The notes under the pieces are model-generated. The model searched no databases. It saw only the letters and a list, made by a program, of their open reading frames with translations, and had not been told where the DNA came from. Source: an uncultured Planctomycetia bacterium (GTDB taxonomy: Bacteria > Omnitrophota > Gorgyraeia > Gorgyraeales > Gorgyraeaceae). Taken from it: a stretch of DNA of 64,000 bases. Shown in pieces: positions 1 to 64,000 of this stretch; within the stretch, counting starts at the first letter, position 1, and every line of letters begins with the position of its first letter. Made by a program: the position numbers and the translations under genes. Location of the stretch: contig CAYPYS010000001.1 of NCBI GenBank assembly GCA_964415355.1, positions 283,819 to 347,818 on the forward strand, read 5' to 3'.

Positions 1-3000
1 ACTCAAAATTTTTAAACCATCTATTTCAAAATCTCCTCTAAATATCGAGGTGTATACCTCTTCAAGCCAATGGAAAAGCTCTGTCTTGCCGCTCAAGAAA
101 CTAAAAAGTCTTATATTTAAATCGAGCCTGTCACGCTTTGGCTGCCAGTCCTTTTCTTTTTCTCCAAAAATAGGGCCTGCGGCAGTTAAATAAAAATCCT
201 TTACGAACTCCACCATCACCTTTTCTTCAAAGCTGAGTGCATCATACTGCTTTTTAAGGTAACGTGTTATCATATTACCGAATTGAAAGTTAAACTGATT
301 ACTTCTGTCTCCCCATAAATCCTCTGCTGACTGTTCTTCCCCCCATAAAATAAAAGTACCCCATGCATTTTCATCAGCACCAAGAGCCAGGTCTTCAGTT
401 AAAACATCATGCTGTTTTAAATCTTGTCCTGAATCCTGAGGTATACGGTATATCGTGCGGGCTATTAAAGAGATTGCGCTCTTTAGAGGCACGCTTAAGA
501 AAAACCCAACTGTGCGCCAGCCAATCAAGGCAGAGTAAATAGAGACAAGGACTGTGGTAATTCTTACAAGATAAGGGCTTACCTGCGTGTTTGCTACTAT
601 CTTGTTCAAGGCCCTGGCCCATTTAAATCCCTGTCCTTTAACAAGAGAACCCACAGCAACTAATATGCTGCCTCCTGTAGAGGTCTCGTCATCCAGCACA
701 AAGAGCCAGGCATTTTTTAGATTGCCTATCCTTAAAGGCTTGTTCTTGCTGATAAAAATCTCATCTTTCTCGATATAAACATCCTTATCAGTTGTCCTGA
801 CCTTGGGCAAATATCCTGTATATATAGGAATGCTTTCAGGAGATATGATATATCTCCTGGAGATCATGATTCTTAGAATATTAGCTGCTTCCTTGACATA
901 GTGAAGCGCCCCTTTATCAGGCGCGAGCAGGACCAAAGGATTTTCTCTCAGCGTATCTATGATCTTATTGCTGCGCCTGAGCATTTCCGGCATATCCATG
1001 ACCTCGCCCTTCTTAGGCAATGATGCCCCGATCTCTTCAGCAAACACCTCAAAGAATAAATATTCAGCCAGCTGCACAAAACCATTGATATTTATCAGGC
1101 GTATATTTTTATATCTACTCAAGGACACAAGGCCGCGCTTTTTGCCCTGGCCTAGCCAAACCCAACCGCTCTCACGGCCATAATGCACATTGTTCGCAAA
1201 ATGAAGGTCTGTCAGCCAATCTAAAAGTAAAAGCATTGCCCCGGCTGAGATCACATCACCTTTTTTATCAGCCCTGTCCTTGCGCGCAAGGCCTTCATAG
1301 GTATCTATAAGCGAAATATGATTTACCCCAGCCCTGCGTAATTTGACAAGCGCCAGCAGCAGATAAATGACATTCTGGCTGTTCTCCGTAGAATGTATAA
1401 TAGCCACATCATCGCCCTTTTGTATATCCAAAGGAAGCGCAATATCATAATGAGCATTGCCATGATCGATGATCTGTATCATGCCATCCCTTGCCTTGAG
1501 ATTTTCAGCCACTCTCTGGGATTCAGCCTCAAACCTTGGTTGAATGCACAGTATCTTCTCTAGCGGGCCTCTAGGCATACTCTTGCTTCGACTTCTAGAA
1601 ATAGAAACTTCTTCTGTCCATTCTGTGCCATCGCTGCACATAACTTCATCGCCAGCATATCTCATCAACTCCAACAATATCTCATCGTCTTCCAGGATTT
1701 TTCCTGCCTCATCTCTTCGCGGCCTCCAGCTTAATAGTTTCAAAACAGCCTTCTTGGCTTTATATAATTTTGAGCCATCTGCGAGCAGGAGCACGGCAAG
1801 CACATTGTCATTCGAAGTCAACCCATCTTCAGAAACCAAACTTCGCTCAAGCTCTGCTTCAGACCCTCTAAGCTCTCGATAATTACTGATATTAATATTA
1901 GGCTCCCTATCCGCAAACTGCCCATACGTATACCTTAAGTTTACACTCTTACGTTGTTGAAGTGTAAACTCAAGGAGAAAAACGACGATTGCAACTGCTA
2001 GGACCATTACGATTACACACATAACAACTAGCATAACAATCCTGCCATCAGACCAGCCAATCATTTCGTTAAAGGCTAAATATAATGCTGCGTTATTGAA
2101 AAAGCCTGTATTACGGCTAGTTGGAGATACTTGTATATCGTATTTATGACTTCTGCCTTTTATGTCGCTAAGAGAACTAGCGCTACCGCAATGATCTAAA
2201 TGTTGTTTAACAGGAGCACTTATAGTAGCACTCTTTAACATAGCTAATACAATGACTACGGCTCTTTCTTCAGGAAAAACTCTTGCATAGACTCTTCTGC
2301 TACCTCTTTGTATTTCATAGAGACCGTGCTGCCTGCCATATTTCTTTGGAAATTTACTGTTAGAAGGATTAGCCAGTAAAGTCTCTAGCTTTCTTTGATA
2401 TTGCCTGGCTGAATAGTCACACTTATCAGTAACAGAATATACTTTAAATGTTAGCTTTTGCCTTTTTGAGCCTTGCTGTCGTAGAGATGAATTAATATAT
2501 TTCTCTCTAACTGGCCTATTTCCTCTGTTTCGTTTATTAGACTCTGGAGGCGGATCCTTGATTACATCTGATACCACTACATAAGGTTCTGGTTCACTCC
2601 TGCCTGTTTCGCCTATTGCTTCTTCCTCTTTTTTTCGAATATCAATCAAAAACTTTATAGGACGCCATATTGGCCAGGTTAATATCTTTAAGGCTTTAAA
2701 TATAAAAACAAATATTTCCCCTAAAACCTCAAAGACCCTCTGCATAAAATCCCATACTGGCAAGATAATATTTCCATATATCCATTTAATCCCTGAAAAA
2801 ACAGGAAGTATAAAATTGAAAAACAGACTAACAATGGCCAATGCACCAATAGCCATAACCATCATAATATTCTGTCCTGGTGTAAGGTTTTCTATTCTTG
2901 CTTCTATAAAGCCGATAACTAATACGACAAGTAAAGCTGTTACTATTGGAATTCCTATAACATCCCCTAATAGCGTATCAAGAAATCTATGCCTTACTTT

Positions 3001-6000
3001 ATTCCTTTCAACACACATCTTAATACCCTGCACTATCATCATTGAAACTAAGATAATAAGAGGCACGGCCCATATCAAATTATCAGCATTAAGGGGTGGG
3101 GCGTGGCGCCAGATGGCGTAGAGCAGGGCAGTTAATCCTACGATGAAATGCGAAGAAACCCTCCCAGAAGGATTTCTTATTTTGTCTATTATTCTTTCTG
3201 TATTTACCCTAGTACAACCCAAGCCCACGAGTACATCGTCGCTTAGATCGGGCAAGGCTATCTTAGCCTCTTTAAGCATGGCACGGCCTTCCTCGATAGC
3301 CCAGCCTCTAACATCAAGCGGCTCCATCAGATTCCATGCTATAGCAATATATACTTCTCCTGCGTCAGCCAAATCCAATCTACTTCTTGCAACGTCTAAC
3401 AGGAAACCTTCTTCTATATGAGGCTCTAGTTTGGTATTTAGTATTTTTTCTAGTATCGCCTTTCCTTTTTTAGCAGCCTCTTCTAATCTATTCTTGGTCT
3501 CAGCCTCTCTGAAAGTCATTAAAACCAATTTTGTCCTGGGCAATTTCGCTTCAGACCTAATCTCTTCAATTCGCTGCGGAGGCATAACCACCCCTGTCTC
3601 ACATTCTTCTATTATCTGACCTGTCTTCAGGCTATCTGTTAAAGAAGCATGCCTGGTATCTAAATAATAAAATTTTTGCCTTCGGCTGTCATACCTTATG
3701 CTTTCGTGGACCCTGGCATTTAAAAGATCTCGCGTCAACCAGTTTTCGCCATACATAGCAGCTACATCAGCAATAACAGCGCCTTGCGGCACGCGTATAA
3801 CCCTAAAATATCGCTTGCCTCTGTATTCCTTGCTTACAAAAATATAGACCAAATCCTCTATGCCTCCTAAAACTGCGTCAAAGTCCTTAACTGGATCGCC
3901 TGTAAACTCAATATCATCAGGAGTATATTTAAGATTCTTTTCAGTATTTTTCACTGTCCTCTCAACCTTATAAACCCAATGCGCAAGCGGCCCATGATAT
4001 CTATAGTTAAAATACTGTCTCTTGGAAGGAAATATCTGAAATTCAACGGCGATCTCTCTGGATCCAAATTCAACCCACTTACCTGCGTTGAAAGCCCTGT
4101 ATCCTACATCTGCCTCTCTTTTTTCTTCAGTTTGGCCCTTAATATCCTTTTGCCATATATCATAAATAGCCTCTATTGCTCTCCTGTAATCTTCTCCGTT
4201 TTTTGTAACAATCATTATGCCGCCCAAGTCTTTTAATGAAGCTACATCAGGATATTTTTCCTTTTCTATGACCTTTCTATAAGTCCGATACACGCCCTTG
4301 CATCTTCCTAAAACTTCGACTGATTTTATTACTGATTTTTTCAATATAGACTCGACATGCTTGCGCAACTTCTCGACCTCTTCCTTAGCCTCCTCATAAG
4401 TCATGCCAAGAATTTCTTCTATCTCTGCTATTGTCCGCCTATAAGCATCGGCATCATAAAGCTTAAACCATTCATCCTCTAGCGCCTCTGAAACTATATC
4501 AAGGCCGCGGCGTTCCGCAAGCGGAATATACAACTCATGCAATTCAGCCTTTAAATATTCTATTTCTTCTCTAGCATTAGCGTGCCTTATAGTACTTAAT
4601 CTATCCGCAAACGTAATAAGAAGGACCTCAAAGCGCCCTGCTAATTTCAATATCATATTCATCTGGTTATAGGCGTCCCATACGCTAGAATCAAGCAGCT
4701 TATAAGGAAGGGCTCGTATCATAGCATGCCTCTTAGTCATGAGGATCAATTCCTTGATCTGAGCAGGATCCAGAATATTTTCTTCTTTCAAAGAAGATCT
4801 AAGAACAGCGCTATCCAACGGGTGCAATAGACATGTGGCTATAAATAGATCAGGAACTTTTTCTGACCCAAAAGCATATTTATAAAATCTGATAAAGTTA
4901 CGGGTTACTTCTAATACGTGTTCTAAATAAAGCTCTCCGGAAGGATGGATCAGGTCTTTATATTTTTCCTCTGCGAAATCATAGATCTTTTCTATCAACG
5001 AGGTGTCTATAGAGTTTGACAGGATAAAATCTAAAACAGCTTTTTCTCTGCCATTAAACTTTTCTGATTTTTTGACTTCAGGAAAATCTTCCAATAAACT
5101 TGCAAAAACGCCTACTAGATAATCTTCTTTGTTCAAATCAAGATATCGCGCATACACAGATAAATATTGCATTGCTACTGAATGTTCTTCGCCAAATCTA
5201 GGGCTGGGGTTACAGATGCTTTGAACGAGCAGCTGCGGATCAAAATAGCCAGCTCTCATCATATATTGCCTGACAGACAACATTCTTAGAGCATCTCTTA
5301 ATCTACTGAAAGCTACTTTTAAATCATCATTATCTTTTATAGCATCGGCTATGTCTTTTTCCAGCTCAGCATTGAAAATATGCTCTAATAATGCACTATG
5401 CTCTGTTGCTTCTTCTGGGTTATATCTTGCCAGACTGGATATTTCCGGGAATTCTGCCAAACTAAAAAAGACCCTCTCTCTACCTAGAAGCACGGCCACT
5501 GTAAGACATGCTTCTAATGTTTCTGTCCTGACTTTAACCAAGGCCCTGAACTCTTTCAGTCTATCAAGGCGCCTATCTATCGCTACATCAACCATAGTCT
5601 CTGTAACACTCTTTATATCCAAGATATCAGGTGTTATACCTAAAACAGAAAATGCCCTTTCTAGCTCTTCCGTCATAGCCTTTTTTATATATGGCTTTCT
5701 AACGGACAAAGGACTGGATAAGATACGACTAATTTCTCCCCTATGACTTCTTAGGTTATCTTTTCCAGAGACAAATCCATAGTTTATAAAAAGAGTCTCG
5801 AGGCTTTTGGGATCCATAAGTCCCTCTATCAAGCCCATGACATAGTGTAAAGGCCTCTTGTCTCCGAATAATCCAACCTTATCAAATATCTCAACCCTTG
5901 CCTTAGCGTCTATTTGAGAAAGGACAGATGCGATCAAGACAGAAACCCAGCGCTCTCTAAGCTCTGCAACCCGCGGATTCGTTAAAGGAATGTCTTTGTA

Positions 6001-9000
6001 TCCAAAACCAAAAAGTCTCATAATTCTTTTGCATCTTATCTCAATGTTATTGACGAACTTTTTGTCCTTATTCCTTATATCCTGTAAATAGAGAAAAGCC
6101 TTTTCGAATAACAACACCTCTGTCAGGCTTTCGGGAATATTAAATACGTATGCATCTTTTTCAGAACTTAATATATATTCCTCATATTCATTTACTATCT
6201 TCTCTTGAATCTGGAATCGTTCTTCTGTCCTTACAGATTTACTGTTTCCAAAGCCTGCAAGCTTCCTGATCCCCTTTCTTACTTCATGCCTTACCTCTTT
6301 AATCAAATCTCCATATGCCGAAGCCAGTTCTCTATCATTGAATCTTAAGGCATATGCCATAGCAAAATACCCTATCCATAAAAGCGTCACTGCCCCGTCT
6401 AGATTCTCAAGCTGGCTCTCTACGCTCAAAACATCCAACGTCCTAAGACTATGGAGCCTATCAACTAGTTTTAGCATTACGGCTTTGTTTTCATCCTTAT
6501 GCCTTGCCGCTCTATATAATGAACTGTAGAATAAATGCTTTTTTTGATTACCATGTTCGTCTCTTTCGATTGTAAGCAACTCAACATACCTAGCCACCCT
6601 GTCTCCAAAGTTATGCTTTATCTCTCTGACTGTAGCTAAACCATCTTCGGGCAGATCATGTAACAGAGCAGCCATTATAATATCGATATCCAGTTGACCA
6701 AGCACCATAACTATCTCTGCTACAGCCGCAGGATGGCCTATCTCAGGAGTCCCTCTTTTCCTAAAACTGACCTTTTTTACCTGCGCAAGCCTTATAGCTA
6801 AAAAATCATATGCCTTTTTTATTAGCCGCATGTCTCTTTTGTCCACTTTTTCATCAAGAAGTTCTTCGATTCTCTTAAAATAACCCAGTTCAACGCTCTT
6901 GGTTCTAATATAACGTGTTAACAAGATCCCAGAAAAGAACATAATCAAAATCATCATCGAAAATACAACAAGATTTACTATCAGGTTTGGGTCATTTAAA
7001 AATCTATATAAAAGTAACGCGAGGGCCTCCATGGCGATTATTTTTAGCGTCAATAACTGAAACCCTGTAACGATAAGACTTGTAAAACTCGGAATAAATA
7101 GAGGATCCCATCCCCTGGTCTCGATAGTATTCTTTACTAATAAATATATGACCCTCTTTTGTATAAAACTGTCGTATAAATATCTCTTCTCGAGGAACGG
7201 CTTCATTTTTTCCGGGCAAATACGATAAAAGATATGTTCCGAACAATAATCTTCAAACCTAGCTATATTGATATGCTCTTCGTATTTTTCTGTAGCAATG
7301 GCTCGCGGTTTATGTAGCAAGAAACCCAAGATAACCAAAATAACTGGATCAAATACTGTAAGGATAAAGAATAATGCCATTATTAGATATGCAGACATAG
7401 TAACCGGGACCCGTTCTGCGATCAGCGATGTGATCACAAGCAGAAACATTAAAAATAAAGCGACAAAAATAAGATCTCTTTCTCGAAGTCCAGTTAAAAA
7501 TGACCACTGCATTGTTTCTTCTTTTTCACGAACAGGATATACATTCCTGATAAAGCTGGCAGCTATGGCAGTGAAAAATAAAATTAATAATAATAAACCC
7601 AGACCATATGAAAAAATAAAAGAAAACTTGCCAAAGCGAAGAACAAAAATAGACCCTACAAGGATTATAAGTAAGGGCGCTGAAATCCAATATATTATCC
7701 TGCCTATCCTGAGCATAGGGTAACTATTCGCTATAACATGCAAAATAATAGATAGGGCAAAGAACATTGGAATAAATAAGTCTACAGAAGGTTGCAATAA
7801 CCCCAATAATGCCGTGCTGACAATAGTAATAAATAGTCTTCCGTCAGAAAATGCAAAGGTGAGTTTTTCTTTGAAAGAATTTTCTTTTGAGCGAGGAATA
7901 TGCAAGAGGTGCCAGAAAATACGCGCACATAAATATGCTAGAATTACTGGCGGGCCATGCGCAAAGGGTATACCAAATGCTCGGCTTAGCAAGAGAGCCA
8001 GGCCGCAGACAAATATTGCTTCTTCAACAAGGGCTGGCGCAAGCGCCTGGCCTATAAAGCCATGCCCGATCTTATCATATAACCACTGCAGCCATGGAAA
8101 ACGCCCACCAAGAACCTCCAGATCTCCTTGTAGAGATTCTAATTCTTCTTCATATTCAATAAGGTCATCGACCAGGTCCAATGATATAGCAGCCAACAGG
8201 TCGCTAAAAGCCTGCGTTTTGTCATGTTTGTTATCTAAAAATGAAGACAAGGATGCCCCTCCGCTAGATAGCTCAGCCTTAGCTTCATCAGCTCTTGTTA
8301 TACGCGCCTTGGCATTACTAAGATCACCAAAAAGACGTCTTTTTGCTGGGTCTGAATCAGAAGCTTCTACTAAGTCCGCTAATTCATTGCGAGCTCTTTT
8401 TTTATCTTGAACAGCCTCTTTTCTGAACTGGCTTATTTCTTTCGATAATTTTCCCCTGGTGCTTCTTACTTTTCTTCTAGCCTTTGCTATTTCTTTCTGC
8501 TTCTTCCTTATTTGTTTTTGAAGTTCATCATCCTCAGTCATCCCGAATTCAGCAAACATACTCATCTGCCCAGGAGAAACCCTGGTTTTTCCGCGTCCCC
8601 TCCACGCCATCGCAAACATGAAAGCTGTAAAAATCACCATCACAAAATCAGCTCTAAGTATACTTTCAACATTGTTGAAAGTATACTTAAGCAGGGCGAA
8701 GATGATAAAAGGTAGTGCTAGTGAATATAGAGTGATATACTTTTTCTGCACAGCCTCCGATACTCCCTGGCTCTTATAAGTTTCCCAATTAGATGCAGAC
8801 CAGATCTCAATAACCCCACCCACCCCTGCTATAACGACTTTGCTTAATCTCTTTATGCCGGCCTCTTTGCATAATCTACTACCTAATGGTAAACATCCAT
8901 TACTATTAAACCCTTTCCCTCCTTTATCAGGAATAACTCTGATATAAGACAAGCTCTTATCTTCTCCTATCAACAGCTTAACTTTTCCATCTGAAGATCG

Positions 9001-12000
9001 ATCTAATTTATTCCGAATAGCTGCCGGAATTAGAACTCTATATCTAAAATCTAAACGCTTTTTATAATTACTCATAAATACAGAGCCTATGAAAATAGTA
9101 TTATTTGCTAAAGTATAAGGAGAGACAAGTTTTGCAGTCTTGGCAGCGACCACAAGAGCATTAGACGGAGGGAAAAACCAAAGTAGCAAGAAAAAGAAAA
9201 GGCCTACGCATAATCCTATTATAATTAGAACAATGCCTGCTCTTATGCCCATTCTAGTGATATTACTTGCTGCGCCCCGTGCCTCTCCTACTTTGCGAGG
9301 ATCTAAATGCTTTTCATCGATCAATGCTATTTCTTTTTTATCATAACCTCGTCTCTCTAACCAGTTCTTTACAATATGATGTATGCCTCTATAAATTATA
9401 TATAAGACAAGGCCTGCAATAGTTATTATAAGCAAGTTATATAAACTTAACCCTCTCCCCATACTGTAGGTCAGGTTTAAACCTGACCTACAGTATGGGG
9501 AGAGGGTAAGGGTGAGGGGAAAGAAATATAATAGGATTGAGACGAAGTCATTTTTATTTCTTTTTCTTGGAGGGCTTCTGCCAGCATGAAACTTTCGTTC
9601 TTTAGTTCTTAGGGGTGTTTGTCCATGAAATTCTCTCAATGTATCTGCATCCTTTTCGTTTGCAACTGCGATAGTTACTGAGTCTCCTTGCCTAGATCCA
9701 CCATTATTACCTTGATCACTGCCAAAAGAAGTATCTTTCCATGAATCCCTAAGGCGTGGGTCAGGATTATCATTTCCTCTTTTTCTTCTTCTTTTCTTAA
9801 AGCTTTTCTCTATGGCTGGCAGGAATAATTGTTCTGCAAGGCTTAGGGTCAGCTGGGCTTCCAGGTTATCTATTATCTGAAAGCCACCTTCTAAGTCAGT
9901 GATCCAGCCGCTTATAGTAGTATTAGTATCTGTATTATCTCTAGTTATAACATCATCCATTATAGACTCACTTGTAACTAGGCCTTCATCTAGCCTTAAG
10001 TCAGAGCGGGTTACCTCTATAGCGCCCTGGATATCACTTACAGCATCCTGGATCCTCTTCTTGGGAGAATCTAGGTTTTCTACAGCCCTGGTCCTTTTCC
10101 TTATGCTTTCACCTAACTCATCAGGGTCTTTGGTCTCTGATATCTCTGGTAACTCAGGGGATGAGATATCGATATCTATTTTTTTAGGTTTTCCTCCATT
10201 AGTAGGCTCTACTTTTACAGTTACTGTGCCTCCTAATGCCTTTTCTCTTTCCAGCTGGTTTAGCTCCTCAAGGTCTTTCCAGAGTTCATCTATCACTCTT
10301 TCTTCATGAAGCCTTGCTGCCTCTTTAAGGCTCTTTAAGCGTGCTCTTATATCTTTTTGGACCCTTAAGGCTTTTTGTTCAAGGCTGCGTGCTTCTATGA
10401 TGATCCTTTGGGACCTTTCTAAGAGTAAGTCATCGTTTTTATTGAGGCTCGCTATTATTACCTCCACCATTCTTTCTATGTCTTTAACCATACCTTGAGT
10501 AGCCTTATATTCTTCTTCTAAAGAGGCCTTGGCCTGATCTAATCGTTCTTTATTATGGTCATGTTGAGTTTGTGCTTCTAGCCTTAACTCTTCTACCTGG
10601 AGCAGGTGTCCTTTCTTCTTTTCCTCCACTAGCTCTTCCAAGAGCGTTATTCTCTTTACCAGTTCTTTTAAAGCTCCTTGTGAGCTTTTTTGGGTCTTGT
10701 GTAAGAGCGCGGTAGCTCTTCTTCCTATCTCATTGAGGTTCTCCCTTGCTTCTAAGGCTTTTTGCATGACTTCTTCACTTGGGTTATCTAGATCGATCTC
10801 TTCGAGGGCTAAAGTGGCAGTTTTATGCTCTTTTTGTGAGAGAGTAGCTAACTCTAGAGATTCATTATTGGTCCTTTCTACTAATGTCTCTACGCCTCTA
10901 GTGAGAGAAGCTAATTCATCTTTTACGTGGGAATCTGCTTCAGTTAATATGTCATTCATCTCTAGTAATAAGGTATCTATATCGCTGTAGCTTGTTACTA
11001 CCTCATCTGTCAGGCTAAAGACATTGGCTAACCTTAAGGAGAGTTTTTCTATGGCTTCTTTATAAGTAGGTCCTACATTGCTTAAGGCTTTTTCACTCTC
11101 TCTTCCTATATCCAGTGCAGTTTTTAAGAGTTCGCTGAGCCTTGAGGCTATTTTCTCGATATCTTTCTGGTAACTTGAGTGGTCTATGGGTTCAGTTTGT
11201 ATGATCTCCCTTAGAGAAGAGAGTATGGTAACCAGGTTCTCTTCTGCGCCTACTACAATAGTTGATGCCCTCTCGAGTAATGCGTCATTGATCTTTAATG
11301 AATCTAAGGATATAGAGAAGTTAAGGCTTTTCTCTATCCTGGAGAGCCTTTCATCTACTTTATGGATCAGTCTTGTCAGTTCATTTGATAGGTTCTCTAG
11401 CTCTATCTCCCTAGCTTCTAATTCTCCCTCTCTTTGTAGCCTAAGGCTTCTTATCTTTATGCTTAATTCATTTATTTCTCTTATTATATCAGTCAAGGCC
11501 TCTTGTTTTTCTTTTAGGCTTGATACCCAGTTTTGTATCTTCCCTAAAGTCTCTTCTGTCTCTTGATTCATGTTCTCTGTCTCTAGTTGAGCTTTTTCAA
11601 GGAGCGTCTCGACCTCTCTTATGATCGATAGGATCTCTATTTCTATTTCATCTAATTCTTTGGTTACGCTTGTTATATAACTCTCCAGTTCTAATGATGA
11701 CTCTTCTATTTTCTGGGAGTCTTTATTTAAGGAGCGGGTGAGGGTACGCAGTTTTTCAGCATCTATCCCTTTACTCATTATCTCTATCATGTTTTGGTGA
11801 GACTCTTCTATGGCTTCTTTTTTTTCTTTTAGTTTTTTTCTATATTCAGAGACTTGCATTAAAGTTATGATGAATCTAAATAGGTTGGCAAGGTGTCTTG
11901 ATAAGAAGCTTGAAAGAGCTTTTAGCATACTAGCTAGAGTCCTGGTGAAAGTTCTTTCGCTTTTTATTACACTCTTACTAAATAAAACAGGTAGTTCAGT

Positions 12001-15000
12001 GAGAAGAGAAGAAAGAGTCATGAATAAGTACCAGACTTTTAGCATAGCTGGAGTTATGCCCTTTGTATTTACTAACACTGCTGTTAGAGTAAAAAAGATG
12101 ACTAGATTTACAGTCATGTGATAGGCTTTATCTCGCTTGTTCTCTATATCAGGGTTTAAGAAGAAGCTATATATAAAAGGTATCCTTGAAAGAAGTATCC
12201 AGGCTGTTATGAGTGAAAGCGCGAATAAGCCTGCGATAGCTCCTTCTAATCCTCCGAATGTTATGTAGCCTAGGTATGCAGAACCAGATACTGAGCCAAG
12301 GAATGTGGTTATAGCTCCTAATACCTTTGCTATAGTGGGTATCCTTCTACGCAGGAGGTGCCAATTAATGCTATAGTCTCTACTTGAGTCTTCACTAAAG
12401 GCTTCTTGTGTATTAAATAACTCTTTTAGGTGATTTTGTAACTTTTTTGCCTCTTCTAATATCTCAGGTGCTAATTCACCTCGTCTTTTGTGCTTATATA
12501 GCTCTAGTAAGGCTTTGAGCTTACTATCTATTAGAGATATCCTCTCTCCCTCCTCTTTATTTGCAGTCTCAGATGCTTTTTCTAAGAGATTATTTAATGC
12601 ACCTATACTGCGTGTTAGGTCTATACCTTTAGGAGACGAAAGGCCTTCTTTTATGAGGCTAAGGAGCTTTTTTGCCTCAGAGATATACTTTTCTGCTTCA
12701 GAGGTGGTTTTGTCTGAGGCCTGGGTAGTATCTGGCTGGGATTGGGTATTTTTTACAGGCTGAGCAGCTTCTCTTTCTTCGGCTATGTCATTCTGAGCTT
12801 CAAGAGGAAGTGCTTGAGGCTCTGCACTCTCTCTTTTGGGGAGATGGATGGGTGAGGGGCTGGTTTTTCTCCTTACCTTCCACATGCGGATCTCGATGAA
12901 GCCTCTGAGCTCTTCTAAGAGTTCTTTTGCTTGAGGCTCATCTAGCTTTCTTAGCTTTTCTAGTAAAGCTTCTCTCTCAGATTCATCTGCTACTTGGTGG
13001 TAATATAGGGCGAGCATGGCTTTCATATCGATATATCTGGAATCTATATCATCTAACAATGTCTGTATAATATTGACTTTTTCTTTTCGCTTAGATAATT
13101 TTGATATCTCAAGAAGCTTCTCTGTCGTGTTGCTAAAAATAGATTCTGGTGTTCCGCGTAGAAAACGGGAATCCTCTGACCACAGGACTATATTGCGTTT
13201 AAACTTTGAAACAACAAGTACAATATCAACTGCTATATCAAGAACCTTGTTTAGATTGCCGGGATCATTCCAACTTGTGAGTAACTTGCTGCGCATGGCA
13301 AACTCATCATATCTCAGATGAAAACAAGCTATGCTCATTGTAACCGGGTCTTCTTCGCATACAAAATTACTGAAATCTGCCACACTTGGCTTCTTAACGT
13401 GAGTTTGTCTGATGCGATCACGCATCTCATTTGCCAGTTTTACAGCTTCTCTATCAAATTCATCTGCATTGTCAGGCGCATTAATGTCCTCTTCCAAAAG
13501 CCTGCTGAAAACTAACGGGAGCGTCCTTCTTGCCAGCTCCAGCGCGCCGCGTATCTCAGCGCGCATGCGAGAATCTTCCGGATCCACTGCAATAGCAATG
13601 GTGACATTGTCGCACGGATATGCAAGCAGCCACAAGACAACTTGCTCTTCGTTAACCCCTATCCTAGCAATTGTCTCTGAAAAAATATCGCGGATAACAC
13701 TTAATATTATCCTGTCATCATTGAGCAACTTGTTAAAACGCCCCATCATCCTATCCACGTCAACATCAACAAAAATAATGTCCTGCTCGTTATCTATCCC
13801 GTCTTGTAATAATTTTGTTAATGCAACCCGGCCATACCTTAACTCGTCTTTTTGCTCTTCTTCTATTACCGTAATCTTTTTAGCAGCTACACCTGTGGGC
13901 AGTGCTAGGTTGAAGCTAGAATCCATATCAACTATCGGTTCCTCCGCGACCTCTATCATCACCTCTTCACCCTGATTCCTGGTTTCGTATTCAGCAGCTG
14001 CCTGCTCAGCCATTGCGAGGATTTTTTCGCGCTGCGCCGCAGGTACAACAAGCCGCAATGGACGAATAGTCAAATCTTCAACTATTCTTGTCTCAGGCAC
14101 AGTCTTTTCTAATACAGGTACATGATCGACATCCTGCGCTTTTTGATAGACCAGCCACACTGTCCTGTCGCCTGATATTTTATCTTTATATTGTAAAATA
14201 TCTTCGTCTCCTATGGCGCTACTCATTGTTCGAACCGTCTGCTCTCTTTCGTCTGCATTATAACTAACATCTCCTCCTTTTCCGTAACCAACAACTAGCG
14301 TACCGCCAGGCTTTAATATCTCGGCTGCTTTCTCAATAATCTTTATTTTCTTATTATGATCTACAAGACCGGAAGACAGCACTTTTCGCATAAGAACAGC
14401 ATCGACATCAGTAAGATCTGAATCAAGAAAATCGCCTTTTATGGCCACATTGGGGCAAAATTCCGGCACATAATTTTTTAAGAGTTCGGTCTCACTAACT
14501 CCTGGTTCATAAACCGTGACATTCGCGCCTTTTAGATCCGCAAGGAAAATAAATATCATGTCATAACCCGCTCCGACTTCTACAATATCCATCCCAGGCT
14601 TTACATCTAACTTATCAATAGCGCTAAGATAATCAGGGACTATATCAGAAAATTGGGCAACAAGGCGAGTTAGTTTACCCACAATATCTTTCGGTAATAT
14701 CGATTCAGCGTCAAAAATATTGATCAGCTCAGTGAAATAATTCTTTACATCTTGCACAAGTGGCTCGCTTAACTCTAAAAATATATCCTGATCTTCAGAC
14801 ATCATAGAAGTAGTCACATGTAGAAATAAAGCCGGAAGGCTCGGGACAAAACCATGAGTATGCGCCCTTGCCATGACATCATAAGATAGCATGCGAGTAG
14901 CATTAACAGAAGAAAGCGACTCAAGCACTTCCTCCTGGCTATTTTCATCCAGCTGCAAGAAGTCATAGACTTCCATAAGCCTGACCATGATCTCCTGAAA

Positions 15001-18000
15001 AACCATAGGCGCGCTAAGTTCAGCTTCTCTCGCGCTCAATAAAGCTCCTCTCTCGATTTTTGCACTTTGTAGGCCTAAAAGAGATATGGGAAAAGCTTGA
15101 ACAGTAATATTGTCATCTCCGCTTACCTTCAAAGTCTCAAGCGCGGCAACGATTTTATCCTCTCCTATCTTAGCACCCTCGCTTTTCCTGCGCGCTCTAT
15201 TTAGCTGCTCCAGGATCACCTTTGCCCGCTCCTCGTCTCCTGTGATTATGTCAAAAAGCCCGTGTTCGTCATAATGGCCAAAGTGATCTACCATCATAAG
15301 AAACCCATACTCCAACGTTCCTGCAGACTTAATATATTTATCTTTATCAGAAGGAAGTAAAAACCCATTAGGGTGAGAATGCGCAAAAAACCATATTAAA
15401 TAATGGCTATTACTCTTTATCATAATGCTAGGAGCTTTATCAGGTTCGCCTTTTGTAATAATCCATACCCCGCAATAGTTACGCAATCCTATTTCAAATG
15501 GCGCATCAATATCACTGATATCAGATAACAATTTATCTATAGCGTGAATCTGTTCTGTCATTTCTGACGCAGACATATTCAGTTGCCAATCCAAGACAAA
15601 AGAAGTTCCTGCTAAAATATTTTCATTAAGAATATGTCCTCTTATATCATTAATACTTCTAGCATAACCACTCAATACCTTACGCGCCTTTTCTAAGTGT
15701 CCTTTTCTTGCCAATATCTCAAAGATCGCAAAATCCCTCTGAAGGCGCCTCTGGTATTCTTCTAGTGATGCGCCTGGACCTATTCCCAGTGCCTCTTTTT
15801 CCAATATCCCAGCTATATCAGAATACGGATTAAGCACAAGTGCCTCAACAATATCTTCGACATCTATGCCGCTTATAACAATACCACGCTCAGATCCGCC
15901 TCTGAAAATTCCATGATTACCTCTTGCTAGGTGCCGTACGATCCTTTCCACCTCTTCTCTTTCCTGAGCCAGGATATGTTCTAAAAAATACTTGTATTCG
16001 TTAAGGTAAAGTTCTTTGTAAGAATATCTGTCATCGCTACTCAGCAGATTATCTATTGCCGATAAAATATTGTTTGCCAATTCAAGAATGTTATCCCGAG
16101 CCTCAGACTTTAAAAACCTCTTAAGCGCATCAATTGTCTCTTGAATAATTAACCTATCTGTAGAACTTTCGAGAACTTTAACCAGACTATGAATCCCGTC
16201 TGGATTGTTCGAATAACCAATAGCCCTGATTGCAGAACACTGTATGCGACAGTCTGAAGTTTCTAGGAAAGGCAGCACTCTATTTAAATCAGTCGGTTCT
16301 CCAAAAAACGATATATAACGCAAAGCCATAGAGCGAATATATTTATCATCATGCCCCAGCAAATCGGCCACTAACGGAGTTGCCTCTTTTATCTTAAGAG
16401 ACCTAAGCACAGAAATAGCGACGTATAACTGATCAACTGTAGCTTCTTTTGGTTTCTTTAAAATCTCGATCAAGGCATCTATGATCTCCCTCGACCCAAT
16501 GCTCCCAAGAACATGCGCAGCATCGGATCTTTTGTCTATTTTGCCTTTTAATAGATCTTCTAAGATTTGAGCATGCGTATTAAGTATCTCTAGGCTATTT
16601 TCAATAGGAAGAGTTACGCTTTCGTTTTCAGGGCTTTCAGGCATGTTTATTCCAAGCATATGACGCAATACTTCCTCTATCCTAGGATCATTAAAACAGC
16701 ATGACAGAAGAGCGATGTTTTCCTGTAGCACCCTGGTCTTTTCTCTTTTTTCTTCGGTTTGCCCAGATAACTGCCAGTAAAACTTGATCAAGGGTTCAAC
16801 AAAAGCAGCATGGTTAATATCCATATTCATAAAGGATTCAGCAAAAGCAGCACGGTTAATATTCTCCATACCAGTTAAGATTTTAATAAGTTCTTCTATG
16901 CGCCCTTCATCTTGAGGGACCTTCAGCTGACTGATAAACCAATTAATACTTCTCTCGTCACACTGCCTCGCCAATGCCACAGCTGCCGGCAAGGCAATAT
17001 CAATATCTTTTTTGAGCATTAGATCATGCAAACGTGTGCTGTCTACAACCATTGCTGTCTCTAATCCAGCATCTATTGGCATAAGAATATCATCCGCGAT
17101 TTCCTTTCCGAATACTGCCTTCATTTTCTGAATAAGGGCTGTTGGAAGATCTACTGCGCCGCGATAAAGCCGCGCAATCTCTTCTGCGACATTACCTACT
17201 ACCAGCGCAACGCCTTCTCTTGTGTCATCCTCGCGATTACTGTCATTCCTGTGTTCTTCATTGTCATTCTCGCAAAAGCGGGAATCCACTTTCCTCGCCA
17301 CGATATCGAGGAAAGGCGTAATAGCTCCAGTAACAGGATCCACCCACGCCCCGAGCATACCCATTGCCCAACGGGTGATGAGTCCAATAAAGCCATTGCG
17401 AGAAACCTCAGAAGATGAAACAGTATCTATAACAGTAAAAACTCCTACATTATGTGAAGCATTATCATCTATAATATCATCTTCTCGTTTAATAATAATA
17501 CCTTGTGAAGCCATTTCTTTTGCTATTTCTTCGACAATATCCACTCTTTTGAAATCTTCATCCGGCGTATTTGAAACCATTATAACAAGCTGGCCACCGT
17601 GCTCTAGGATTTCAAACGCCTTTCGGACCATCTTTTTCTGTACATCCAAAGGCACGACTCCATGAGGCCGAATCGGACTTATGATCCTCGACATAACCAC
17701 CATATTATATTTATGTCTAAAGCTGTACTTGGTCACATCAGCGCATTCATATGTAATACCAAGACCCGATCTCTTAGCAATATCACTTTTTAGACTTTTT
17801 ACACTTTCTGGGTCTATTTCAATACCTAAATATTGAGCTCCCATTGAATGAGCTACTATACCAGGAAGACTCACGACTCCAGGACCAAACTCTACTATTT
17901 TATCTCCTGGCACAATACCTAACTTCTTAAATAAACCGAAAATAAAACTCTCTCTAATGACAGGTGATAATTTTAAGTTTTCAGAAGCCGAGGAAGTGCC

Positions 18001-21000
18001 GAGCCTTACGGGCTCGACCAATCTCCTTTTAATCTCCCCAGCTAGCTCCTCCAGCGCCTCTTGCCGCTCGGTATTGAACTGTTCGAGAATCTCACGAGGA
18101 ATACTGTTCGAGCGAGGCGACTCCAAATCTGCTTCTCGACCTTGCTCGAAGAGGATTTGGAGTCGACGAGTCGAGAACCTATTCTGAATCTCTTCTATCT
18201 CACCCTGCAGCCACTTTGCAAATTGCCTAATCGGCTGCGGAACCGCTTCTATGCTAATTCTATCCCATGCTTCTCCATTCTTCTCGACAACCCTATAGAG
18301 AAATCCATTTTTACCAAAAACATCCTGATTCCTAAAATCAGTGTCTATATTTGCAACTAGCTCAAGTTTAATTCCTCTCGCATCTGCCTCCTGACTCAAA
18401 ATCCATTCTGCGGATTTTCCATAATATCCTGTCCTTGTATCGCTCGTTATAAAAATAGTCCCGCCAAGAGTTATGAAATCAAGTATTAAATTGATTATCG
18501 ATGTTTTTTCCTCTCTTGTAAAATGATAGTGGATGTCGGTGAATACATTTAACATTGAGATATGGCAAAATGAACTCTCTGACCACTGCTCTGATTCCGC
18601 AACCTCAAATATGCCTTTGCCTTTACCGTAAATCTTCACATCCAAATGTCTGTCTAAATAACTCTCTATGTGTTCTTTTAAGTCTTTTGTATTATCTATT
18701 ACGTCTTTGTCGGGATCCACAGCATGCACTTCAAGTCCTCTTATTGCATCGAATATTGGCAACAAGGAAGCGCCATATCCTATATGCAGCGACTTATCTC
18801 CTATTTGAAGCGTTCTGTCTAAAATTCTAAGAGATTCTTCACTTGCAGTGCTTGGTTTACGATCTGGTAATTTCTCCAGCACATCTAAAAATTCTCTCAA
18901 ACCTTCGCTATCCCCAACCACTAGCTCCCCTATCACCATTTCATATAACCCTGCCAGAGCAGCTGCTGTAATCTGCTTTCTGTTCACTATTGCATCATTT
19001 ATTAGTTCGATGACGCTACTTTGGTAATCTTCACCAGAATCTGCCTTTTCAGCCTCCATCATAATCAACTCAGCGTTTCCACCAAGAGACATCTCAAAAA
19101 ATGTGCCTTTGATAAGATCGCTAACAAGAGGTGTTGCAACCGGACGCCAAGACGGATCCAAAGTGATTTCAAGCCCAGAATGCTTCAATACCTCTACAAA
19201 ATCATTGAGCTCGTCATAAATATGCTCTGTAAGTACAACAAACTTGCCCGCAACGCCAAGTAACAGGCTCGTTGAACGTGCAATATCAGCTGTGAACATA
19301 TGAGGCTCTTTTGGCATGCTATCATTTGGCGGCATAGGCCCGATCATATATATCTCGTCAAATCTAATCTTATCTCCAACCAAACCAGCAAGCTCCTCAA
19401 CCTTCATTCTTATTGATATGACATCTTCCAAAACACCTACAGAAGGAGCAAATACAAACTTTCCTTGTTCTGGTTCAACCCCAATAATAAGCCAGCTGGA
19501 ACTATCTTTTCTTTTTATGTCCCTTATATTCAATAATTCTTTCCCTTGGCCTGCTCCGATACAAAGCGCGCATTTAATATATTGTCCTTCCTCAATTTTT
19601 CTACGCAAATCTTCAGATATAAACCCATTCACATCATTTGAAGATAAGGATCCCAAAAGTTTTACAACTTCCTGTGCAGTTTTGCCTCGACTGCTGTCAC
19701 CGTAATCTGCCTCTATGGCTGCCACGAGAGCCTCGAACTCGTGCTCACCTTCATACTTAGTCACACTGTTATCTGTGATTCGATAAACAATTCTGCGCCC
19801 TGATTTTACCTGATCACCATAAAATATAGATTCTGCAATAGCTCTTAAATCTCCAACATCTGACAAAGCGTCCTCTAGCATAACTGTATTAATTGTTACC
19901 TTCTCCCAACTAGAGGTTTTTAACAAAATAAAGAATCCGCTCAGTAAGAATTTTTCTGCAAGTATATCAACACCCTTACTAAATCCTTCAGCTGTAGAAT
20001 CACTGAATAAATAAACAGGCCTGCCTTTAAATTCGTTATCTTCTGGCATAGATTTTAGCAAACCCTGCGCATCCTTAATGAGGGGGTCTTCGCTAGTAGC
20101 GATCTTCGCCTCACTAGCACCTGCTTCAATCGGAACACCAGAAGGTACATTAATCTCAGTCTCTATCTGTACATCTGCAGCCTGCTGTATGAGCTCAAGA
20201 GCACCCATTGTATCTTGTTGCATCTTCTCAGCTCGCAATCGCAGAAGTCGCGCAACAGCATCCTCGGTGTCCTGCATAAAAATCAGAGATATACTAAGAT
20301 CTGTTTTTCTGATAAGATCTATAACATCCTCTTTTTCACACCATTCTGGATCATGTACTCTAAGTCCTTGATCCTGTAATACTTCTACAAATCTATCCAG
20401 AGCTTCATCCCACCATTTTTCTGTCAACAGTGTAAATTGACCTGTTTCAGATAGCAATCGTGCAATTGCTTCTGCAATTTCAGGTTTAAACATATGCTTT
20501 TGCGTGGTAGCTTCGTCTGGCGGCCAAGGACCAATCATATAAACTTCGTCAAATTTAATTCTATTCGTAACTAAGTCTGCAAATACTTCAAGGTTTAATT
20601 GACATGATACTATATCTTCAGGCATATCCCCGCTGATAAAAGTAAAACTCCTCTTAAAAATAGCTTGGTCTGGCTCAAGGCCAATAATAAACCATTTCTG
20701 GGCATCCTGATTGTTTTTCTTTAATTCTTTTAAATTTAACAATTCCTGACCTGAGCCAACGCCTATACAAAGAGCTAACTTGACATCTTCACCTTGCTCT
20801 ATAGCCTTTCGCAGATCTTCGGAAATATTGCCCTTCACCTTTTCCTCAGGCAATGTGGTAAGAAACTCCAGAAACGCATGCGCATAACCTCTATTTGCAG
20901 TCGTCTTCGTTGTATTCGATTTCGACAATACATCATCTGCAGGCACAAGTAAGCTCACCGCGCCATCATCGGCTACGGCCAAAGCTAACTCTGCCTGAGC

Positions 21001-24000
21001 CTCATCGCGCGTAACACCAGGAAAGTCTATTTCGAACTGGACCATGTCCTGGCCGTCTATAATTTCATTGCTCGCCCTGATCTCGCCATTCATTTTATGC
21101 AGTGATCTCTTTACAAATGGCAATGCAATGCCATGATTAAATTCAGGCCTTTTGTGGTCCAAGACAAACAACTGTTCCAGGTCTCCTTCTATCTTTCCAG
21201 GATTTAAGATAGTAAGACGACTATAAACTTTACCATCTCCTGGTTCCACTCTAGAAAGCCTTAGAGTTACTTTTCTTGATGTCTCTGGTATTGTAGATTT
21301 ATTGCTAATGATTGCATTAAAACCGTTCGAAACAAGACGTTCGATAATTAGATGGAGTAGCTGCAGATGTCCTGAGATCAAAGAAATATCTTCTCCTATG
21401 ATAATCTCAACAGGAGCGTCTTCCCACTTTGTCTCTAGGGCTATCTCTCCTCTCTCGATCTTGCCTAAGTAATCTATTAAATCTATAATTTCAATGTCAT
21501 GTAAAAAGCTCTCTTTCATAGAAGCTCTTATAACTTGGATATTTACTATCCATCGAGAAATTATATTGCGACATTTCTCGCTTGCTTCTTTCTGTGAGAC
21601 ATCTGATACAATAATAATCTGCAATGCTCTCCTTAGTTCTTCTTCTATATCATCTAGAATTTGTATAAAATCTTCTGCAAGCCCGTTAAGCTCAGCAATA
21701 GTTATTCCATCTCTATCCGACAGATGATCTTTGAATTCTCCTTCTAGTTTTTCCCAGTAAATACGTTGTAAATTTTCAATGCTTCCTGTTAAATCTAAAG
21801 TTGTATAGTCCTGTTGCCATTCTTCAAACTTACTAATTACAAGCTGCGCCAGATTTGCAAAAGCCAAAGGCCCGCCATGCCCCATTATAGCAACAGCTAT
21901 CTCCAGATCATCCCAGTGATAAAGAGTCTCTTCTCCCAATGCTGCCACATCTCTTTGCAACCGAATCAAATACATACCATCCTTGAATTCATATTTAAAG
22001 ACAGGTTCTCTAAGAGCTATTTTTAAATCACGATCTTGTGAAGACCCAAAGTTGCTGATTAGAATACTCCCCTGTCCCTGAAGCGTCTCTGCCATGGCAT
22101 TTAACATAGAACGATATACCGTCTCGGTTTCCATGAGACCTCCTTTATTGATGAGCTTATTGGCATATGTACTGTCAAATAGCCCTGAGGAGATTATCAG
22201 ATCCACGCTTCCTGGCTTGACCAGATCTTCATAACGAGCCAATTCCTGCACCACATCTCCGATAACAGTAATATTAGAGCCTCTGTTGGTTTCCCATCTG
22301 GGATTTACTACTATGACCTGTGAATCAGGAAATCTTTCAGCTACAGTTATAGGGATATTAGCTGTATCCGGCCCTACAAACATTATGGTCTTACCGTTAA
22401 GGTCTGTAATACCTAATACCTTATTTAAATACCTGCTTTCAATAATCGGCCAGGAACTTGATAAACTATCGATAGCAATAGAATGAAGGTTGTCATCTGG
22501 CAGGAATAACGACTTCAAATCTATCTGCTGGCCTTCTTTTACTTCAGCTCTTGACTTCACAAGCTGCAGGCCAGCTGCAAGAGTATAAAGGACATGTTGC
22601 TGTCGCTTCTCTGACTCAGGCACGCCGTTTGTGAGTAGAAAACGTATCTTGCTAAGTATGTTTTCGCCTACTCTCTTTACTAATCCTGGAAGTGCGCCTT
22701 TTTTTGCATCAAAGATAGCTATATCTTTTCCATCTGTTTTCGCAAAAGCGAGCTGTGTTTCTTGAGATAAATCATCTAAATCAACGAGCATCTTAGGTCC
22801 ATGCGCAGTATCGTCTTCGGAGATTGCTTTGTCGCCTGCGGCTCCTCGCAATAACACATCCTCTCCTGCAATGACACCTGGCCACGTCACCTGGATTTGC
22901 GCACAGGGAATACCAGTATCGAAAACTTCTTCCAGAAGCAGAGGTAAAATATCTTCTATTTCGCCTTCTGCCTTATCCACCCGGATACCTTTTGTATCCT
23001 GCAATCCATTTTCAAAAACATGCAGCCAGTATTTTTTTGCCTCGGGTAGATCACCGATCCCTTTTCTGGCAATAAGTCCGACAAACGGAATTAACGCATC
23101 TATCCCAAACTGCCTATACGCATCTCTTGAGTCCTCTATATAAGCAAACAAAGGCTCTATCGACTCTAACGGCAAGTCAATATATCTATTAACGACTTCT
23201 TCAAGCATAGCCTTTTTAAATTGCTGCAGCTGTTCGCCTCTGGTGTTTCCATAGTCCTCTGGTTTGCCTGGAAATAAGGATATTTTTTCTTTTTCTTTGC
23301 GCCATAACATAATACACAAAGGAAACAATATTTCCGTCAATGCATCTTTAAACGAATCTGGCAGGGCTTCTTCGCCGACTATGTCGAATAAGCGACTAAA
23401 CTCTTCGATGCGAGTGCGCGTGTAAGTTATCTTCCCAGGTTTAGCTTTAAGGTCTAATTCAGCCATGTACTCATACCAGCCTCCTGTCCGCGTTTTATCA
23501 ATAGTAAAACCATAATGCTCTAGAACCTGCTGCGCTTCGTGTATTGCAGCTTGTGATTCTATTCTTAAACCAGCGCCGAAAAGCTCTGCCTGGCACCCTT
23601 CAAATTCAGCCCCTATTTCTTTAAGCGCACTAAGAATTTCTATTAAAGAAAGCCTTATATCGTCTGCCTGCCTTGAAAAACCTACCGCAATTGCCCATTC
23701 ATTCGACTGAAAAAAATGCCCCATGTAAACATACTGTCGTCCTTGTATCTCTATTTTTGGGATGCAAAGTCCTAGGCAATTCTTCACTTCATCTGTAGAT
23801 ACTAAACTCAATGTGCCTGAATCATGGGGGACCAATACGCTATACCCGGCATTAACTTCTAATCCACTCGCTGTATGAAGAATAGAAACTATCTCTACTG
23901 ATGCTTGTCCGCGAACTTGAGCATGGGATAATAAGATAAACTCTGTTTCCGGAAGGAGCCTTTGTAGTTCTGAAGTCAATCCAGGATTATTTAAAGTAAC

Positions 24001-27000
24001 TGGAAAAGAATCATCGGATTCATTCTTAAGCTCTATCCAATCTTCTGTATTTGTGGTTAAGAGGAGGTTTGCGATGGTGTGGGCAAGCTCTTGGTCCTGT
24101 GTTTCTCTTAATACTATTTGGTAGATTTCTTGTGCTATAGGAATTACAATGCGGTACCATGCGTTGATAATCTGCTCAAAGACTTCGTATGGATCGTTAT
24201 CTGGAGCCCTTGCGTGAATGGATTCGCCAAAGGCTTCAAGAGCAAGATTAATCTTTGCAATATCTTCATCAGTCACAGGCCTAAGCGGGTCAATAGTCAA
24301 GCTATCAGCAAGTTTTGCTAGCTCCTGTACGTCATTGTAAATCCTTTCTTCGTCATTGCGAGCGAAGCGAAGCAATCTCAAGATCGTCTTCTTGGTTTCG
24401 CGGGAACCGTTTTGCGCCTCGCAATGACGAGCCGCTGCTTCTAGCTCTTCAATCCTAGGGAAACGCACGCCAAGCGCTATATTTGGCTTATCTACCCCTG
24501 CTGCGTCCAGGATATTCTCTACCTGCTCCCTGGCTTTCTTTGCAGAATAACGTAGGTCAATGTATAGTTTCTTTTCGCCTGACGCCTTTTCGCCCAGCAC
24601 CCTGAGCGCCTCTCGAATCGCCGCAACACCTGCAGTGACCTTGCCGCGGATAAGATATACTATTTTCACAGCTCCGGCAATAAAAGGCAAGCTATCAGAA
24701 TCGATCATTGTGACATCTATATCATTAGAATCTTGATGATCTTCCACGGGTATATTAGAATCCGTAACAACTAAAGGTAAATAATTATATTCTCCTCTTT
24801 CGCTCTGAGGCGGAAGTACCTGTCCCATATCAATAGGAGTATATGGCAAAGTGATCATCACCTTCGTGCCAGTTTCGCATTGCAAAGAATCAGAATTACA
24901 AACTTTGGGTTTTGAGAATTTCCCGCCTTTATAAAAAATCTCATGAGCCTTTTTGCCTTTGACACGACTCGCTACCCGAATGCTCCCATCATGCATATCT
25001 ACGACATTCCTGACCTTTCCAAGCCCAAGCCCTGCCCCTGCAAATTCTAGATACTCGGGTGTCTCTGGATCAAAACGATGGAACGACGAGCAAATATAAA
25101 ACATAGACCTCAATCTCTTCTTCGGTATGCCCTTGTTGCTATCCTCTATAGTATAAACATAGCCTTCGTCAGTCTGATAAAAATCCTCATAGATCGTACC
25201 TGTCATAGACCTGTCTATAGGATCAAAATGAGCGTTTGTAACAGCATTTTTGAGTAATTCGTAAACCATCAATTCAATAGTATTAGCAAAAACAACTAAT
25301 TCCACTTCAACCTCTTTTGATGGGATTACCCTTTCTATCCCAGAAATATCTATGCCCTCTACCTCTTGAAAATACGATTTAAGCGTAGCCCAGGGATCAT
25401 CTGCCTCTCTAAAATAATATATATCTTTAAAATCGTGAATATATGGATACCTAATACTTGAAAAATATCCAAATAAGACAGAAAACATGATCTCTACCAA
25501 CCTGCAACTGTCAAAATTGATCTCGTCTAACCTATGTAAGCTGCGTTGTATTTTTTTACTGGTGGCTTTTTCCTCTAAGATATCTATAAAATTCATGTCT
25601 ATAACCGTAGGATAATTAGAAAATATTATGTATTTGGACAGATCTTCGAATAATTCTAAAAAGCAATCTATTGCCTTTTCGTATTTTGATTGTGTATATA
25701 AAATTTGACCTTCTTTAAACGCATCGAGCAATTCAATCTTAAGAGGCCTGATAAGAAGCAAGCGCTGGCCAATGACTTCTTCTTCAAAGATTCCACTTTC
25801 CTCCCCAAGGGAACCAGCGATCTTTTTAAGCAGTCTCATGTATTCATTGAGCAGCATATATAATTTGTTTATAACTACTAAAGTCATTTCAATTACTTCT
25901 TTTGTCTTTTTATCTTTAGGATATATCGCACGAAACATGTCAAAATAATCGTTAACGCGGCGTATCCTGCGGGACCTGGGCGCAAGAACCCTGCCGATAC
26001 TAAAGATCTCTTCGTTAAAAATCTCAGGAATGGTTTCTTCATCCAAACCTAATATATATTCTATCAATGTAATACTTCTAAGAGCCAAAGATGTTTTAGT
26101 ATTTATTAACGGGATCTCACCTTCAGCAGTATGCATAACGGGGATTTGCTTCTTTTTTGATCTACGACTTCTTTTGCTATGGCCTGATAAAGCTAGAAGA
26201 GAATCGTTGTCGAATCTTCGATTGGCAGCGATGATTCTTTCTTCTCTTTGCATGGCATCTTCTAAAATATTGCGAAAATCAGGACTCTTTGTTTTAATGC
26301 TTACATCGATAAGAAAACTTATGGCATCTTTGAAAATCTCTGCCGCGCAATCTTTCTTCTCAATAAAAGAGATCAAAAATACGACGCCTTTTTCATTAAG
26401 CTTCATTCTCCTAAAATTACGTTCGACATAATGGCCTAATGTATCTGGCAACTTTTTTCTTAAAAGAAGTTTGAGGTCTTCGTCTAGCAGCAGATGAATA
26501 TTATATGACAAAATATTACGCCTGATCATTTCATCTGAAAGATAAGGATTCATTTGAGATACTTCGCTAATAATAAGGCCTAATTCCTCAGCGCTTAATG
26601 TTAATTCATCAGCCATATCCCATATCTCTATAATACTCTCTGGTAAAACCACTGAAATATTAGACAAGACTTCTCTTCGAAATTCTGCATCCTTATTAAG
26701 CCTCGCGATAGTATCTTCTCTATGAATTTCTTCTGACAAGGCATGGGCTATATTTATATCGTCTTCATCTAAAACTATGTCTCTGAAATGTTCCACGAAA
26801 ATCTCCATTAATAAGTCTAGCTTTTCTCTCCTTTCCTCTGCTGATAATGGAGCTTTTTTCTTTTTCTTGATACCTGTATTTTGTCTTTCTTCCGGTTCTA
26901 TAATTGCCTCTTTTTCTGCTGCCTCTACCCCAACAACTGCCCGCATGCCGCCGCAAGATTCCTGCACTGCTGCAACAATAGCGTCTGATACATCTGACCT

Positions 27001-30000
27001 CGGCCCCTCTTGCATCAGTAACATCCCAACCTCATCATCACCAGGGTTAGCTGCGCCCTCTAACCGCGCTAGAACAGTTTCGAGAGCCCTACGCATTTCT
27101 GTAGCAGTCTGGTATCTATTATCTGGCTTTGACTGAGTGGCTTTTTTTGCCATTTCTCTAAGCGCTGCTAGGTCTTCAGTTTGCCAATCTGCCTCTCCTG
27201 CAGCTAAAAGCTCCTCTAAAATCCTGCCCAGCGCATAGATATCAGACCTTTGCTCAGCGTAGCCTTCGAACTGCTCAGGAGCTGCATATCCTATAGTGCC
27301 TTCTTTACCATATTCTCCCTCGTATGGATGAGGGCACGCTAATCCAAAACCACCAACTAGTACCCGGCCTGTATTGTCTTCTATTTTAATATTCTCGGGC
27401 GTTATATCTCTGTGTATAAGCGCTCCTTCTGTAAAATTATGCATGTATTCCAAGGCCTCGCAGACTGTCATTACGTATCTTACTGCGTCTTGCAAAGTAT
27501 AAGAATCTATCGCTTTTTCCTGCCTGTTAATCAAATCTGCCAGATCTACGCCCTTAGGATATTCTACAAAAAAGAATGGCGCATTGTTTGCTTCCTTTCC
27601 TGAGCTAAGCGTAACAGTGCATGTGCTTTTCCCATGTACCCTTATGATATTGGGATGATGTCCGTCAGGATGCTTTTCATGCAAGGCCCTTAATATATTA
27701 TATTTTCTTTCGAAAAGTTCATCAAAGATTGCCCTTATGTCTTCAGGCGGGATTTCTCCAAGCACCTCTAGAGCTACTATTTCTTGCGTCTCAATATCGC
27801 TGCATAAATAGAGTATCACGCGATTACCTATTTTAAATTCGCGTTGCGCCACGTATCTCTTTCCATCATCAGTAATAATTTGGACCTTTCGTCTTTTTGC
27901 TGTTAAGTCACGAAGCCTTTTCTCTATGTCTATCACTGCTATTTCTGCTTTTGCGCCTTTATTATAAAATACCAATTGGCCTGGCTTATTGACAATGGCA
28001 GTCCATTCCATGCCTTCTTCATGCGCTTTAGCCTGACTTCTGATCACCTTTACTTCTTCTAACAAGAATATATCGTCGTATATATAAGTACCTGTGCAAG
28101 CCAGGTTAAGTTTTCTCGGTGAATCCGCATTCAGCTTGCGCATAGCCTCCCATGCGCTGGGAGTCGCTATCAAATACCTGTCGCCTAGCTGCGCAAAGAT
28201 ATGCATGACATCAAACTCGCCTTTTTCAGTCACTAAGGTAAAGCTTGATAACAAAAAGTCCAGGGAAATATATTCATGAAGGGCTAATTTATCCCTAAGT
28301 TTAGCAGGCATCTTTTTTGGTTCTCTTTCCTCGAGCTGTGCCAACACGCCTTCAAGTGCCCAGAGCATCTCTTCTGCGGTCCTGTATCTATTTTGAGGCT
28401 TAGAAGTAGTGGCTATTGCTATAACATTCACGATCTCATCAAGCGCATTACCAAGGCCTTCAGCTGCACCTTTACCAAAACGCTTGTCTATGACTTTTCC
28501 TGTCAGCGGGTATTCATCAGTAGTAAAAGTAAAAGGTGTCACATCTTGTGCATGTTCATTATCCAAAAGATCCTTTAGGGTTATGCCTAACGCATATGTA
28601 TCGCATCTAGGCCCCTCCCAGCCTTTGTATTGCTCAGGAGGCGCATATCCTTCAGTGCCAATTATTACCTTGTCATCAAAAGGATAGGTGCGCACTGTGC
28701 CAAAATCAGTGAGTACTGCACTTCTTGTGCCTTTCTTTATTATAATATTTACAGGCTTTACATCGCGGTATATAAGGTCGCGCCTGTGTAAATATGCTAT
28801 TACTCCTGTGATCTCTCCTATCCATCTCACAGCATCCAGCACAGTATAACAATGCTCGCCTTCTGTCTGTCTATTCTTAAGATCTTCCAACTCATCGCCT
28901 TCGATATATTCCATTACCAAAAATAATAGATCGCCACCGATACGCTTACCATCAACAAAAACATCGCCTCTGCCTTTTTCATAGACCTTGACAATATTAG
29001 GATGGTTACAGGTTTCTAACATTGAATATTCTGCTTTAAAAAATTCCTCTATGGACGGTTCTGTCAATAAGCACACCTTTAAAGCTACTTTCTTCTTTCT
29101 TTTCGGATCCCAGCATAAATATACCCTTGAATCATTGCCACTGCCTAGCTCTTTTATGACCTTATACTCCGGACCGTCGCGGATTGCATTGGCATGAGCT
29201 ATGATCCTTCCTATAGGCCTGGCTATTGGCGTTAACATAAAACCCTTGGCGCCTCCAAGTCTCGCAACGCTAAAGCCGTAGTCCATCCACGCTTCTACAG
29301 TGTTAGGTATAGGTTTTTTCCATACCTCTGCAATATTAGGCATGGAAAAAGGCAGCACGTCTACAAATAACTTGCCTTCATCGCCTAATATTTGCCTGAG
29401 CTCTCCTAAGTGACGCTTTGTTTTTGCTTCATCCTCGTATAAGATCTTCATGGATTCAGTGCTGAAGATCAGATCTACTGAATCTGGATCTAAATAATAT
29501 AAAGATAGGCTTGCTGCGCGATCAAAGATAATAGTAATCCCTTCAGGAAGCTCTAACCATTTTCTAAATGCTGTTTCAGAAAGCCCTATAAGTTTTATCT
29601 CTTTTCCTATGCCATTTTCTATGCCGAGCTTTTGCAGTTCTCTATGTAATGCTTCTCTAATATTTAAAAGCGCTGTTCCATCTCCGCACCCCCAATCCAT
29701 GACAGTAATCGGACGGCCGAGCTCTTTATATAACTCAATGATCTCTTTAACCAGGTTGCAATTAAGCCTTTTATTGACAACAGCCAAAGAAGCATTGAAA
29801 TCAACGTATTCCGAATTCCTTACCAGTTCCAACTCTTTGTCCTCGCTAGCACGCACGCTATAACTCTGAGAACCTTCTTCATCTGCGCCAGTAATATCCG
29901 AATTTAATTCTTCTATCTGATCTTCTCCTAATCGGCTCTCTACCTCAGCTCCTCCTGGAAAGCCTATAGTGGCAACGGCCCCTAGTGTACTCTGCAGTTT

Positions 30001-33000
30001 AATTTTAGGTCTTTTTGTAATGCCGAATCTACGAAAGATCTTAGTTACATAAGCTGCTGAACCAGTTGCCGTTAATTGCGCATAATCAAAGCTGTCAGCT
30101 TTCCAAACCGTATCTGCATAATGCAGTGCATAAGCCATCAGAATAGTGCCAATTCCCTGATTCCTAGACCCAGAAGCAACAGCCAAACTCGCAAGAAGAA
30201 CAGTTGTATCTTCCTTAGATATATAGACGAAAGCTATTACATCTCCGTTATCATCCTTATAAACCCAATAAGGTGTAGCAGAAGGGTTTATAATTATTTT
30301 AGGGCAGGTTGAAGCAGCCAGATAAATCAGGAGATTGAGTTCATTAATCACATCAACATCTTCATTGGTCGCTGGCTCAATACGCTCCCACATTGCCTTT
30401 GAGAAAACATGTCTTCTCCCAAAAATCGTCACCTCAATTGTCTCATCCTCTTGTACTCCTCCTCCAAATCCAGCAGCTGGAACTATTTCTATTTGGTTTC
30501 GAAGCTTCTCACAAAGTCCTAAGACTTTGTGATCTGCATGAGCATCACTAAAAGTAATAGCAGCCATCAGACTATTCCATGAAGGAAAATTCCATGCTTT
30601 CACTAAATCCTCTTGAGTCTCACCAAAACGCTTCAGCAAGACAAATGTACCTGCCCATTCAAAAACCATCTCGATCTGAGACGTAGACCTTGTATAGTAT
30701 ATTCTGGCTGTTCTTATACCAATCAGAAAACGTCTAAACCTAGTAGGATCTTTATTTAATTCTTCACGCGTTACTTCTAATAATGGAAGCAATTTTCCTC
30801 CTTTCGCCTGATCAGGAGTAGGCACTTCTTCTGAAATAGCACGATAGAGTGCCCAAAAAGCCTTTTCTCTGGGAGTCTTCTTGTTGCCTACGTGGTTCTC
30901 TAAAGCCTTTAATAGACCCCCGTGCGGACGTTTCTCTGAGGCATAACCCAAAGTATTGGCTAATTTCTTTCTATCGCTAAATCCTCTTACAAAAGCTAGG
31001 GCCCATTTTTCAAAACCAGGCCAATCAATAACTTCTTGGCTTATGAAGTATATCCCCAGCCATGTCTCAAAAAGTTCAGGTTTTTCCATTACACCTTTCA
31101 ATGTCACATCTGCTTCACCAGAAAATTCTTGTGCACGCTCATAAGTCTGTACTTTTATTAAAGCTTCGTGAAGCGTCTCTCTGGCTGAGATGATTTTTTG
31201 ATCATGAGTTCCCTTAGCTTCAAAACGACTAATAAGCGACCTGAGGCTACGAAATCCCCATATCTTTATTGTCAGATATTCTAGCTTTATATTTGTCCCC
31301 TTTATTTTTTCTATTTCTAACGTAGCCCACTTTAATACCTCTATTGGCTCTAGGCGTAGTCGTCTCGGCCAGAGCTCATAAAGTTCTTTGGCTCTTTTTA
31401 GTTCTCCTCTTACTGATATATACCATTCAGTCCATTCAAAAAATGACCTCTTGCCTCGTTTAAGATCTACAACTGTTGGCGCTTTACCTTCAGCTATTAT
31501 CTTAAACAGAATCTTTAATACCTCATATGCGTGCTCATCGTCATTATTTTTTGCATACTCATTGCAGGATTCAGTCAGACGACGGCTAATGATATTCATA
31601 GGAGGGGTTTCACCTTGTTCAAAAATACCCAGCTTGACTACAATACGCGCCGTACCAAGATCTTGCTCTGCCATCTCTATAACCTGAGCGACTACTGCAT
31701 TAAGACTTTCTTTGGGTAAATAATATAATTTCTTTTCTTGAGGGTAGTCAGGCGCCGCATCAGCTGAATCTTTGGGCATCTCTATAGGTGGCTCAGGTGT
31801 TTCGCTAGGCGTATGAGGAGGCTCACCGTTTTCACAAACCTTGTTAACTATTCTGTGTAACTCATAAAAACGCTTTACAACGTCAGGATGGCTAGGTTTA
31901 ATTTGCAATCTATTAATCAATCCAGCAGTTGTCCTGAAACTCCTATGCCCCCATCTGTCTAGTCTTATCTCAGGCCTTTGCGCTTCTTCTATAAAATAAT
32001 CCAGCACCTCTAAAGGCCTGTCACGAAGACAGACAAGCCAGATATTATAAATACGCTGACGATAAGAATCTGGAACATTTTCAAGAATAGATGCCGTATT
32101 GCTAAGCCAATCATTAACCCACGATCTAAACGTAATATCCATTTGCTTTCCCTCTTCAAGCTCGGAACGCGATAAGCCCAGACCTGGCCCTATAATAATT
32201 CTAACTACTGCTCTTAACGCAATATAACACTCCCCAACATCAGGATCTTTAATTTGAAAATGTCTTTGAGATCCCGTTATTTTGTTTATAATGCCTCTTT
32301 TCTTATCTGTACATTCTAATTCTCCAGGCTGAATAATACCTGCTGCTATAGCAATCTCCTCTATCCCCTTGTTCTCCTCAGCCATTGCAACAATCTTTTT
32401 GATAACCTTATCAAAATCATCATCTGTTAATTTATAAGGTTTAGACTTAATGTGACCAGCGGGATCTGGAGCTCCAGCTCGTATAGATCTTCCAAACTCT
32501 ATATTAGCCAGTTTTATATCTTTAATACCTGCCTCGTCAAATGCTTCTTGATCTATCAGCTCAGCCCAGCCTCTAGCAATAATTCCAATAGCGCTTCTGT
32601 ATTCTCTCCTTTTCACCCAAGAGTCTACCGCTAAAAGCCATAAGGTAAAGGCATTAAGAAGCTGCTCCCTAGAAAATTGCTGCATCCCGACTCTCCGATA
32701 AATCTCCAAAGTCTCTTCATACCCACCAGGCCTCTCTTCTAGGCTAAATTCAAAATCTGAATCCCATCTCGTAGTTATTCTGGCTATCTCCATATCCATT
32801 TTTGCAGTATAGTAAAGATCATTTTTCATCACAGGAAATATTATCACATTGCCTGTATCAGTACATCTCAGTAAATATATCTTTTTTCCTTCAGATAATA
32901 CAAAGAGGGCTTCTAGGAAATTTTCTGCTTCCTTGCCTTTACTTATCCCAAAATGATCTATAGCCTCTTGAACTGTAAACCATGCCCGTCCAAAGTGCTC

Positions 33001-36000
33001 CCCTATCTTCTCAAAACTTTTCTGATATATCTCGGGAGAAACTTTCTCCTTGTCAGGCTTTGGTGTCTTCACCATCATCACAAACGCGCCGACGGCAAGA
33101 AGTTCTTCTATTATGTCTATTAAAAACATGATCCCTTGTTCTATAAGAGGAAATATATAACGTTCCAGGAAGACATGGTGGAGAATAAAAGTTAATACTG
33201 TAATTGCTAAAGCTAGCCCAGCTCCTTGAGCTCTGAGCCTGCCTGCTTCTGCAATGTCTCCCTGTTCCTTTTTATCTTTAAACTCATCTCCTACAGACAG
33301 AAATTTACTAGTTACCCCAATTAAAACTGCTGTGACTAACAAGATAAATAACACATCCCAGACAATATCAGGAGAAGGCCCTGCCTGGATAAACTGTGGC
33401 AAACTTAACATTTCAACAATGTTGACATTGTCAAAGAAAAGGTTTACTTGGTTGGCAAAATAAAAAAGTGGCAGAGGTATGATACAGCGCATCCTTGATC
33501 TGTCGAATAAAGATGATACAACAAGCGCCAACAAAAGAAGTACGCTTATTAACAATAAAACTTCTTTGGGTAAATTTAGAAAACGATCCGTCGCTAGCTT
33601 GCTTCCGGTTATAATCCTGTCGACGCCCTCTGGTGTTACCGTAGGAATAATTGGTGACGGTGTTACAACCGGCCCTCCAAAAATCCCTTCACCCAGGCCG
33701 CTTATAATAGAAAGAGGCGCGGAGATACATGACATTAATAATTCATCGACAGCTTGCCTGATTCTGGAATCTTGTTTTTTCCTGCGCCTAACATTAGTAA
33801 TACCTACTTCGAGCGCTTTAGCCACATCTGTCGTACTAATCCTCTTTCGCCCATTATTTCTTAGTTTCGATGCTATAACTTCTACATTCCTATGTCCAAA
33901 ATGTCCGTCTGCATTCCTTCCTTGTCCTTTTTTAAATCCTTCTTTGTCTAAAAATTCTGACAAGCGACCCTCTGATAGTCGTATAGCTCTCATAACATCA
34001 TTTGTGCCAACGCCTAATCTGTTAGCTAAATTCCTGCTGGTCTTTCTATGAATTTTCCAATAGGCTCCTGTTGCTGCTTCGCGCACTTCACTCTCACTAA
34101 GATCAACAGCTGCTTTACGCGAACAACTTACAACCATCATAGGGATAACAATGTTAAAGTGTATACTTAAAGATTGCTTCGCACCTATGGCACTCGCAAT
34201 GACAGAATACAATGCAATAAGGGCGATTATAGCTAACAATAGGAGGATAAGCTTTGCTCTGGAGAAAGCTAAGCTTGGTTTCTTTTCTTCCCCTTTATTT
34301 CCATTTAATAAACCATCAAGCAATTCTCGGATTCTGTGATCTTTTTTCGTCTTTACCCATAAAGTCGAACTATTAACTCCGAGTACAGAAGCTACATCTT
34401 TCTGTGTAATATTTGATTTCCGTGTAGCACCTGAGCTTCTCGTTCCTCTTAAATATTTTATAGCAGCCGCGACATTTCTATGTCCATAATGTTTTTTATT
34501 CCCAACTGCCGAACCTGTTACAAAATTCTTTTCTCCTAAAAATTCTACTAAGCCGGGCTTGGACCTCATAATAGCACTCTGAACATCATCTTTGCCAACG
34601 CCTAATCGATTGGCTAAGTTCCTAATATTCTTTTTTCTAAACAACCAATATATACCTCCTGCTGCCTTACGCACTTCACTCTCACTAAGATCAACAGCGA
34701 AGTTTGTACGGTTAGACCCTGCCACAAAGTCCTTGTCTGTTGTATCTACCTTTAATATAAGTTTTCTGCCATCACCTGAAACTCTTGTTGCGTGGTAAGA
34801 AACCGGCTTTTTACCATCAGGAATAAATACAAATATCTCCTTAGCAGCCGTTTCAAGCCTAACATCTGACGCCAAGATAGCCTGTGCCTTCTGTAAATTT
34901 ATTGCGCCTTCAGATATATCATCCAAAACAAGTCCATTCTCTATCAATAGAGTTATTACATCGATCCTTGCCTCATCCATGATCTCAACAAGCACGCTAA
35001 CAAGGCAATTCTCTAGCAGTAAATTGTTAATATGGTACCCAAATGCCTGGTTTGCCTTCAGGTATTCTTCTCTGTCCTTACCTTTATAGTCGACTTCTCT
35101 TCCACCGAGCTTTTCTATAAGCTCCATGAACTCTACTCTTTCTTCAAAGACATATAGGATGCGTTTATTTTTACCCTGGATTATATGCTCTACGGCTGCT
35201 TTTCCTAAGAGACTGCACATGGCCATGTCAACTTCAGAAGTATCAGCTGACCTATAGAGATAATCTATCTTTCCAGCCTCTCTGACTTTTATACCTGCAG
35301 ACTCGCATAGATGGCTTATGATGGCTGTAGTGATACGTCCTGCATCCTTTAGTTTTGGATGTCCAAAGCCGTCGACTTTTCCTTCAGCCTGCTGAAAAGC
35401 CATTCCTGCAACTTCGTCTTTACTAAAGGCGTTTCTCAATACTTCTTCATTATTGGCAAAGCCCTTGTCTATCTTTACGCCTTCCGAAACGATCACTATT
35501 GCGTAGCCGTAATCCTTATAGTAAGCCAAGAGGTCTTTTCCTAGCATTTCAAGGTCAAGGTCTTCTTTTTCAGGTATAAGGGCAAAGGCTACATTGGCTC
35601 TTGCGCCTATAGCCATGGGTGCAAAACCAGCGTTTCTCCCAAATACCTCTATTACCAGGATATAGCCAGTAGAGGAGGCATCTATTATTGCGTTCTCTAC
35701 GCCTAGCGTGCCTGCTTTGACAAAGCTGTCATAGCCATAGGTAGAAGCCCCATGAGGAAGGGCAATGTCATTATCCATGGTCTTGGGAAGGCCTATGATT
35801 AAAAATTCAGGAAGTATCTCTTGTAACCTGTAGGATGCTCCATTAGTGTCGTCTCCTCCGCAGGTTATAAGGCCGTCTAGCTTTAAGACCTCAGTAATAT
35901 TTTTTCCGATAAGTTCGGGTATACCGCCTTCGATGTTCTTCTCGCTAAATGGATTAAACCTGGATGTGCCAATGATAGTAGCTCCTTTTGTGCGGTGCAG

Positions 36001-39000
36001 TTCTGCTTCTTCCAGCGTAATAGGAGCTGCTTTTCCTAAAAGTTCCTCATCTGCCAGGCCTTTCCAGCCGTTCCTTATTCCGATTATTTCTATGTTGCCT
36101 TCATCATGTGCTCTTTTTACAGCTGAATATATGACCTCATTGTGGCCTGAGGCAGGTCCGCCTCCTGTGAGGATACCGATCCTTTTTGTTGGTGAGACTG
36201 TGCCGGCAAATAGAGCCACCCCTATTCCGTAAGTATACATTTCAACATTGTTAGATTGTGAAGTTAAGAGTTCTAAGGGAATAGATATGAATGCATCATT
36301 GAATGTGGATAAAAGAGCAGTGACAAGAATTGCTATGCAGAGCAGAATAAGGACTGTCCAACGTGGCGAACCTCGCGGAGATTTATTGTTTCTCCAACCC
36401 TTTGATCCAAAAAGACCGAGGAACATAAATGCGTATGCGAGAGATTGCTTCACACCTGCGGTATTCGCAATGACGTCGTGTTTATACATCGCGATCAGGG
36501 ACACGCTATCGAACAAATTAGCAAACGGTACAAGAAACTCAAGAAGCTCTGGATATATATCTATCGCGATCGGTAATGCATAAGAAGTGGCTCCCCACAT
36601 GGTCCACGCAGACTGAACTGACATTGCGATGAGGCCAAAGATCGACGTTTGTCCAGCAAAGCCTTGGCGTAAAATAATGCTGCAAATTAATAATCCATAC
36701 AAGATCGCAAATATAATAATAAAACTAATCGGATTAGCAATTAATCTAAGGGATATCCTATTGAAAATCGTGTCGATAATAGGCTGTTTCTTATCGGCAG
36801 ATCTATTTTCTAAGCTGTCTTTAACTTTTCTTAGTATCTCAATTGAATCGCACATAGACTCTGTAAGAATTATACACCGAGGTGGCGCATCCATATCAAA
36901 GATATATCTCGTCACGGTCTCCAATCTTCTAAGATCTTCTATATCTAGCTCCTTCCCTAAAGCCCTGAACTCTACACCTTTTAAAGCGGTGTCTCCTAAC
37001 ATAGTTCTTATATTAACTAGAGTATCCTCTGCGCACTCTGCCTCTCCTGCAAGAAGAACAACGGGAATATTGCCTCTGTCTTTGCCTAGTTTTAGCAAGG
37101 CTTCACTAAAACGAGAAGGATATTCAATAACGTCTTTATCTGTGAATAGAACTGGAGTTTCTTTCAAAGTAGAAAGATTCACTGAGTAACTTCTAAATAA
37201 CATTAAAAAATCTTTGGTAAGTGCCATAGGATCTTCTATCATCTCTCTGCAAGCTGGGTATAGCATTAATAAATCTTCAGTAAAATCTCCTGGCCTAGCA
37301 GCTATCCACTTATCTAATTTATCCAATGTTACCCACTTCACAGCATGCACTTCTTCGTTTGGATAGATCTTCCCGTCAAATCTAGCAAAGGCAATATGCA
37401 TTGGCACATATTCACTCTTAAAACCAGAACCGTCTTTCTTTAAACGTTGCGAGATAAAACTCATTGGTGTACCAAAAATTCTAAAATCTACATCGCTATC
37501 CCTAACCTTTCTCTCATTTCGTAATTCTTCTATAAATTCCCTGGGTACTGTTACTTCAAGAGATTCTCCGCTTATAGAATGACCTGCAAAAGATATATCC
37601 CAAAGACTAGGATTATCCTTAGTTGAAGCGCGTTGCTGAAGAAGTACCTGTCCTTTTGAATTTGATACAAAACATTTCATATGCTTGTTTAATAGACCCA
37701 ACTCATGGATTATTTTTCTGGGAAGACTACCCATGTATATTATTCTCCCATTACCATCCTTTTCAAAATAATCTAGGATCTCGATTCTTTGTCTTAACTC
37801 TAATAGCATCTGAGTAAAGTCAGATTCTTCTTTATGTCTACTTACTATATCTAAAATTATTTCAAGTTCTCCTACTATCTTTCCATTTTCCTGATAATAA
37901 ACAATTAATGCATCTAATATTTTTATAACTATATTAAAATTAATATCATATAGTTCTCTATTATATAAAACATCGATTAGGCGAGCATAGGCTTCCAAAA
38001 ATCTCTCCTGCTTGCCATGCATAAGACCCGTTAGAAGATTCATTGTAGCAGAAGATGCTGAATCAAAATGCTTGGGTATCCCAGTAAGCATAGAACGAGC
38101 TTCTTTTTTTATTAAAGCTGTGACATTAAGATCTCTTTCTGCAGTGCTCCTATCATGGCGCACCACCCAATCAAACAACTCCAAATTCTCTTCTAAGACT
38201 TCAGATCTATCATTAACTATAGTTATCACATCACTTAAATCAGATATACTTGTCAAGTAGTCTACTATAAAATCAGCTCCTTTTAGTAGTCGCTTAGCAA
38301 TCTTTGTTCTGTTGCTCAATCTCTCTCCAAGGGTTTCTTCGAGAGCACCTACAATAGAAGCCTTATCTAAATCTTGAACTCCTTCTGGTGATACAGGCAT
38401 AATAAAAGCTACTCTTGCATGAGGAAAACTCTTCTTTAAAATTTTAACATGTTCTATAGAAGCCATATGAAATAGCAAGATCTTGCCTTCTCTAGTAAGC
38501 TTATCGAGCTCTTTCTTCTCAGATGCATAGTCGTCTCCGTAGATTTCCCATTGTACATCAAACTCCCCTCGATCTTTTTTCGCCTCAAACTCTGCTCTAG
38601 TTACACATTTTTTATCGTCTCCTGGGCCACGATAAGGTCGCGTTGTCCAGCGCGTAGGACATACCACTTCATCTGGATATTGTCCCTCTAAAAAATTCAT
38701 AAGAGTACTTTTGCCTGCGCCAGAAGAACCTGCCACAGCAATAACAGTCTGCCTTGTCACTTCTTGACCTATATCATTATATTTTTTGTAGATTTGATGT
38801 AATAAGAAAAGACCTATGCCTATTATAGCTAACATAATCTCGTAACTTAACACTTTAATGTTGTTGAAATGTAAAATTAGGGTGAGGACAGCGCCTATCC
38901 ATGCAAAGATAAAACCTACAAAGATCAGAGAGCCCTCTTTGTCGCTTCCTATCTGTATTTTTAGTATCTCTTTTTCTGATAACTCAGGATTCTTCTGATG

Positions 39001-42000
39001 CAGGAGTTCATGTTCAAACACTATATTCTGTGCCCATTTAGGGAGATAACCATAGGCGGGATGATATTGGATAGTATCAGTAGTTTTATCATATGAGGCT
39101 ATTGCAGTACTATAATATGCTATGAATCTCGGAGGGCCTCTTTTCTTTATTGTATCTATTATAAAGGCAAGATATATTGCAAAAAATAACATGAGAAATT
39201 TCACGGCCTTTGCAAACTTAAGGTTAGTAAGGGCTATCCATGCTCCCTGTAAGGCAACCTTAGGAGACATAGTACTCTGTAAATTAGCAGGCAATGTCTC
39301 TGTACGAAGCGCATCTCTCCTTGAAATGCTCAAGGCCAATTTTTCTGCCCTTGATGGCATCTCTTCAAACGTTAAAAGCTCTGATAATATCCAAGCGTCC
39401 CACTCTCCTGGAACAGGCTCTGAAAAACCGAGACGGTTCTTTACATCATCTAATAACCAGCTAAGAAAACGGGTCAATTCTTCCGCGGACATTCCCCTGT
39501 CTTTAAAATCCTTATAAGCCCGTTTAGCGATAGGCAATAATAACTCTAAGGATGTATTTTTATGATGCCGCAGCCATCTCTGGATATCCAAATCGGCTTC
39601 CAAGATGCCATGACTGCGATACCACGTAAACCTCCCACTTGCACGCCAATAGTCCAATCTGCTTCCTACAGGCAGCCCTGTATTAAGCCACTTTTTAGTT
39701 TCGGCGTCATGCTCACCAAGCTCCCAGAGCGACCATTCAATTAGTCTGGCCATTCTTTCTTCGCTCTTGATCTGTGCCTTTTTACGGGCAATCAAAAGAT
39801 CTTCTAAGGAGATCTTTTCTCCTATCAGCTCCTCGATGCTGACATAGGGCTTTTCCATTACAATCACGCCAGCCCCTGGCTGATGGAACCATCGTCTATC
39901 AGACCAGCGATAAGAAGCGTCAAAAAAGAGAAATCCTTCCCGTTGCAAAGAATCCACCCATTGCTCGATTGCCTTGAATTCAAACGGAAACGGCATAGGG
40001 CATTCATTGACAATAATATTGACATACCAATCACTGAAAGCCAAAAAGAGGTTTTTCTGCTCACGATTTAAAGCTAGGAATAAGTCACGCAACTCTGGAA
40101 ATTCAGGGTCGCTACCCACAGTAATAAGCATGGAGTAGCTGTCTTCGAATAGCATTAATAGTCCCCCTTGTTTTAAAATGCGCTTATTTTCCTCTACAAA
40201 GGAACTGAAAAATCTTTCTTCTACATGATGCATAACAGTATGTTGTATTACTACATGGACTTCTCCATCTCTAAAAGGCAAGCTAGTAGGATCAGTCTGA
40301 TGACAAAAACTTACTCTCTCGCCTTGGTATGGTTCATTAACTCCCATGTCACAGCCTATAACCCTAAGCCACGGCCTGCCTCTGACCATCTCCCTTCCAA
40401 GAAGATTCTTGCCCGCCCCTATATCAGCAACAACTACATCCTCGCCTGTATGGTCGTAAAGCGCATCGATATATGGCATGACTAACTCTAAAGTAGGTTC
40501 GAACTTATTCCCGCCCTGGCGATAGAGTCTGTAGGCTTCTTGAAATTTAACATCTGTCTTAAAGCGAATGACTTTATCATAAAGAACCTCTTGCGCTTTT
40601 ACAGGATCATTTGCATGTTCTCCCAAAGTATCTATGATCCTCTCGGCTAGGTCAGAGGGAAGTTTGTATCGCGAATATCTAAGTGTTAGTAGCCCTAATA
40701 TTACTTCTCTTACTTCCAAATCCTCTAAGGCTATAAGAGGATTCCAAGCTAATGGAAATTGATTTTCTTTAATAGCGACTGCACCTAAAGCTTTAGTTAA
40801 TAGATTCTTCCACGGTGGACTGCGCGGAGAATCACTGTTTCGCGAGTCTTGTGATCCGAAAAGGCCTAAGAGCATAAGAACAGGGCCTATAAGAGATTGC
40901 TTAACCTCTGTGGCGGTCGCGATGGAGGCAGTAGAGGCAAATATACCTGATCTCCCCAACATCTGAATAAGGTATATTAACATTAACGAAATAGAAAATG
41001 GATTAACGATCCACATCATAAAACCATCCCGGAACCTTGGATATCTCCAGGTAATCCTGCCTTCTGTAATAGGACGTCCCATAGGAGAAGTCGCTGTTAT
41101 TTCTCCCTCTACAGAGCCTTCTCGTATGTCTAAATGGCATATCCTGATCACTGTTAGGAAATGAATTAACGCGACAATAGAAAATATCCAATAACTGGCT
41201 GTAAGAAATGTAAGATCAAGGACATCAAAGGAAGTGACAAAAATCCACGCAGCAACACCTAATATAACAAATATACCTGTTGTCCATTGCATCCATCTGC
41301 GATATTCTCTTTGAGCTCTAATAGCTGTATTCTGATAACCGCGTTCTGCAACCTCAGGTCCCATATTGGAAAAAGGATCATCTGAGTCAGGTTGTTCTAT
41401 AATTTCTGGCATAGGCCTGAAGAAATCAAGCCACCACGCAGTCCCAATACCAATGCCAATACAATAAGCTATAAAAAAAGCCTTAAGCCCTGCATGTCCT
41501 ATGTTCAATAGTGCATTTTGATTTATAGAGTACAAGACCCATGAAACCCATGCCCCTATGAATAGATACCATAACAGCCTATAGAAATTCAGCATTCGCC
41601 TGTTTATAGAGTCATCATCGGAAACCGTGCCTATAAAGATAAGGAAAGAACTGGAGAGTACAGAAAAGGAAGACATGTCAGAGACTATTCCTGGCGGGGC
41701 ACGGCCGGCAAATATGCTTCGAGCAAAGTCGAGGAAGTGCCGAGATGTCCCGGCGAGGCCAATCTTTGTGCCATCAAATACCAAAGGCAGCCAGTCTACA
41801 TTTTCCTGGAGCGTCATAAAAAACCAGCCAATGCCAAAGGCAGCTACTATGATAACAATCAATCCGATTGCAATAGCCCATAGGCTAAATTCTCTATTTT
41901 TTGCTTTAGATAGATCAACATCTCTTGCAACATGTTCGTTAGCAGCTCTACGCTCTCCTGTCTGAGCCTTCTTTGTCACGCTCCTAGCCCACATAGCTAA

Positions 42001-45000
42001 CAAGAAAAATACCGCAACAATAACTCCTATAATAGCTATAAACGGATTTCCACCAGCCCCGGCAGAATAACCCACGTCTGACATTAAAAATGCCGTTAAA
42101 ACAACGGGAATAATAACATATGCTTTTGCCTTGATCGCCTTTTCTGCCTCTGTTTTAGGCAAAACTAAGAAAGGTATCAACCGAATAATATCCGAGATAC
42201 ACCCTGCAAGAAATAAAATATTTATCTCACCAAGAAAAATCAGAACATGTGATCCACTGTTCAAACCAATACGAACTAATATAAAACCTGCGATACTGTG
42301 TATAGCTGCAGGCATTATTAACGTAAAAATCCAACCCAAAACAGAATCAGGGAAAACTTTAATGTCAGCTTCAAAACCCATAGCAAATCTCCTTACACTT
42401 GCTCCCTCTGCCCCAAACAATCTAGCTACCCATACATGAATCATTTCATGAAGTAACGTCAGACCAAAAATAGCTGGTATCACTAATCGAGCAGCATCTG
42501 TTTCCTTCCACACATTTTTTAAAGAAGCCAAACTTACGGAACCATTTAAGAGATCAGATATAATCCCATAACCAGGGATGCCAAGTAAAACGATATAGAC
42601 GGAAATTACGAAAATGGAAATGATAGCCACTGTTAAAATTAATGGAGCACTTTCTTCTTCTGGATCATTATCTTCTGGATCACTATCACCCAATCTGCTG
42701 TATGCTTTGGTGTTTCTTGCAATAATCATTATGATTAAAAGTGCTGATGCTGCAATTAATATTGCTTTAAAAATCATTTGAGATGTAGCAGGACTGAGAG
42801 TAAGTTCAAGTTGCTTTGACTGCTCCACGGCAGCAGTCAAAGCTGTTGCGTCCTGAGGCTGCGGTATATATGTATCAGCTATAAGTCCTCCGAAAAAACC
42901 TATCAAGAAACAGATAACCGCAGGGCCAAAAGAAGTTCTATCTCCTGGCTCTTTTCCTAATTCTGAAAGGCCTAATCCGAATACCATCCCTACAATTCCC
43001 AAAACAACAGCAGTTACTAAAGGAGTAATTTCAGTGGAAGAACTTGTCTCTGAGTTTACGCAGCCAGATAGGAATAAAAGAACAGATAATATTAATAATA
43101 TAAGCGGGGCTCGTGAATACCAAGAATCTCTATCTTCTGACTTAGCAAAGATAGAACCCATGAATAGAAAACCAAGAGATTGCTTCACACCTGCGGTGCT
43201 CGCAATGACAGGACTCAGTGCGCCATTAAAATTAGCAGCAACAGGCATCATAGAGCTTGAAATTTCTGACGCTATAAAAAAATGATAGATTATTAAACCT
43301 ATAATAACTAAAAACAGAAGCTGGAACATGGCTTTGATAATTTTTTGGCGCATTGTAAGAGGAGGGCCAGTTTCAATACATCCTCCGCATTGTACAACCT
43401 TACTAGGGATCTCAACGGATGGGTTCAATTTTTTGCCTACTATTCCTAAAATAATGTGCACAAGAATAAATAGAATGCCTCCTATCCACGCAGCTGCTCT
43501 TAGAGAAAGATCTTTATATATCAGAAGCCACCCAACTCCTAACATAAGCAAATTAAAGATAGACCATAAAAACTTTCTTACTCTTATATATTCCTTAGAT
43601 ACATTGGTGTCAAAGACAACGTAGCTGCCTCCACTGCATTGTGCACTTTCCCCTGTATTATGCTTACGCTGGCCAATACCTAAGATAATGAACATAGAAA
43701 CATAACTTTCCGTTTCAGGCGCGAATAAGCCAGAACCAAATATTTCACCCCAGGTAGACAATACAATACTAAAATTCTTCGTAGCTAACCATGCTGCAAT
43801 AGCTGCAACACCAAGAAGAACCAATCCTAATTTAGGTCGTTTATTTAAAAAGGATGCGATAGCGAACCACGTAGCCCCAATTATAGCAGCAGAACCACCT
43901 ATGGACCATAAGATAGGCTGTATTAAAAGATCCTGAACGCCTTCTGCGCCATGATAGATCTTCCAACGGTTAAAAGGCATGACTACTTTAAGATCGAATG
44001 TCAGCTTCGCATACAATGCAAACAAAATAGCAAAAACAACAAAAAGTGCAGCGCCTATCACAATCATCCAAAACATGGCTTGATTAGTAAGTTTTGTTCG
44101 AGCGCGATATAAAATCTCTCTTTCACTTGGCGCAGCAAAATCTTGTCGTGCTAATTCTTCTTCCGTTTGTCTCCGCGGAAGTTCTTTTTCAAGAAAATCT
44201 TCAAAAATATTTAAACGCTCATCGTCAGATCCGCCTCTTCCTGTAGTACAAAATAATACTGGCAATAATATATCAGGAGAAGCAGGGAGATGTGAAGTTA
44301 AGAGCTCTATCGCAGGCGATATAGCGGAATTTGGGTTATTATCAGGCAACGCTGATATTAGACCTAAAACTAAAGCGAAAATAACAATAATTGCAATAAT
44401 ACAGAACGCAGTCGAAAATTTCAGTTTTTCTGATGATTCAATATAATCATATTGTGTTTGTGTAGCAGAGACTTTCCCTAACTGTTGCCTGCGTCTTCTT
44501 AGATCCTCTGTAGCTTTTATTATTTTTCTTATGACTAAGGACATAATGATAAGTAAAACAACCTCCCCTGCTAAAAAAGCATATGAAAACGTATTTGCAT
44601 CTTCACCATGATGTCCTGGATGTCCTGCGGCTAGTACTTGAGAAATAGGAATTGCTGAAAGGATTAAAGCAAAAACAGGTATTGCGAGGATCTTAAGAAG
44701 TTTATACCATGGAGGGCTGCGTGGAGACTTGTTATTCCTCCAACCTTTCGATCCAAAAAGAGTTGCGACTATAAGCGCAGAACCAATAAGAGATTGCTTT
44801 GCGAAGTTTATCCCGAGCGCAGTCGAGGAACTCGCAACAACATCCTTGCCTGCCATAGCAATCAGAGACATATTGTCGAATAAATTCGTAAACGATATAG
44901 AAAGCCCAAAAACATGTCTAAAAGGAGTTTTTAACATCCAGATCAGATTTCTCCAATCAAACAAATCCAACACCGACAAACATCCTATAACAAAAACTAA

Positions 45001-48000
45001 GATAATAACTGAAACTATTACAGGCACTCGCCGCGCCACCTTTTTCTTTATTTCTTTATATTTTTGACCTGCTGCCTCTCTTCTCCTAAGATTTTCTATT
45101 CCTTCTGCATCGGGTCTTATGATAACTATAGCCTCATTATCTAACTTTAAAGAATCCCAATAAAAATTAAGGATTTTGTCTGTAACAACACCAATTAAAT
45201 TTATAATACTATGAGCCATTATAGCGGCTAACATTCCGGCAAGCCTCCCATATAAGATATTGCCTATGGTATAGAGAATAAGAAAGAACCCCCTATAAAG
45301 AAAATACACGATTCTAGTTTTTGTAGAATCAGCACTATGAGCAAATGAAAAAATACCACAAAGGACAACCGCCCCTAATATCAAATTATTGAGCATTGAG
45401 TCAAAGACAATGACATAACAACCAATGTATAAAAATTCCTCAAACAAAGGAAATATAGACACCTTGAAGAAACTTGTTACTATGCTCTTTTCCGGAAGCA
45501 ATCCGTTTATTAGAGGGGCTTGTATAAGTATTGATGCTTGCACAGCAAGCAGAGTAAGAATATGCCATATTAGCAAAGAAAATCTAAAATCTTGAATTTG
45601 GATTAAATCAAAAATATCCCATATCAAACATGAAGATAAAACTACTGAAAAAACAAAGAATATAACTCCAGAACGCCATGAACCAATAATATCTAAATCA
45701 TTTTCTTCTGGATACTTTGCAGTTAAGATCTTTTTCACTAAACGCCATATCAAATAAAACTCAAGAGTCATTATAATAAAATTGGCTATAAGAGCTCCTG
45801 TTCTAATGTCAAAAGCCCTGGCAAGAAGGATTAAAGTAAGAGTGGGTATTGCGAGGATCTTAGCAAGTTTATACTTAGGCGGGCCGCGGGTAGAATTGCT
45901 GTCTCGCGAGCCCTGTGATCCAACAAGACCCAAGAACATAAATGGAAGACCGGCAAGAGATTGCTTCGCTTCGCTCGCAATGATGGAATAGATTCCCGCT
46001 TTCACGGGAATGACATTGGTTGTAGAGAGGAAATAGGTTATACCTATGAATAATAATATTGCGGTTGCTGCTGTGGGGGCTGCTGGAGCAGTTGGCTTAG
46101 CTGAATCGCCGTTAGTCTTTTCATTAGCTATAACTATCACTTTTTTTAAATACTTACGGTCTTTGATAAAATTTTCGTCTTCTTTGAACCACTCTATATC
46201 AAGAGCTGGGAATCTCTGTTTGTCATTCAATAAATCACGCATCTTTTCAAAGACCTTTGAAGCCAAAGCTTTTGCTTCAAGATAAAGCTCTATAATGCGT
46301 TCCTTGAGTTCCTCATGGGAATCCTCTTTAGCTATCCTGCTTAATGTTTCCGCCTTGTCAAATACCTCATCTACTTCTTTAAGAGCCTCTTCGATTTCGT
46401 ATCTAAACAAACGCTTCTGAGCCGTTATAGTCTCTATCTCCGCACTAAATAATTCCACAACTGTCTGGGATGAGTAGACTCTATCTTTTTCGTCTTTTAA
46501 CAAGCTATAGTCATAATTATCATCGAGTGAGTTTAGTAACTCACGTCCTTCTTGTATCTTTCTGTAAGCTGCCCCAGGATTAGGTTCTCTACCAGGCTCT
46601 GCCTTAGGATCTTTGCCTGGTTTTACTCCTTTGAGTAATTCTTCTGCTTGTAAAATAATTATTGCAAGACGATTCTCAAACCTTGCTAATTCCTCTTCAA
46701 TAAACTGTCTACTGATATCATGTATTATGCCTGAGAAAGTTCTTATATTGCTAATATATTCACTATTTTTTATATTCTCAGGTGCTGCTTTTAATACATC
46801 TATTAATTCATTGCATTTCTCATGTCCAAGCACTCTATCCCTAGTCTCTTTATGCGCTACATAGATATCCTGCACATAAGGCACCAGACTAATCACAAAT
46901 TCTGTTATCTCTATTGCCAGAAGCAATGCAATACGGACTGCTTGTATTTCCTCTAATGACTGCCATAGATTGCCTCTATCGTCCTCTCCTGGTTTGATGA
47001 TCTCTAGTGCTCTAGAATAATTTTCCAAAGCCCCCTCATAGTCACGTGCGGCAAATAAATGCCACGCCTCATCGGCATAATCTGCCAGTCGGCTCTTTAT
47101 ATTCCTGAAAATTTGAGCGTTTTGTATTGCTATAAGGCTGGTGTAGATCTCGTCTGCTTCAGTAGATATTTCTTTTAATAAAGCATCGATATCATCATGC
47201 CTGATAAATGAAGTAGGCAGCCTCATTTCACGCAGTAATGCCTCTGGATCCTTTAAGGATTCAGCCAGGTTAAGGGCCTCGATCAAGTTAGGCTTTCCGT
47301 CTTCTGATAAGGCTTGTTCTATTGCTTTTATCTTTTCCATAGATGCTCCAAGCCATTTTTCTATACGCGCTGTCCTTATCCTTATCGTATCTGCTTTAAT
47401 CCTTTGTGGTTCACCTGTCTGTTCAGTAGTAATTCTTATAAACTCTACGAAATCTTTCCTTTGCGTAGCCAATGCTTCTTGTTCTTCCCGTTCTGCCCAT
47501 TCTATTCTTTTATTTCTAAGCGCCTTTACCACCATAACTGGATTAAACATCTTTTCAAAAATAACGCTATCGTCACCGGCAACCTCTATCTTAACAGTGC
47601 CATACCGAAATACATTTGCCCAAAATCCCTCCAGCAATGCCTCTTCGCTCTGGATCTTATCAAATGGTATCTCCTTTTTGTCGCTATCTTCTGGCGGGAA
47701 GCCAGGAAATGTCGGTATCTTAAAAACAAACCCTATCCTGTCTTCTCTTAAGATAAATTCATCATCTTTCCAATCCTCAACTGCATACCAGAACTTGTAT
47801 AATGCAGCCAATAAAGGTACAGCAGCAGAAATAATAGCTCCTCCGCCTATCACTCCCGTTAAATCCAGCAAGAAAACTATCAATGATATTAAAACAATAC
47901 CTTCGGAAATAAGCCCTGAATAATCATTTCTCTTATCCTCTTCATCATCCTCTTTTTTATTAAAATTAAAAGCTGCTAGATGCATTAAAAATATCAATAT

Positions 48001-51000
48001 TACGCTTATGCCGAGCCAAACAAGAATGCCGAGAGAAAATACTTTGGCAACAGTTAAATAGAGCATGACCGTAATTGCTCCATGTGCTAATAAACTTAGG
48101 GCTGGCAAGAAAGCCTGCCCTATTAAAATAAACGGGTGTTTACGATAGTAAATCTCTTTATCTTCTGACCAGCGATGCGCAGGGAAAAACGGCAAAAGCC
48201 TTTGCTCACTTCCTATGTTTTTCTGCTCTATTTCTCTCATGGCCTTCTGACGAGCTTTTTCAGCCTCTACTCTCTTTAAAACTGCCTCATCCGGCTCCAA
48301 GCCTCTTCGCCTGGCAATCTCTATATCCATAAGATCTGTATCATGCGCTGCTCTTCTCTTCTCCTCGATCTCCTTGGCTTTCTCTACTATAGTTACTACC
48401 TCTTTTGCTTTAGCCGCAGAAATGGGCCCAAATACTATCTCTTTCTTGTGACCAGCTGAATCTATTTCAACAAAGCATGTCCCAAAAATACCCTGTAAAA
48501 AAGTCGACTTTATGCTATTATGCTGATATTTTTCCAAGTCTATAGACACATCTGCTCTTAAAGAAAATAATATGTTTTCAGTCGCTGCGACACGCCTGTC
48601 AGTAACTACAATAAAATCATTTACAGAATCATGCCAAACATAAGCCAAAAATGCGCCATATATGCCTAAGACTATTCCGCTTGTAAATATGAATGTACTT
48701 AAAGACATGATCTTTAAAATACCTAGCTTAAAAACAAAGAATGGTAAAACAAATATCGTTAAGGCTAAAAGAGTAACAGGCAGAGCTATGCGTATTAATA
48801 GGTGAGAAATATGTTTTGTCTCGCAAAACAAGACTTTTTCTCCCTCTGTAAGCCATTTGAAATCCTTGCCTTCTAAGACTGGCAATTCTTCTTCAGCGCC
48901 ACCTTCAGTTACTACTATGGCATCTCTAGGAGTTTCGTTAGTCTCATATGCCACTGGCGGAAGATCAGTAGCGACACTGATCATGGTATCTTTGGTCTCT
49001 GATTCTTCAATTAAAGTTCTTAAAGCACTGAGATCTGGTTCTTTTGCCACAACAGGGATCCCTTCTATTGCAGTTTTTACTGCTCCTGCAATGCCCTGGC
49101 CTATTTTCTCTATTTCTTTCACGATATCTCTTAGGTTATTCTTTATGCGCGCGCGAATAATACCTATTTTAGTATTGATATCTGTCAGTTCGACTTTTGG
49201 AAAATCAAATAAAACAGGCTCTGGTACTTTCTTAGATATAGGTATTGATGACAGATCGAGATCGCCTCCAGTAAGAGGAGACAATAACGCATGGCGCTCA
49301 CGACCACCGCGAGACAATGATTCTCTAAAGCTATCGCTGAGCATGTCTTGGCTACGGGAAGAAACTTCTTCTCCTGCTCCGAATGAAGCCATTACTGCTG
49401 TTGCAGTGCCAGCAGCTGCAGCTCCTCCTGCAGCTATCTCTGCTGCCTCTGCAACTCCTGCAGCCAATTCTGCAGCCGCAGCCATCCTTCGCGCTTTCAT
49501 GATACGAGAAACAGCAGTTATTGCACCAGTTAAACTCGCAAGGGAAATGCCTCCGCCAACACCCATTAAAACAGCGGCTTCGCCTGGCTCTTTACCTGTA
49601 ACAAACATTATGCCGACAACTACTACTGTTACAAGGCCTATAACAAGGCCTGCGACAATGAGTATCTTTGCCAAAAGCGAGACCTCGCCATCTCCATCTT
49701 CATCATCTCTATCTCTTCTTCTCGGCCATTCTCTTTCTGGTCTATCCTTCTCAACAGGCCTATCCTTTGGCTTTATCTCAAACTTTGGTAGTTTTGGAAA
49801 CAAGTCACCTAGCTTAGGAGGATCCCATTCCCTTGGTTCTCTTTTAGGCCTCTCGCGTTTTACCCTAGGTTCTCTCTTAGGAGTTGGTCTTTTTTCACGG
49901 TCAGGTTTTCGTTCAAGCAATCTCTTCAGCACAGAAATAATCCCACCTGCTGCGCCTATTGCGCCAGCTCTCATCATAGCGGCGATCGCCTTAGGCGTCA
50001 GCCTCGGCCCCAGATCACTGATTGCCTGGATAATGGCGCTGGATTCTTCTTCATCATCAGCTTTTAAGAAATTAAGGACAAAGCCGACGCAATCCCGCAC
50101 CAGTGAGATTGAATCATGCAATACGGCTCCGAAATTATCGTTAAATAGTTTAGCTATCGGCCAATCTTTTGGCATCCCAAGAGCCACTAATGCTGCTTCC
50201 TCTGAATTCATGTCTTGCTGCGATATACCTTTCCTGCCTATCTCACTAAAATAAACAGTGTGGCTGAGGGCAATATTTATATTCGCAAATAATTCCAGCG
50301 CATAATTATCAAGGGTCTTGCGGAACTTGTCCAATGTAACGGAATCTTTATTGCCTTTCCTCGCATTTTCTATAAGATTGTCTATGATATCTTCTACCTC
50401 TAGCTTTGTCTTAAAGAGACGGTTTAGGGCATTTTGTAACTTAGTCTTGTCTTTACTATATTTATAGACATCCAGATGTTCCATGATATAGGCAATGCGT
50501 TTTTTATAGCTCTCCAGGCTATCAGAAGAAGCTCGTTTAAGGGCATTCACTAAATGATCAAGCGCATCTTCTGCTCCTTCTACTTCCAGGGAATTTGATT
50601 TTCTAAAAACCTGTACCAGCATAACAATGCCTTCATAACAATCTCTGCCGACTAACTGAAAACCTGCCCAGCGAGCGATCTCTCTATTTACTGCAATGTT
50701 CTGCTTTATAAGCTCTTCTCTCTCATCCGTAGAATCATTATTTGCTAAAATATCTTGATCGTCACCCGAAATCGCCAATTGCTCGTTTAATCTATCTAGA
50801 TCTTCTGATAATTCTTTGGCGCGCGCTTCTAACCAGTTTATATACTGATTTACGCCATCTTCTCTATCTATAAACACCCTATCCATCTGTTCTGGAGTCG
50901 TCTTTCCCAGCATTTCCTCATGGTTACGCAGCATTTCTTCTCCCTGCCTAAGGTCATTTTCCTCTGCTGCTATATCTGCAACATCAGTTTCTAACTCAGC

Positions 51001-54000
51001 CTGCTCGTCTTGTATGCCCTGGTCCTCTGTTTTTAAGCTTTCATTTTTCTGGCCTAAGTCTACTTTTCTATCATTCAGCTTTCCGTCTTCATCGATGATC
51101 TCCTGTCTTTGAGAAGACAATCTAACGCCTTCCTCTGCTGCCAGAGCCAGGTCTGTTTCAAATCTGTTGTTTTGCGCCTGCAGCTCTACCTTGTCAGTTG
51201 CTAATTGTCTTTTTCCTTGATCTAGCGCCTGCCCCATTGCTTTGTGTTGAGCTTCCTGTTGTGCCAACACCTGCAGTTTTTGCGCTAGTTCCTGCTTAGC
51301 GGCTTCCAACTCTTCATCCCTGCTCCATCTCCTTATAACTTCTCTCACTAATTCTTTGTATAGGTCTTCTATATCTTCTTTGCTATTCACGGCTTGTAAG
51401 CACTTGATCAAAAAATTAGGCTTACTTAACTGATCGATAAAACCTATGAGTAACGGGTACTCTGCTGAATCTTTTATGACTGGTTCCTGCCCTTCAGTTA
51501 ATTCTCTAAAAACTTTTTCCAGGCCTTTTAAAGCCAAGCTATCAAAGCCTTGTTCGGTTTCAATGGACAAGGTTCTTGGGTCAACTACATCATCTGGTAA
51601 TGATCCTCGCACCCGGACCCAGACTTCATCAAAACTCTCTCCCCCGCTATTCCTAATAGAAGTCAATCTTTCTCTTTCTTCTAACCGCGCTTTCTCATCT
51701 TCTGATTCCTTTCTCTGTATGGCTAATATATCTCCGGCTACTTTGTGTTCAGTCTTCTGCTGGTCCAATTCTCTTTCTCTGGCTTGCAATGCTAGCTCTC
51801 TAGCCTTTAATGCTTCTATTCTTTTGCTTAATTCATCTTGTCTTTTTCGAAGAGCAGCTTCCAGTGCCTTTAATTCTTCATTTCTTGTCTTTAGCGCCCT
51901 TATATCAGTTTCTAATTGCCGTCTTCCTTCCTCTACCCTTTCTAAATTCTTACTATAACTCTCTCTTCTATTATCAAGAGTTTCTCTCCTTTGTCTTAAA
52001 AACTCTCTTTTATTTTCAAGGCCTTGTCCCCATTCTTCAAGCTCTCTTCTCTGGCGCTCAAGCTCTTCGGCATTCTGCGCCTTTCTCTCTTCAGCAAAAA
52101 GCCCTTCATGCTGCAATGTCCAGACAAGCAATACAAGGTAAGCTGAAAATCCATATTTAAGGAGATTAAGCCTCTTCGAGAATTTCTGTACTATCTTTTC
52201 CTTATCTTCTTCGCCGTTAAAATCTATCCATACACGGGCGATCCTTCTCTGGCTATCAGAGTCTTCGCCGCTTCGTATATCTCCGATCATCGTTAGATAG
52301 GTATTTATCTCCTCGCCTGCGGTAGATTCAGCTTCGGTAAATTTCTTCAAATATGTTATCAATACAGCAATATCTTCTAAGTCTCGATCGCTGAAAAAAT
52401 TCGCCTCTATGACCATAGCCCCTGCTTCGTCCCTATGGTCGCCGCTGACAATATGACTGATCTCGTGCATTAACTGAGCTTCTATCAGAGCTAAGACTGC
52501 GTGTCGGCAAGCGCGTATTTCTCTATTCTTCTTTTCCTTAGAAAGATAGATAAGCAAATAAAATAAATCCGGACTTATATGCACTGTTGCAATGTATCTT
52601 TCAAAATCAACTTGCACGCGCCATGGCCTGCCAACCAATTCATAGTCAATGATACACTGCAGCCTCCCTCTATGCTCCCCTGGTCTTTTCTCGTCTTTTA
52701 AATAGTTAAGCCATGTCAATGCTGTGCGCTCTTTGTCTGTCTTGGGTTTTCTGCGGCTCAATAAGCTCAACCCGCTAAGCTTATTGAGATTAGAATCCCT
52801 CATGACTTTTCTTAAAATAACATAAAATTCTTTTGGTAATTCACCATTAAGTTCAACGCCCTTTATACTAACCGGCAAGCCGACCCTAAACATGCCAGAG
52901 GCCCTGACCCCATGCTCACCTGGTTTTTGCCCTCCAGAATTAGGGTCAACGTGTGGCGTTGTCGGATCTTCCGGAGTTTTAAAAGGTTTGATCACCCAGA
53001 CTGGTTTCCCGTCAACAGCAACATAGTGCTTATCTTCCTGATGGTCATAAACAGCTCCTTCTTTGCTGCCAAGTAAATAATCTTCCCAGGTCAAGTGACG
53101 CATGACTGTCTTCCAGATCGCATTCTGCACACTTGGAGAGCTCATAGGATCACCTGGTGGAAGGAGCGGCGTGACTTTAGTGCTGGCCAATAATTCAGTG
53201 CCTTCGTCGGTTTTCCCGTTATTCATCTTATTAAAGGCCTCTACTGCCATCGTCTCCACTACCTGGTCAGGAATCCTATCATCTCTAACAGCTATGTCAC
53301 TGCGGTCAAAGCCAGAACTTGCCAGGTTCTGGGCCCTCTGTATGATTTCTTCTCTCTGCATTCCTGCTGCTTCATCGCTTCCTAACCAAGGTTCATACCT
53401 ATTTACAAGCTCTCTTGCTCCTGTAGATAATCTTGTCTTAGAATGCGCCTCTTGGCCGCTAGCAACAAATCCTCTGGCTTCCGCAAAAGCATCCCAGGCA
53501 AATTCTACTGCCCGTGCCAATTGCCCTGGCATCCCGTCTATCTCATCTTCTACGGCCTGCTTATCTCTTTCTAATACCTCGACATATCTCGTTAAAGCCT
53601 TGACAGACTTTGATAGATCACCCAGGTCTTCTACTCCTTTTGTCATCTCTTCTGGCCGACTATGCATTACTGACTCTGCAACTCTATAACCATCGATGTC
53701 AACAACCACGTTATCCCCAGCCTGAGCTATGTCAACTTGCTTACCAAGTTTCCTCTGTATTGTCTTTATAAGATACTCATTGAGTTCCCTAGAGCGCATT
53801 GCAACAGTAACCCGGCGGCCTGGCGTGGCAGCTATTTTTTTCCTGACTGCCTCTGCCCTCTCTATTGCAGCCCTGCGCTCAGCTTCGCGATATCGTATAG
53901 CCTCTACCAGGACTTTATGAGCTCTTTTCAGCCGCCTACGTTCCCTTGCGGCTATCGTCTTTACTTCCTGTCTCGCTTTAGCTTGTTTAGCTTTAACTTC

Positions 54001-57000
54001 TCTGAGCAAAGTTTTCCATTCTGCATCAGCCTGGGCCAACATAGCATTTATCTGGCTGACTGTTTCCTTCCATGGATAATTCTCAACTAGCCCTAAAATA
54101 GCTTGTCCTTCTTGTAAAAGCGCATCTAATTCTTCAAACCCTTCTTCTTTACGGCTAAGTAGTTGGTTCAGATCAGCCTTTGCTTCGTTCTTAAGCCTTA
54201 TGATCTCAGCCTCGACCTGCTCTAGCTCTTGCCTGATATCTTGAGTAGCCTGTCTTTCCGCGGTTTCTCTTTCTGAAATCCTTCTATATATATCAGCTGC
54301 TATCTGTTCTTGCTCTAACATCTTTTCATAAATCGCTTTGACCTCTTTATTGGCACTTGTTATTTTCTCTATGGTAATCCTGCCTCTAATATTACAACCA
54401 TGTTTTCTCAGCGAAGCGCCTAATTCATCAGAAAGCTTCCTATAAGCAGACAATGTCTTCGCAAATTCAGCCTTCAAGGCCTCGTATTCCTTATAGGCTT
54501 TTTCTTTCTGTGCTGCAGCTTGTTCATAGATAGAAAGTTTTGCTTCTATCTGCTTGACCATTTCCCTCCAGCCAGGCACACTAGTCTCGCTGACTTTAAC
54601 GATCTTTTCATACGCAGCCAGTGCTGGCTCTTCTATTCCAGGCGTCTTGGCTTTGGTTCCAGAAACTACGCTGGAAAGACTATTAAAATTATCAGCGATC
54701 CTCTGTCCAGCCCCTTCTAATATAGGCACTATCTTTGCCATGAATTCCCTTGTTGGCTGAGCCTGTCTTAACCTAAAATCCTCTATTGCCCGATTGATAT
54801 CTCTGATCAATACATTAAAATCTCCCAATTTATCTTCTGCTTGCCTTATCTTGTTTTCGACTTCTTGTTTTACAGAATCAGATTTTGCCAAAAATTCCAT
54901 TAATACTCCCAGGCTTTCTGCTCTGGCAGCTTCTGAGCAAGACAGATAATAAGCCTCGCTAGTCTGGACAGCTTCATTAATAGTTTTTATTACCTCAAGA
55001 TAGATCGCATTGCGCCGCGCAAGAAAAGCCTGTGATTGGGCAGGCATGTCTTCCTTGAGATACTTCTCTAATTCAGCTAAATGATCTTTGAGTTCGCTAA
55101 GCCCCTGCTCGACTGTAGTGCGATCTTCGCGCATATTCTCTATTATCTTAGTTGCCTGAGCGAGCGCTCTATCAAAAAGCTCTTGCATCTTAGTATTTTG
55201 AGCCTTTACGACTCTTGCGTTCTCCTTGACAGTCGCCAGGCCTTCTGACATTTCCAGAGATACCTTTTCACGCAAGGCAGTAGAAAACCTTTCTGCTTCT
55301 CTAGTGGCAGCTTCCCATTTCTCGGCTGATGCTACTAAGAGCTCGCTTCCTTTTAACTGCTTCTCCCTCAGACTGGCAAGTAGGCCAAGCATATCCTGCC
55401 ATGCCTCAGTCTGTAGATCGATCACTGCCAGGTTGAATTCTTCATCATAGGCTGCCTTCTGGCCCTTTGTCATATTCTTGATCTGTCTCCTAAAAATAGA
55501 CCTACTTACCCTACGGCCTATAAACCTTGAAACCCCGCGAGTAAGTTTTGCCTGGCTGATATTCCTTAAGATCCTAAGCGTCTCAAATAATGTACCGACT
55601 CCAGCCCCTACTGCAAGCCCTGTACCTATTGCCAGGCCTTTTAAAGCAAAGGCTATGCCCACTGCTATTGAAGGCGCCACTATCACTAATGCCGATGCTA
55701 GTAATCCAGACCTGGATCTTCTAGCCAAAGCATCTCTTACATCGATGACTCCTGCATGCCTTGCATCATCTTTCACTACCATCATTGAGCCATCTGCATT
55801 CTGTACACTAGAACTCCCTTTAGTGTACAACCTTCCTCCAAATGCAGCTCTTTCTATAAGTGATTTTATTGCCCAGCCTATGCCTAGAAACGGAAGGCTA
55901 GATACTAAAGCTGCTCTTTTAGCTTTCTCGGCTTGTTGCTGCTGGCGTATCCTACTGGCTGCTTTTTCTTTTATTTCTTTTTTCTTAGTTTCAATAGCCT
56001 GCTGGCGCAGCCATGCAAGTATCGCATTTATACCAATGCGCCTGCTTAGTTCTGTTTCCTCAGGAGAAACAACTCTAACCTTCTCTCTATGGGCTCTTCT
56101 AGCTTCCTCAAGGGCCTGTCTATCTTCAGAGCTGGCCTCTTCTACCAGCATAAGTTTGATCTCATCAATAATTCCTTGAATAGCTCCTATATCAGCCCCC
56201 GATCTTTTAATGGCGCCCTGCCATAAGAAAAATGGATAACAGATGGCTGTATCGCTGTAAAAAGCTGCTGAGCCTTTATCGCCCTTAGCGTTCCTTATCG
56301 CTCTTTCTATCTGCGCCCTAAAATCTTGATCTATTTTTCTCTTGCGCTTTTCAAGTTCGCCTGCAAGTTTCTCTAATCTCTTAAGTTCATCGCGATCTAA
56401 AACAAAACTTGCCTGGCTGCCGGATTCCATTGACAACATGACTTCTGTGGTTAATTTATCCGGCAACCCTTCTGCATCCCTGTAAAAAGCCTGTATCCGG
56501 CTAAGGTTTTCATGCATCCTGGTCAGATCTTCTGCTTTCATATTCTCGGCCAGACGGTCAAATTCCTCGACTAATTCAGTCTTTTTTCCATACACAAACG
56601 CTATTAGAAACTCCATGAGCTCCCTGATTTGCGAGATTACAGCAACCTTCTTTTTTGCTTCAACTGTAAGTTCTGGTTTAGCTATAACAGGCTCCGCCTC
56701 TACTGCTGCTGGCGCCGGGGGTTCTTCTGGAGCAACTTCTTCCGGGGCTACCTCAGAACTAACAGCCTCTAAAGTCTCTTCAGCTGTTTCCTCTTCCGCC
56801 AACGAAATATCAACTACATGGAAATATTTTTCTAGAATTTCCTCTGCTTCTGCTATATATTCTTTAAAAGTCAGTTCTGGCGAACCTATCTTTGTCCCAT
56901 GCGCTCTCATCTCTATTAGCGCAGCCTGCAATACAGCGTCCTCCCTGGGTACATGCAGCCTTGCTATATTGTCTCCACCTATGATCAAATCAGGTATTTT

Positions 57001-60000
57001 TATATTAGATAAAGCATATTCTATATCTCCTGCTGATAAAGGCAGCGAAGTCTCATCATGATAATGATATCTGACAGGAGATAACAACCCTTGACCAGAA
57101 GTATCGCCTGATACTGACATATAATCAGAAAAGCCATTTCGAAATGCTACTGTAACCCTATTTCTGCGTTTTACAGAAACTACCCTGCCTGTTGGTGTCA
57201 TACCAATGATACCGCCTGTTTCAAAGAAAAGCTCATCTCGTAAATTGCGTTCCAGGCGCTCGCGAGTTTCAAGATCTTCTATATCCAGCACATTAAGCAT
57301 AAAATCTATAACATCAGGATCGCCTTCTATAGCTACCCTAATATCTGAAAGCGTCACTTTCTCCCCTGACTCTAGGGCTTCGGATAAGGGCTTACCATTC
57401 ACAGTCAGCCTTAAAGGCCTGGCAGATTTTAAGCTAGCCCTACTTCTATATGTTGTTTGTTGAATCTTGGATTCCCCCGGGGATATGCATATTAAATTAT
57501 TTAAAGGCCTATCTGTCCATGTAAAATCAAATACATATGAAGCATTGCGTACATCTATCTGAGCTTCTTTTGCCCTAAGAGCTTCTTCTCTTAGAACAGG
57601 CGCGGCCGCTTCAATCATCTCAACATATCCAGCAACCTCTGCGGGAATAGCCTTATCTGTTTCTACTGGTGCTGGCATACTCGCAACTGGGGCAGTGACT
57701 GGCCTACCAAGACTTTCCCTTAAGCGAACACATATTCTTCTCAATAATTCATCGGCATTCTGCTCCTTCCAATCTTTACCTAGATAGTACTCGCGTGCTT
57801 TTAACATCTTCTCAGAAGGCCATCTATCAGATTCACGAGAAATAATGCGTAATGTGTTCTCCGCTAATTCTTCTATGCTCCTAAATACATATCCAATCTG
57901 CAATTCCCTCTTTTTTTGTGGGCCGGTCTGTCGCGTTAAAATCAGATCATAGACTCCTGGCCCTGACGGCGTTACAGAAACCCCTGACACCTGCTCAAGT
58001 AACCTTGATAACTCATGTAGAAATTTATCTATGAGGGCTGTCTGTTCTTTCGTATCTTTAGCCTCTGGAGCCAGTAAAACCATATCAATATCTCGTCTGG
58101 AACCTGACTTTAGATACCGGGTGCCTCCTACTATAATCGCTTCAATAGGCCTGCCCAATTTCTTACTAAGCGAGCGACTTGTTTCAGCGACAAAACTCTC
58201 TAATAGCGATAGGTTAATCTCATCCTTCTCTACGTTCCAGAATTCATTTGATTTATCAGTATAGGCCGATGTTTCTTCAGGTGGCGTATCGGCTTTCTTT
58301 ATCTCAGACAGCGAAGCTCCTTCAGCTGGAGCTTCAGCAGCTTCTGGCTCTGGCTCAGTTTGCTCTGTGTCTTCAGCTAATTTAGCTGGTGCTTCTGATG
58401 GAGCAACGATCCCCTGGTCTGGTGTCTCTCCTAAGATCGCGTCTATATGTTCTTGATTTTTTTCTACTTGAGCAGCGTAAAATTCTGCCAGCTTTATCCA
58501 TTCGGCCAAATATTCCTCAGAAATCCCCACTCTCTCGGCATACTCGAGCTGCTGGGTTAAAGTCAGGCTATCCGTATAACCTAACCTTCTTAACTCGCCT
58601 ATATCAGACTCGGAAAGATGAATACAATCCCTAATTAATATATATACCTGGAATATCTCTAACAGTTCATGAATAAGCCCAAATTTCTGGTCTGCCTCAC
58701 TGTTAAGCTCAGGATGAGCTGGATTTAAAACTACCTCTGCGCTGACCACCTCTCTGGCTTCAAGATCATACGATACAGTCGCGCTCGCAAGCTTCGGCAT
58801 CCCGTCAGCAGCATCTCCTGTTTCTTCGGCAAGTTCATGTTTCTTATAGACCAAATCAGGGTCTTCTCTAAACGTTACCCCGCAGGTCTGCTGTATTATG
58901 CTAAAAAGAACGTCCAAATCGATCAGCTCTTTAAAAAGCTGTTGCACATCTTTTACGCTCGTCGTAGGCATAGTTTTTTCTTCGCCCGGCTGCCCTGCAG
59001 ACAAGGTCACTCTTTCTATCCTATCCGTTTCGTCCATCTTATCTTTATAGAGTGCAAATAAGCGCTCTTGTTCTGAAATTATAGAAGCTATCTTTTCCAG
59101 CTGAGATGGTTCAAGATTTATTGTTAACTCAGAATTAAAAACGAGCGCCTCTATATCATCCAACAAACGATCTACTGTCCTAAGAGTACTCAAGACATCT
59201 CTCAACATATTTATATTATGAAATAAAAAATGCACTGCTTTAATAGGTCCCAGAAAATCCCACGTATCCGAATCTTCGGGAGGAACAGTTAAGCTATCGA
59301 TATCCCTCTGGATAAGTGATAGGGCAGAATCTATGCGCTCATATAGCTCTTTTAATTGAGGCTGTTCCGGCATCCCGACATCCCCATCTATTATATTTAA
59401 CCTACCTATTTCTTTTTTTAACTTAGATCTTTCTTTAACACTTGTGGATCTTAATGTAGAAAGTAAGTCCTCTTGCTCGTATTCTGTATACAGCGCCTCA
59501 GCTGGTGATTTAGAATCCTCTTCTTTTTCTCCTGTAAGAACTGGTATGTCTGCTTCTGGGATTGATTTACCAAGCCTACTATATCTCTCTGCCCAAATTT
59601 CGAATAATCTACGTTTGACAACTCTAACGGCTTCAAATGTTTCCTTTAATTGCCCCCACTCAAAAAGTCCTCCTGTTGCTAGAACCCCATCCATTACAGC
59701 TTCTGCATCGTCTAACTCTAAATCTATCTCCTCTAATGCCTGCCTTGAGCTTTTTACAGCCTTTTCAGAGTCATCTCTTTTTAATCTATTGATTTCTTTG
59801 TCTATCCTTCTCCTGATATCTTCTAAGGCTTTTGCTATTCTAAGTGAATCTGAAAGCGATGCCAGAACTTTTCTTATTGCAGGGATTGCTGCCTCAAAAG
59901 TCTCTGCATATCTGGTTGCTGCGTCAAGATCATTAATAAGTTCAGTAGATACTTCACCGCCTATTTGTCTGAGCATATCAACCCTGCCAGCCCAGGCTTT

Positions 60001-63000
60001 TGTAAATTCTTCTCCTACTCTTTCTTCATCGGAAGCCAGTTCCTGCAACTCATCCAAGAGTGCCTTTTCAATCATATCAGGTAGACCTAATAAATCTTCT
60101 GTTCCTGATAAACCACAAATAACCTCATCCACTGTCCGCATTGCAGGATTATCGCGGTAAAACTCCTCTATTATCTCCTGCATAGTGGGTTCCAATACTT
60201 CAGTCTCAAGGTCCCTAAAAGCAAAACTCAAATATCCTACATCTAATAAATCCATCAATTCTTTCATTTCATCTTCGGAAAATTTTTCGAGAATAGACCT
60301 GACAATCTCACTGGTTGCTGCTTTTGGTTGCTGATTTATTTCTGTCTGCAATGTCAAGTAAGATGGGCTTTCTTCGATTTGCTGTGGGATCTTTCCCATA
60401 TGGACCAATAGCAATATCAATCTTATCCTGTCAAGCGCTGTGCATAATATAATTCTGGAATTATCATCGGATCCTGTCAGATGTTCCTCGGCAAGATCCA
60501 ATAAAGCACTGACCATTCTTCGTGCTAAAAGAGGAAGATTTTCAAGAAGCCCCCTTGTCTCAATAATATAAGATTTCATATAGCGCTCACGCAATTCAAC
60601 TAAACTCTGCGCCATCCTTTTATTCCGCCTAGATTCTGGCTGATAACCTGTGCCTTTATTACGAAATTTAAAATCAACCCTTAAATCAGCGATTTCTGCA
60701 TCACTATAGCCAAGTGTTTTCTGCAGGTAACTAAAATATCTATCTTGGAATCTTGAAAATATATCAGGGAAATTATCACGGGCAATGGTTATAAGCCCTA
60801 AAAACTGCGCATTTTTACGCAATGTGGAAACCCTTACATAGTGAAAACCTTCCAGCTCTGGTAATACAGGCACATGCCCCATCACGCCGTCAAAGAAACT
60901 AGTTTGCGATTGTCCAGCGCCGCCGCCGCTTCCTTCAGGATCCACTGAATATCCTGTGCCGGTATTGGAATTTCCTAAAACATACCTATGGATAGAGGTC
61001 TTTTCTGTCAATGGCAGGGCTGCCATAAAACTCCAGGTCTTCATCCCTCTAAAGAAATGAGCCAGCATAATATTAAGAGCCTCTATTTCAAAATCTCCTG
61101 TCTGAGTAAGGATGTAAAAGTATGGGACAAAAGGAACTGCCGGTCTTTGTATTGGATAATGTATAACGCCTAGCTGCTCAAGGGCTTCCATGTAAATCCT
61201 CATTGCAAGACGATCACCTGGCGAGAACCTGTGTTCAGCAGATTTCTTACTGCTAGTATATCCCGACTTATTAATTCCTGTGTTTCTTATGCCACGTTTT
61301 GATGGCACCTTAAGCAAAAGATTAGTAATAGCTAATCTATCTTTTGTGCCTATATTATCAGCAGACTCTGCTGTCTCAAGCCCCTGGTTGCAATCTGTCC
61401 TTGGATCATAATATCCCTTAATAAAAGTAAAAAGTTTAGCCAGTCTGGACAACCTGCCTAGTTCAAAAGGAGAACTAAGATCTACCCCTTTAAAAAATCC
61501 TATTATTCTGACAGCCATCAGTGCTGATCTGGCTGCGATGGATAAATCTACACGCTTGCCTGTTGCACGATTGCCTTCTAGAGAAAAGCCTCTTAATGTC
61601 TCTTCAGGCCATGAGATAGCGCGTAATATTTTTAATGTCTCTTTGGATATCGGCCTTCCGCTAGATTTTGTCTTATGCGCTATAGCATTATCTCCACCCA
61701 TAAGAAGTAAGCTTAACTCTACAAGATCTTTGAATACAGTATTGTCACCGCCTATATTTCGTTCTTCTAATCTCACTAAAAGAGGGACCAGGGACTCTCC
61801 TATTTCTGCAAAAATATTTGCAAGATGGACGCATCTATCTGAACTGATAGTACTGCGGTCACCCAACAAGGCAAGCCCAAATGCGGTGATCATATCAGGG
61901 TCCTCGATTAATTTTTCCAAAATATTTTTAATAGTCTTGTCTTTTGTGTACTCTTTATCGTGATAACAGATATGAATAATAAACCCAAGAAAATCGCTCA
62001 CTATTTTTGATAGCGGGTGATTTCTTCCTGTTATCTTTTGCCATAACTCTAATATATCAGCGGGTTCTATTCTTCGGCCTCGCATAAACAGTGACTTCAT
62101 TGCTTTAAGTAGTAATCTATGATTAGAGTCTAAACTTAAAGCTACTTCTGCTGCAGCTTCTACAATATGCGCTTCTTGATCTTCGAGTGCCCACTTAGAT
62201 AATGCTGCGTATAGCTCTTCTATAATGTGTGAAACCACAATTACGCCAGAATCCCTGAGAAGAGGCCTGGATCCTATAATATTTTCGGCGTTTTTCCTGA
62301 CAGCTGGTTCAAGTCTGTCCAGATACCCTCTAAGTAATTTAATCGAGCTAAAGATATCAGCTGGGTTACCAAGCCTATTAATAAAATCAAGCGCTGTCTT
62401 ACGGCTTAGCGGCCTGGGAAAATATTTACTGAGAGTTTTCTCAACTGTCTCCTCTAAGAGAGTATCATGTCCTGCCTTTGCTATAGCCTGCCCAATAGTC
62501 TCTTCGCTGGCAGAATCTTCAGCTAAGGCTTCTTCTATAATACCAATGACTTCTCCCTTAATAGCCTGCTCTCCTTTTTCAGCAACTAAAAGAGGTCTCC
62601 TGCTGGCAATGCCTCTTGCCGCATCTTCGATGCGCTGGACAAACCCGGCAATCTCTGCTTCTATATCACTAAATACAGCCAATTTGCCATCTATATCTTT
62701 TTCCTGTGAAAGTCGAGCTTGAATACGTCGTTTCACTTCTTTATTGCTAAGTTTCAGGCGTTTTGCATCATTGCGCGCGTTCGTAATTGTTGCCTTGATC
62801 GCGTCAGGAATAAAGGCCTGCTTGAGTCCTGACAAGGCTTTACCAAGCGACCCTGCGCCAGCCGCTAACCTGTCTGAAATAGCAGTTACGATATTTCCTA
62901 ATTCAAAGACTCCCCCCAGACTCGAGAACTTATGAAAATGAAATCCCGGGAATCTTTCGTATAATTCTTCTGCGGCTTGCCATAACTCTTCCTGCGCTTT

Positions 63001-64000
63001 AAACATCGTGCTTATTTCAGCAAGGTGTCGCGCAAGAGTACTATTCCCACTATAATCAGAAACCCCCTTTACGGTTTGCGTCAAACTCGGCTCTCCTGTA
63101 TCATTTATGACCTGCCAGAACTCTCTTTTGTGTATAAGTTTCAAGAGGCTTTCACGATCAATTTCGCCATGCTTAACAAGGACAGGATAAATCTTTAAAA
63201 TGCTTTGCAAGGCTTTATTGACCGATGCTTCTAAACCGCTAAGTGACCCTGTAACTATCGACGTAAACTCTATAAAAACTTCTCCTCTCCTTTGCTCTGG
63301 AGGAAATTGACCAATAAGGCGAACTAGCAATACTTTTACTGCCTCCTTATTAAGATCAAACATCGGATACATCTCTACAAGCTCTCCCTGAAAAGCAGAA
63401 ACAGCCCTGGTAAAAAGTTCTTGTTCGATTGCATCTATCCCGCCCTCTACATCATCTCGTATAATGCCGCTAATATCACCTATAGAAGAAAGATTCCCGT
63501 ATTTTGTCCTTAAAACAGTCCTTCGATCATTAAAAAAGATGCCATGCAATCTCTCAGCTTGTATCCAGCAAGCTTCTCTTGCGAGGATATCCTGCATTAT
63601 AGGCCTGAGAACGCGTTGCACATATTCGAGGGAAGGCCAGTCACCTGCTTGTAATTTACGATTTATAATATTAATCGCCTTTTCTCTATCGAGCTCGCCA
63701 TGGATGCATAAGGCCTTGCCTATACTGAGCATTTCCACGACTCCTTTTTCGATTACCGCAGCTACTCTATCTAATTCTCCTGTAACGATATCTCTTGCCT
63801 CTCCAAGAGTCTTGTCATTAGATAGTTCTGCACGAAGACGAGCTTCAATTGCGTGAATTCTTAGCGATGTAATAGTCTTTCTGTAATCATCGCAAATCCC
63901 ACCAGGAAGAGAAGGAATGAGATAACGTTTGTTCAAGCCGTCTCTAACTAAACCAACTGCAGCCTTAAGGGCCTTCTGAGTTTTCTTGTTATATGCAGGA
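1..64000 (-). CDS. Internal fragment of a giant multidomain protein gene. The window holds about 21,333 codons with no start or stop, and the gene continues past both window edges.
   Basis: Seen directly: minus-strand frame with codons at + positions 3k+1..3k+3. Hand-checked stop-free for every codon 46030-64000 and for spot checks at 1-120, 9001-9660, 12721-12900, 26461-26640, 33421-33540, 41581-41700. Six unrelated enzyme motifs fall in this identical frame: HD at 6598, HRDITPENI at 27388, YRDVKPVNI at 28741, GILTGGGP at 36151, GSSGAGKST at 38701, KQSL motif at 45943. + strand ORFs are low-complexity antisense shadows. The remaining ~40 kb was translated by eye without a codon-by-codon stop check. 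Confidence 0.85.
560..1490 (-). other. Ribose-phosphate pyrophosphokinase (PRPP synthetase, Prs)-like domain embedded in the giant ORF
   Basis: Minus-strand translation gives DVAIIHSTENSQNVIYLLLALVKLRRAGVNHISLIDTYEGLARKDRADKKGDVISAGAMLLLLDWLTDLHF (Prs N-terminal domain pattern) followed by the type I PRTase motif LFVLDDETSTGGSIL (+ coords ~650-700). Confidence 0.6.
2284..2420 (-). other. HigB/RelE/ParE-like 'addiction module killer' motif inside the giant ORF
   Basis: Translation PKKYGRQHGLYEIQRGSRRVYARVFPEERAVVIVLAM matches the characteristic G..LYELR....R..Y.......VVILL pattern of RelE/ParE/HigB-fold toxins. Confidence 0.35.
3700..3850 (-). other. TGS domain (C-terminal to the RelA/SpoT synthetase)
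   Basis: Translation RYFRVIRVPQGAVIADVAAMYGENWLTRDLLNARVHE resembles the TGS beta-grasp segment that follows the synthetase in Rel/SpoT proteins. Confidence 0.45.
3960..4330 (-). other. RelA/SpoT-type (p)ppGpp synthetase domain (NT_RelA_SpoT)
   Basis: Translation VLGRCKGVYRTYRKVIEKEKYPDVASLKDLGGIMIVTKNGEDYRRAIEAIYDIWQ...GYRAFNAGKWVEFGSREIAVEFQIFPSKRQYFNYRYHGPLAHWVYK carries the G-R-x-K, YRA/H and HWxYK signatures of RelA/SpoT synthetases. Confidence 0.7.
4430..4900 (-). other. Degenerate RelA/SpoT HD (hydrolase-like) domain with HP in place of HD, immediately N-terminal to the synthetase
   Basis: Translation IATCLLHPLDSAV (LLHDV to LLHPL), LITFADRLSTIRHA (ADRLHNMRTL motif) and ELYIPLAERRGLDIVSEALEDEWFKLY (APLAHRLG motif). 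Loss of the Asp suggests an inactive, RelA-like pseudo-hydrolase. Confidence 0.55.
6450..6800 (-). other. Intact RelA/SpoT-type HD phosphohydrolase domain
   Basis: Verified codon by codon: KRGTPEIGHPAAVAEIVMVLGQLDIDIIMAALLHDLPEDGLATVREIKHNFGDR (H...HD...D), followed by MLKLVDRLHSLRTL. Confidence 0.7.
6900..9450 (-). other. Polytopic membrane region (multiple predicted TM helices)
   Basis: Long runs of hydrophobic residues in the minus-strand translation (e.g. GLGLLLLILFFTAIAASF, LIFVALFLMFLLVITSLIA, AGIVLIIIGLCVGLFFFLLLW), flanked by Lys/Arg clusters. Confidence 0.45.
9451..9506. repeat. Perfect 56-bp palindrome (28 + 28 nt, no spacer) lying in-frame inside the giant ORF
   Basis: Seen directly: 9451-9478 ccctctccccatactgtaggtcaggttt is the exact reverse complement of 9479-9506 aaacctgacctacagtatggggagaggg. 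The ORF reads through it as LTLTLSPYCRSGLNLTYSMGRGLS with no stop. Confidence 0.9.
9900..12100 (-). other. About 700-aa coiled-coil region (SMC/myosin-like heptad-rich segment)
   Basis: Translation is dominated by E/K/L/R/Q heptad-like sequence (e.g. EIEILSIIREVETLLEKAQLETENMNQETEETLGKIQNW..., ...LRLQREGELEARELELENLSNELTRLIHKVDERLSRIEKSL...). Confidence 0.5.
13950..14720 (-). other. Class I SAM-dependent methyltransferase-like domain (1 of 6)
   Basis: Motif I VDIVEVGAGYDMIF (+ ~14560-14583), acidic motif II and ILKPGGTLVV motif downstream. Confidence 0.55.
16100..16750 (-). other. HEAT / PBS-lyase-like helical repeats
   Basis: Repeated D..VR..A..ALG pattern: LLGHDDKYIRSMALRYISFFGEPTDLNRVLPFLETSDCRIQCSAIRAIGYSNNPDGIHSLVKVLESS. 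Confidence 0.4.
17500..17950 (-). other. Class I SAM-dependent methyltransferase-like domain (2 of 6)
   Basis: KIVEFGPGVVSLPGIVAHSMGAQYLGIEIDPESV...ILEHGGQLVIMVS; motif I at + 17873-17893. Confidence 0.55.
18300..18830 (-). other. Class I methyltransferase-like domain (3 of 6)
   Basis: DKSLHIGYGASLLPIFDAIRGLEVHAVDPDKDVID... motif I-like. Confidence 0.4.
19540..21000 (-). repeat. Tandem internal duplication of a ~400-aa module (protein-level, ~1.2 kb period)
   Basis: Two units beginning ISEDLRKAIEQGEDVKLALCIGVGSGQELLNLKELKK... (~20850) and ISEDLRRKIEEGQYIKCALCIGAGQGKELLNIRDIKR... (~19635). Both contain ...DE[VI]YMIGP[WM]PP... and ...F[TV]VLTE...DFVEVL... blocks. Confidence 0.5.
22100..22500 (-). 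other. Class I SAM methyltransferase-like domain (4 of 6)
   Basis: GKTIMFVGPDTANIPITVAERFPDSQVIVVNP...GSVDLIISSG (motifs I, II, III). Confidence 0.5.
24352..24419. repeat. 12-bp-stem inverted repeat (cgtcattgcgag / ctcgcaatgacg) enclosing a 44-nt loop, in-frame in the ORF. It carries a 27-nt element that also occurs, in the opposite orientation, at 45957-45983.
   Basis: Seen directly. 24354-24380 cattgcgagcgaagcgaagcaatctc(a) is the exact reverse complement of 45957-45983 gagattgcttcgcttcgctcgcaatga. Confidence 0.8.
24870..25290 (-). other. GHKL / HATPase_c histidine-kinase-like ATPase domain
   Basis: N-box ELLKNAVTNAHFDP, D-box DSNKGIPKK and G2-box GAGLGLGKVRNVVDMHDGSI in order. Confidence 0.6.
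27150..27900 (-). other. Hanks-type Ser/Thr protein kinase catalytic domain (1)
   Basis: Verified: HRDITPENI catalytic loop (27388-27414), DFG-like GGFG, and GTIGYAAPEQ activation-segment motif; N-lobe with VALEV / Lys region upstream. Confidence 0.8.
28330..29100 (-). other. Hanks-type Ser/Thr protein kinase catalytic domain (2), tandem with domain 1
   Basis: GSGNDSRVY glycine loop, VALKV, HRRDLIYRDVKPVNIII (28741-28788, verified frame), DFG, GYAPPEQ. Confidence 0.7.
29230..29780 (-). other. Class I SAM methyltransferase-like domain (5 of 6)
   Basis: ITVMDWGCGDGTALLNIREAL (motif I, + 29680-29706) ... DLIFSTES ... EGKLFVDV. Confidence 0.55.
30000..30400 (-). other. GNAT-family N-acetyltransferase-like domain
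   Basis: Motif A: LAVASGSRNQGIGTILMAYAL (+ 30140-30166) with flanking beta-strand-like segments. Confidence 0.5.
33600..34750 (-). repeat. Tandem duplication (~600 bp period) of a ~130-aa module carrying two helix-turn-helix-like motifs each
   Basis: AAVDLSESEVRKAAGGIYW...NIRNLANRLGVGKDDVQSAI...ITQKDVASVLGVNSSTLWVKTKK... and AAVDLSESEVREAATGAYW...SRNLANRLGVGTNDVMRAI...STTDVAKALEVGITNVRRRKK.... At the DNA level, 29 identical nt (cgcacttcactctcactaagatcaacagc) occur at ~34083 and ~34667. Confidence 0.55.
35150..36240 (-). other. Phosphofructokinase-family (PFK, PF00365-like) domain preceded by an in-frame Met
   Basis: MYTYGIGVALFAGTVSPTKRIGILTGGGPASGHNEVIYSAV...DGLITCGGDDTNGASYRL...LIIGLPKTMDNDIALPHGASTYGYDS... 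The GGxG, GGDGS-like and PKTIDND motifs of ATP/PPi-PFKs are in order. Frame verified at 36151. Confidence 0.7.
36380..36480 (-). repeat. KQSL motif copy 1 (VIANTAGVKQSLAYAFMFLGLFGSKGWRNNKSPRGSPR followed by a TM helix)
   Basis: Seen in translation. DNA agagattgcttcacacctgcggt...tcgcaatgacg shares 23 identical nt with copy 3. Confidence 0.7.
37330..37720 (-). other. NUDIX hydrolase domain
   Basis: NUDIX box GHSISGESLEVTVPREFIEELRNE (G-x5-E-x7-REuxEExGu) at + 37515-37585, verified by direct translation. Confidence 0.65.
38230..38760 (-). other. Guanylate kinase (GMP kinase)-like domain
   Basis: Walker A TVIAVAGSSGAGKSTL (+ 38701-38748, verified), then TTRPYRGPGDDKKCVTRAEFEAKKDRGEF...YGDDYAS, matching the GK 'TTRxPRxGE-x-G-x-Y-F-V' and nucleotide-binding segments. 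Confidence 0.7.
39880..40480 (-). other. Class I SAM methyltransferase-like domain (6 of 6)
   Basis: VVVADIGAGKNLLGREMV (motif I, + 40405-40435) ... VIGCDMG ... VHVVIQHTVMHHVEE ... ILKQGGLLMLFED. Confidence 0.55.
40870..40935 (-). repeat. KQSL motif copy 2 (SIATATEVKQSLIGPVLMLLGLFGSQDSRNSDSPRSPP)
   Basis: Seen in translation; DNA shares agagattgctt with the other copies. Confidence 0.6.
41000..44650 (-). other. Large polytopic membrane domain (more than 20 predicted TM helices) containing an intramembrane HExxH motif (LLHEMIHVWVARLFG)
   Basis: Very hydrophobic translation throughout. HEMIH sits at + 42433-42453 within a predicted helix. The family is unassigned (M48/M50-like zinc protease or other). 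Confidence 0.4.
43150..43215 (-). repeat. KQSL motif copy 3 (VIASTAGVKQSLGFLFMGSIFAKSEDRDSWYS)
   Basis: DNA caagagattgcttcacacctgcggtgctcgcaatgac is near-identical to copy 1. Confidence 0.7.
44780..44835 (-). repeat. KQSL motif copy 4 (DVVASSSTALGINFAKQSLIGSALIVATLFGSKGWRNNKSPRSPPW)
   Basis: Seen in translation; the GSKGWRNNKSPR block is identical to copy 1. Confidence 0.7.
44900..45800 (-). other. CPBP-family (CAAX protease / Abi-like) intramembrane glutamic protease domain
   Basis: Three CPBP motifs in the canonical order within TM helices: PLFEEFLYIG (EExxxR-like, + 45421-45470), FSFAHSADS (FxxxH), MAHSIINLIG (HxxxN). Confidence 0.55.
45940..45990 (-). repeat. KQSL motif copy 5 (IIASEAKQSLAGLPFMFLGLVGSQGSRDSNSTRGPP). 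It contains the 27-nt element that is inverted at 24354.
   Basis: Verified frame at 45943; DNA gagattgcttcgcttcgctcgcaatga. Confidence 0.8.
46100..48900 (-). other. YdbT/DUF304-like module: TM hairpins alternating with bacterial PH (bPH_2)-like domains
   Basis: EIPFDKIQSEEALLEGFWANVFRYGTVKIEVAGDDSVIFEKMFNPVMVVKALRNKRIE and EIVFGPISAAKAKEVVTIVEKAKEIEE resemble bPH_2 cores, flanked by paired TM helices. Confidence 0.4.
52300..52560 (-). other. Soluble HExxH zincin-like metallopeptidase motif (ImmA/IrrE-M78-like or SprT-like)
   Basis: Verified translation ACRHAVLALIEAQLMHEISHIVSGDHRDEAGAMVIEANFF (HEISH at + ~52455-52470). Confidence 0.4.
57700..58200 (-). other. Pol-beta-superfamily nucleotidyltransferase (minimal NTase) motif
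   Basis: Verified translation PIEAIIVGGTRYLKSGSRRDIDMVLLAPEA. The GG-x9-DxD signature is typical of NTase-fold enzymes (GlnE/GlnD/MNT-like). Confidence 0.45.

Follow-up and report, generated by a model that had tools for sequence, protein, structure and literature searches.

A 64-kb open frame very probably belongs to a giant multi-enzyme membrane protein gene of an Omnitrophota-type bacterium

Can a single gene fill, and exceed, a stretch of 64,000 nucleotides, and what would its product be? A sequence-only reading of this stretch (the window) had claimed that it is one uninterrupted minus-strand frame, an internal slice of a still larger gene. Our stop scan of the minus strand also covered the interval 120-46030, left unchecked in that reading, and found no in-frame stop. 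The frame at offset 1 has 0 stop codons over 63,999 nt, or 21,333 codons, versus 530, 1,234, 1,543, 1,905, and 1,932 in the remaining five frames and a chance expectation of ~1,481 from base composition (P(no stop) ~1e-667). Residues are numbered along this frame, aa i occupying window positions 64000-3i to 64002-3i.

1..63999, minus strand: single ORF of 21,333 codons running off both window ends, with 0 stops and uniform codon-position GC

In each 2,000-codon block GC1 exceeds GC2 and GC3, which are similar to each other (0.47-0.55, 0.34-0.39, and 0.32-0.38, respectively). The frame's opening 100 codons, at the window edge, already show the same pattern, and GC skew on the plus strand is negative throughout. 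Because both signals are uniform, the frame is coding along its full length, and neither signal shows a compositional break across the 64-kb window that would hint at a chimera. The six catalytic motifs reported earlier to share one frame have become 13 or more different Pfam domain types above gathering score, all in this frame, from window position 622 to 48,612. The further statement that the window contains neither a start nor a stop held for the stop only: ATG occurs 406 times in frame, first at codon 90, where AAGGAG lies upstream. Since the 87 codons ahead of this ATG are stop-free and have coding composition, the true start almost certainly lies upstream of position 64,000; as there is no stop in the window, its 3' end lies beyond position 1. 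The open frame and the coding signal thus reach both edges, which bears out the claim that the window is a slice from within a gene of 64 kb or more.

All 20 listed ORFs of at least 130 aa are on the plus strand, 19 of them in one low-stop shadow frame; the longest, of 465 aa, matches no family. The giant frame is missing from this list, as had been pointed out, because the tool by design drops ORFs running off both ends. Combinations of an in-frame SD and start are depleted (9 observed versus 19.6 +/- 4.2 in shuffles), so the giant frame shows no enrichment of internal ribosome-binding sites, and neither RNA genes nor Rfam elements were found in the window.

We then considered the layout of the product. 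Hydropathy alone gave 38-76 non-overlapping hydrophobic 19-mers, depending on the threshold, arranged in clusters; our overall estimate is ~40-90 TM helices. After ~4,800 aa, TM clusters alternate with cassettes of divergent cofactor-dependent enzymes. The regions that define this layout are:

49696..63999, minus strand: 'dark' region almost without TM segments (aa 1-4768), with no Pfam, PDB, or NCBIfam match and no homolog
47770..49695, minus strand: TM hairpins and a bacterial PH domain (aa 4769-5410; hydropathy)
48400-48612, minus strand: bPH_2 (aa 5130-5200; E 1.2e-7, 32.3 bits versus cutoff 22)
40930..46092, minus strand: dense polytopic membrane region with ~35 hydrophobic helices (aa 5970-7690; hydropathy)
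42169..42477, minus strand: weakly matched membrane-embedded HExxH (HEMIH) zincin / site-2-protease-like domain (aa 7175-7277; DUF3267, Peptidase_M50)
12265..33066, minus strand: TM-poor stretch of ~6,900 aa bearing regulatory and modifying enzymes (aa 10312-17245; hydropathy)
6907..9453, minus strand: C-terminal TM cluster of ~15 helices (aa 18183-19031; hydropathy)
8764-8886, minus strand: AbrB/MraZ-like fold within the C-terminal TM cluster (aa 18372-18412; MraZ E 1.4e-5, 25.4 bits versus cutoff 23)

The dark region is predicted, with low confidence, to be all-alpha (AF2 single-sequence pLDDT 40.9, all helices), and ~85% of the giant protein had no homolog at all in sequence searches. The HEMIH region matches the putative zincin peptidase DUF3267 (E 5e-5) at 24 bits, under the cutoff of 27.1, and Peptidase_M50 at E 0.017. 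A positive-inside analysis of the membrane side flips its outcome with the TM threshold. The product is essentially non-repetitive: self-BLAST found a few diverged duplications and TRF nothing substantial.

Between and after the membrane clusters the frame encodes the following modules:

40144..40431, minus strand: SAM-dependent methyltransferase, Methyltransf_11 (aa 7857-7952; E 9.5e-8, 33 bits versus cutoff 21.2)
38344..38745, minus strand: P-loop kinase, guanylate-kinase / PhnN-like (aa 8419-8552; Guanylate_kin E 6.7e-10; P-loop GSSGAGKS)
37276..37674, minus strand: NUDIX domain (aa 8776-8908; NUDIX E 9e-12; Nudix box G-x5-E-x7-RE-x2-EE intact)
35041..36207, minus strand: phosphofructokinase (PFK) domain (aa 9265-9653; Pfam PFK E 1.5e-44, 152.9 bits)
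30100..30276, minus strand: GNAT acetyltransferase (aa 11242-11300; Acetyltransf_1 E 1.4e-8)
28330..29166, minus strand: PknB-like Ser/Thr kinase (aa 11612-11890; Pkinase E 4.5e-32; PDB PknB 4e-23)
27058..27867, minus strand: diverged kinase paralogue (aa 12045-12314; Pkinase E 3e-19; 32% identity to the first kinase)
24841..25278, minus strand: GHKL ATPase, HATPase_c (aa 12908-13053; E 2.5e-14)
21025-21363, minus strand: second, weak GHKL copy (aa 14213-14325; E 1.7e-3)
14278..17937, minus strand: methyltransferase (MTS/Methyltransf_25), HEAT repeats, and methyltransferase (Methyltransf_12) (aa 15355-16574; Pfam)
6406..6894, minus strand: Rel/SpoT/MESH1-type HD hydrolase domain (aa 19036-19198; HD_4 E 1.1e-11; PDB 6s2v 3.8e-11)
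3304..5004, minus strand: long-form RSH (Rel/SpoT homologue) (aa 19666-20232; PDB 6yxa residues 25-548, E 1e-12)
2239..2418, minus strand: very weak ParE/RelE-toxin-like stretch (aa 20528-20587; ParE_toxin E 0.15)
622..1518, minus strand: ribose-phosphate pyrophosphokinase (Prs)-like domain (aa 20828-21126; Pribosyltran_N E 1.6e-8; Pribosyltran E 0.017)

The P-loop kinase domain matches PDB 1gky (E 1.4e-8), and its best NCBIfam model is PhnN at 52.6 bits, far under cutoff. For the NUDIX domain the nearest NCBIfam model is IPP isomerase, and it shares 43% identity with protein P0040. The best PDB match of the PFK domain is a PPi-PFK (9dqm, 2e-23), and the domain carries both GGDDT and PKTMDND, which we take to be pyrophosphate-type signatures; 53 columns are invariant in the alignment of its clade. 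In the first Ser/Thr kinase the catalytic motifs VALK, YRDVKPVN, and DFG are intact, and we predict from them that it is active. Its paralogue is probably a pseudokinase, the alignment placing Glu at the catalytic Lys and Gly at the Asp of DFG. A tandem duplication (aa 14305-14986, 38% identity by self-BLAST) adjoins the second GHKL copy. At aa 15355-16574, Methyltransf_25 scores E 1.4e-7 and Methyltransf_12 33.4 bits, and the HEAT repeats between them (aa 15804-15965) match HEAT_2 at E 3.5e-17 and alphaRep structures in the PDB. SAM methyltransferases, with 3-4 copies, have the top copy number among the ~13 domain types.

Toward the C-terminus, the HD hydrolase has its HD dyad at aa 19114; the value of 4.7e-23 for HD_4 is a sum over two HD_4 stretches, the single copy at aa 19036-19198 scoring 1.1e-11. 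The long-form RSH consists of a hydrolase-like domain without the HD dyad, a diverged synthetase (aa 19898-20013; RelA_SpoT 27.8 bits versus cutoff 27), and further C-terminal Rel regions. Its synthetase motifs look diverged from the consensus. Against TIGR00691 it scores 129 versus a cutoff of 499, and its identity to ordinary Rel proteins is only 23-27%. The Prs-like domain reaches 54-64 bits with the NCBIfam Prs models, under their cutoffs, and shares 30-38% identity with PFK-adjacent domains in four Omnitrophota loci (L004, L017, L084, and L085). NCBIfam scores of the embedded domains are all far under the curated cutoffs (148-156 versus 253-550 for the PFK). Because of these scores, and because several modules look degenerate (the pseudokinase, the HD-less hydrolase, and the diverged Rel synthetase), the activities of the embedded modules are not assured.

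The PFK domain also points to the source bacterium. In an exhaustive HMMER search its 37 best matches were PFK domains in proteins of 273-7,819 aa, most of them above 800 aa, at 30-56% identity; ordinary PFKs score at most 140 bits. The named matches are 'partial' proteins of Candidatus Omnitrophota that fill entire contigs. Members of the clade at 44-56% identity are confined almost entirely to very long ORFs in Candidatus Omnitrophota MAGs. Among GTDB species representatives the 25 best loci come almost without exception from Candidatus Omnitrophota MAGs (44-55% identity), a few being labelled 'Planctomycetales' or otherwise; beyond these, identity falls to at most 36% in other phyla. This agrees with the earlier attribution to Omnitrophota-like bacteria, and judged by the relatives of its embedded domains the gene probably comes from an Omnitrophota-type bacterium. 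The PFK frame is open across the entire locus, up to 21 kb, in ten loci (L001, L002, L006-L009, L011, L013, L015, and L022), whose contigs reach 225 kb with a GC of 0.37-0.50. In L019-L025 the PFK ORFs span 4-10 kb, versus 1.0-1.3 kb in outgroups, and relatives at 36% identity or less are ordinary 1.1-kb PFK genes. Metagenome loci follow the same pattern as genome loci. The relatives share the domain vocabulary of the giant frame in shuffled order, and the shorter ones begin with a signal-peptide-like start followed directly by PFK. Growth of the gene family appears to proceed through accretion and shuffling, in frame, of genes that once stood alone, as suggested by the graded series from 1.1-kb PFK genes through 4-10-kb fusions to frames above 21 kb, and also by toxin-antitoxin-like remnants in the frame.

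Outside the recognised domains the frame contains a recurrent membrane-hairpin module and two palindromes:

45778..46062, minus strand: KQSL membrane-hairpin module, copy 1 of 6 (self-BLAST, alignment, profile search)
44653-44916, 43096-43215, 40771-41040, 36268-36561, and 34159-34236, minus strand: KQSL module copies 2-6 (profile search)
9450..9507, no strand assigned: perfect 58-nt palindrome (29+29, no spacer) in the ORF, aa 18165-18183 (palindrome search)
8655..8689, no strand assigned: perfect 17+1+17 palindrome in the ORF, aa 18437-18449, at the turn between two TM helices

The core of the KQSL module is [IV]xAS..A..[AV]KQSL, followed by a short hydrophobic stretch, GSxGxRNxxSPRxPP, and a TM helix. 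Its copies were found with i-E values from 5e-48 to 1e-3, and the tetrapeptide occurs 6 times versus 0.27 expected. The 58-nt palindrome lies directly ahead of the helix that opens the C-terminal TM cluster. In mRNA form it would fold into a 27-bp hairpin (-58.9 kcal/mol, z = -11.7) with an in-frame AUG in its 3' arm; the maxima in codon-shuffled controls were arms of 8-10 nt and -33.9 kcal/mol. These two are the only strong palindromes in 64 kb, and ~40 related loci have none. Relatives have their own lineage-specific motifs, repeated outside Pfam domains at domain spacing: SSSP 14 times in P0002 (0.125 expected), EKSYPA 6 times in P0016 (P ~1e-20), and DNGG 4 times in P0014.

We conclude that the open frame of 63,999 nt is very probably an internal part of a single, genuine protein-coding gene that an Omnitrophota-type bacterium carries on the minus strand of this stretch. 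With equally high confidence we place the gene among the giant multi-enzyme membrane proteins already published (Archaeovorin type; class 1), as a member with a unique sequence. The recognised enzymes, mostly motif-intact, all need cytoplasmic cofactors (PPi/ATP, GTP, SAM, and acetyl-CoA). We propose that the gene would be expressed as a single unit, in both transcription and translation, and that the chain would be stitched co-translationally into the cell membrane with its cofactor-dependent cassettes on the cytoplasmic face, forming a membrane-tethered array. One part of the array would serve sugar-phosphate, PRPP, and guanine-nucleotide-alarmone chemistry (PFK, Prs-like, Gmk/PhnN-like, NUDIX, HD, and Rel); another would hold protein-modifying and signalling modules (kinase and pseudokinase, GNAT, methyltransferases, and GHKL ATPases), with the HEAT repeats and the 4,800-aa all-alpha region as putative helical scaffolds. 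By analogy with a cultured relative, the array would presumably sit at the host-contact zone of an episymbiont. Identity and membrane-tethered array taken together are likely; the cytoplasmic-face scaffold as a mechanism is put forward tentatively, at somewhat less than an even chance.

Several other explanations were weighed. It is possible, though doubtful, that the product is a self-processing polyprotein, a precursor cut at the six KQSL juxtamembrane modules by the HExxH domain or another protease, which would free membrane proteins and cassettes in fixed stoichiometry, like viral polyproteins. The six modules bracket cassettes (methyltransferase-Gmk-NUDIX; PFK) at domain-sized spacing and share their membrane region with the HEMIH domain, but the protease match is under the Pfam cutoff, and the module is confined to aa 5980-9950 and missing from the following 11,000 aa. 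Autocatalytic cleavage has been proposed for giant proteins, with the cleavage points stated to be unknown (West-Roberts et al., 2023); the window, however, holds no C39 or S8 domain. The SSSP, EKSYPA, and DNGG repeats could be cleavage sites, but flexible linkers, glycosylation sites, or duplication traces are equally conceivable. An exported, secreted or surface-anchored string of host-directed effectors, whose cassettes would act on or in a prey or host cell and rewire its nucleotide, alarmone, and phosphorylation states with host ATP, SAM, and acetyl-CoA, is in our view unlikely. The chemistries of kinase, GNAT, NUDIX, and Rel/HD modules are typical of effectors or toxins, and the signal-peptide-like N-termini of shorter relatives, with PFK next, fit such a role. 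Every recognised enzyme nevertheless requires intracellular cofactors, Pfam detected no glycoside hydrolase, lectin/CBM, Ig/FN3/cadherin, dockerin, or secretion signal in 21,333 aa, and export of a 6,900-aa TM-free stretch would be mechanistically demanding. These points stand against the T2SS/pilus genes that flank 13 of 14 published giants and the topology predictions that place many giant-protein domains outside the cytoplasm (West-Roberts et al., 2023; Nielsen and Lui, 2026).

A hidden operon or processed transcript, with internal starts or mRNA cleavage, for example at the 27-bp hairpin as an RNase III-type site, is very improbable given the depletion of in-frame SD and start combinations, the lack of a Met near the N-terminus of several domains such as PFK, the lack of any Rfam element, and the restriction of strong palindromes to two in this window. 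In its favour, the hairpin at 9450-9507, with its AUG, precedes the C-terminal TM / Rel / Prs part, and West-Roberts et al. (2023) left transcript cleavage open. Barely credible is an artefact, be it a chimeric or mis-assembled contig or a noncoding or decayed region kept free of stops by chance or by an altered genetic code. Local assembly problems might be suspected behind the perfect palindromes, but their arms measure just 29 and 17 nt and coding sequence runs on in frame on both sides; it is implausible that unrelated pieces would keep one frame over 64 kb, and an artefact is further contradicted by the stop statistics, the uniform codon-position GC and GC skew, and the sharing of one frame by at least 13 domain types whose catalytic motifs are conserved. 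Codon reassignment is irrelevant because none of the three stop codons occurs in the frame.

By itself, the window contributes a further very large gene to a class that already counts hundreds to thousands of examples, and leaves the known picture unchanged. Of value in detail are ~4,800 aa without a detectable relative and a guanine-nucleotide/alarmone/PRPP enzyme set that we call complete (Gmk/PhnN-like, NUDIX, HD, Rel, and Prs-like); this set and the kinase/pseudokinase pair are undiscussed in West-Roberts et al. (2023) and Nielsen and Lui (2026). The graded PFK series, from ordinary gene through fusions to giant frames, illustrates how such genes may grow, and the recurrent motifs, the six-copy hairpin module, and the intragenic RNA hairpin bear on whether and where transcript or protein is cut. 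The cleavage question of West-Roberts et al. (2023) thereby becomes a set of concrete predictions, testable with existing proteomic and transcriptomic data. A joint reading that we regard as improbable would be a membrane-stitched polyprotein with working, possibly the only, copies of PPi-PFK, Prs, and Rel, cut at the KQSL hairpins by the HExxH protease and in RNA at the 27-bp hairpin before the alarmone/PRPP block. SSSP, EKSYPA, and D(N)GG would then be the equivalent cleavage sites in relatives, and, if true, this would supply the 'cleavage points' that the field says it lacks.

How does the gene compare with known systems? Candidates of other kinds were rejected. There were no condensation, adenylation, carrier, KS, AT, or ACP matches (Pfam, PDB) to suggest an NRPS/PKS megasynthase. 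The tandem-repeat / dockerin-type giants are unsupported by any TSP3, dockerin, NHL, WD, or lectin match, the HEAT repeats being one short array, and a giant repeat adhesin by any Ig, cadherin, haemagglutinin, dockerin, or TSP3 repeats in an essentially non-repetitive sequence. Likeness to NRPS/PKS megasynthases and giant repeat adhesins is one of size class only.

The size class had been called extremely rare in the sequence-only reading, which the literature contradicts: West-Roberts et al. (2023; bioRxiv 10.1101/2023.11.21.568195) describe 46 genes above 90 kb, encoding up to 85,804 aa, and treat non-Omnitrophota giants in their section 12, and Nielsen and Lui (2026; bioRxiv 10.64898/2026.06.07.730766) catalogue 3,650 proteins of at least 10,000 aa, 348 of at least 30,000 aa, and a maximum of 147,155 aa. 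With Archaeovorin, whose type sequence is from Velamenicoccus archaeovorus LiM (West-Roberts et al., 2023), the product shares a giant single ORF, many TM helices, an N-terminal part that is long and poor in domains, a set of HEAT, methyltransferase, NUDIX, GNAT, HATPase_c, and embedded central-carbon enzyme domains (all above Pfam cutoffs in the window), high domain divergence, and Omnitrophota as nearest relatives. At 21,333 aa or more, with both ends open, it is 'large' (at least 10,000 aa) on the scale of West-Roberts et al. (2023), where 'giant' begins at 30,000 aa. In contrast to Archaeovorin, the window has no TPR domains and, at E <= 0.5, no glycosyltransferases (GT5/GT1), glycoside hydrolases, or peptidases except the sub-threshold zincin-like match. 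The SecA_DEAD / preprotein-binding domain of 'most' members and C39/S8, which lie near the termini (West-Roberts et al., 2023), were not detected in the 21,333 aa of a window that excludes both termini. Conversely, the text of West-Roberts et al. (2023) makes no mention of PFK, Gmk-like, Ser/Thr kinase, Rel/SpoT, or Prs-like modules.

The product also resembles class 1, the 'multi-enzyme metabolic cluster' of class Gorgyraeia (Nielsen and Lui, 2026), in its many Pfam families with none dominating, its Module 1 content (PF08241 methyltransferase, PF02518 HATPase_c, PF00583 GNAT, and HD-domain regulators) together with NUDIX, kinase, and HEAT, its TM density of about one helix per 250-500 aa, and its singleton sequence, like 80% of the Nielsen and Lui clusters. 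It differs in that the Module 2 sugar-polymer enzymes (starch synthase, GT1, and PGM) are absent from the window; palindromes, linkers, and cleavage motifs are not mentioned by Nielsen and Lui (2026). Closest in their PFK are multi-glycolytic-enzyme fusions of 1,200-4,000 aa from Omnitrophota (P0006, P0010/P0151 'phosphoglycerate kinase', P0012, P0015, P0016, and P0019-P0025). Their PFK belongs to the same clade (41-52% identity) and is joined in frame with other enzymes; P0016 also has recurrent inter-module motifs. They are, however, ten- to twenty-fold shorter, have a single hydrophobic segment, at the N-terminus, in place of the dozens of TM helices, and join PFK mainly to aldolase, GAPDH, PGK, TIM, and GPI. 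These fusions have the look of intermediates in one and the same trend toward fusion.

Six-frame translation of the window gave no TAA, TAG or TGA codon in the minus-strand frame at offset 1 over 63,999 nt (21,333 codons), and 530-1,932 stops in each of the remaining five frames. At this base composition chance would put about 1,481 stops in the frame, and the probability of finding none is about 1e-667. A sequence-only reading had claimed that the whole window is one uninterrupted frame. Our translation confirmed this, also for the interval 120-46030, which that reading had translated by eye and in which the full codon check found no in-frame stop. Since the frame is free of all three stop codons, the result does not depend on a reassigned genetic code. 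Every 2,000-codon block displays the codon-position GC of coding DNA (GC1 0.47-0.55, GC2 0.34-0.39, GC3 0.32-0.38), as do the 100 codons with which the frame enters the window, and the plus-strand GC skew is uniformly negative. Neither measure showed a compositional break in the window that would hint at a chimera.

The same reading held that the window is an internal slice of a larger gene, with neither start nor stop inside it. It was right about the stop, but in-frame ATGs do exist, the earliest being codon 90, which is preceded by AAGGAG. Ahead of this ATG lie 87 codons that are stop-free and coding-like, and therefore the gene almost certainly starts upstream of the window edge; its stop certainly lies downstream of position 1. 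Both ends support a gene larger than the window. The ORFs listed for this DNA had been taken for antisense shadows, and indeed all lie on the plus strand, 19 of the 20 in one low-stop shadow frame; the giant frame is missing from that list because the listing tool drops ORFs open at both ends. The longest antisense ORF (465 aa, 48857-50254) lies over an Ala-rich low-complexity stretch and was rejected as a real gene, being a shadow frame without a family match.

The product is non-repetitive, with few diverged duplications by self-BLAST and nothing notable by TRF. Residues 1-4,768 are without a homolog, match nothing in Pfam, PDB or NCBIfam, and are nearly devoid of hydrophobic segments. A single-sequence AlphaFold model of the N-terminal region was wholly helical; its pLDDT of 40.9 is unreliable, which makes it usable for secondary structure only. 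C-terminal of a dense polytopic region, transmembrane (TM) clusters alternate with soluble cassettes (Pfam, hydropathy).

Features of the giant frame, N- to C-terminal (window positions unless residues are stated)
After residue 4,768, minus strand: TM hairpins and a bacterial PH domain (Pfam, hydropathy)
Residues 5,970-7,690, minus strand: dense polytopic region (hydropathy)
45778-46062, 44653-44916, 43096-43215, 40771-41040, 36268-36561 and 34159-34236, minus strand: six copies of the KQSL module, a membrane hairpin
42169-42477, minus strand: HEMIH (HExxH) in a TM-rich stretch, with sub-threshold matches to DUF3267 (putative zincin peptidase) and Peptidase_M50
Soluble cassettes, minus strand, in this order: SAM methyltransferase, Gmk/PhnN-like P-loop kinase, NUDIX, phosphofructokinase (PFK) (Pfam)
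After PFK, minus strand: TM-poor stretch of about 6,900 aa (hydropathy) with GNAT, a PknB-like kinase and its paralogue, two GHKL ATPase domains, two further methyltransferases and HEAT repeats
27058-29166, minus strand: the tandem kinase pair, a PknB-like Ser/Thr kinase followed by a paralogue without catalytic Lys or DFG Asp
After the TM-poor stretch: C-terminal TM cluster with an AbrB/MraZ-like fold at 8764-8886 (E 1.4e-5)
After this cluster, minus strand: Rel/MESH1-type HD hydrolase (Pfam)
After the HD hydrolase, minus strand: long-form Rel/SpoT, aligning to Rel residues 25-548
2239-2418, minus strand: very weak ParE/RelE-like stretch (E 0.15)
C-terminal of the ParE-like stretch, minus strand: Prs-like domain, the last recognised (Pfam)

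Besides the ParE/RelE-like and AbrB/MraZ-like stretches there is a weak MazE match. These toxin-antitoxin-like remnants, fused in frame, are compatible with the absorption of small neighbouring genes by the giant frame. CPBP/CAAX-protease-like motifs in two TM clusters found no support in Pfam and were dropped.

Judged by their motifs, the catalytic modules appear largely intact. The Gmk/PhnN-like domain carries the P-loop GSSGAGKS, and NUDIX a complete Nudix box (G-x5-E-x7-RE-x2-EE). VALK, YRDVKPVN and DFG are present in kinase 1, and the HD dyad is retained in the first HD domain. The embedded PFK has GGDDT and PKTMDND, which we take to be motifs of the pyrophosphate type, and its top PDB match is a PPi-PFK. 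Three modules look degenerate: kinase 2, where the catalytic Lys and the DFG Asp are gone by an alignment to reference sequences that is approximate in its details, the second HD domain, which is without the HD dyad, and the Rel synthetase, whose motifs have diverged. The kinase pair thus apparently combines an active kinase with a pseudokinase. All NCBIfam scores are far under the curated cutoffs; the modules are divergent superfamily members rather than equivalogs.

Searches for relatives returned embedded domains. Protein-pattern scans found no relative of residues 1-5000 among GTDB species representatives and none of residues 16334-21333 in JGI metagenome contigs. Word-indexed protein search found no match to residues 1-1500 or to the Gmk-NUDIX-PFK stretch of 1,300 aa, even though 56%-identical relatives exist; with long queries this search loses divergent matches. 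In an exhaustive HMMER search with the Gmk-NUDIX-PFK query, the best 37 matches were PFK domains that form part of proteins of 273-7,819 aa (most of them longer than 800 aa), with identities of 30-56% and scores of 140-390 bits, compared with at most about 140 bits for ordinary stand-alone PFKs. The named matches are Candidatus Omnitrophota 'partial' proteins that span whole contigs, and one comes from Auribacterota. Scanning 185,579 species genomes with an alignment of the embedded-PFK clade (A2) gave 25 loci at 44-55% identity, almost all from Omnitrophota MAGs (several labelled 'Planctomycetales' or 'Planctomycetia', one Deltaproteobacteria, one unclassified), after which identity falls sharply to 36% or less (Acidobacteriota, Armatimonadota). 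This supports the Omnitrophota-like origin proposed from the sequence. At the closest loci, on contigs of up to 225 kb with GC 0.37-0.50, no stop interrupts the PFK frame anywhere in the fetched sequence (up to 21 kb), and the frame runs off both ends. ORF length is 4-10 kb in intermediate relatives, and the outgroup genes measure 1.0-1.3 kb. The metagenome scan for the PFK clade showed the same pattern, with the nearest match at 54%.

Second scans with the clade alignment found no collinear closer relative above about 55% identity, and similarity to the relatives beyond the embedded domains is nil. The related loci share the domain vocabulary of the giant frame in shuffled order: NUDIX lies immediately upstream of PFK in locus L001, and a Prs-like domain (30-38% identity) beside PFK in L004, L017, L084 and L085. 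A short Rel query gave only matches of 23-27%, all to ordinary Rel proteins. A set of Omnitrophota proteins of 1,200-2,500 aa (P0006, P0010, P0012, P0015, P0017, P0019-P0021, P0024, P0025) fuses PFK to further enzymes of the glycolytic type. On visual inspection, these proteins have in common a signal-peptide-like N-terminus and, after it, a (D)HLRP-type motif; in many the C-terminal end is conserved as well (…PLVKVS.E…AYEET.SKI). To see such an N-terminus ahead of glycolytic enzymes is puzzling.

The frame contains a perfect 58-nt palindrome (29+29, no spacer) at 9450-9507, in frame at residues 18165-18183, with the C-terminal TM cluster starting in its first helix directly afterwards; codon-shuffled controls yield no arms longer than 8-10 nt. 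In the mRNA the palindrome folds into a 27-bp hairpin (-58.9 kcal/mol, z = -11.7; shuffled minimum -33.9) with an in-frame AUG within the 3' arm. A second perfect palindrome (17+1+17 nt, 8655-8689), also in frame, lies within the C-terminal TM cluster, about 760 nt further downstream in the mRNA sense, where it encodes the turn that joins two TM helices; the AbrB/MraZ-like fold is encoded between the two palindromes. This second palindrome is one of 19 terminator-like sites, slightly above shuffles (12.7 +/- 3.3), with its stem followed by AGCTGATTTT. Promoter-like sites in the window are not above shuffles, and the window has no RNA genes or tRNAs. No second copy of the 58-nt palindrome occurs in the window or in viral contigs, and the ORFs of about 40 related loci hold no comparable long palindrome. 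Locus L006 has a 15-mer match in a different frame, compatible with chance, and a mobile or repeated element was rejected on these grounds. That match lies within a duplicated segment, and the giant frame of L006, an Omnitrophota relative, contains a near-identical internal duplication (8553-8760 and 13086-13295, about 4.5 kb apart; …QSNHYPLPIP.EAKEA.RALAVKHG.GEDTFTQV…). The 58-nt palindrome may act as a signal for RNA processing or pausing, may bind a protein, or may stem from templated mutation or from an artefact of local sequencing. Next in stability among local RNA structures of the gene is 49391-49480 (-42 kcal/mol per 90 nt, z = -3.2), which was discarded as a structured element, being only an Ala-rich low-complexity run of GCN codons.

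We propose that the giant frame is translated as a unit and inserted co-translationally into the membrane, with its enzyme cassettes on the cytoplasmic face. The product would be a membrane-tethered array in which sugar-phosphate, PRPP and guanine-nucleotide/alarmone chemistry is coupled to modules for signalling and protein modification, carried on helical scaffolds. Translation as a unit was set against a hidden operon with internal translation starts, which the counts disfavour: in-frame Shine-Dalgarno plus ATG/GTG combinations number 9, about half of the 19.6 +/- 4.2 in codon-shuffled controls, and this depletion suggests avoidance of internal initiation sites. The cytoplasmic placement is the weakest step. 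We favour it because the recognised enzymes all depend on PPi/ATP, GTP, SAM or acetyl-CoA, and because the 21,333 residues contain no typical extracellular module; hydropathy with the positive-inside rule gave no stable answer, flipping with the TM threshold. Shorter relatives have a signal-peptide-like start with PFK directly after it, and many domains of such giant proteins were predicted to lie outside the cell, predictions that their authors flag as unreliable (West-Roberts et al., 2023, bioRxiv 10.1101/2023.11.21.568195; Nielsen & Lui, 2026, bioRxiv 10.64898/2026.06.07.730766). Both points speak for an exported string of host-directed effectors, which we nevertheless consider unlikely.

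The array might instead be a polyprotein that processes itself, a reading compatible with the effector string and one to which we give limited but real weight. It draws on the KQSL module, a unit of about 70 aa (core …AS.A..[AV]KQSL, next a short hydrophobic segment, GSxGxRNxxSPRxPP and finally a TM helix) whose six copies, at residues 5,980-9,947, bracket the methyltransferase-Gmk-NUDIX cassette and the PFK cassette, and on the sub-threshold zincin/site-2-protease-like HExxH domain in the same membrane region, possibly an embedded intramembrane metalloprotease. The KQSL module may be a junction or processing unit. It was not found in the relatives, and the giant frame has no recurrent short linker motif at k of at least 5 and only KQSL at k = 4. 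Related proteins have repeats of their own, at domain-sized spacing: SSSP occurs 14 times in P0002 (0.125 expected), DNGG four times in P0014, DGG ten times in P0003, and EKSYPA six times in P0016 (P about 1e-20), always outside Pfam domains and once 12 aa before PFK. These lineage-specific motifs between enzyme modules are candidates for linkers or cleavage sites, nothing more. Cleavage points were stated to be unknown by West-Roberts et al. (2023), and neither that paper nor Nielsen & Lui (2026) mentions linkers or such repeated motifs. A polyprotein with defined sites combined with transcript processing seems to us improbable.

The giant frame has documented counterparts, and NRPS/PKS, a repeat adhesin and a dockerin-type protein were rejected as its identity. 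The sequence-only reading called genes of this size extremely rare, which no longer holds: 46 Omnitrophota genes above 90 kb, encoding up to 85,804 aa, have been described (West-Roberts et al., 2023), and 3,650 proteins of at least 10,000 aa, up to 147,155 aa, catalogued (Nielsen & Lui, 2026). For a specialist the surprise is therefore moderate. The 'Archaeovorin' type has many TM helices, a domain-poor N-terminal part, HEAT repeats, methyltransferases, NUDIX, GNAT and glycolytic-enzyme domains, with SecA_DEAD and C39/S8 domains in most members and T2SS/pilus genes nearby (West-Roberts et al., 2023). Class 1 of Nielsen & Lui (2026) comprises 'multi-enzyme metabolic clusters', and their Pfam Module 1 contains PF08241, PF02518, PF00583 and HD regulators; about 94% of their long proteins have a signal peptide or TM helices, and singletons make up 80% of their sequence clusters. 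The window fits both descriptions, and its content matches Pfam Module 1. It differs from the Archaeovorin type in having none of its glycosyltransferases/hydrolases, SecA_DEAD or C39/S8 domains, which may lie outside the window or be absent from the gene. We therefore place the giant frame in this known class of multi-enzyme giant proteins, as an addition that is unique in sequence.

Follow-up and report, generated by a model that had tools for sequence, protein, structure and literature searches.

In the window (the whole 64,000-nt stretch of DNA analysed here), we identified a (p)ppGpp-hydrolase-like HD domain (HD#1), a long RelA/SpoT-like (RSH) core and a PRPP synthetase (Prs)-like module, all encoded in one segment of a giant multi-enzyme membrane protein. 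These domain identities are confirmed, as HMMs, PDB alignments, AlphaFold models and Foldseek all agree. We tentatively favour, at slightly less than an even chance, the explanation that the HD-RSH block is a membrane-tethered, ribosome-independent alarmone synthetase/hydrolase pair.

The window is part of a giant gene

A stop scan showed that positions 1-63999 form a single stop-free minus-strand frame of 21,333 codons (all features described below lie on this strand), with negative GC skew throughout and uniform composition. The ORF is open at both window ends; hence the protein has at least 21,333 aa, and the placement of the region in its C-terminal part, made in the first-pass annotation, is not confirmed. 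Along the ORF, Pfam detected ∼15 different enzyme and scaffold domains, including PFK, NUDIX, Gmk, GNAT, two Pkinase, HATPase_c, methyltransferase and HEAT domains, and Kyte–Doolittle windows gave ∼60 hydrophobic TM-like segments. Together, these features mark 1..63999 as a continuous reading frame within a giant gene. The PFK (152.8 bits), NUDIX (45.4 bits) and guanylate kinase (39.4 bits) domains that had been read from the sequence were all recovered, and a nucleotidyltransferase placed at 58.1 kb gave no Pfam match at E ≤ 1e-3.

The region is shown to be part of a giant multi-enzyme membrane protein such as those known from Omnitrophota, because its size, ∼60 TM-like helices and domain set match published descriptions. 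Its nearest homologues are Omnitrophota MAG proteins or fragments. Such giants have been published (West-Roberts 2023, 10.1101/2023.11.21.568195; Nielsen & Lui 2026, 10.64898/2026.06.07.730766; Seymour 2023, PMC10066038), and HD domains, NUDIX, methyltransferases, GNAT, HATPase_c and kinases are already reported in them (same references). The literature describes their domains as highly divergent and contains contradictory topology predictions. The main texts of the published papers on Omnitrophota giants do not mention RelA/SpoT, ppGpp or PRPP synthase, one supplementary file of Nielsen & Lui 2026 (10.64898/2026.06.07.730766) holds no RelA_SpoT, HD_4 or Pribosyltran_N entries, and a literature search found no relevant paper joining Omnitrophota and ppGpp. 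A 'previously undescribed fusion context', as first proposed, is therefore too strong for a protein class that is already published; only this set of alarmone and PRPP enzymes and the unusual RelA/SpoT subfamily appear to be new here.

An intact HD domain precedes a long-RSH core

N-terminal of the HD domain lies a TM-like cluster of ∼8–10 hydrophobic helices (6916..8043; Kyte–Doolittle windows), collinear with a matching cluster in the Omnitrophota protein P0014. HD#1 (6412..6894) is an HD_4-type domain, matched by Pfam at 6415-6762 with 53 bits (E 4e-14; gathering cut-off 27.2 bits) and by TIGR00691 across the N-terminal 130 positions of that model (E 5e-20). PDB sequence searches returned T. 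thermophilus Rel 6s2v (E 2e-13) and human MESH1 (E 4e-11). All metal and catalytic motifs are present, namely RKRGTPEIGHP, LLHDLPED (6643-6666) and KLVDRLHSLRTL, so that RxxGxPxxxHP, HDxxED and DRLH are all kept. An intact HD domain at ∼6.6 kb had been claimed, and both the Pfam score and the complete set of metal ligands uphold it. In P0014, the orthologous HD#1 no longer has the ED pair or the final Asp, and hydrolase activity is therefore not conserved across the giants.

HD#1 is joined to the RSH core by a helical linker of ∼450 aa (5059..6411) with no recognisable family (no Pfam or NCBIfam match), which is collinear with the C-terminus of P0014 at 27% identity. The linker was also considered as a degenerate RSH; hhalign against the RSH family gave a probability of 0.2, with no relationship detectable. 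An independent 577-bp ENA contig (P0009) matches positions 4741-5262 with 100% identity.

The long-RSH core (3190-5058) comprises a pseudo-HD, a synthetase (SYN), a TGS and a helical domain. Positions 3301-5400 align end to end with residues 25-540 of B. subtilis Rel 6yxa (phmmer against PDB; E 1.8e-13). Structure prediction, proposed as a check in the first-pass annotation, agreed with a Rel/SpoT fold: the AlphaFold model (pLDDT 82.6, pTM 0.82) had full-length Rel, SpoT and RelA as its top Foldseek matches, and matched full-length Rel and SpoT over 612-620 columns. The pseudo-hydrolase HD domain (4336..5058; HD_4, alignments with 6yxa and 1vj7, model helices 15-255) contains a second HD_4 match at ∼4500-4980 (32.7 bits). 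It keeps the equivalents of His53, His77 and Asp144, and has lost the ED pair; as had been noticed, the catalytic Asp78 is replaced, by Pro (LLHPL, 4816-4830). A SpoT-like hydrolase and a RelA-like synthetase in one chain fit the residues seen in the alignments and motif table.

The SYN domain (3901..4335) is supported by PF04607, the motif table, the model and Foldseek, where matches include Rel, RelA, SpoT and small alarmone synthetases. RelA_SpoT (PF04607) scored 28 bits at ∼3960-4305 (cut-off 27), and the motifs are GRCKGVYRTYRKV, DLGGIMIV, GYRAFN, VEFQIFP and AHWVYK (3967-3984). Equivalents of Asp264 and Glu323 are kept, as are RxK...K, the Asp of DxxG, the Tyr of GY, ExQ and AHWxYK. In the window copy, Met replaces the Arg of DxxGxR, Asn replaces the His of GYxSxH, and FP stands in place of RT after ExQ; the RSH-like subfamily does not conserve the stretch that binds the acceptor (PK.NGY in canonical enzymes). 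These changes leave activity and product uncertain. The domain had been called a canonical synthetase on the strength of HWVYK; the RelA_SpoT domain and AHWVYK are indeed there, but the copy is very divergent and substituted at conserved positions.

The TGS-like beta-grasp domain (3586..3894; model strands 417-501) carries two insertions. Pfam gave no TGS match even at E ≤ 1, whereas hhalign against the TGS region of canonical Rel gave a probability of 97.9% (E 6.6e-13, 112 columns). The earlier TGS call is thus supported by profile–profile comparison and the AlphaFold model, but not by Pfam, where HD_4 (twice), RelA_SpoT and Pribosyltran_N all exceeded their cut-offs. After the TGS, a helical domain (3190..3579; model helices 508-630, pLDDT 80-95) occupies the position of the long-RSH alpha-helical domain and falls within the 6yxa alignment, which runs to residue 540. 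No zinc-finger/RIS or ACT/RRM domain follows it. TM helices come directly after it instead, and the RSH core is therefore not considered ribosome-linked. The NCBIfam spoT_relA score was 70 (cut-off 499).

A separate RSH-like clade and a recurring module order

A motif table and neighbour-joining tree separated an RSH-like clade from canonical Rel. Judged by its sequence, the RSH core is shown to belong to this separate, mostly Omnitrophota clade and not to be a housekeeping Rel. The HD aspartate is absent throughout the clade and the synthetase Asp/Glu are kept, in members only 23–38% identical to each other. The TM-HD-linker-RSH block is also kept in another Omnitrophota MAG; its order is common to the window, P0014 and P0010 at 27–37% identity, and the order RSH-like then Prs-like was found again in a third protein. 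In P0021, an RSH-like module occurs together with a distinct HD_4-like domain in which the HD dyad is intact (Pfam 22.9 bits, under the cut-off of 27.2). Other partners in relatives are HAD, GNAT, PGK and starch synthase, and only the RSH-like to Prs-like order recurs. A coherent 'GTP/GDP/(p)ppGpp toolkit' would have to span 30 kb to take in the Gmk, NUDIX and PFK domains, and it is not supported, because dozens of hydrophobic helices intervene and the partners of the RSH-like module differ in relatives.

The Prs-like module is lineage-specific

Four or five TM-like helices (2680..3132; Kyte–Doolittle windows, sequence, flank K+R counts) close the HD-RSH block. Beyond them, within a short soluble segment, a weak ParE/RelE-toxin-like stretch (2235..2415; GLYEIQRGSRRVYARVF...VVIVLAM) matched Pfam ParE_toxin below the cut-off (E 0.011, 16.8 bits; cut-off 23) and had no PDB sequence match; its possible ParE/RelE-like identity is only a lead. 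A single very hydrophobic helix follows (1972..2028; Kyte–Doolittle 3.51), which aligns with the N-terminal signal/anchor helix of free-standing Prs-like proteins.

The Prs-like module (598..1950; Pfam, PRK00934, 1u9y, homologues, model) has three domains: an N' domain (1633-1950) with the F-x-D-x-E 'flag' motif FADRE, an N domain (1087-1557) with HST, TYEGLARKDR and NVHYG, and a C domain (598-993) with APDKG, GYLPKVR and LDDETSTGG (VLDDETSTGGS, 667-699). Pribosyltran_N scored 35.7 bits at ∼1221-1515 (cut-off 25) and Pribosyltran 16.7 bits, below its cut-off. PRK00934 matched with E 2.8e-17 and M. jannaschii Prs 1u9y with E 8e-9 in three collinear pieces; the NCBIfam Prs score was 63 (cut-off 296). 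The AlphaFold core had a pLDDT mostly of 75-92, and the best 50 of 77 PDB fold matches (Foldseek, E ≤ 0.001) were PRPP synthases or the PRPS-associated homologue PAP39. The Pribosyltran_N score and these fold matches bear out the Prs-like domain that had been proposed after the TGS.

Free-standing Omnitrophota Prs-like proteins are 28–37% identical to the window module. Across the family, at 24–33% overall identity, ∼40 residues never vary; they take in all the substrate-loop motifs, and the window keeps every one. The module is shown to be lineage-specific. Against an active module, its C-terminal part is aberrant in the window, with a hydrophobic tail (301..597; model pLDDT <50) off the family consensus. 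In other Omnitrophota, the free-standing gene belongs to arrays of closely spaced genes, all pointing the same way, that also encode PGI, CofD-like, 6PGL-like, transaldolase and large unknown proteins and a SecA_DEAD protein.

Membrane side and proposed function

Flank counts of K+R favoured the module side at the TM before HD#1 (5 vs 1) and for the Prs-like module (3 vs 1); along the whole ORF the same test had no global trend (11 wins, 16 losses). Signal-like hydrophobic N-termini occur in 12/22 RSH-like relatives, both free-standing and multi-domain, compared with 0/12 canonical Rel, and in 10/11 Prs-like relatives. Several of them carry an A-x-A site, followed in some RSH-like relatives by a conserved LRPVAY. 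In Prs-like, PGI and CofD-like relatives, the N-terminal helix is soon followed by conserved Arg/Lys, a pattern that fits signal peptides and membrane-anchored cytoplasmic domains equally well.

In the membrane-tethered pair that we favour, the RelA-like pyrophosphokinase would take the beta,gamma-diphosphate from ATP and attach it to a purine nucleotide, producing (p)ppGpp or a near analogue, and the upstream SpoT/Mesh1-like HD domain would remove the product. Bifunctional Rel elsewhere holds both opposing activities together, whereas the giant would split them over two domains of one chain. The Prs-like module may be a second ATP-dependent diphosphokinase, converting ribose-5-phosphate to PRPP, and its N' domain may provide in cis the 'flag' motif that in canonical Prs comes from the neighbouring subunit. 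On our reading the HD-RSH block would face the cytoplasm, because all these enzymes need ATP, which is available there, and because of the K+R counts at HD#1 and the Prs-like module. Its role would be local nucleotide control or supply for the giant protein, not that of the cell's classical stringent factor.

The main rival, which we consider unlikely, is a prey- or host-directed effector, with RSH-like and Prs-like modules exposed on or released from a giant surface protein. Modules of an episymbiotic or predatory Omnitrophota cell would act in the partner cytoplasm, consuming ATP and making growth-arresting (p)ppGpp or (p)ppApp, or pyrophosphorylated tRNA, on the model of toxic alarmone synthetases, and HD#1 would protect the producer in cis. 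Secreted and toxic alarmone synthetases countered by HD-type hydrolases are a known precedent (PMC7229694; PMC11782079), and the idea gains some weight because the free-standing homologues have Sec-type signal-like N-termini. In published analyses, most domains of these giants are predicted to lie outside the cell, and the giants are tied to type II secretion-like loci and predation. The weak ParE-like stretch and an MraZ/AbrB-like match are both near the modules. However, these enzymes need ATP and would find none outside cells, the local positive-inside signal places the HD-RSH block and Prs-like module on the inner side, and the conserved Arg/Lys fit cytoplasmic anchoring equally well. The architecture is that of a long RSH with TGS rather than a small toxSAS, and the window has no recognised delivery domain. 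It is still less probable that the RSH-like and Prs-like modules have lost catalysis, leaving nucleotide-binding sensors or structural spacers in a fast-evolving scaffold protein. Such pseudoenzymes would be consistent with very long branches, scores far under family cut-offs, SYN substitutions (present in the window copy and differing from member to member of the subfamily), the degenerate HD#1 of P0014 and the diverged Prs-like tail, as well as with the high divergence noted in the literature for the giants' domains. Yet the clade keeps the SYN Asp and Glu, the RxK...K patch and AHWxYK despite its low identity, the window HD#1 keeps every ligand, and the invariant Prs-like residues are typical of active-site selection.

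Compatible with the other readings, although itself rather doubtful, is a polyprotein, i.e. a giant ORF whose product is cleaved, or started at internal sites, to give separate enzymes each anchored in the membrane; the fusion would then be only genetic, and HD#1-RSH and the Prs-like module would be independent, like their free-standing homologues. Other Omnitrophota carry the Prs-like module as a gene of its own, whose encoded N-terminal helix can be aligned with the TM at 1972..2028 inside the giant. In related long proteins, a TSKSGGH inter-module element occurs 11 times in P0014 and once in P0010, an HExxH domain precedes each module in P0013, and C39 or S8 peptidase domains may cleave giants (West-Roberts et al., 10.1101/2023.11.21.568195). 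The window ORF, in contrast, has no recurrent linker motif or internal repeat, promoter-like and terminator-like sites are at chance level, and no peptidase domain was seen close to the region, the only match being a weak zincin-like one at ∼42.2-42.5 kb; published proteomics cannot yet tell an intact chain from fragments. A long frame or domain order produced by mis-assembly or sequencing error is hardly credible. At ∼2–3 kb upstream of HD#1 there are two perfect palindromes, of 58 bp and 35 bp, and palindromes of this kind can come from fold-back artefacts. Nevertheless, a stop-free 64-kb frame is impossible by chance, composition is uniform, the linker/pseudo-HD junction is identical in the independent public contig, and the block order is kept with P0014 and P0010.

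Identification of an alarmone and PRPP enzyme block in a giant reading frame

The minus strand of the window is open from position 63999 to position 1, giving 21,333 codons without a stop in a frame that is open at both ends. An open frame of 64 kb cannot have arisen by chance. GC skew is negative along the whole window, and ∼60 strongly hydrophobic segments of 19 residues were counted in the giant frame. The Pfam domains assigned on the minus strand are, from the N-terminal side, bPH_2 (∼48.5 kb), a weak zincin-like match (∼42.3 kb), Methyltransf_11 (∼40.2 kb), guanylate kinase (∼38.5 kb), NUDIX (∼37.5 kb), PFK (∼35.2-36.2 kb; 152.8 bits), GNAT (∼30.2 kb), two Pkinase domains (∼28.8 and ∼27.4 kb), HATPase_c (∼25 kb), a methyltransferase (∼17.7 kb), HEAT (∼16.3 kb) and a MraZ/AbrB-type match (∼8763-8883, at ∼8.8 kb; 24.8 versus a cut-off of 23 bits), the last in a TM-rich stretch upstream of the intact HD domain described below. 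The N-terminal ∼4,500 residues (∼50,500-63,999) had no Pfam match at E ≤ 1e-3, and the nucleotidyltransferase that the first-pass annotation had placed at 58.1 kb was accordingly absent at this threshold. Its proposal that the guanylate kinase, NUDIX and PFK domains, which lie 30 kb off, form one functional 'GTP toolkit' with the alarmone domains was unsupported.

Giant ORFs of >20 kb with few annotated domains are common in the phylum Omnitrophota, according to published giant-protein papers. These include the 'Archaeovorins', with NUDIX, methyltransferases and many TM helices (West-Roberts et al. 2023, 10.1101/2023.11.21.568195), and class-1 'multi-enzyme metabolic clusters' of up to 147,155 aa (Nielsen & Lui 2026, 10.64898/2026.06.07.730766). 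One co-occurrence module in the giant-protein papers combines methyltransferase, HATPase_c, GNAT, HAD and HD domains. The window ORF resembles both groups, as it is far longer than 10,000 aa, has many TM helices and many distinct enzyme Pfams, and is a divergent mosaic of NUDIX, methyltransferases, GNAT, HATPase_c, HEAT, kinases and HD domains with few close relatives, the nearest being Omnitrophota MAG proteins. It differs in that no SecA_DEAD or C39 domain, as full-length giants typically have, was seen; Pfam found no SecA_DEAD-like domain and no C39/S8 peptidase within the window, and the ORF ends and flanks lie outside it. The window ORF has no internal repeats (blastp, 1e-5), no k-mer that recurs more than three times, and neither TSKSGGH nor another recurrent linker or cleavage motif. 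Promoter-like and terminator-like sites at the module borders occurred at chance level.

Three minor features of the frame were recorded. The coding frame contains two perfect palindromes, one of 58 bp (29+29, no spacer; 9450-9507) and one of 35 bp (17+1+17; 8655-8689), which encode ...LTLSPYCRSGLNLTYSMGRGL... and ...LLKYTFNNVESILR... and are the only two of such quality in 64 kb; either a hairpin site or an artefact of fold-back during assembly could account for them. AT skew is positive only at 40,000-46,000, the densest TM-like run (∼30 helices, aa 5970-7680), probably due to U-rich hydrophobic codons on the coding strand. The sole long plus-strand ORF (48857-50254; 465 aa from a TTG start) overlaps the giant frame in antisense and is probably spurious.

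The RSH core has the architecture of a long RSH protein

The C-terminal part of the frame had been read in the first-pass annotation as an intact HD hydrolase, a second, pseudo-HD domain with a (p)ppGpp synthetase and a TGS domain, and a PRPP-synthetase-like domain. In the profile searches HD_4 (twice), RelA_SpoT and Pribosyltran_N exceeded their cut-offs, whereas TGS had no Pfam match and Pribosyltran fell below its cut-off. The RSH core (3190-5058) aligned with long RSH proteins as a unit: in phmmer, positions 3301-5400 matched residues 25-540 of B. subtilis Rel (6yxa) over 560 residues (E 1.8e-13). An AlphaFold model of 3079-5100, built from 14 aligned sequences, reached a pLDDT of 82.6 and a pTM of 0.82, and its best PDB matches in Foldseek were Rel and SpoT in full length and RelA on the ribosome (E 8e-18 to 1e-13 over 570-620 columns).

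Within the core, the pseudo-HD (4336-5058) scored 32.7 bits for HD_4 (cut-off 27.2), aligned to the HD of 6yxa and 1vj7, and is helical in the model. Its dyad has become HP (LLHPL) and the ED pair is lost; judged by these residues, the second HD domain is a predicted RelA-type dead hydrolase. The synthetase domain SYN (3901-4335; PF04607) is barely over the Pfam cut-off (28 versus 27 bits). It retains GRCK...RK, the Asp of DLGG, the Tyr of GY, the Glu-x-Gln of VEFQ and AHWVYK, with substitutions of the Arg of DxxGxR by Met, the His of GYxSxH by Asn, and the RT after ExQ by FP. The TGS domain was recognised by hhalign, comparing a 16-member subfamily profile with 28 canonical Rel TGS stretches (97.9% probability, E 6.6e-13, two insertions). 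A helical domain and four or five TM helices follow, with no zinc-finger or ACT domain after them. Pfam gave no ACT match in the window RSH and, as neither the ZFD/RIS nor the ACT/RRM of long RSH proteins is present, the core has no evident ribosome or tRNA-sensing C-terminus; ACT is present in some RSH-like relatives (e.g. P0045). The core also scores far below the curated cut-off of the spoT_relA family TIGR00691 (70.5 versus 499.2 bits).

The core is therefore like Rel, RelA and SpoT (6yxa, 7qpr, 5iqr, 1vj7) in fold, in its order of HD, SYN, TGS and helical domain, and in a RelA-like state with a dead hydrolase and the synthetase Asp and Glu kept. Unlike them, it is flanked by TM clusters inside a polypeptide of 21,333 aa or more, has other residues in place of 'ADRLHNMRT' and 'EIQIRT', shows no conservation of the acceptor-site stretch, and belongs to a separate clade whose members often have signal-like N-termini. 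Because the acceptor-site residues are unconserved, the product of the RelA-like synthetase is uncertain.

Toxic or secreted alarmone synthetases serve as a second comparison system (PMC11782079, PMC7229694). The window core shares the SYN fold with toxSAS proteins (FaRel, FaRel2, CapRel) and secretion-system effectors, with weak Foldseek matches to RelQ, RelP and CapRel, as well as variable acceptor-site residues, an adjacent HD hydrolase that could neutralise the product, and possible export of its relatives. It differs in being a long RSH with a pseudo-HD and TGS, without a two-gene toxin-antitoxin operon or a known delivery domain. The small single-domain SYN in a toxin-antitoxin or effector-immunity locus of two or three genes that defines toxSAS is not seen here, and the sole resemblance to that definition is the HD hydrolase in cis.

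An intact HD domain precedes the RSH core

Upstream of the core, a cluster of TM-like helices (6916-8043, minus strand) is followed by an intact HD_4 domain, HD#1 (6412-6894, minus strand; 53 bits, E 4e-14). HD#1 can be aligned both to T. thermophilus Rel, in its hydrolase domain (E 2e-13), and to human MESH1 (E 4e-11), and has the full His / His-Asp / Glu-Asp / Asp set (RKRGTPEIGHP, LLHDLPED, KLVDRLHSLRTL). Canonical Rel proteins that lie closest to HD#1 carry uninformative names. The GHP, LLHDLPED and VDRLH motifs that characterise the metal/catalytic site of HD_4 (p)ppGpp hydrolases are thus all present. HD#1 is not free-standing, being set in the giant ORF between the TM cluster and a linker of ∼450 aa. 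No family match was found for this linker in Pfam or NCBIfam; a degenerate second RSH was considered for it and was rejected at the sensitivity of hhalign (probability 0.2).

HD#1 is like the small alarmone hydrolases (Mesh1, and SAH of the PbcSpo/ATfaRel type) in being an HD_4 domain with the full H...HD..ED...D set. Its apparent pairing of a hydrolase-type domain with a putatively hydrolase-dead synthetase is reminiscent of SpoT with RelA, or of an SAH antitoxin with a toxSAS (PMC7229694). In contrast to the SAH and RelA-SpoT splits, both domains of the window lie in one polypeptide, 600 aa apart. HD#1 also differs from SAH in that it is no free-standing small protein, and its orthologue in P0014, a 6,485-aa relative, has lost some key residues.

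The Prs-like module has three domains

After the TM helices that follow the RSH core come a soluble stretch of 220 aa, a very hydrophobic helix (1972-2028) and the Prs-like module (598-1950). Pribosyltran_N scored 35.7 bits (cut-off 25), with TYEGLARKDR and NNVHYG present, and the putative C-terminal PRT domain gave 16.7 bits for Pribosyltran (cut-off 26.3), with LDDETSTGG, GYLPKVR and APDKG present. The NCBIfam Prs models matched at E 2.8e-17 but far below their cut-offs (62.8 versus 296 for PRK00934; 56.5 versus 113 for TIGR01251), and M. jannaschii Prs (1u9y) aligned in three collinear pieces (E 8e-9). Relatives that are 28-37% identical over >90% of the module are free-standing Omnitrophota MAG proteins of 490-560 aa, named 'ribose-phosphate pyrophosphokinase-like domain-containing protein' by NCBI. 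The helix at 1972-2028 aligns with their N-terminal hydrophobic helix.

Alignment of the family revealed three parts: an extra N-terminal Prs-N-like domain with F-x-D-x-E (FADRE in the window), an N-type domain with HST, TYxGxxRxD and NVH, and a C-type domain with PDxG, GYLxKxR and LDDETSTG. Every family-invariant residue is kept in the window copy. The last ∼100 residues are off the consensus and have a pLDDT <50 in the AlphaFold model, while the core (residues 31-470) is mostly at 75-92. The best 50 of 77 PDB fold matches (E ≤ 0.001) were PRPP synthases or the homologue PAP39, with TM-scores of up to 0.76 relative to the target. The module resembles the PRPP synthases of B. subtilis (class I, 1dku) and M. 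jannaschii (class III, 1u9y) in its two predicted PRT-type domains and in the motifs YARQD(R/K), DLH/NVH, PDxG, KxR and DD..(T/S)TGG, but differs in its extra F-x-D-x-E-bearing N-terminal domain and its N-terminal anchor helix. In canonical Prs, as in the B. subtilis structure, F-x-D-x-E sits in the same N domain and acts across the dimer interface.

Within the soluble stretch, a ParE/RelE-toxin-like segment (GLYEIQRGSRRVYARVF...VVIVLAM; ∼2235-2415, minus strand) had a Pfam E of 0.011, below the cut-off, and no PDB match, and is treated as no more than a lead. P0045 has a comparable 'RVFVRVFPNEKTFVIV' stretch (residues ∼1290-1310) upstream of its RSH-like module.

The RSH core belongs to a distinct clade with recurrent domain pairings

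Word-indexed protein searches with the RSH module alone, or with a 14-sequence profile, returned only ordinary Rel proteins at ∼25% identity. The true RSH-like relatives came from an exhaustive HMMER search (6,037 matches), whose best matches were partial Omnitrophota MAG proteins: P0010, 39% identical over the RSH core, and P0011 to P0013 at 32%. The closest homologues of all three modules are Omnitrophota MAG proteins. A scan of genome and metagenome contigs with the RSH module found nothing but P0010's own 2.6-kb contig, and the window sequence itself was absent from these collections. A fragment of 174 aa on a 577-bp ENA contig is 100% identical to 4741-5262, and this independently confirms the junction between linker and pseudo-HD.

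The 82 aligned RSH modules fell into two groups, ∼50 canonical Rel/SpoT and 32 others that include the window. The canonical sequences have LLHDxxED, ADRLHNMRT and EIQIRT. In the group of 32, the residue after LLH is K, R, S, H, T, A, C or P and is D in no sequence; FADKL-type sequences replace ADRLHNMRT; and RxKxxYSxxEK, AHWxYK, a variable GYxAxH, E-x-Q without IRT, and D(D/E)xxGx, in which the Arg has often changed, are found. The longest internal branch of a neighbour-joining tree splits the two groups, and the window adjoins P0010. The named clade members are Omnitrophota (including Ca. Orphnella occulta), with two distant ones labelled Endomicrobiales and Saganbacteria. Many are internal to long proteins with HAD, GNAT, PGK, starch synthase, LMW phosphatase, TPR or ACT domains.

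The neighbouring modules also recur. The C-terminus of P0014 is collinear with 5212-7575, i.e. TM cluster, HD#1 and linker (27% identity, E 8e-73). As P0010 and P0014 share a TSKSGGH inter-module motif and have neighbouring accession ranges, they are probably pieces of one giant gene; if so, the whole TM-HD-linker-RSH block would be conserved there. In P0021 an RSH-like module occurs together with a separate HD_4-like domain whose HD dyad is kept (22.9 bits, below the Pfam cut-off of 27.2). P0013 carries two Prs-like modules beyond its RSH-like module, the nearer one 400 aa away. Two arrangements thus recur: a dead-hydrolase synthetase accompanied by a separate HD domain, and an RSH-like module ahead of a Prs-like one. 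We are highly confident that the alarmone/PRPP enzyme block of the window is genuine and conserved, and that it is part of a giant protein of the Omnitrophota type.

The first-pass annotation had called this a previously undescribed fusion context. The container, a giant multi-enzyme Omnitrophota protein, is known from the published papers, but the enzyme set appears to be new. RelA/SpoT, TGS, ppGpp and PRPP synthase are unmentioned in the main texts of the giant-protein papers, one supplement (Nielsen & Lui 2026) has no RelA_SpoT, HD_4 or Prs entries, and our literature search found no relevant paper joining Omnitrophota and ppGpp. In the text consulted (PMC7229694), none of the 13 long-RSH subfamilies of the 2020 classification is described with the traits of the RSH-like clade. 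Within the literature searched, four things are new: this clade and its traits, the presence of an HD domain in cis with it, a Prs-like family of three domains, and the recurrent RSH-like/Prs-like adjacency.

Membrane side and possible roles of the modules

In two Omnitrophota assemblies the Prs-like gene lies in a tight co-directional array, one with CofD-like, PGI and 6-phosphogluconolactonase-like genes and the other with genes for transaldolase, a 1,847-aa protein and a SecA_DEAD protein. Signal-like N-terminal segments were found in 12 of 22 RSH-like relatives with intact N-termini compared with 0 of 12 canonical Rel, and five RSH-like relatives have A-x-A and then LRP. By these arrays and N-termini, the modules of the giant ORF have counterparts elsewhere that are predicted to be anchored or exported one by one.

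Export of the modules agrees with the signal-like N-termini of the relatives and with published predictions that most domains of giants are extracellular, although some of these predictions were called unlikely by their own authors (10.1101/2023.11.21.568195). A cytoplasmic location would fit the need of all these enzymes for ATP, and K+R counts are higher on the module side of the TM before HD#1 (5 versus 1) and at the flank before the Prs-like module (3 versus 1); crude TM parity and K+R flank tests were inconsistent along the ORF. With at most moderate confidence, we interpret the block as a putative membrane-tethered, ribosome-independent RelA-like pyrophosphokinase paired with a SpoT/Mesh1-like hydrolase, next to a second predicted ATP diphosphokinase.

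Alternatively, the modules could be catalytically dead and act as sensors or scaffolds. The catalytic-residue alignment bears on this in both directions: the Asp and Glu of SYN and the full HD#1 set are kept, but Arg and His of SYN are replaced by Met and Asn. A prey-directed effector role is another alternative, and processing into separate proteins would be compatible with either the effector or the dead-module reading. In its most specific form, which we consider unlikely, the Omnitrophota-type RSH clade and the adjoining Prs-like family would be exported nucleotide diphosphokinases that sit on, or are cut from, giant surface proteins and act in the cytoplasm of attached prey or host cells, draining ATP and making alarmone or pyrophosphorylating tRNA. 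If true, no earlier case of long-RSH enzymes serving as contact-dependent weapons would exist, and part of a giant Omnitrophota protein would for once have a concrete biochemical role.

Giant proteins take up a large share of very small Omnitrophota genomes and their function is openly called unknown (PMC10066038). The RSH-like/Prs-like region provides a tractable handle, with three soluble modules of known enzyme classes that are amenable to standard assays. For the stringent-response field, it adds a long-RSH clade without the hydrolase Asp, paired in cis with a separate HD hydrolase, whose members are membrane-embedded or have signal-like N-termini; the window copy has no ribosome-sensing C-terminus, while some relatives keep ACT. 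The free-standing and fused states of the Prs-like family are a concrete example relating giant genes to ordinary gene arrays.

Further features of the relatives

In one array (L001 2394-11560; GCA_023819145.1) the CofD-like, PGI, 6PGL-like and Prs-like proteins each open with a hydrophobic helix, after which an [F/L/Y]RR[I/L/Q] motif is conserved; in three of these proteins the following residue is K. Free-standing RSH-like proteins (P0012, P0015, P0018, P0020 and P0048) have a signal-like helix, A-x-A and then 'LRPVAY', and many end in '...AA'. Such helix-plus-motif N-termini of Omnitrophota enzymes may be a shared sorting or processing signal.

Among the long relatives, P0014 has TSKSGGH 11 times and P0010 once, and in P0013 (5,805 aa) a domain of ∼100 aa with 'YHELISHI' (HExxH) stands before each enzyme module; both motif types are absent from the window. 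These elements are candidate cleavage or self-processing sites. The gene for P0015, a free-standing RSH-like protein of 722 aa with a signal-like N-terminus (L003/L004 10001-12169), immediately follows a PhoR/PhoB-like two-component pair, a porin and pstSCAB-phoU, a neighbourhood that hints at a link to phosphate supply.

Follow-up and report, generated by a model that had tools for sequence, protein, structure and literature searches.

A perfect 58-bp palindrome lies inside a single open reading frame that crosses the whole of the 64,000-nucleotide stretch of DNA analysed here (the window). We favour, with moderate confidence, the reading that this palindrome is the hairpin of an intrastrand-triplex repeat of the BoxC/PIT/TM_ECO type, which has been tolerated in frame and perfected by template switching. 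The complete repeat consists of the outer 10 bp of each palindrome arm and the TAA-GGGTGAGGGG just outside, and so takes in the 13 bases adjoining the palindrome (Table 1). Members of this family are short, G/C-rich three-block elements (a C-block, a loop, a G-block, a 3-nt loop and a mirror G-block) that are multicopy and intergenic in E. coli and are present too in Rhizobium and other bacteria (Holder 2015, PMC4666352, in which the earlier BoxC/PIT work of Bergler, Bachellier, Hoyne and Maher is cited). TM_ECO, as Holder et al. define it, has been reported from Proteobacteria (PMC4666352).

Results

A perfect palindrome in the sole open frame

The first-pass annotation had described a 56-bp palindrome at 9451-9506, with arms free of spacer and mismatch, in frame inside a coding sequence. 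Inverted-repeat analysis of the assembled sequence confirmed this description and extended the structure by one base per side, to 58 bp at 9450-9507 (29+29, spacer 0, mismatches 0). The chance expectation for such a palindrome is about 3e-12 (64,000 positions x 13 loop sizes x 4^-29), and the next-best perfect stems found in the window by an exhaustive hairpin scan measure 17 bp (8655-8689) and then 12 bp. No further copy of the 29-nt arm occurs in the 64-kb window, even with 3 mismatches (shuffles expect 0.00), and the 18-nt inner half of the palindrome likewise has no second copy there. The 171-nt context of the palindrome folds as RNA with -68.8 kcal/mol (z = -10.5). In 70-nt sliding windows over the whole mRNA strand, the palindrome is the strongest local fold of the 64 kb, at -57.5 kcal/mol, compared with a mean of -11.5 (sd 4.4) and a runner-up of -34.1 kcal/mol.

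On the minus strand, one frame is without TAA, TAG or TGA across the 21,333 codons of the window, and it passes through the palindrome as ...FFPLTL-TLSPYCRSGLNLTYSMGRG-LSLYNLL.... Only one of the six frames through the element is stop-free, namely that of the ORF in its own orientation; therefore, if the ORF is translated, the element would be read as a rare-codon stretch (...FFPLTLTLSPYCRSGLNLTYSMGRG...), in which blocks 3 and 2 appear on the coding strand as PLTLTLSP. The palindrome had also been placed within a hydrophobic membrane segment, which is true of its surroundings but not of the palindrome itself: it codes a polar stretch between the weakly hydrophobic FVSILLYFFPLTLTL and the strongly hydrophobic LSLYNLLIITIAGLVLYII. 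Extra residues are likely to be tolerated in this loop between two hydrophobic segments. As coding sequence, the element stretch has a foreign or non-native appearance. No other run of 30 codons in the ORF scores as low for coding (-0.27; mean 0.35, sd 0.15), third-position C rises to 0.455 as against 0.147, and the RSCU rank of the stretch is 5 of 21,314.

The host ORF resembles the Archaeovorin giant genes of Omnitrophota (West-Roberts et al. 2023, bioRxiv 10.1101/2023.11.21.568195; Nielsen & Lui 2026, bioRxiv 10.64898/2026.06.07.730766): it exceeds 21,333 codons, contains many hydrophobic segments and combines HEAT_2, HATPase_c, NUDIX, glycolytic enzyme and other domains in a mosaic. The features that mark this type of gene are all present, namely a single ORF on the scale of tens of thousands of codons, a large number of transmembrane regions and an assortment of enzyme and repeat domains, with both ends of the gene outside the window. 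The PFK module closest to that of the ORF comes from Omnitrophica or Auribacterota MAGs, and these PFK matches are the sole pointer to the affinity of the host. A SecA-like domain gave no match in 60 kb of the window, beyond which the gene ends lie.

Table 1. Positions of the palindrome, the repeat blocks and neighbouring features in the window
Feature	Positions	Strand	Basis or remark
Host ORF, running off both window ends; enzyme-domain mosaic with ~130 hydrophobic peaks	1-64000	-	ORF scan, domain searches
Second perfect palindrome, 17+1+17, AT-rich	8655-8689		Exhaustive hairpin scan; 760 nt downstream on the mRNA
Diverged MraZ/AbrB-like domain, between both palindromes	8743-9087	-	Matches below curated cut-offs, collinear over both halves
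Imperfect inverted repeat, right arm	9188-9226		Codes part of hydrophobic helix IIIGLCVGLFFFLL
Perfect palindrome, 58 bp, no spacer	9450-9507		Minus-strand ORF frame reads TLSPYCRSGLNLTYSMGRG
Block 1 (C-rich stem), CCCTCTCCCC	9451-9460	+	Published pattern matched once, 0 expected
Rare C-ending-codon stretch, ~33 codons	9453-9551	-	Lowest codon-usage score and highest third-position C of the ORF
Loop 1, 36-nt perfect palindrome, ATACTGTAGGTCAGGTTT / AAACCTGACCTACAGTAT	9461-9496		Hairpin +18 bp; no unpaired centre
Block 2 (G-rich stem, pairs with block 1), GGGGAGAGGG	9497-9506	+	Identical to E. coli TM_ECO type A (PMC4666352 Table 1)
Loop 2, TAA, 3 nt	9507-9509	+	TAA variant known in other copies too
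Block 3 (third-strand block, outside the palindrome), GGGTGAGGGG	9510-9519	+	Triads versus block 2
Imperfect inverted repeat, left arm	9524-9562		28/39 complementary to 9188-9226; 4 nt from block 3

A complete repeat of the BoxC/PIT/TM_ECO type

The published TM_ECO pattern consists of three consecutive blocks, CCCTCNCCC-N-GGGNGAGGG-N3-GGGNGAGGG (PMC4666352). It has one exact match in the window, at 9451-9518 on the + strand, with 0.00 expected, and the strand from 9451 to 9519 reads CCCTCTCCCC-(36-nt palindrome)-GGGGAGAGGG-TAA-GGGTGAGGGG. The 23-nt G-part of the repeat shows 0 mismatches to the pattern and differs from E. coli type A solely in loop 2, which is TAA instead of TTA. The same segment matches 5,400 of 5,426 E. 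coli genomes, at a median of 13 places in each, as well as intergenic sites in S. meliloti, Rhizobium, Klebsiella and Enterobacter. The second loop has exactly the 3 nt of the family (TTA and CCG in the E. coli types), whereas the first, for which 3-6 nt are specified, measures 38 nt between the 9-nt blocks, or 36 nt between the 10-nt stems.

Long first loops also occur elsewhere. Among 147 IMG/VR copies, loop 1 lengths of 3-8 nt predominate and 36 nt is the maximum, the longest hairpin extension is 7 bp, and none is loop-less at the present length. In 14 of the 16 long-loop copies, the loop starts and ends with 3-7 complementary pairs, often as CCCC-AT...AT-GGGG, like the present copy. Hairpin extension is, to judge from these copies, a trait of the repeat family. 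The IMG/VR contigs with TM copies are G/C-rich and stop-free spans in them are long by chance, so the location of those copies relative to ORFs is uninformative. No second TM-type copy was found in the 64-kb window, nor was any found in ~50 kb of Omnitrophota-related loci (L002 and L007-L009).

By inspection of 9497-9519, all 10 positions of block 3 fit antiparallel purine-motif triads (G.G-C, A.A-T or T.A-T) against block 2. The E. coli type A blocks have been demonstrated to form a triplex in vitro (PMC4666352), and the copy at 9451-9519, which has the same blocks, may form one as well.

Searches for homologues and donors

Homologues of the palindrome flanks were found neither by a word-indexed search and a full HMMER search of 1.84 billion representatives nor by a tblastn-confirmed scan of metagenomes, and the neighbouring 1,566 aa had no homologues either. 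The arm 20-mer had no match in IMG/VR and the JGI metagenomes; its one match in GTDB genomes is without the palindrome and was dismissed as chance, and a BLAST match to Persicobacter was set aside as an irrelevant CCCTTA tandem repeat. These searches bear on the earlier suggestion of an in-frame insertion of a miniature palindromic element. The element part of that suggestion stands, as a complete BoxC/PIT/TM_ECO repeat occupies the least coding-like stretch of the ORF. The insertion part fares less well: no target duplication and no element-less orthologue of the site was found, no second copy, paralogue or donor was found inside the window, and the family is not known as a transposable MITE.

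A second palindrome and an inverted repeat close by

The palindromes at 9450-9507 and 8655-8689 have no sequence in common. The latter codes the loop between two hydrophobic helices and continues into GAGCTGATTTT on the minus strand; it satisfies the intrinsic-terminator scan and was flagged as terminator-like because a T-rich tail comes next. The 58-bp palindrome was not called by the same scan, and its downstream sequence is UUAAGUUUAUAUAAC. The MraZ-like domain between the two starts at an in-frame Met, which aligns with position 2-4 of MraZ models. The imperfect inverted repeat 9188-9226/9524-9562 has no equal in quality in the 64 kb; of 66 codon shuffles, 4 contained one like it anywhere. 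Codon usage within its interior is normal, and a flanking direct repeat is not evident. An invertible segment between 9188 and 9524 was considered and rejected, as by frame arithmetic its inversion would place the segment in a stop-rich antisense frame.

Discussion

Origin of the perfect hairpin

We propose that the inner 36 nt most likely arose when replication switched template at the hairpin, in a quasipalindrome 'correction', as far as the final sequence alone can indicate. The nascent strand would have copied itself back through the stem and re-annealed at the pre-existing G-block, by which the loop would have become symmetrical, and presumably only the frame-keeping outcome survived. Polymerase stalling at quasipalindromes is known to make them 'perfect or more perfect' via template switching (PMC7202029), and nascent-strand copying of this kind would account for a palindrome that rests on an earlier stem and has neither mismatch nor spacer. 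In vitro, PIT/TM elements stop DNA polymerase, and E. coli strains show unusual rearrangement relative to one another at TM loci (PMC4666352). Because both palindromes are paired up to the axis, which selection for an RNA hairpin does not require, an origin at the DNA level is indicated. The adjoining imperfect inverted repeat and the second palindrome 760 nt away would fit a local hotspot of template switching. The element probably serves no dedicated purpose; it would be likely to act as a fragile, rearrangement-prone site in the DNA and as a very stable hairpin in the mRNA, which ribosomes would have to unwind.

Alternative explanations

Spacer-free perfect palindromes are the classic signature of fold-back chimeras, and an assembly, amplification or sequencing artefact could mean that the palindrome is absent from the organism, wholly or in part (for example, in its inner 36 nt). 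We consider this very improbable. The flanks are unique and keep the same strand and frame on both sides, and therefore neither a fold-back nor an inversion chimera is involved, in agreement with the earlier view that a simple chimeric inversion is unlikely. The outer arms form a bona fide natural repeat together with block 3 beyond the palindrome; the inner part adds 36 nt, so the 21,333-codon frame remains open; common adapters show no similarity; and a second, unrelated perfect palindrome lies close by. If the palindrome is real, ordinary coding sequence might still have been duplicated de novo in inverted orientation, with the BoxC/TM resemblance due to chance. The window does hold other signs of local inverted duplication and is without a second TM copy, but the 21-23 nt motif of two G-blocks and an exact 3-nt loop extends partly beyond the palindrome, and chance predicts 0.00 occurrences of it even when 2-3 mismatches are allowed. 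Moreover, the 'CCCC-AT...AT-GGGG' junction and the A-rich tail behind block 3 agree with other copies, and a chance resemblance is in our view extremely improbable. Selection may instead keep the hairpin as an mRNA element, such as an RNase III processing site, a 3' exonuclease barrier, a pause site for the ribosome or RNA polymerase, or a terminator inside the gene followed by a restart at the in-frame AUG at 9462-9460. It could also be kept as a symmetric DNA site for a binding protein; the MraZ/AbrB-like domain that is encoded between both palindromes, for instance, might use it as an operator. An RNA duplex of 27-29 bp is long enough for RNase III, the structure at 9450-9507 is extreme and perfect, an in-frame AUG in its right arm is followed by a signal-anchor-like helix, and the two perfect palindromes bracket one module within 850 nt, with none in the remaining 63 kb. 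Nevertheless, we regard such a function as quite improbable, and the recombination or regulatory site, or attenuator, suggested in the first-pass annotation gained no support. The palindrome has no U-tract behind it, and no Rfam family matches it above threshold; the sub-threshold matches to microRNA precursors and a 19-bit match to an antizyme frameshift element are generic hairpin noise. The AUG at 9462-9460 is without a Shine-Dalgarno signal, and such signals are not enriched ahead of in-frame AUGs overall. The pairing reaches the very axis, which an RNA function would not call for, and a single binding protein is unlikely because the two palindromes share no sequence. In the published tests, PIT/TM elements themselves displayed neither promoter nor terminator activity, and they had no effect on RNA polymerase or in the reported in vivo tests (PMC4666352).

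It is also conceivable, though unlikely, that the giant ORF grew by read-through fusion of once separate genes and that the BoxC-type element and the second palindrome are intergenic features swallowed with their spacers and were not inserted into an existing ORF. BoxC/TM elements are intergenic wherever studied, and the in-frame Met that opens the module between the palindromes matches the MraZ model start. The second palindrome, with its T-rich tail and terminator-like character, lies 54-88 nt past the MraZ-like domain, and the low coding score reaches ~40 nt upstream of the element. In addition, on a relative's contig the closest PFK module (51% identity) and other modules of glycolysis occur in large genes of their own, and a G/C hairpin directly follows the PFK stop codon. 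However, the element is separated from the MraZ-like Met by ~120 codons that have normal codon usage and code two strong hydrophobic helices, a mismatch-free 29-bp stem would not be expected to persist in an old swallowed spacer, and Shine-Dalgarno motifs are not enriched ahead of in-frame ATGs. An ancestral gene boundary is not demonstrable, because the flanks had no homologues in our searches. A further idea, which we think rather unlikely, is that the BoxC-type element, as non-B DNA, is a template-switch hotspot that writes translated inter-helix loops and, with the second palindrome and the MraZ-like module, may mark a gene-fusion seam. If this were true, embedded hairpins of intergenic type would be scars of giant-gene growth in Omnitrophota, and perhaps pause or cut sites in the mRNA.

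Significance

The BoxC/PIT/TM motifs, conserved and abundant as they are, lack an assigned function and have so far been described as strictly intergenic. Under our preferred reading of a triplex repeat perfected in frame, a copy in a distant, A/T-richer lineage would extend the family beyond the taxa of its characterization and show that such an element is tolerable in coding sequence, and the 58-bp perfect hairpin would reveal its capacity for expansion, which fits the proposed link between the motif and genome instability. For giant genes, the element would provide a sequence-level marker to tell growth by local inverted duplication from the swallowing of neighbours with their spacers. If it is just a tolerated passenger, the element is a curiosity and brings no new mechanism. 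In any assembly of such a gene, 9450-9507 is a position for read-level validation.

Comparison with known systems

Several known systems share single features with the palindrome. The protelomerase target telRL of N15 is a perfect palindrome of 56 bp; such a target was rejected here because the flanks are unique, continuous coding sequence. The mobile palindromic clusters of yeast mitochondria (the in-frame GC clusters of var1 and the 'byp' elements of Magnusiomyces) are likewise G/C-rich hairpins in A/T-richer coding regions. However, 'byp' elements break the frame and are bypassed by the ribosome, whereas here the frame is open and there is no sequence relation; because the frame is open, ribosomal bypass is unneeded. 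Programmed frameshifting was also discarded, as inspection found no X XXY YYZ slippery site upstream. IS200/IS605 ends, attC sites, CRISPR and retrons were rejected too, since their expected partner features are absent and the window is one ORF. Rickettsia palindromic elements (RPEs) and intragenic MITEs are similar in that a palindromic repeat sits in frame within a gene and is translated as an extra peptide at an apparently structure-tolerant place (PMC10969869). RPEs are ~150 bp long and form defined families, of which a genome has many copies, and the peptide that they encode is conserved (PMC10969869). In contrast, the present element is ~70 nt long, has one copy in the window and is unrelated in sequence, with no clear terminal repeats or target duplication. 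Palindromes, hairpins and inverted repeats inside Archaeovorin genes are mentioned neither by West-Roberts et al. 2023 nor by Nielsen & Lui 2026. Nielsen & Lui report relatives at the family level with ~59% identity, and their genomes include 176 complete ones from Omnitrophota.

As regards its proposed origin, the palindrome can be compared with quasipalindrome template switching (the Ripley model and the lacZ reporters of the Lovett laboratory, PMC7202029), in which nascent-strand copying makes an inverted repeat perfect that was imperfect before. The corrections reported there involve a few bases in 18-bp quasipalindromes, whereas the event that we infer here would have supplied ~18 bp per arm. 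The BoxC/PIT/TM_ECO family differs from the present copy in three respects: loop 1 is here 36 nt long and fully self-complementary, with a paired centre; the copies of E. coli MG1655 are always intergenic, whereas this one sits within an ORF that reads through it in frame; and all 147 IMG/VR copies are in loci of at least 57% GC, whereas the window has ~40% GC and looks Omnitrophota-like. Nevertheless, the block order CCCTCTCCCC ... GGGGAGAGGG-N3-GGGTGAGGGG is common to both, as is the A-rich tail behind block 3; the 'AT...AT' paired hairpin extension recurs in other copies, and the family as a whole is linked to local rearrangement.

Results

A perfect palindrome within a giant reading frame

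The palindrome at 9450-9507 is far beyond chance. The first-pass annotation had described a perfect, spacer-free palindrome at 9451-9506, and this description held, the repeat really being 58 bp, one base longer on each side, with 29-nt arms, no mismatch and no spacer. By a simple calculation, such a hairpin is expected about 3e-12 times per 64 kb. An exhaustive scan of the whole window for perfect stems with loops of up to 12 nt gave two outliers, of 29 bp (this palindrome) and 17 bp (the palindrome at 8655-8689); the next stem was of 12 bp. When the entire mRNA strand was folded in 70-nt windows, the palindrome reached -57.5 kcal/mol (mean -11.5, s.d. 4.4, runner-up -34.1), and its 171-nt context folded as RNA at -68.8 kcal/mol (z = -10.5). 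As the annotation had suggested, further copies of the 28-nt arm were sought: there was none in the window with up to three mismatches allowed, none in IMG/VR or the JGI metagenomes, and the sole match in GTDB genomes was a chance one without a palindrome. The 18-nt inner half of the palindrome likewise had no other match within the window.

The palindrome does lie in frame inside coding sequence, as had been claimed. One minus-strand frame runs without a stop through the window's 21,333 codons and is open at both ends, and the other frames contain hundreds of stops each, which makes the window an interior segment of a giant gene. Pfam matches in this single frame include phosphofructokinase (PFK; 1.6e-43), protein kinase (8.5e-52), HATPase_c, HEAT_2, NUDIX, guanylate kinase, GNAT, several methyltransferases, HD_4 with RelA_SpoT, the PRPP synthetase N-domain and, weakly, MraZ, and a simple hydropathy scan of the translation gave approximately 130 hydrophobic peaks. 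This domain mosaic and these peaks match those of the Omnitrophota giant genes known as 'Archaeovorin', in which HEAT, HATPase_c, NUDIX and glycolytic domains accompany numerous transmembrane regions (bioRxiv 10.1101/2023.11.21.568195); Archaeovorin-type proteins reach 147,155 aa and are for the most part mutually dissimilar (Nielsen & Lui, 2026 preprint, bioRxiv 10.64898/2026.06.07.730766). Neither preprint mentions palindromes or hairpins within giant genes. The 406 in-frame ATGs are preceded by Shine-Dalgarno-like motifs no more often than codons in general (1.5%, versus 3.2% for all codons), and the sequence thus carries no sign of widespread internal initiation.

In the frame of the giant gene, the palindrome is translated as TLSPYCRSGLNLTYSMGRG, flanked by the weakly hydrophobic FVSILLYFFPLTLTL and the strongly hydrophobic LSLYNLLIITIAGLVLYII, with basic residues at both outer sides. 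Hydrophobic stretches thus do lie on either side, but the palindrome itself, proposed earlier to sit within a hydrophobic membrane segment, encodes a loop between them rather than the membrane segment proper. The surrounding 499 aa and the next 1,566 aa had no homologue in the protein collections searched, and no related locus was found in the JGI metagenomes. Just upstream of the palindrome region, 10001-12000 shows a strong AT skew (-0.33, plus strand) and encodes a coiled-coil-like, A-rich and Lys/Glu-rich part of the protein.

The PFK module is most closely related (51-54% identity) to sequences in Omnitrophica and Auribacterota MAGs and in one Logan contig. On the Logan contig SRR22387811 of a relative (L002; 1976-8766), the best match to the PFK module (51% identity) stands alone as a 938-aa gene, with a G/C hairpin (4802-4826) immediately past its stop codon; next come a 1,273-aa PPDK gene and one of over 3,050 aa that fuses GPI, TIM, PGK and enolase. 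This gene set resembles the giant-gene modules in an unfused, or only partly fused, state.

The palindrome as part of a triplex motif

BLAST of the 141-nt neighbourhood of the palindrome against plasmid and chromid records returned hundreds of short matches to the C-rich stretch immediately upstream of the palindrome, several records having more than one. The matched DNA, from E. coli, Enterobacter, Klebsiella, Rhizobium and Sinorhizobium, is unannotated or intergenic; the E. coli locus reads CCCCTCACCCTAACCCTCTCCCC-AGA-GGGGCGAGGGG, and that of S. meliloti, approximately 25 nt beyond the end of argB and before the next gene, reads CCCCTCACCCTAACCCTCTCCCC-GTTCTGAC-GGGGAGAGGGG. The published intrastrand-triplex pattern of the BoxC/PIT/TM_ECO family is 5'-CCCTCNCCC-N3-6-GGGNGAGGG-N3-GGGNGAGGG-3', with 3,610 TM_ECO copies across 262 proteobacterial genomes (Holder et al. 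2015, PMC4666352). With loop 1 set to 31-45 nt, this pattern has exactly one match in the window (0.00 expected), so that the motif stem corresponds to the outermost 10 bp of either arm of the palindrome; the third block, which the first-pass annotation had no means of recognising, falls beyond the palindrome. The part with the two G blocks alone also occurs once (0.00 expected, even with 2-3 mismatches), and these statistics exclude a chance resemblance to BoxC. By alignment, the 23-nt G-part is that of E. coli type A (PMC4666352, Table 1) except for loop 2, which is TAA here versus TTA, a variant also found in other copies. The G-part segment matches 5,400 of the 5,426 complete E. coli genomes, at a median of 13 places per genome, and the one E. 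coli copy that we looked at lies in the intergenic DNA separating wcaJ from cpsG. By inspection, all ten positions of block 3 can join block 2 in canonical purine-motif triads. We identify the palindrome as an unusual copy of the known repeat family BoxC/PIT/TM_ECO, in frame and with an expanded hairpin, inside an Archaeovorin-like giant gene.

Features around the palindrome (window coordinates)
Feature	Position	Strand	Sequence or description
Perfect palindrome	9450-9507		
Triplex motif	9451-9519	+	CCCTCTCCCC-(ATACTGTAGGTCAGGTTTAAACCTGACCTACAGTAT)-GGGGAGAGGG-TAA-GGGTGAGGGG
Imperfect inverted repeat	9188-9226 and 9524-9562		28/39 matching; perfect 12- and 13-nt cores
Second perfect palindrome	8655-8689		17+1+17, AT-rich; TAAGTATACTTTCAACA-T-TGTTGAAAGTATACTTA
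Diverged MraZ/AbrB-like domain	8743-9087	-	between the two palindromes, amid hydrophobic helices

Coding signal and neighbouring repeats

The element is unlike native coding sequence and is compositionally foreign. The 30-codon window over it has the lowest codon-usage score of the ORF (-0.27; mean 0.35, s.d. 0.15), and its synonymous-codon usage is the fifth lowest among 21,314 twenty-codon windows. Rare C-ending codons extend from approximately 9551 to 9453, where third-position C reaches the ORF maximum (0.455; ORF mean 0.147). Five of the six frames contain stops within 9450-9520; the open one is that of the giant ORF itself. These features fit former non-coding DNA that arrived or arose here and survived only through a chance open frame. 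Elsewhere, the CpG/TCGA-rich stretch at 18064-18177 has the lowest synonymous-codon score of the entire ORF and overlaps an imperfect hairpin (18118-18135/18148-18165, 89% complementary).

The imperfect inverted repeat encloses 297 nt, including the palindrome. The left arm (9524-9562) lies 4 nt from block 3, contains some of the rare codons and may have been templated, in inverted orientation, by the right arm. No other inverted repeat of this quality exists in the window, and one was present anywhere in only 4 of 66 codon-shuffled windows. The second palindrome (approximately 5e-5 expected by chance) is unrelated in sequence to the first, has normal codon usage and also encodes a loop joining two hydrophobic helices; it begins 54 nt past the MraZ-like domain and is followed on the mRNA strand by a T-rich tail, GAGCTGATTTT. 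Several NCBIfam MraZ models gave collinear matches to both halves of that domain, all below the cut-off, and an in-frame Met (9085-9087) falls where MraZ begins, as though the ORF had taken in a gene that formerly stood alone.

Discussion

A BoxC/TM-type element is present in frame in the giant gene, is compositionally foreign and is flanked by further inverted-repeat structure. That the palindrome is an artefact is unlikely: the sequences on either side are unique and keep to the frame, the repeat belongs to a genuine natural family and reaches past the palindrome, and there is no similarity to adapters. For a selected RNA or DNA signal, a less likely reading, we found no positive evidence: there is no U-tract, no Rfam family was found and there is no Shine-Dalgarno signal. 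Moreover, pairing in both palindromes is complete to the symmetry axis, which RNA-hairpin selection does not require and which points to DNA-level events. The element may have inserted into a pre-existing ORF, or a fusion of neighbouring genes may have taken it in together with the intergenic spacer. The in-frame MraZ-like Met, the terminator-like second palindrome and the relative's contig, on which related modules are separate genes and a G/C hairpin follows the PFK stop, support uptake with a spacer; however, 120 well-adapted codons separate the element from that Met, and the stem is perfect.

TM/PIT motifs form stable triplexes and block DNA polymerase in vitro, showed neither promoter nor terminator activity, and lie at loci unusually rearranged among E. 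coli strains (PMC4666352). Polymerase stalling at imperfect inverted repeats causes template switching that makes the repeats 'perfect or more perfect' (PMC7202029). We propose that an ancestral copy had a longer, partly paired loop, similar to the 17-21-nt loops of other copies, and that a nascent strand turned back along the stem, copying itself, and annealed again at the G-block already present, which would have made the loop symmetrical; only an in-frame product, in a tolerant protein loop, would have survived. The element itself probably serves no function; it is likely to create a fragile site in the DNA and a very stable hairpin in the mRNA.

Among 147 distinct copies with the same stems on IMG/VR contigs (L010-L102), loop 1 is mostly 3-8 nt long, with a maximum of 36; only 14 loci have long loops, against at least 120 with short ones. 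As 14 of 16 long loops have three to seven complementary pairs at their ends, often CCCC-AT...AT-GGGG as in our copy, a paired hairpin extension is a family trait; the extending sequences vary from copy to copy. In contrast to these copies, which have at most seven extra pairs, ours has 18 and lacks an unpaired centre, and its surroundings are approximately 40% GC, whereas all IMG/VR loci are at least 57% GC. It also lies inside an ORF, whereas all 23 TM_ECO copies of E. coli MG1655 are intergenic (PMC4666352). Because it departs from the published TM_ECO definition in loop-1 length and intergenic location and agrees with it in the other features, we class it as a variant rather than a typical member. 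For the BoxC/PIT/TM_ECO family, an in-frame location and a 58-bp perfect stem are surprising.

Follow-up and report, generated by a model that had tools for sequence, protein, structure and literature searches.

Eight divergent methyltransferase-fold domains in one giant bacterial reading frame

The window, by which we mean the whole 64,000-nucleotide stretch of DNA that was analyzed, is a 64-kb segment from the interior of one giant bacterial gene on the minus strand. Eight class I SAM-methyltransferase (MTase)-like domains (S1 to S8) were found in one frame of this gene, namely, the six flagged in a preliminary description of the sequence and two at ~20.8 and 19.6 kb (S4 and S5). That description had counted "at least six"; class I character was borne out for the six, and S4 and S5 had been missed. 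The gene product is probably a membrane-stitched, multienzyme giant protein resembling those reported from Omnitrophota (PVC superphylum), in which the eight MTase-fold domains would be independent modules derived from domain accretion and shuffling among giant proteins.

The reading frame and its methyltransferase motifs

The minus-strand frame whose first codon occupies nt 63999 to 63997 contained zero stop codons across the whole window, compared with 530 to 1,905 stops in each of the five remaining frames. It comprises 21,333 codons (nt 1 to 63999), is open at both window ends, and has neither start nor stop inside; since it runs off both ends, the polypeptide exceeds 21,333 amino acids (aa). 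No other genes were found within the 64 kb, and a long open reading frame (ORF) was absent from the plus strand of the window. GC content (0.37 to 0.46) and GC skew were uniform along the window, in which no repeats favoring misassembly were found, and self-comparison revealed no modular repeat structure in the ORF. Strong Pfam domains lie in frame with it (Pkinase, 182.3 bits; PFK, 152.8 bits). The polypeptide is not limited to the span given in the preliminary description (nt 13950 to 40480), as the frame covers the entire window; the statement there that the flagged sites share one frame was correct, all six being in the stop-free minus-strand frame.

MTase motifs were sought with a compound pattern in which motif I (h-x-h-G-x-G) is followed by the acidic residue at the end of beta-2 and by a beta-5 motif (xG-x-h-x-h). 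This pattern had exactly seven matches in the 21,333 aa (nt 40428, 29700, 20772, 19566, 18789, 17895, and 14583), and in 300 local shuffles of the sequence it had a mean of 0.16 and a maximum of 2, a test that is not independent because the pattern was drawn up afterwards from these same segments. Five of the six flagged sites were among the matches; the site at 22.4 kb (S3) was not, its loop being degenerate (VGPDT), although its predicted structure is an MTase fold. The form of motif I given previously, hhDhGxGxG, did not hold up: read literally, with h limited to VILMFAC, it had zero matches in the frame, and only S2 (VMDWGCGDG) came near. GxGxG without the Asp was present in S4 and S5, and GxG only in S1, S6, S7, and S8. 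The domain reported at 18.6 kb is real, but its motif I maps to 18.79 kb, and the GKGKG at 18.63 kb belongs to a later part of S6, at roughly the beta-3 position of the S6 model. A check for the beta-2 acidic residue, as had been suggested, showed that it was kept together with the GxG loop, at the right spacing, in seven of the eight domains, the exception being S3, which has Asn at this position.

Profile and structural evidence for the eight domains

In the search against Pfam, the curated cutoffs were passed by two of the eight domains, S1 and S7, and the subthreshold matches of S2, S4, and S8 were nearly all to MTase families. S3 and S6 were not detected by Pfam, and S3 and S5 had no informative weak matches to families. 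S1 (nt 39820 to 40602, minus strand, as are all features below; aa 7800 to 8060; motif I VVADIGAG, beta-2 end VIGCD) matched Methyltransf_11 at 37.1 bits (cutoff, 21.2) and Methyltransf_25 at 28.9 bits (cutoff, 27) and is located in a loop between clusters of transmembrane (TM) segments. S7 (nt 17320 to 18072; aa 15310 to 15560; IVEFGPG, LGIEID) matched MTS at 27.4 bits (cutoff, 23) and Methyltransf_11 at 22.4 bits (cutoff, 21.2). For S8 (nt 14020 to 14772; aa 16410 to 16660; IVEVGAG, TVYEP), 10 of 11 weak Pfam matches were MTase families (E, 2.8e-4 to 0.05; all under the cutoffs), and hhalign against a reference MTase alignment gave a probability of 95% (E = 2.8e-8). S2 (nt 29170 to 29877; aa 11375 to 11610; beta-2 end IGLSE) had seven weak Pfam matches, six of them MTase families (best, Methyltransf_31, E = 0.0075; all under the cutoffs). 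No homologues of S2 were found in the homologue search; with hhalign it matched the S3 family over 83 columns from beta-3 to beta-5 (E = 8.5e-5) and the S4/S5 family over motif I (E = 1.3e-4), at probabilities of 54 to 60%.

S4 (nt 20140 to 20922; aa 14360 to 14620; motif I CIGVGSGQELLN, beta-2 end IIGLEP) is NpmA/TrmB-like, matching positions 6 to 137 of the 173 in Methyltransf_4 (E = 0.0016; under the Pfam cutoff). The homologous domain of a relative, P0015, matched NpmA (E = 2.3e-6) and five more MTase families. S5 (nt 18940 to 19722; aa 14760 to 15020; motif I CIGAGQGKELLN, beta-2 end IIGVEP) shares the relatives of S4, P0013 and P0015. S4 and S5 were 40% identical over 232 aa (E = 8e-52), a similarity also seen in the self-comparison, and judging from their sequences they are one local duplication. 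In the alignment of the S4/S5 family (A2), G.G.G..LLN, G.EP, and FDE were invariant across sequences that are 28 to 44% identical. Four MTase-fold domains, S4 to S7, stand in tandem. Among the six flagged segments, a pairwise comparison found similarity between S7 and S8 only (27% identity; blastp E = 4e-4), all other pairs being at noise level; the six are thus divergent from one another, as had been claimed.

S3 (nt 21910 to 22512; aa 13830 to 14030) represents a conserved family without a Pfam entry (alignments of 8 and 15 sequences), with VG[APSTI]x[TS] in place of GxGxG, an invariant FSSGLF, and, at the end of beta-2, Asn in 13 and Asp in 2 of 15 sequences. Its AlphaFold2 model (pLDDT, 80.9; pTM, 0.82) retrieved class I MTases from the PDB in all 50 of the top 50 Foldseek matches (best E = 1.4e-7), with FtsJ2, TrmB, NovO, and MnmM as structural neighbors, and the family profile ranked Trm14 first among PDB sequences (E = 0.0014). 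S6 (nt 18100 to 18942; aa 15020 to 15300; LHIGYGAS at nt ~18789, HAVDPD) had two weak NCBIfam matches, both MTases (PrmA, E = 0.0064; BchM), and matched the reference MTase alignment over 109 columns (hhalign E = 2.5e-4). Its AlphaFold2 model, from a two-sequence alignment, was of low-to-moderate confidence (pLDDT, 61; pTM, 0.61); class I MTases made up 49 of its top 50 Foldseek matches in the PDB (best, METTL5, E = 2.8e-4), at TM-scores of only ~0.4, with METTL16 and Trm5b as further neighbors. DSSP placed the terminal beta-6/beta-7 pair in both the S3 and S6 models.

Relatives and neighboring domains

An exhaustive search with a 1,200-aa stretch against 1.84 billion representatives returned 23 matches, 8 on S3 and 2 on S4. 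Most of the 23 aligned to the region between S3 and S4 (nt 20989 to 21921; aa 14027 to 14337; weak HATPase_c match, E = 0.0017), the part of the searched stretch with most relatives; one blastp alignment to P0015 took in both this region and the beginning of S4. Relatives were few and distant (single domain, 25 to 44% identity). Each matched the query over a single domain or a short neighboring stretch, without wider collinearity, and most were embedded in very long ORFs from metagenome-assembled genomes (MAGs) of Omnitrophota or PVC origin; the probable taxon of the present gene is drawn from these relatives. Five of the seven named relatives were partial proteins of Candidatus Omnitrophota MAGs. 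The S3-type domain was located at seven genomic loci, in Omnitrophota (4) and "Planctomycetales" (3) MAGs, within stop-free stretches that ranged from 1,493 aa, the full length of a short contig, to >6,805 aa. Domain types S3, S4/S5, and S6 recur in other very long ORFs, in differing mixes (GNAT with S4-like, HEAT, and Methyltransf_25; S3-like with Methyltransf_31; S3-like with HATPase_c_2; HAD with S6-like).

The domain mix of the giant ORF itself comprises MTase, HATPase_c, GNAT, NUDIX, HD, kinase, and HEAT domains. A protein-modifying run (nt 27058 to 30276) consists of a GNAT acetyltransferase (nt 30100 to 30276; Acetyltransf_1, 34.1 bits), S2, and, directly downstream of S2, the first of two Ser/Thr protein kinase domains (nt 28330 to 29166 and 27058 to 27867; Pkinase), a duplication visible in the self-comparison. 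Guanylate kinase (nt 38344 to 38745; 39.4 bits), NUDIX (nt 37276 to 37674; 45.4 bits), and phosphofructokinase (nt 35182 to 36183; PFK) form another run (nt 35182 to 38745) with TM segments between them, and HEAT repeats (nt 16255 to 16530; HEAT_2, 52.1 and 45.8 bits) separate S7 from S8. A crude hydropathy scan gave ~59 candidate TM helices, in clusters; S2 to S8 lie in a TM-free stretch (aa ~10,300 to 17,250). Weak protease-like domains (Rce1-like/CPBP and M50/DUF3267) were present in the TM-rich part.

Interpretation and comparison with known systems

Canonical cofactor-site residues are kept in seven domains, which favors catalysis. Each of the seven may bind SAM and methylate a different substrate; most of the families closest to them are rRNA/tRNA base MTases and small-molecule or protein MTases. 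S3 would bind SAM or a related ligand via its altered pocket. The MTase domains may act beside their acetyltransferase, kinase, HATPase, and nucleotide-metabolism neighbors, within a compartment supplying SAM, ATP, and acetyl coenzyme A, presumably the cytoplasm of the cell itself or of a host, with TM segments and HEAT repeats serving as putative tether and scaffold.

It is unlikely that most of these domains are nonenzymes (pseudo-methyltransferases), with the fold redeployed in a giant scaffold for structure or ligand binding. The absence of GxGxG from the S3 family and its usual Asn, the failure of six of eight domains to reach Pfam cutoffs, and the presence of GxG only in S1, S6, S7, and S8 would fit such reuse; the correctly spaced loop and acidic residue of the other seven domains and the invariant pocket residues of the S4/S5 family argue against it. 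The S3 pocket is itself conserved (FSSGLF and VG invariant, beta-2 ending in N or D), a sign of a ligand site under constraint rather than one in decay, and its noncanonical residues leave room for a structural-module reading of S3 alone. Far less probable, and largely refuted, is the outcome that the preliminary description named as its refutation, in which one or two segments would be true MTases and the others either generic Rossmann or NAD(P)-binding folds or motifs matched by chance. Strictly applied, Pfam gathering thresholds do admit S1 and S7 alone, and all flagged pairs but S7/S8 compare at noise level. MTase-specific support was nevertheless obtained for every segment: the weak matches of S2, S4, S6, and S8 were mainly to MTase families, the S3 and S6 models matched class I MTases almost exclusively, and the compound motif occurred more often than in the shuffles to the extent that a pattern fitted afterwards can tell. 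An NAD(P)-binding family was the leading match in none of the eight segments, and dehydrogenases appeared only as few, weak NCBIfam matches low in the lists for S1 and S7.

An ORF that is not used as one polypeptide, being an assembly chimera, a pseudogene-like read-through, or a polyprotein cleaved into enzymes after translation, would make "many MTases in one protein" true at the gene level only. We regard this as improbable. In its favor, neither start nor stop is seen in the window, weak protease-like domains are present, and C39 peptidase domains with possible proteolytic processing are described for such giants in one preprint (bioRxiv 10.1101/2023.11.21.568195). A chimera, however, is unlikely to leave 21,333 codons stop free in a single frame with uniform composition and skew and no misassembly-favoring repeats, and comparable ORFs have come independently from many genomes, some of them complete long-read genomes, according to another (bioRxiv 10.64898/2026.06.07.730766). 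Polyprotein processing would be compatible with a membrane-stitched multienzyme giant and does not contradict it.

Shared with class I SAM-dependent MTases is the succession of motif I, beta-2 acidic residue, and beta-5 motif, and in the S3 and S6 models also the sequence of strands and helices with its terminal beta-6/beta-7 pair; the families likened are Pfam Methyltransf_11/25/31/12, MTS, Methyltransf_4 (TrmB), and NpmA. Class I MTases are normally free-standing proteins of 200 to 400 aa, whereas eight highly divergent copies occupy one chain here, six of them below family thresholds and S3 with its altered loop. Polyketide synthase and nonribosomal peptide synthetase megasynthases are also very long polypeptides that can hold several class I MTase domains. 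Unlike these, the present ORF has many TM segments and lacks modular repeat structure, and domain searches detected no ketosynthase, acyltransferase, carrier-protein, condensation, or adenylation domains anywhere in it.

The closest likeness is to Omnitrophota giants described in two preprints: the "Archaeovorin"-type giants (West-Roberts et al. 2023, bioRxiv 10.1101/2023.11.21.568195), for which an MTase domain seen solely by structure prediction was reported, and the "class 1 multi-enzyme metabolic clusters," or Pfam "Module 1" (Nielsen & Lui 2026, bioRxiv 10.64898/2026.06.07.730766). The latter finds MTases together with HATPase_c, GNAT, NUDIX, HD, and HEAT; of its 916 long proteins, 137 contain PF08241, and among the Pfam-positive ones 65% have a Pfam family at least twice. 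Shared features are an ORF of >10,000 aa with many TM segments and HEAT repeats; scattered MTase (PF08241), HATPase_c, GNAT, NUDIX, HD, and kinase domains; and largely unique sequence with repeated Pfam families and some domains seen by structure prediction only. Three domain types of the present ORF also have their nearest relatives in Omnitrophota MAG proteins. Unlike those giants, in which SecA_DEAD, glycosyl-hydrolase, and glycosyl-transferase domains are typical, the present 21,333 aa contain none of these and no C39 peptidase or dockerin domains, and eight MTase-fold domains, four in tandem, are not reported for any one protein in the consulted text of the two preprints. The view that such multiplicity has "no conventional precedent" finds no support, as giant Omnitrophota proteins with scattered MTase domains had been described before; eight divergent MTase-fold domains in one giant protein are striking, yet their precedent is published.

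A single reading frame and its domain content

The minus-strand frame whose first codon lies at nt 63999 to 63997 contained no stop codon across the window, compared with 530 to 1,905 stops in the other five frames. Its translation comprised 21,333 residues (residue i begins at nt 64002-3i), and since this open reading frame (ORF) is open at both ends, its full length exceeds 21,333 aa. On the plus strand of the window, no ORF longer than 465 aa was identified. An alternative genetic code was considered and rejected, since stop codons of every type are absent from the minus-strand frame. GC content (0.37 to 0.46) and the negative GC skew were both uniform across the window, which had no match in Rfam or, by megablast, among phage and plasmid records and contained only trivial tandem repeats. 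Plus-strand AT skew fell to -0.33 at nt 10,000 to 12,000 (versus approximately -0.05 elsewhere) and turned positive at nt 42 to 46 kb, which encodes a TM-rich region; these shifts look as if they reflect altered amino-acid composition, not the edges of genes.

Domains were mapped on the minus strand by Pfam scans of overlapping 1000-aa chunks and are given from the N-terminal side. Up to aa ~4,700 (nt 49,900 to 63,999), there was no Pfam match at E ≤ 0.01, a spurious Erf4 match excepted; this part includes Glu/Arg-rich, highly charged stretches that resemble coiled coils, e.g., around aa 3,990. It is followed by a TM-rich region that matched bPH_2 and, weakly, Rce1-like and M50/DUF3267 families (aa ~4,780 to 7,600), a Methyltransf_11 domain (aa 7,857 to 7,949), guanylate kinase, NUDIX, and PFK (153 bits) domains (aa 8,419 to 9,606), a GNAT domain (aa 11,242 to 11,300), two Ser/Thr protein kinase domains (182 bits; aa 11,612 to 12,314), HATPase_c (aa 12,908 to 13,053), and a second, weak HATPase_c (aa 14,213 to 14,325). 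Toward the C-terminal side, we found a methyltransferase domain (aa ~15,366 to 15,477), HEAT repeats (aa ~15,824 to 15,915), a weak methyltransferase domain (aa ~16,467 to 16,572), and finally MraZ-like, two HD_4, RelA_SpoT, and PRPP-synthetase N-terminal domains (aa ~18,372 to 20,926). Candidate TM helices, sought by a crude method (Kyte-Doolittle, 19-residue window, at least 1.9), formed 59 clustered hydropathy peaks, and the same scan left a TM-free stretch at aa ~10,300 to 17,250.

The two kinase domains (aa 11,608 to 11,890 and 12,045 to 12,314; nt 27058 to 29166) are paralogous (28 to 35% identity) and come right after the GNAT domain and a methyltransferase-like segment (S2, described below); acetyl-, methyl-, and phosphotransferase domains therefore lie side by side. 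A segment of ~60 to 80 aa occurs in four copies (39 to 56% identity) beside TM clusters on the minus strand (nt ~36,300 to 46,100), at aa 5,982 to 6,060, 6,368 to 6,449, 7,653 to 7,734, and 9,149 to 9,231, and could be a linker or anchor module repeated near the membrane. The MraZ-like (SpoVT/AbrB-type) segment (aa 18,372 to 18,412; nt ~8,700 to 8,900) scored 24.9 bits against a Pfam cut-off of 23 and lies within a TM-rich part of the ORF, an unusual location for a DNA-binding fold. The two HD_4, RelA_SpoT (alarmone synthetase-type), and PRPP-synthetase N-terminal domains (aa ~19,080 to 20,930; nt 1 to 6800), together with the upstream guanylate kinase and NUDIX domains, suggest a nucleotide or (p)ppGpp-metabolism theme.

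Eight methyltransferase-like segments

A preliminary description of this DNA had placed at least six class I SAM-methyltransferase (MTase)-like domains on a single polypeptide at nt 13950 to 40480. All six sites it listed lie in one ORF, a minus-strand one that reaches well past the span proposed, and two unflagged candidates were found at ~20.77 kb (S4) and ~19.57 kb (S5). The observation is thus confirmed and widened from six domains to eight, numbered S1 to S8 from the N-terminal side; S2 to S8 lie in the TM-free stretch. On reading, the six flagged places showed the expected order of beta-1 with a Gly loop, an acidic residue, and a GG-h-h-h motif. A permissive domain rescan of the region gave no MTase-like signals beyond the eight.

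In the Pfam HMM search that had been proposed as a check, curated family thresholds were reached by S1 (aa 7800 to 8060, ~40.4 kb; Methyltransf_11, 37.1 bits, and Methyltransf_25, 28.9 bits) and S7 (aa 15310 to 15560, ~17.9 kb; MTS, 27.4 bits, and Methyltransf_11, 22.4 bits) only. Matches of S2, S4, and S8 were sub-threshold and nearly all to MTase families, and S3, S5, and S6 had no Pfam MTase match. For S2 (aa 11375 to 11610, ~29.7 kb), six of seven weak Pfam matches (best E = 0.0075) and three of four NCBIfam matches were MTases; hhalign aligned it with the S3 family from beta-3 to beta-5 (83 columns, E = 8.5e-5) and with the S4/S5 family in the motif I region (E = 1.3e-4), and a word-indexed protein search returned no S2 homologues. 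S8 (aa 16410 to 16660, ~14.6 kb) had MTase families in 10 of 11 weak Pfam matches, aligned with a reference alignment of Pfam-verified MTase domains (hhalign probability, 95%; E = 2.8e-8), and was weakly similar to S7 (E = 4e-4). S4 (aa 14360 to 14620, ~20.8 kb) matched most of the Methyltransf_4 model (E = 0.0016); the S4-type domain of one relative, P0015, matched NpmA (E = 2.3e-6) and five more MTase families, and that of another, P0013, matched Methyltransf_9. S5 (aa 14760 to 15020, ~19.6 kb) had no library match of its own and was 40% identical to S4 (E = 8e-52), and invariant G.G.G..LLN, G.EP, and FDE motifs are found in the S4/S5 family alignment (A2). S6 (aa 15020 to 15300, ~18.6 kb), assigned on profile and structure evidence, had only weak NCBIfam matches, to PrmA (E = 0.0064) and BchM; its one relative (P0022) has a weak full-length Methyltransf_12 match, and S6 aligned in register with the reference MTase alignment over 109 columns (hhalign, E = 2.5e-4).

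A seven-stranded sheet with a terminal beta-6/beta-7 hairpin separates class I MTases from NAD(P)-Rossmann folds. The fold was examined by model for S3 (aa 13830 to 14030, ~22.4 kb) and, more weakly, for S6, with strand pairing inferred from DSSP order and neighbours. The S3 model, built with AlphaFold2 from eight relatives (exhaustive HMMER search of 1.84 billion representatives; alignment A1), was confident (pLDDT 80.9, pTM 0.82), with the order beta1-alpha-beta2-beta3-alpha-beta4-alpha-beta5-alpha-beta6-beta7. In Foldseek comparison with the PDB, all of its best 50 matches were class I SAM methyltransferases (E = 1.4e-7 to 1.5e-5, TM ~0.5), with FtsJ2, NovO, TrmB, MnmM, and METTL21 among the neighbours, and the S3 family profile placed the tRNA methyltransferase Trm14 first among PDB sequences (E = 0.0014). 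The S6 model, from a two-sequence alignment, was modest (pLDDT 61, pTM 0.61; beta-1 unresolved), and 49 of its 50 best PDB neighbours were class I methyltransferases (top, METTL5; E = 2.8e-4). No NAD(P)-Rossmann family was the leading match of any of S1 to S8, and the assignment to MTase rather than generic Rossmann folds held.

An HMM from S1, S2, S7, and S8 recovered S3 only, and weakly (i-E = 0.012); MAFFT had misaligned motif I of S2 in its alignment. An iterative HMM search seeded with the strong MTase domain of P0013 recruited nothing from the ORF, hhalign among the S3, S4/S5, and S6 families gave no significant match, and the S3 and S4/S5 families had short local matches only to a shallow reference alignment (A4). 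For S2, S3, and S6, PDB searches from a single sequence gave no useful information.

Cofactor sites and possible function

In class I MTases, the acidic residue at the end of beta-2 is a ribose contact. Motif I (GxG in S1 and S6 to S8, GxGxG in S2, S4, and S5) is present at the end of beta-1 in all segments except S3, which has VGPDT instead, and the beta-2-end residue is acidic in the same seven (S1, GCD; S2, LSE; S4, GLE; S5, GVE; S6, AVD; S7, GIE; S8, VYE) and Asn in S3. Five of the six flagged segments thus carry the Asp/Glu that the preliminary description had asked to be checked. The motif I it gave, hhDhGxGxG, had no match in the ORF as a strict regular expression (h = VILMFAC only). 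A compound pattern matched exactly S1, S2, and S4 to S8 and nowhere else in the 21,333 aa, compared with a mean of 0.16 matches in locally shuffled sequence; because the pattern was fitted to the segments after the fact, more weight goes to its specificity than to the shuffle count.

The seven canonical domains would be active SAM-dependent enzymes, each with a different substrate; the families closest to them are mostly base methyltransferases of rRNA or tRNA (NpmA, TrmB, RsmA/MTS, METTL5/16), along with generic methyltransferases of small molecules or proteins. The main rival explanation is that several of the MTase-like domains are non-catalytic modules. S3, the segment with the altered site, bears on both readings: in its 15-member family, the loop follows VG[APSTI]x[TS], 13 sequences end beta-2 with Asn and the other 2 with Asp, and every member has FSSGLF past beta-4. 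Judged by these residues, the S3 pocket is a conserved variant and not a decayed one, and a remodelled pocket of this kind may bind SAM or a related ligand. All eight domains would act tethered to the membrane, beside acetyltransferase, kinase, HATPase, and nucleotide-metabolism domains, and the requirement of these domains for SAM, ATP, GTP, and acetyl-CoA is an argument for their facing a cytoplasm. Processing of the ORF product into separate enzymes is possible and compatible with this explanation.

A more specific proposal has two parts, and we consider it improbable that both are correct. The S3-type domain (VG[APSTI]x[TS] ... V[ND]P ... FSSGLF) would be an undescribed MTase-fold family confined to giants of Omnitrophota and related members of the PVC superphylum, with its pocket remodelled for a different ligand or chemistry, and the S4-S5-S6-S7 tandem with the HATPase-like domain just upstream would be a co-ordinated multi-step methylation line acting on one macromolecular substrate, not a set of unrelated enzymes.

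Relatives and comparison with known giant proteins

The exhaustive search of 1.84 billion representatives yielded 23 proteins of at most 7,979 aa (25 to 45% identity). Similarity to the ORF was confined, in each, to a single domain or a short neighbouring stretch, and there was no wider collinearity. Five of the seven source-named relatives were partial proteins from Candidatus Omnitrophota metagenome-assembled genomes (MAGs), and the proteins closest to the S3, S4/S5, and HATPase-like modules came mostly from Omnitrophota MAGs, which is indirect evidence that the ORF belongs to an Omnitrophota genome. Seven S3-type genomic loci (four in Omnitrophota MAGs and three in "uncultured Planctomycetales" MAGs) sit in stop-free stretches of 1,493 aa (an entire 4.5-kb contig) to more than 6,805 aa. 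One relative combines GNAT, S4-like, HEAT, and Methyltransf_25 domains, another glucosamine isomerase, S3-like, and Methyltransf_31 domains, and further ones S3-like with HATPase_c_2 or HAD with S6-like; the relatives carry the modules of the ORF arranged in other orders. Genome and metagenome collections queried with aa 14360 to 15560 gave no close relatives, a metagenome scan with the S6 alignment gave none, and word-indexed protein searches had no match for S6 or for a 2,900-aa stretch, where random word matches may have swamped the search.

One blastp alignment joined aa 14,207 to 14,527 to residues 300 to 592 of the Omnitrophota protein P0015 (E = 1.5e-13), covering the HATPase-like region (nt 20,989 to 21,921) and the start of S4 (nt 20,140 to 20,922), which hints at a conserved HATPase-MTase two-domain module. 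P0013 (3,663 aa) has the same loose order of GNAT, S4-type, HEAT, and methyltransferase domains as aa 11,242 to 16,572 of the ORF; this likeness could be coincidence because similarity in sequence was detectable in the S4-type domain only.

Standard domain searches undercount the enzymes in such giants: Pfam thresholds gave two MTase domains here, and profile and structure methods gave eight. The analysis also yields, as its most useful by-product, three Pfam-less domain types (S3, S4/S5, and S6) shared with other very long ORFs; the conserved altered cofactor pocket of S3 is open to direct testing. PKS and NRPS megasynthases are recognised by KS/AT/ACP or C/A/T domains in repeating modules. 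Such a megasynthase was rejected because none of these domains was found in the ORF by Pfam; self-comparison also gave no modular self-similarity.

Giant multi-enzyme proteins of Omnitrophota have been recognised recently, and their function is unexplained. Those described by West-Roberts et al., who call a protein "giant" from 30,000 aa upward, combine many TM regions and HEAT repeats with methyltransferases, SAM-dependent methylases, and NUDIX domains, and one RNA methyltransferase domain among them was detected solely by structure prediction (bioRxiv 10.1101/2023.11.21.568195). The catalogue of Nielsen and Lui holds 916 proteins of at least 10,000 aa, a length that the ORF, open at both ends, exceeds; singletons make up 80% of its sequence clusters, and a Pfam family is present at least twice in 65% of Pfam-positive long proteins (bioRxiv 10.64898/2026.06.07.730766). 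Its "Module 1" comprises the PF08241 methyltransferase (137 proteins), HATPase_c, GNAT, HAD, and HD domains, and its "class 1" giants carry methyltransferase, NUDIX, and kinase domains at scattered positions, scaffolded by HEAT repeats (bioRxiv 10.64898/2026.06.07.730766). Such proteins had previously been described with more than one methyltransferase domain (10.1101/2023.11.21.568195, 10.64898/2026.06.07.730766), so the earlier claim of "no conventional precedent" fails and no concept is overturned.

Unlike most full-length Omnitrophota giants, which have a divergent SecA_DEAD helicase domain, the visible part of the ORF has none (no SecA match in any chunk at E ≤ 0.01); the domain may lie outside the window, and membership is not excluded thereby. 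The carbohydrate-active domains of these giants are likewise absent from the part within the window. The giants are encoded in Omnitrophota genomes and flanked by type II/IV secretion-like genes; the window consists of the ORF alone. Like the Archaeovorin-type or class 1 multi-enzyme giants, the ORF is longer than 10,000 aa, has numerous candidate TM segments, and is tiled by methyltransferase, HATPase_c, GNAT, NUDIX, HD, and HEAT Pfams, and it fits the published description of Omnitrophota giant proteins.

Follow-up and report, generated by a model that had tools for sequence, protein, structure and literature searches.

CGTC REPs carry an unpaired CGTC or TGTC head (CCTC is allowed), a stem whose first pairs are A-T, and a CCA tail, and they occur mostly as dimers, each genome holding many copies, chiefly outside genes (PMC3733652). 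The four published families have a continuous stem of 8–9 bp and a loop of 4–5 nt. REPs are placed mostly downstream of genes, the intragenic CGTC REPs encode 20–30 amino acids, no dedicated transposase is known for them, and Omnitrophota are absent from the five phyla given for these repeats (PMC3733652). In Rickettsia conorii, CGTC-1 corresponds to RPE-6 and CGTC-4 to RPE-4, both known in frame in genes, and the peptides VIPAKAGI, DSRFCRND, and VIAGLDPAI are listed in the supplement of the same study (PMC3733652). Here, we describe palindromes of this kind that are part of a giant reading frame.

Palindromic repeats in a giant reading frame

The DNA analyzed (the window) is 64,000 nt long. 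One minus-strand frame (positions 1–64000; offset 1 of the reverse complement) is stop-free over 63,999 nt, or 21,333 codons, and is the host of all elements described below; the other five frames contain 530–1,932 stops each. The frame extends past both ends of the window and is hence at least 21,333 codons long; the window has no gene besides it. Pfam domains in this ORF include PFK, NUDIX, guanylate kinase, methyltransferases, two protein kinases, HATPase_c, GNAT, HEAT, HD_4, and RelA_SpoT, and the protein has 68 hydrophobic segments. The predicted product is a multi-enzyme, membrane-rich protein, a chain of enzymes that are otherwise free-standing. The best homologues of the PFK domain carry the names Candidatus Omnitrophica, Omnitrophota, or Auribacterota, and the frame resembles the giant genes reported for Omnitrophota; the literature on those genes mentions no palindromes or inversions. 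Homology to the Omnitrophota PFK proteins ends before it reaches the REPs that flank the domain.

The 27-nt sequence GAGATTGCTTCGCTTCGCTCGCAATGA has two exact copies in the window, at 45957–45983 on the plus strand and 24353–24379 on the minus strand, and zero matches in 100 shuffles. The original prediction had described an exact, inverted pair inside a single ORF; the exact match on opposite strands and the one stop-free frame that holds both copies bear this out. Its coordinates hold for the first copy and were one base off for the second (given as 24354–24380), and translation returned both of the peptides that it named, IIASEAKQSL and ILRLLRFARND. A 12-bp arm, CGTCATTGCGAG, lies at 24351–24362 (plus strand) and is inverted at 24418–24429. 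The predicted hairpin with a 12-bp inverted repeat is present, its stem reaching 13 bp in full (24350–24362/24418–24430), and the predicted loop of 44 nt is replaced by a spacer of 55 nt between the 12-bp arms. RNA folding of the region, which had been proposed as a check, returned the hairpin at −33.3 kcal/mol (z = −2.7) for the coding strand, and the DNA folds at −20.7 kcal/mol (z = −2.3). No intrinsic-terminator-like site was found at this hairpin. Rfam produced chance-level matches only around 24.35 kb and no family at the gathering threshold over the whole window.

The window contains six significant copies of the element (covariance-model hits, E ≤ 1e-5), two decayed copies, and two classical CGTC-1 units. 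Three reading frames and both orientations are represented among them, and none overlaps a Pfam domain. The canonical unit at 24351–24379 (plus strand; 37.9 bits, E = 7e-8) has a CGTC head, an ATTGC/GCAAT stem, a GCGAAGC core, and a CTC tail; it includes one exact 27-mer, is antisense to the ORF, and reads LLRFARND. It is part of a complete inverted dimer that forms the hairpin (24350–24430; 13-bp outer stem, 79-nt core), encodes RHCEAQNGSRETKKTILRLLRFARND (aa 13191–13217), and has a length that fits the dimer distribution of the family (median 84 nt, lower quartile 79). By codon usage, the dimer falls in the lowest 0.5% of 27-codon windows; this measure was preferred to GC content since the compositional signal is modest (54% versus a mean of 41%, SD 7%). 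The partner arm at 24395–24429 (minus strand; CGTCATTGCGAGGCGCAAAACGGTTCCCGCGAAACC) was missed by the covariance model and recognized by reading. It is decayed, with an intact head and the 3′ GCAATC lost, and resembles the right arms of two other loci (L058 and L040).

The second 27-mer is included in a canonical unit with a CATC head at 45957–45985 (minus strand; 29.7 bits, E = 1e-5), which lies in the sense of the ORF and reads IIASEAKQS. Directly upstream in the coding direction is a classical CGTC-1 REP at 45991–46014 (minus strand), with a TGTC head, an 8-bp stem (ATTCCCGT/GCGGGAAT), and a GAAA loop; it reads VIPVKAGI, has one mismatch to GTCATTCCCGCGAAAGCGGGAATC, and folds at −11.3 kcal/mol (z = −3.9). 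A degenerate CGTC-1 REP at 17263–17286 (plus strand, antisense) has two mismatches to the CGTC-1 consensus and reads DSRFCEND.

Three units with long interiors are on the minus strand and in the sense of the ORF. These are at 43176–43210 (50.1 bits, E = 4e-11; inner stem GCACC/GGTGT), which reads VIASTAGVKQS and represents a variant class present in 44 metagenome loci; at 36441–36475 (50.7 bits, E = 3e-11), which reads VIANTAGVKQS and is ~85 aa upstream of the PFK domain; and at 34170–34204 (48.9 bits, E = 8e-11), which reads VIASAIGAKQS and is downstream of that domain. The related copies predicted near 36.43 and 43.17 kb are therefore real, at 36.44 and 43.18 kb, and further copies occur at 34.17 and 22.82 kb. 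The last of these (22820–22856, minus strand; 33.5 bits, E = 1e-6) is also in the sense of the ORF, is read in a different frame (LLRGAAGDKAI), and has an GTCATTGC head remnant 12 nt upstream. Two decayed copies in linker modules, both on the minus strand, were missed by the covariance model. One (40894–40926; SIATATEVKQS) has only the tail AAGCAATCT intact, is on visual comparison ~73% identical to the unit at 43.18 kb, and occupies a position within the repeated linker module that matches the other module copies. The other (44790–44830) reads VVASSSTALGINFAKQS and has the head GTTGTTGCGAGT and the tail AAGCAATCT. Separately, a 58-nt palindrome at 9.45 kb had no match as a family in 164 loci.

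A palindrome family spread over many bacteria

A search for copies elsewhere, also proposed in the original prediction, found the 26-nt core exactly in at least 120 genome loci. Among the matches listed, record titles name Alphaproteobacteria (the source of most matches), Bacteroidales, Chloroflexota, Planctomycetota, Cyanobacteria, and Omnitrophota. In the 137 genome copies among these listed matches, the consensus base before GTC is C, and 89 have an inverted partner within 160 nt, with a median dimer of 84 nt. A Novosphingobium replicon has the element in at least 40 places, and its best match has no annotated feature beneath it. All 320 arms, with 114 different interiors, have ATTGC...GCAAT and GA.../...GAA. 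The architecture is a 5-bp outer stem (ATTGC/GCAAT), a GA/GAA internal loop, an inner stem of 2–7 bp, and a terminal loop mostly of 3 nt. The inner helix covaries, with 39 double-change cells versus 15.9 in shuffles, and the observed value was reached in 0 of 500 shuffles. A literature search with sequence strings and REP-encoded peptides returned unrelated primers and words only.

The question of copies inside ORFs was addressed with low-GC loci, and in those checked the copies lie outside long ORFs. A long-open-frame test in high-GC genomes was dropped as uninformative, as spurious open frames are long there. In one locus (L159), members of the ATTGC-stem subfamily are in frame inside the PKD repeats of another large ORF, where 48 residues align to 30 PKD profile positions. 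A canonical arm is open in five of six frames.

These results support two further parts of the original prediction: a REP-like family of dispersed palindromes that here lies within coding sequence, and conservation of nucleotides rather than of protein, given that the same nucleotides are read antisense and in another frame. Because the consensus is common to at least 120 loci in unrelated bacteria, the two 27-mers are not a dedicated pair of sites, and their identity is simply that of the family consensus, not a functional pairing. We consider it likely, at roughly 85%, that they are two consensus-arm copies of a CGTC-tagged REP family found in many phyla and that they are selfish or neutral passengers. 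A unit of this family has an unpaired CGTC or TGTC head, an ATTGC/GCAAT stem, a conserved GA/GAA loop, a variable inner hairpin, and a short tail, and units usually occur as inverted dimers of ~80–90 nt that fold into one long hairpin. The elements that became part of the giant frame are the antisense dimer at 24.35 kb and five sense single units, along with two decayed sense units and two classical CGTC-1 units. They could survive in the giant gene because five of six arm frames are stop-free and because inter-domain membrane-linker regions would tolerate 9–27 extra residues. At least four sense copies probably multiplied together with the repeated linker module, and the copies would be passengers akin to the palindromic elements in Rickettsia genes.

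We infer that the copies arrived by insertion, as none of the searches returned an orthologue or an unoccupied site. The PFK region gave homologues that cover the PFK domain only; neither a 600-aa stretch surrounding the dimer nor a profile of the KQSL linker module had a homologue among 5.8 billion proteins, and a 303-aa flank had no match in metagenome contigs. Several observations count against the passenger reading. The 79-nt dimer core is not a multiple of three, which blurs where an insertion would begin and end; the partner arm of the dimer is decayed; and the interrupted stem is a misfit to the published 8–9-bp stem and 4–5-nt loop. In addition, one frame and an unchanging AAG CAA TCT are common to six module copies. 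The chance of this invariance is ~5e-7 under the codon usage of the ORF if the copies are independent; it could reflect selection at the nucleotide level rather than neutrality, with common descent explaining part of it.

Alternative explanations

The original prediction took the 27-mers for recombination sites and proposed a programmed inversion, in which a 21.6-kb flip would rearrange the domains of the giant protein or make it phase-variable. In its favor, the two repeats match exactly in opposite orientation, and their 27 bp come close to the shortest length on which RecA-dependent recombination acts in E. coli. A rare RecA-type inversion is therefore physically possible, and truncation of the giant protein by inversion would in principle be an off switch. 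However, the computed inversion of 24380–45956 puts 421 stops into the frame, with a stop 21 codons past the junction, which excludes domain shuffling and leaves truncation as the sole possible outcome. The repeat is the consensus of a family of many phyla and not a private site, and with at least six significant copies in the window, in both orientations, the pair is not special. Known invertible switches depend on a recombinase of their own, and they usually span far less than 21.6 kb. Programmed inversion, domain shuffling, and phase variation are thus unsupported, with generic repeats and a flipped frame full of stops; we regard such a program as very improbable, and the 27-mer copies are almost certainly not a DNA-flipping switch. 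Similarly hard to credit is a purely protein-level origin, with VIAS...KQSL as a functional peptide of the linker module and its likeness to the antisense copy at 24.35 kb a coincidence. Six copies do share one frame, each before a conserved hydrophobic/basic stretch (FMFLGLFGSKGWRNNKSPRSPP), but the ORF also reads these nucleotides antisense (LLRFARND) and in another frame (LLRGAAGDKAI), many unrelated genomes carry the same nucleotides outside long ORFs, and the module has no homologue in the protein search described above.

It is also possible, though unlikely, that the REPs are not mere passengers and are either fossils of gene fusion or hairpins selected as transcript punctuation at the starts of linker modules. 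As fossils, they would be spacer REPs captured as linker code when the giant ORF arose by read-through fusion of neighboring genes, and they would record the assembly of the giant gene by serial fusion. This origin, which we judge doubtful, agrees with the low-GC genomes checked, where the family lies outside long ORFs, with the literature that places REPs mostly downstream of genes (PMC3733652), and with a giant protein that is a chain of otherwise free-standing enzymes. The copies in the window all fall between Pfam domains, and the PFK domain (9273–9606) has one on each side, at aa 9175–9187 and 9932–9944; linkers, however, also tolerate insertions, and position alone does not discriminate. 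In loci L130 and L132, a REP is 58 codons past a stop, and in L159 the same REP, followed by identical sequence, lies 2,190 codons inside an ORF, yet the REPs inside the PKD domains of L159 are clear insertions and not fusions. In addition, at least four of the sense copies are on a duplicated linker module and are therefore not separate marks of fusion, and no leftover stop codon, start codon, or ribosome-binding site was identified. Selection for sense-strand hairpins, of RNA or DNA, that would for example pause, process, or stabilize the very long transcript or template at linker-module starts appears more doubtful still. All six module copies keep AAG CAA TCT unchanged, three have GTC ATT GCG and a fourth has ATT GCG, and conserved residues nearby vary synonymously. 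The three long-interior copies share one two-stem fold in which inner-stem differences keep pairing, and transcription of REPs, with effects on mRNA stability, has been reported in E. coli (PMC12306157). Against this, three of seven other invariant residues in the four well-aligned modules keep identical codons too, and by our own count the excess of codon identity is nonsignificant (about P = 0.08). Decay has affected two of the module copies, the single hairpins have weak z-scores (−1.0 to −1.5), neither a terminator-like site nor an Rfam family was found, and the compensatory pattern comes from three sequences only. Nucleotide-level selection on AAGCAATCT was rejected: its naive probability is tiny, and it is nonsignificant when compared to neighboring invariant codons.

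With the passenger reading, an attractive but wrong interpretation, a built-in inversion switch in a giant gene, is removed. Like the genes of Rickettsia, giant multi-enzyme genes of the kind reported for Omnitrophota appear to gather REP palindromes in frame, and annotators can expect the REP-encoded linker peptides VIAS..KQS, RHCE..LLRFARND, VIPxKAGI, and DSRFxxND in such genes. The 26-nt core is identical over a wide range of bacterial groups, and the sharper question is how CGTC REPs, with no known transposase, spread yet stay uniform.

Comparison with known systems

Invertons combine site-specific recombinases with private repeats, and intragenic ones are translatable in both orientations. 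The window resembles them in having inverted repeats inside one gene; in contrast, a generic REP serves as its repeat, 21.6 kb separate the copies, and flipping brings 421 stops into the frame, with a stop 21 codons past the junction, so that only one orientation gives a meaningful product. In the REPIN/RAYT system, REP doublets are reportedly mobilized by Y1 HUH transposases. These REPs have a GTAG head, and the cognate RAYT gene is flanked by REPs. The unit described here looks like a REPIN in its two inverted REPs, short spacer, and hairpin of ~80–100 nt, and, in other genomes, in its many copies. For CGTC REPs, however, no transposase of their own is known (PMC3733652).

The likeness to the CGTC superfamily extends to most parts of the unit. 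An unpaired CGTC head is present at 24351–24354 and at 36.44 kb, and the TGTC heads at 43.2, 34.2, and 22.8 kb also fit; the 45.96-kb copy has CATC. The first two stem pairs are A-T in every copy (ATTGC/GCAAT), as they are in the CGTC-1 unit with the stem ATTCCCGT/GCGGGAAT. The family consensus after GCAAT is CCAg, in agreement with the CCA tail of the superfamily, whereas the window copies and low-GC variants have CTC or CTT. Inverted dimers with the heads outermost predominate in both groups, and both occur in many phyla with occasional in-frame intragenic copies (~9–30 aa). In its outer stem and its ends (GTCATTGC...GCAATC), the 27-mer family matches CGTC-3, whose peptide is VIAGLDPAI. The stem itself differs: it is interrupted in the 27-mer family, and the continuous 8–9-bp stem with a 4–5-nt loop is found only in the unit at 45991–46014 (8 bp, GAAA), which, like that at 17263–17286, is plain CGTC-1. 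Because of this interruption, we file the 27-mer family as an unclassified variant of the superfamily, outside CGTC-1 to CGTC-4. It is apparently an uncatalogued subfamily of CGTC-type REPs, marked by the interrupted stem and by covariation in the inner hairpin. The peptides RHCE, LLRFARND, and VIASEAKQS that it encodes are absent from the published list of intragenic REPs, and its host here is a giant ORF resembling those of Omnitrophota, a phylum outside those given for the superfamily (PMC3733652).

The Rickettsia palindromic elements, among which the longer RPE-1 is also counted, are likewise small in-gene palindromes that add short peptides and keep the ORF. Sequence identity to a named RPE is confined to the two CGTC-1 units (one to two mismatches to GTCATTCCCGCGAAAGCGGGAATC), whose peptides VIPVKAGI and DSRFCEND are near-identical to VIPAKAGI and DSRFCRND of R. 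conorii RPE-6, VIPVKAGI being one residue off. Most copies in the window belong to the ATTGC-stem subfamily and not to RPE-6, and the 27-mer family is no RPE family. The host organism and gene are also different, and several of the copies here appear to have been multiplied by duplication of a host module. Insertion of RPEs is recognized from homologues without the insert; for the copies in the window, the in-frame state is established, no homologue that spans the sites turned up, and members of the same subfamily in L159 are seen as an insert relative to the PKD profile.

The inverted 27-mer pair and the 24.35-kb hairpin

The 27-mer GAGATTGCTTCGCTTCGCTCGCAATGA has two exact occurrences in the window, at 45957-45983 (+) and, reverse-complemented, at 24353-24379, one base from the coordinates first assigned to the latter. 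No match was found in 100 dinucleotide-preserving shuffles, and the original prediction of an exact, inverted pair is borne out. Both copies also lie in the same ORF as predicted: one minus-strand frame has no stops over 21,333 codons and is open at both ends, and the other five frames have 530-1,932 stops. The peptides were correctly read, with RHCEAQNGSRETKKTILRLLRFARNDE at aa 13191-13217 (the 24.35-kb dimer, two inverted units forming one hairpin) and TNVIPVKAGIYSIIASEAKQSLAGLP at aa 5994-6019 (45.96 kb). The 12-bp inverted repeat described at 24.35 kb is present (CGTCATTGCGAG at 24351-24362, with its counterpart at 24418-24429), but the full stem is 13 bp (24350-24362/24418-24430) and 55 nt, not 44 nt, separate the 12-bp arms. 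Folding agrees with a hairpin here, at -33.3 kcal/mol for the coding-strand RNA (z = -2.7) and -20.7 kcal/mol as DNA (z = -2.3). No T-run follows it, and no terminator-like site was found. Codon usage in the dimer falls in the lowest 0.5% among all 27-codon windows of the ORF, as expected for a segment whose composition the element, not the gene, dictates.

A short head-and-tail remnant, CGTCATTGTAAATCC, is located at 24330-24345, some 5 nt beyond the 3' side of the dimer in the coding sense, and the 22.82-kb unit has another, GTCATTGC, 12 nt away on its upstream side (22868-22875). Such remnants beside full REP units may have been left by earlier copies or may mark a preferred target.

Unit anatomy and distribution across bacteria

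Unit anatomy was derived from 320 arms, among which 114 different interiors occur. In order, a unit has a CGTC/TGTC head, an outer stem (ATTGC/GCAAT), an internal loop (5' GA(G) and 3' GAA in 75 of the 114 interiors), a variable inner hairpin, and a short tail. Among 42 distinct 35-nt units, in which the outer stem is invariant by construction as part of the search pattern, all five inner-stem pairs are changed on both sides. Shuffles give 15.9 double-change cells, and none of 500 reaches the 39 observed; the covariation score is 0.221 versus 0.072, and pairing is abolished when partners are slid. The shortest form, the canonical 26-mer, has a GCGAAGC mini-hairpin as its inner hairpin.

A search beyond the window, which had been proposed from the sequence, revealed a family spread over many phyla. 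The exact 26-mer, GTCATTGCGAGCGAAGCGAAGCAATC, was scanned in one genome per bacterial and archaeal species and matches at least 120 genome stretches exactly. Hosts, taken from record titles among the matches listed, include alpha-proteobacteria (Bradyrhizobium, sphingomonads, and others), Legionellales, Coxiellaceae, Rickettsiales, lineages of delta-proteobacteria, Planctomycetota, Chloroflexota, Bacteroidota, Ignavibacteria, the cyanobacterium Calothrix, Thermoanaerobaculia, Spirochaetaceae, Calditrichaeota, Chitinispirillales, a Eubacteriales MAG, and an Omnitrophota MAG. The 133 copies with sufficient flanks, out of 137 among the matches listed, align with sharp conservation edges (cC-GTCATTGC...GCAATC-CAg), and for 89 of those 137 an inverted partner arm lies no more than 160 nt away. 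The median composite length is 84 nt and the lower quartile 79 nt, in agreement with the 79-nt unit at 24351-24429. Copies in the low-GC loci checked lie outside long ORFs. A Novosphingobium megaplasmid carries the element in at least 40 places, the best match having no annotated feature beneath it.

A tandem array in an Anaerolineae MAG (L084, ~1826-2030) has at least six exact 26-mers in one orientation with a period of 34-37 nt, which is unusual since the family mostly forms inverted dimers. Four places in a Helicobacter canis prophage (BK070053.1/BK070055.1, around 12005-12033) match a REP arm; the family is present on phage DNA too, a conceivable route of spread between phyla.

In-frame copies and their host gene

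A covariance model built solely from copies in other genomes has six matches in the window with E <= 1e-5. These are three units with long interiors at 36441-36475 (-), 43176-43210 (-), and 34170-34204 (-), a unit with the short canonical interior at 45957-45985 (-), and units at 24351-24379 (+) and 22820-22856 (-). Two further copies (40894-40926 and 44790-44830) can be recognised solely from their repeated-module position and intact AAGCAATCT tail. The long-interior variant is itself dispersed, its degenerate pattern matching 44 metagenome loci that are mostly low-GC and mostly outside long ORFs. The ORF reads units in three ways: VIAS..KQS (six module copies), LLRGAAGDKAI (22.82 kb), and RHCE...LLRFARND (the antisense dimer). 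Five of the six frames of a canonical arm lack stops, so survival in frame is unsurprising.

Other repeats occur in the same ORF. A 128-nt direct repeat (33983-34110/34571-34698; 77% identity, 588 nt apart) adjoins the 34.17-kb unit. A perfect 58-nt palindrome without spacer at 9450-9507 (RNA fold -58.9 kcal/mol, z = -11.6) reads ...FPLTLTLSPYCRSGLNLTYSMGRGLSLY... and lies between the arms of a weaker 39-nt inverted pair (9188-9226/9524-9562). In two loci from elsewhere (L005 and L065), hairpins nested within REP loops are similar to its outer arms, CCCTCTCCCC/GGGGAGAGGG, and the palindrome has no match among the 164 loci of other genomes.

The host protein strings together unrelated enzymes. 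Pfam identifies bacterial PH, methyltransferase, guanylate kinase, NUDIX, phosphofructokinase (PFK), GNAT, two protein kinase, HATPase_c, HEAT, HD_4, and RelA_SpoT domains, with no match in the first 5,000 residues; 68 hydrophobic segments are concentrated at aa 5,000-7,700. This multi-enzyme build matches giant proteins reported for Omnitrophota (bioRxiv 10.1101/2023.11.21.568195; 10.64898/2026.06.07.730766). At 50-55% identity, the best PFK-domain homologues are partial proteins with several domains, carrying the names Candidatus Omnitrophica, Omnitrophota, and Auribacterota. The REP copies all lie between domains, none overlapping a Pfam domain, and homology to the PFK relatives stops short of the REPs flanking that domain. 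A linker module, ...VIAS-x-KQSL-x-FMFLGLFGSKGWRNNKSPRSPP..., is repeated six times at 33.9-46.0 kb (aa 6012, 6401, 6939, 7700, 9184, and 9941) with flanking hydrophobic segments, and has no detectable homologue among 5.8 billion proteins. Four to six sense REP copies stand at module starts and were therefore largely multiplied by internal module duplication.

We infer that the in-frame copies arrived by insertion. Searches of proteins and metagenome contigs, and searches with a module profile and the PFK region, revealed neither an orthologue nor an empty site. Another organism lends indirect support: in an ORF of at least 2,226 codons on a low-GC metagenome contig (L159, 3-6680, -), the same REP subfamily, read in the VIA(S/R) frame, directly follows the DFGD motif of two PKD repeats. 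The Pfam PKD match there has 48 residues for 30 profile positions, and an uninterrupted repeat of the same ORF is without the segment. Placement between domains fits the tolerance of linkers to insertion; it is also compatible with formerly intergenic REPs having been captured during gene fusion, and two copies bracket the PFK unit. Two low-GC metagenome contigs (L130, 2434-4326, +, and L132) have downstream sequence identical to L159 but a stop only 58 codons upstream, and therefore hold the same segment in a different upstream context.

Within the modules, AAG CAA TCT is invariant in all six copies, GTC ATT GCG occurs in three and ATT GCG in a fourth, and conserved residues beside these codons vary synonymously. 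Such invariance is very unlikely under ORF codon usage if the copies are independent. The four modules that align well have seven other invariant residues, three of which likewise keep identical codons, so descent accounts for much of it. Module copies differ in interior (short canonical at 45.96 kb, long elsewhere). Point mutation cannot yield this difference, which suggests that one REP replaced or converted another, or that insertion recurred at one position of the module. More novel readings of these oddities, taken together, are improbable.

The 27-mers had been proposed as sites of programmed inversion, with domain shuffling as one outcome. Replacing 24380-45956 with its reverse complement places a stop 21 codons past the junction and 421 stops in frame; therefore, no shuffled protein is possible, and truncation is the sole outcome. 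Because the 27-mer is the family consensus, its presence at both sites calls for no further explanation. Similarity beyond the 27-mer is weak (extended 39-nt arms are 87% complementary, with all five mismatches in the 12 nt added), and the window has other family copies in both orientations. Rare accidental inversion can occur in principle, 27 bp being near the lower limit for RecA-dependent exchange, but a programmed switch is not supported, and nothing suggests one.

Relation to CGTC-tagged REPs

Rfam has no family for the element, and full-text literature searches by sequence or encoded peptides returned nothing relevant. Its features fit the CGTC-tagged REPs defined by Di Nocera, De Gregorio and Rocco in 2013 (PMC3733652), in which the unpaired head is CGTC (or TGTC/CCTC), the stem opens with two A-T pairs, and the tail is CCA. 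Inverted dimers predominate among them, alpha-proteobacteria are preferred hosts with other phyla represented, no transposase is associated, and occasional intragenic copies code for 20-30 residues. The supplement lists intragenic peptides of CGTC-1 (VIPAKAGI, SFPRKRES, DSRFRGND, and DSRFCRND) and CGTC-3 (VIAGLDPAI...DARVKPAHD). Judged by the former, 45991-46014 (VIPVKAGI) and 17263-17286 (DSRFCEND) are plain CGTC-1 units. Downstream of the latter, degenerate unit in the coding sense, xGxATGAC occurs three times at 21-nt spacing (17173-17262; GAGAATGAC, AGGAATGAC, and GAGGATGAC; peptide ENDNEEHRNDSNREDD), possibly as decayed REP halves.

The 27-mer family shares its head, GTCATTGC...GCAATC ends, and tail with CGTC-3. 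However, the four published families have a continuous 8-9-bp stem and a 4-5-nt loop, whereas its stem is interrupted, and its peptides are absent from the published intragenic list. It is therefore placed within the superfamily as an apparently uncatalogued variant. The original prediction of a dispersed REP-like family within coding sequence was right, and the finding is of modest significance: the element is a known kind, a CGTC-tagged REP, of a possibly uncatalogued subfamily. In R. conorii, CGTC-1 and CGTC-4 correspond to the Rickettsia palindromic elements RPE-6 and RPE-4 (PMC3733652). The elements in the window behave like Rickettsia palindromic elements, but their host gene is new and unusual.
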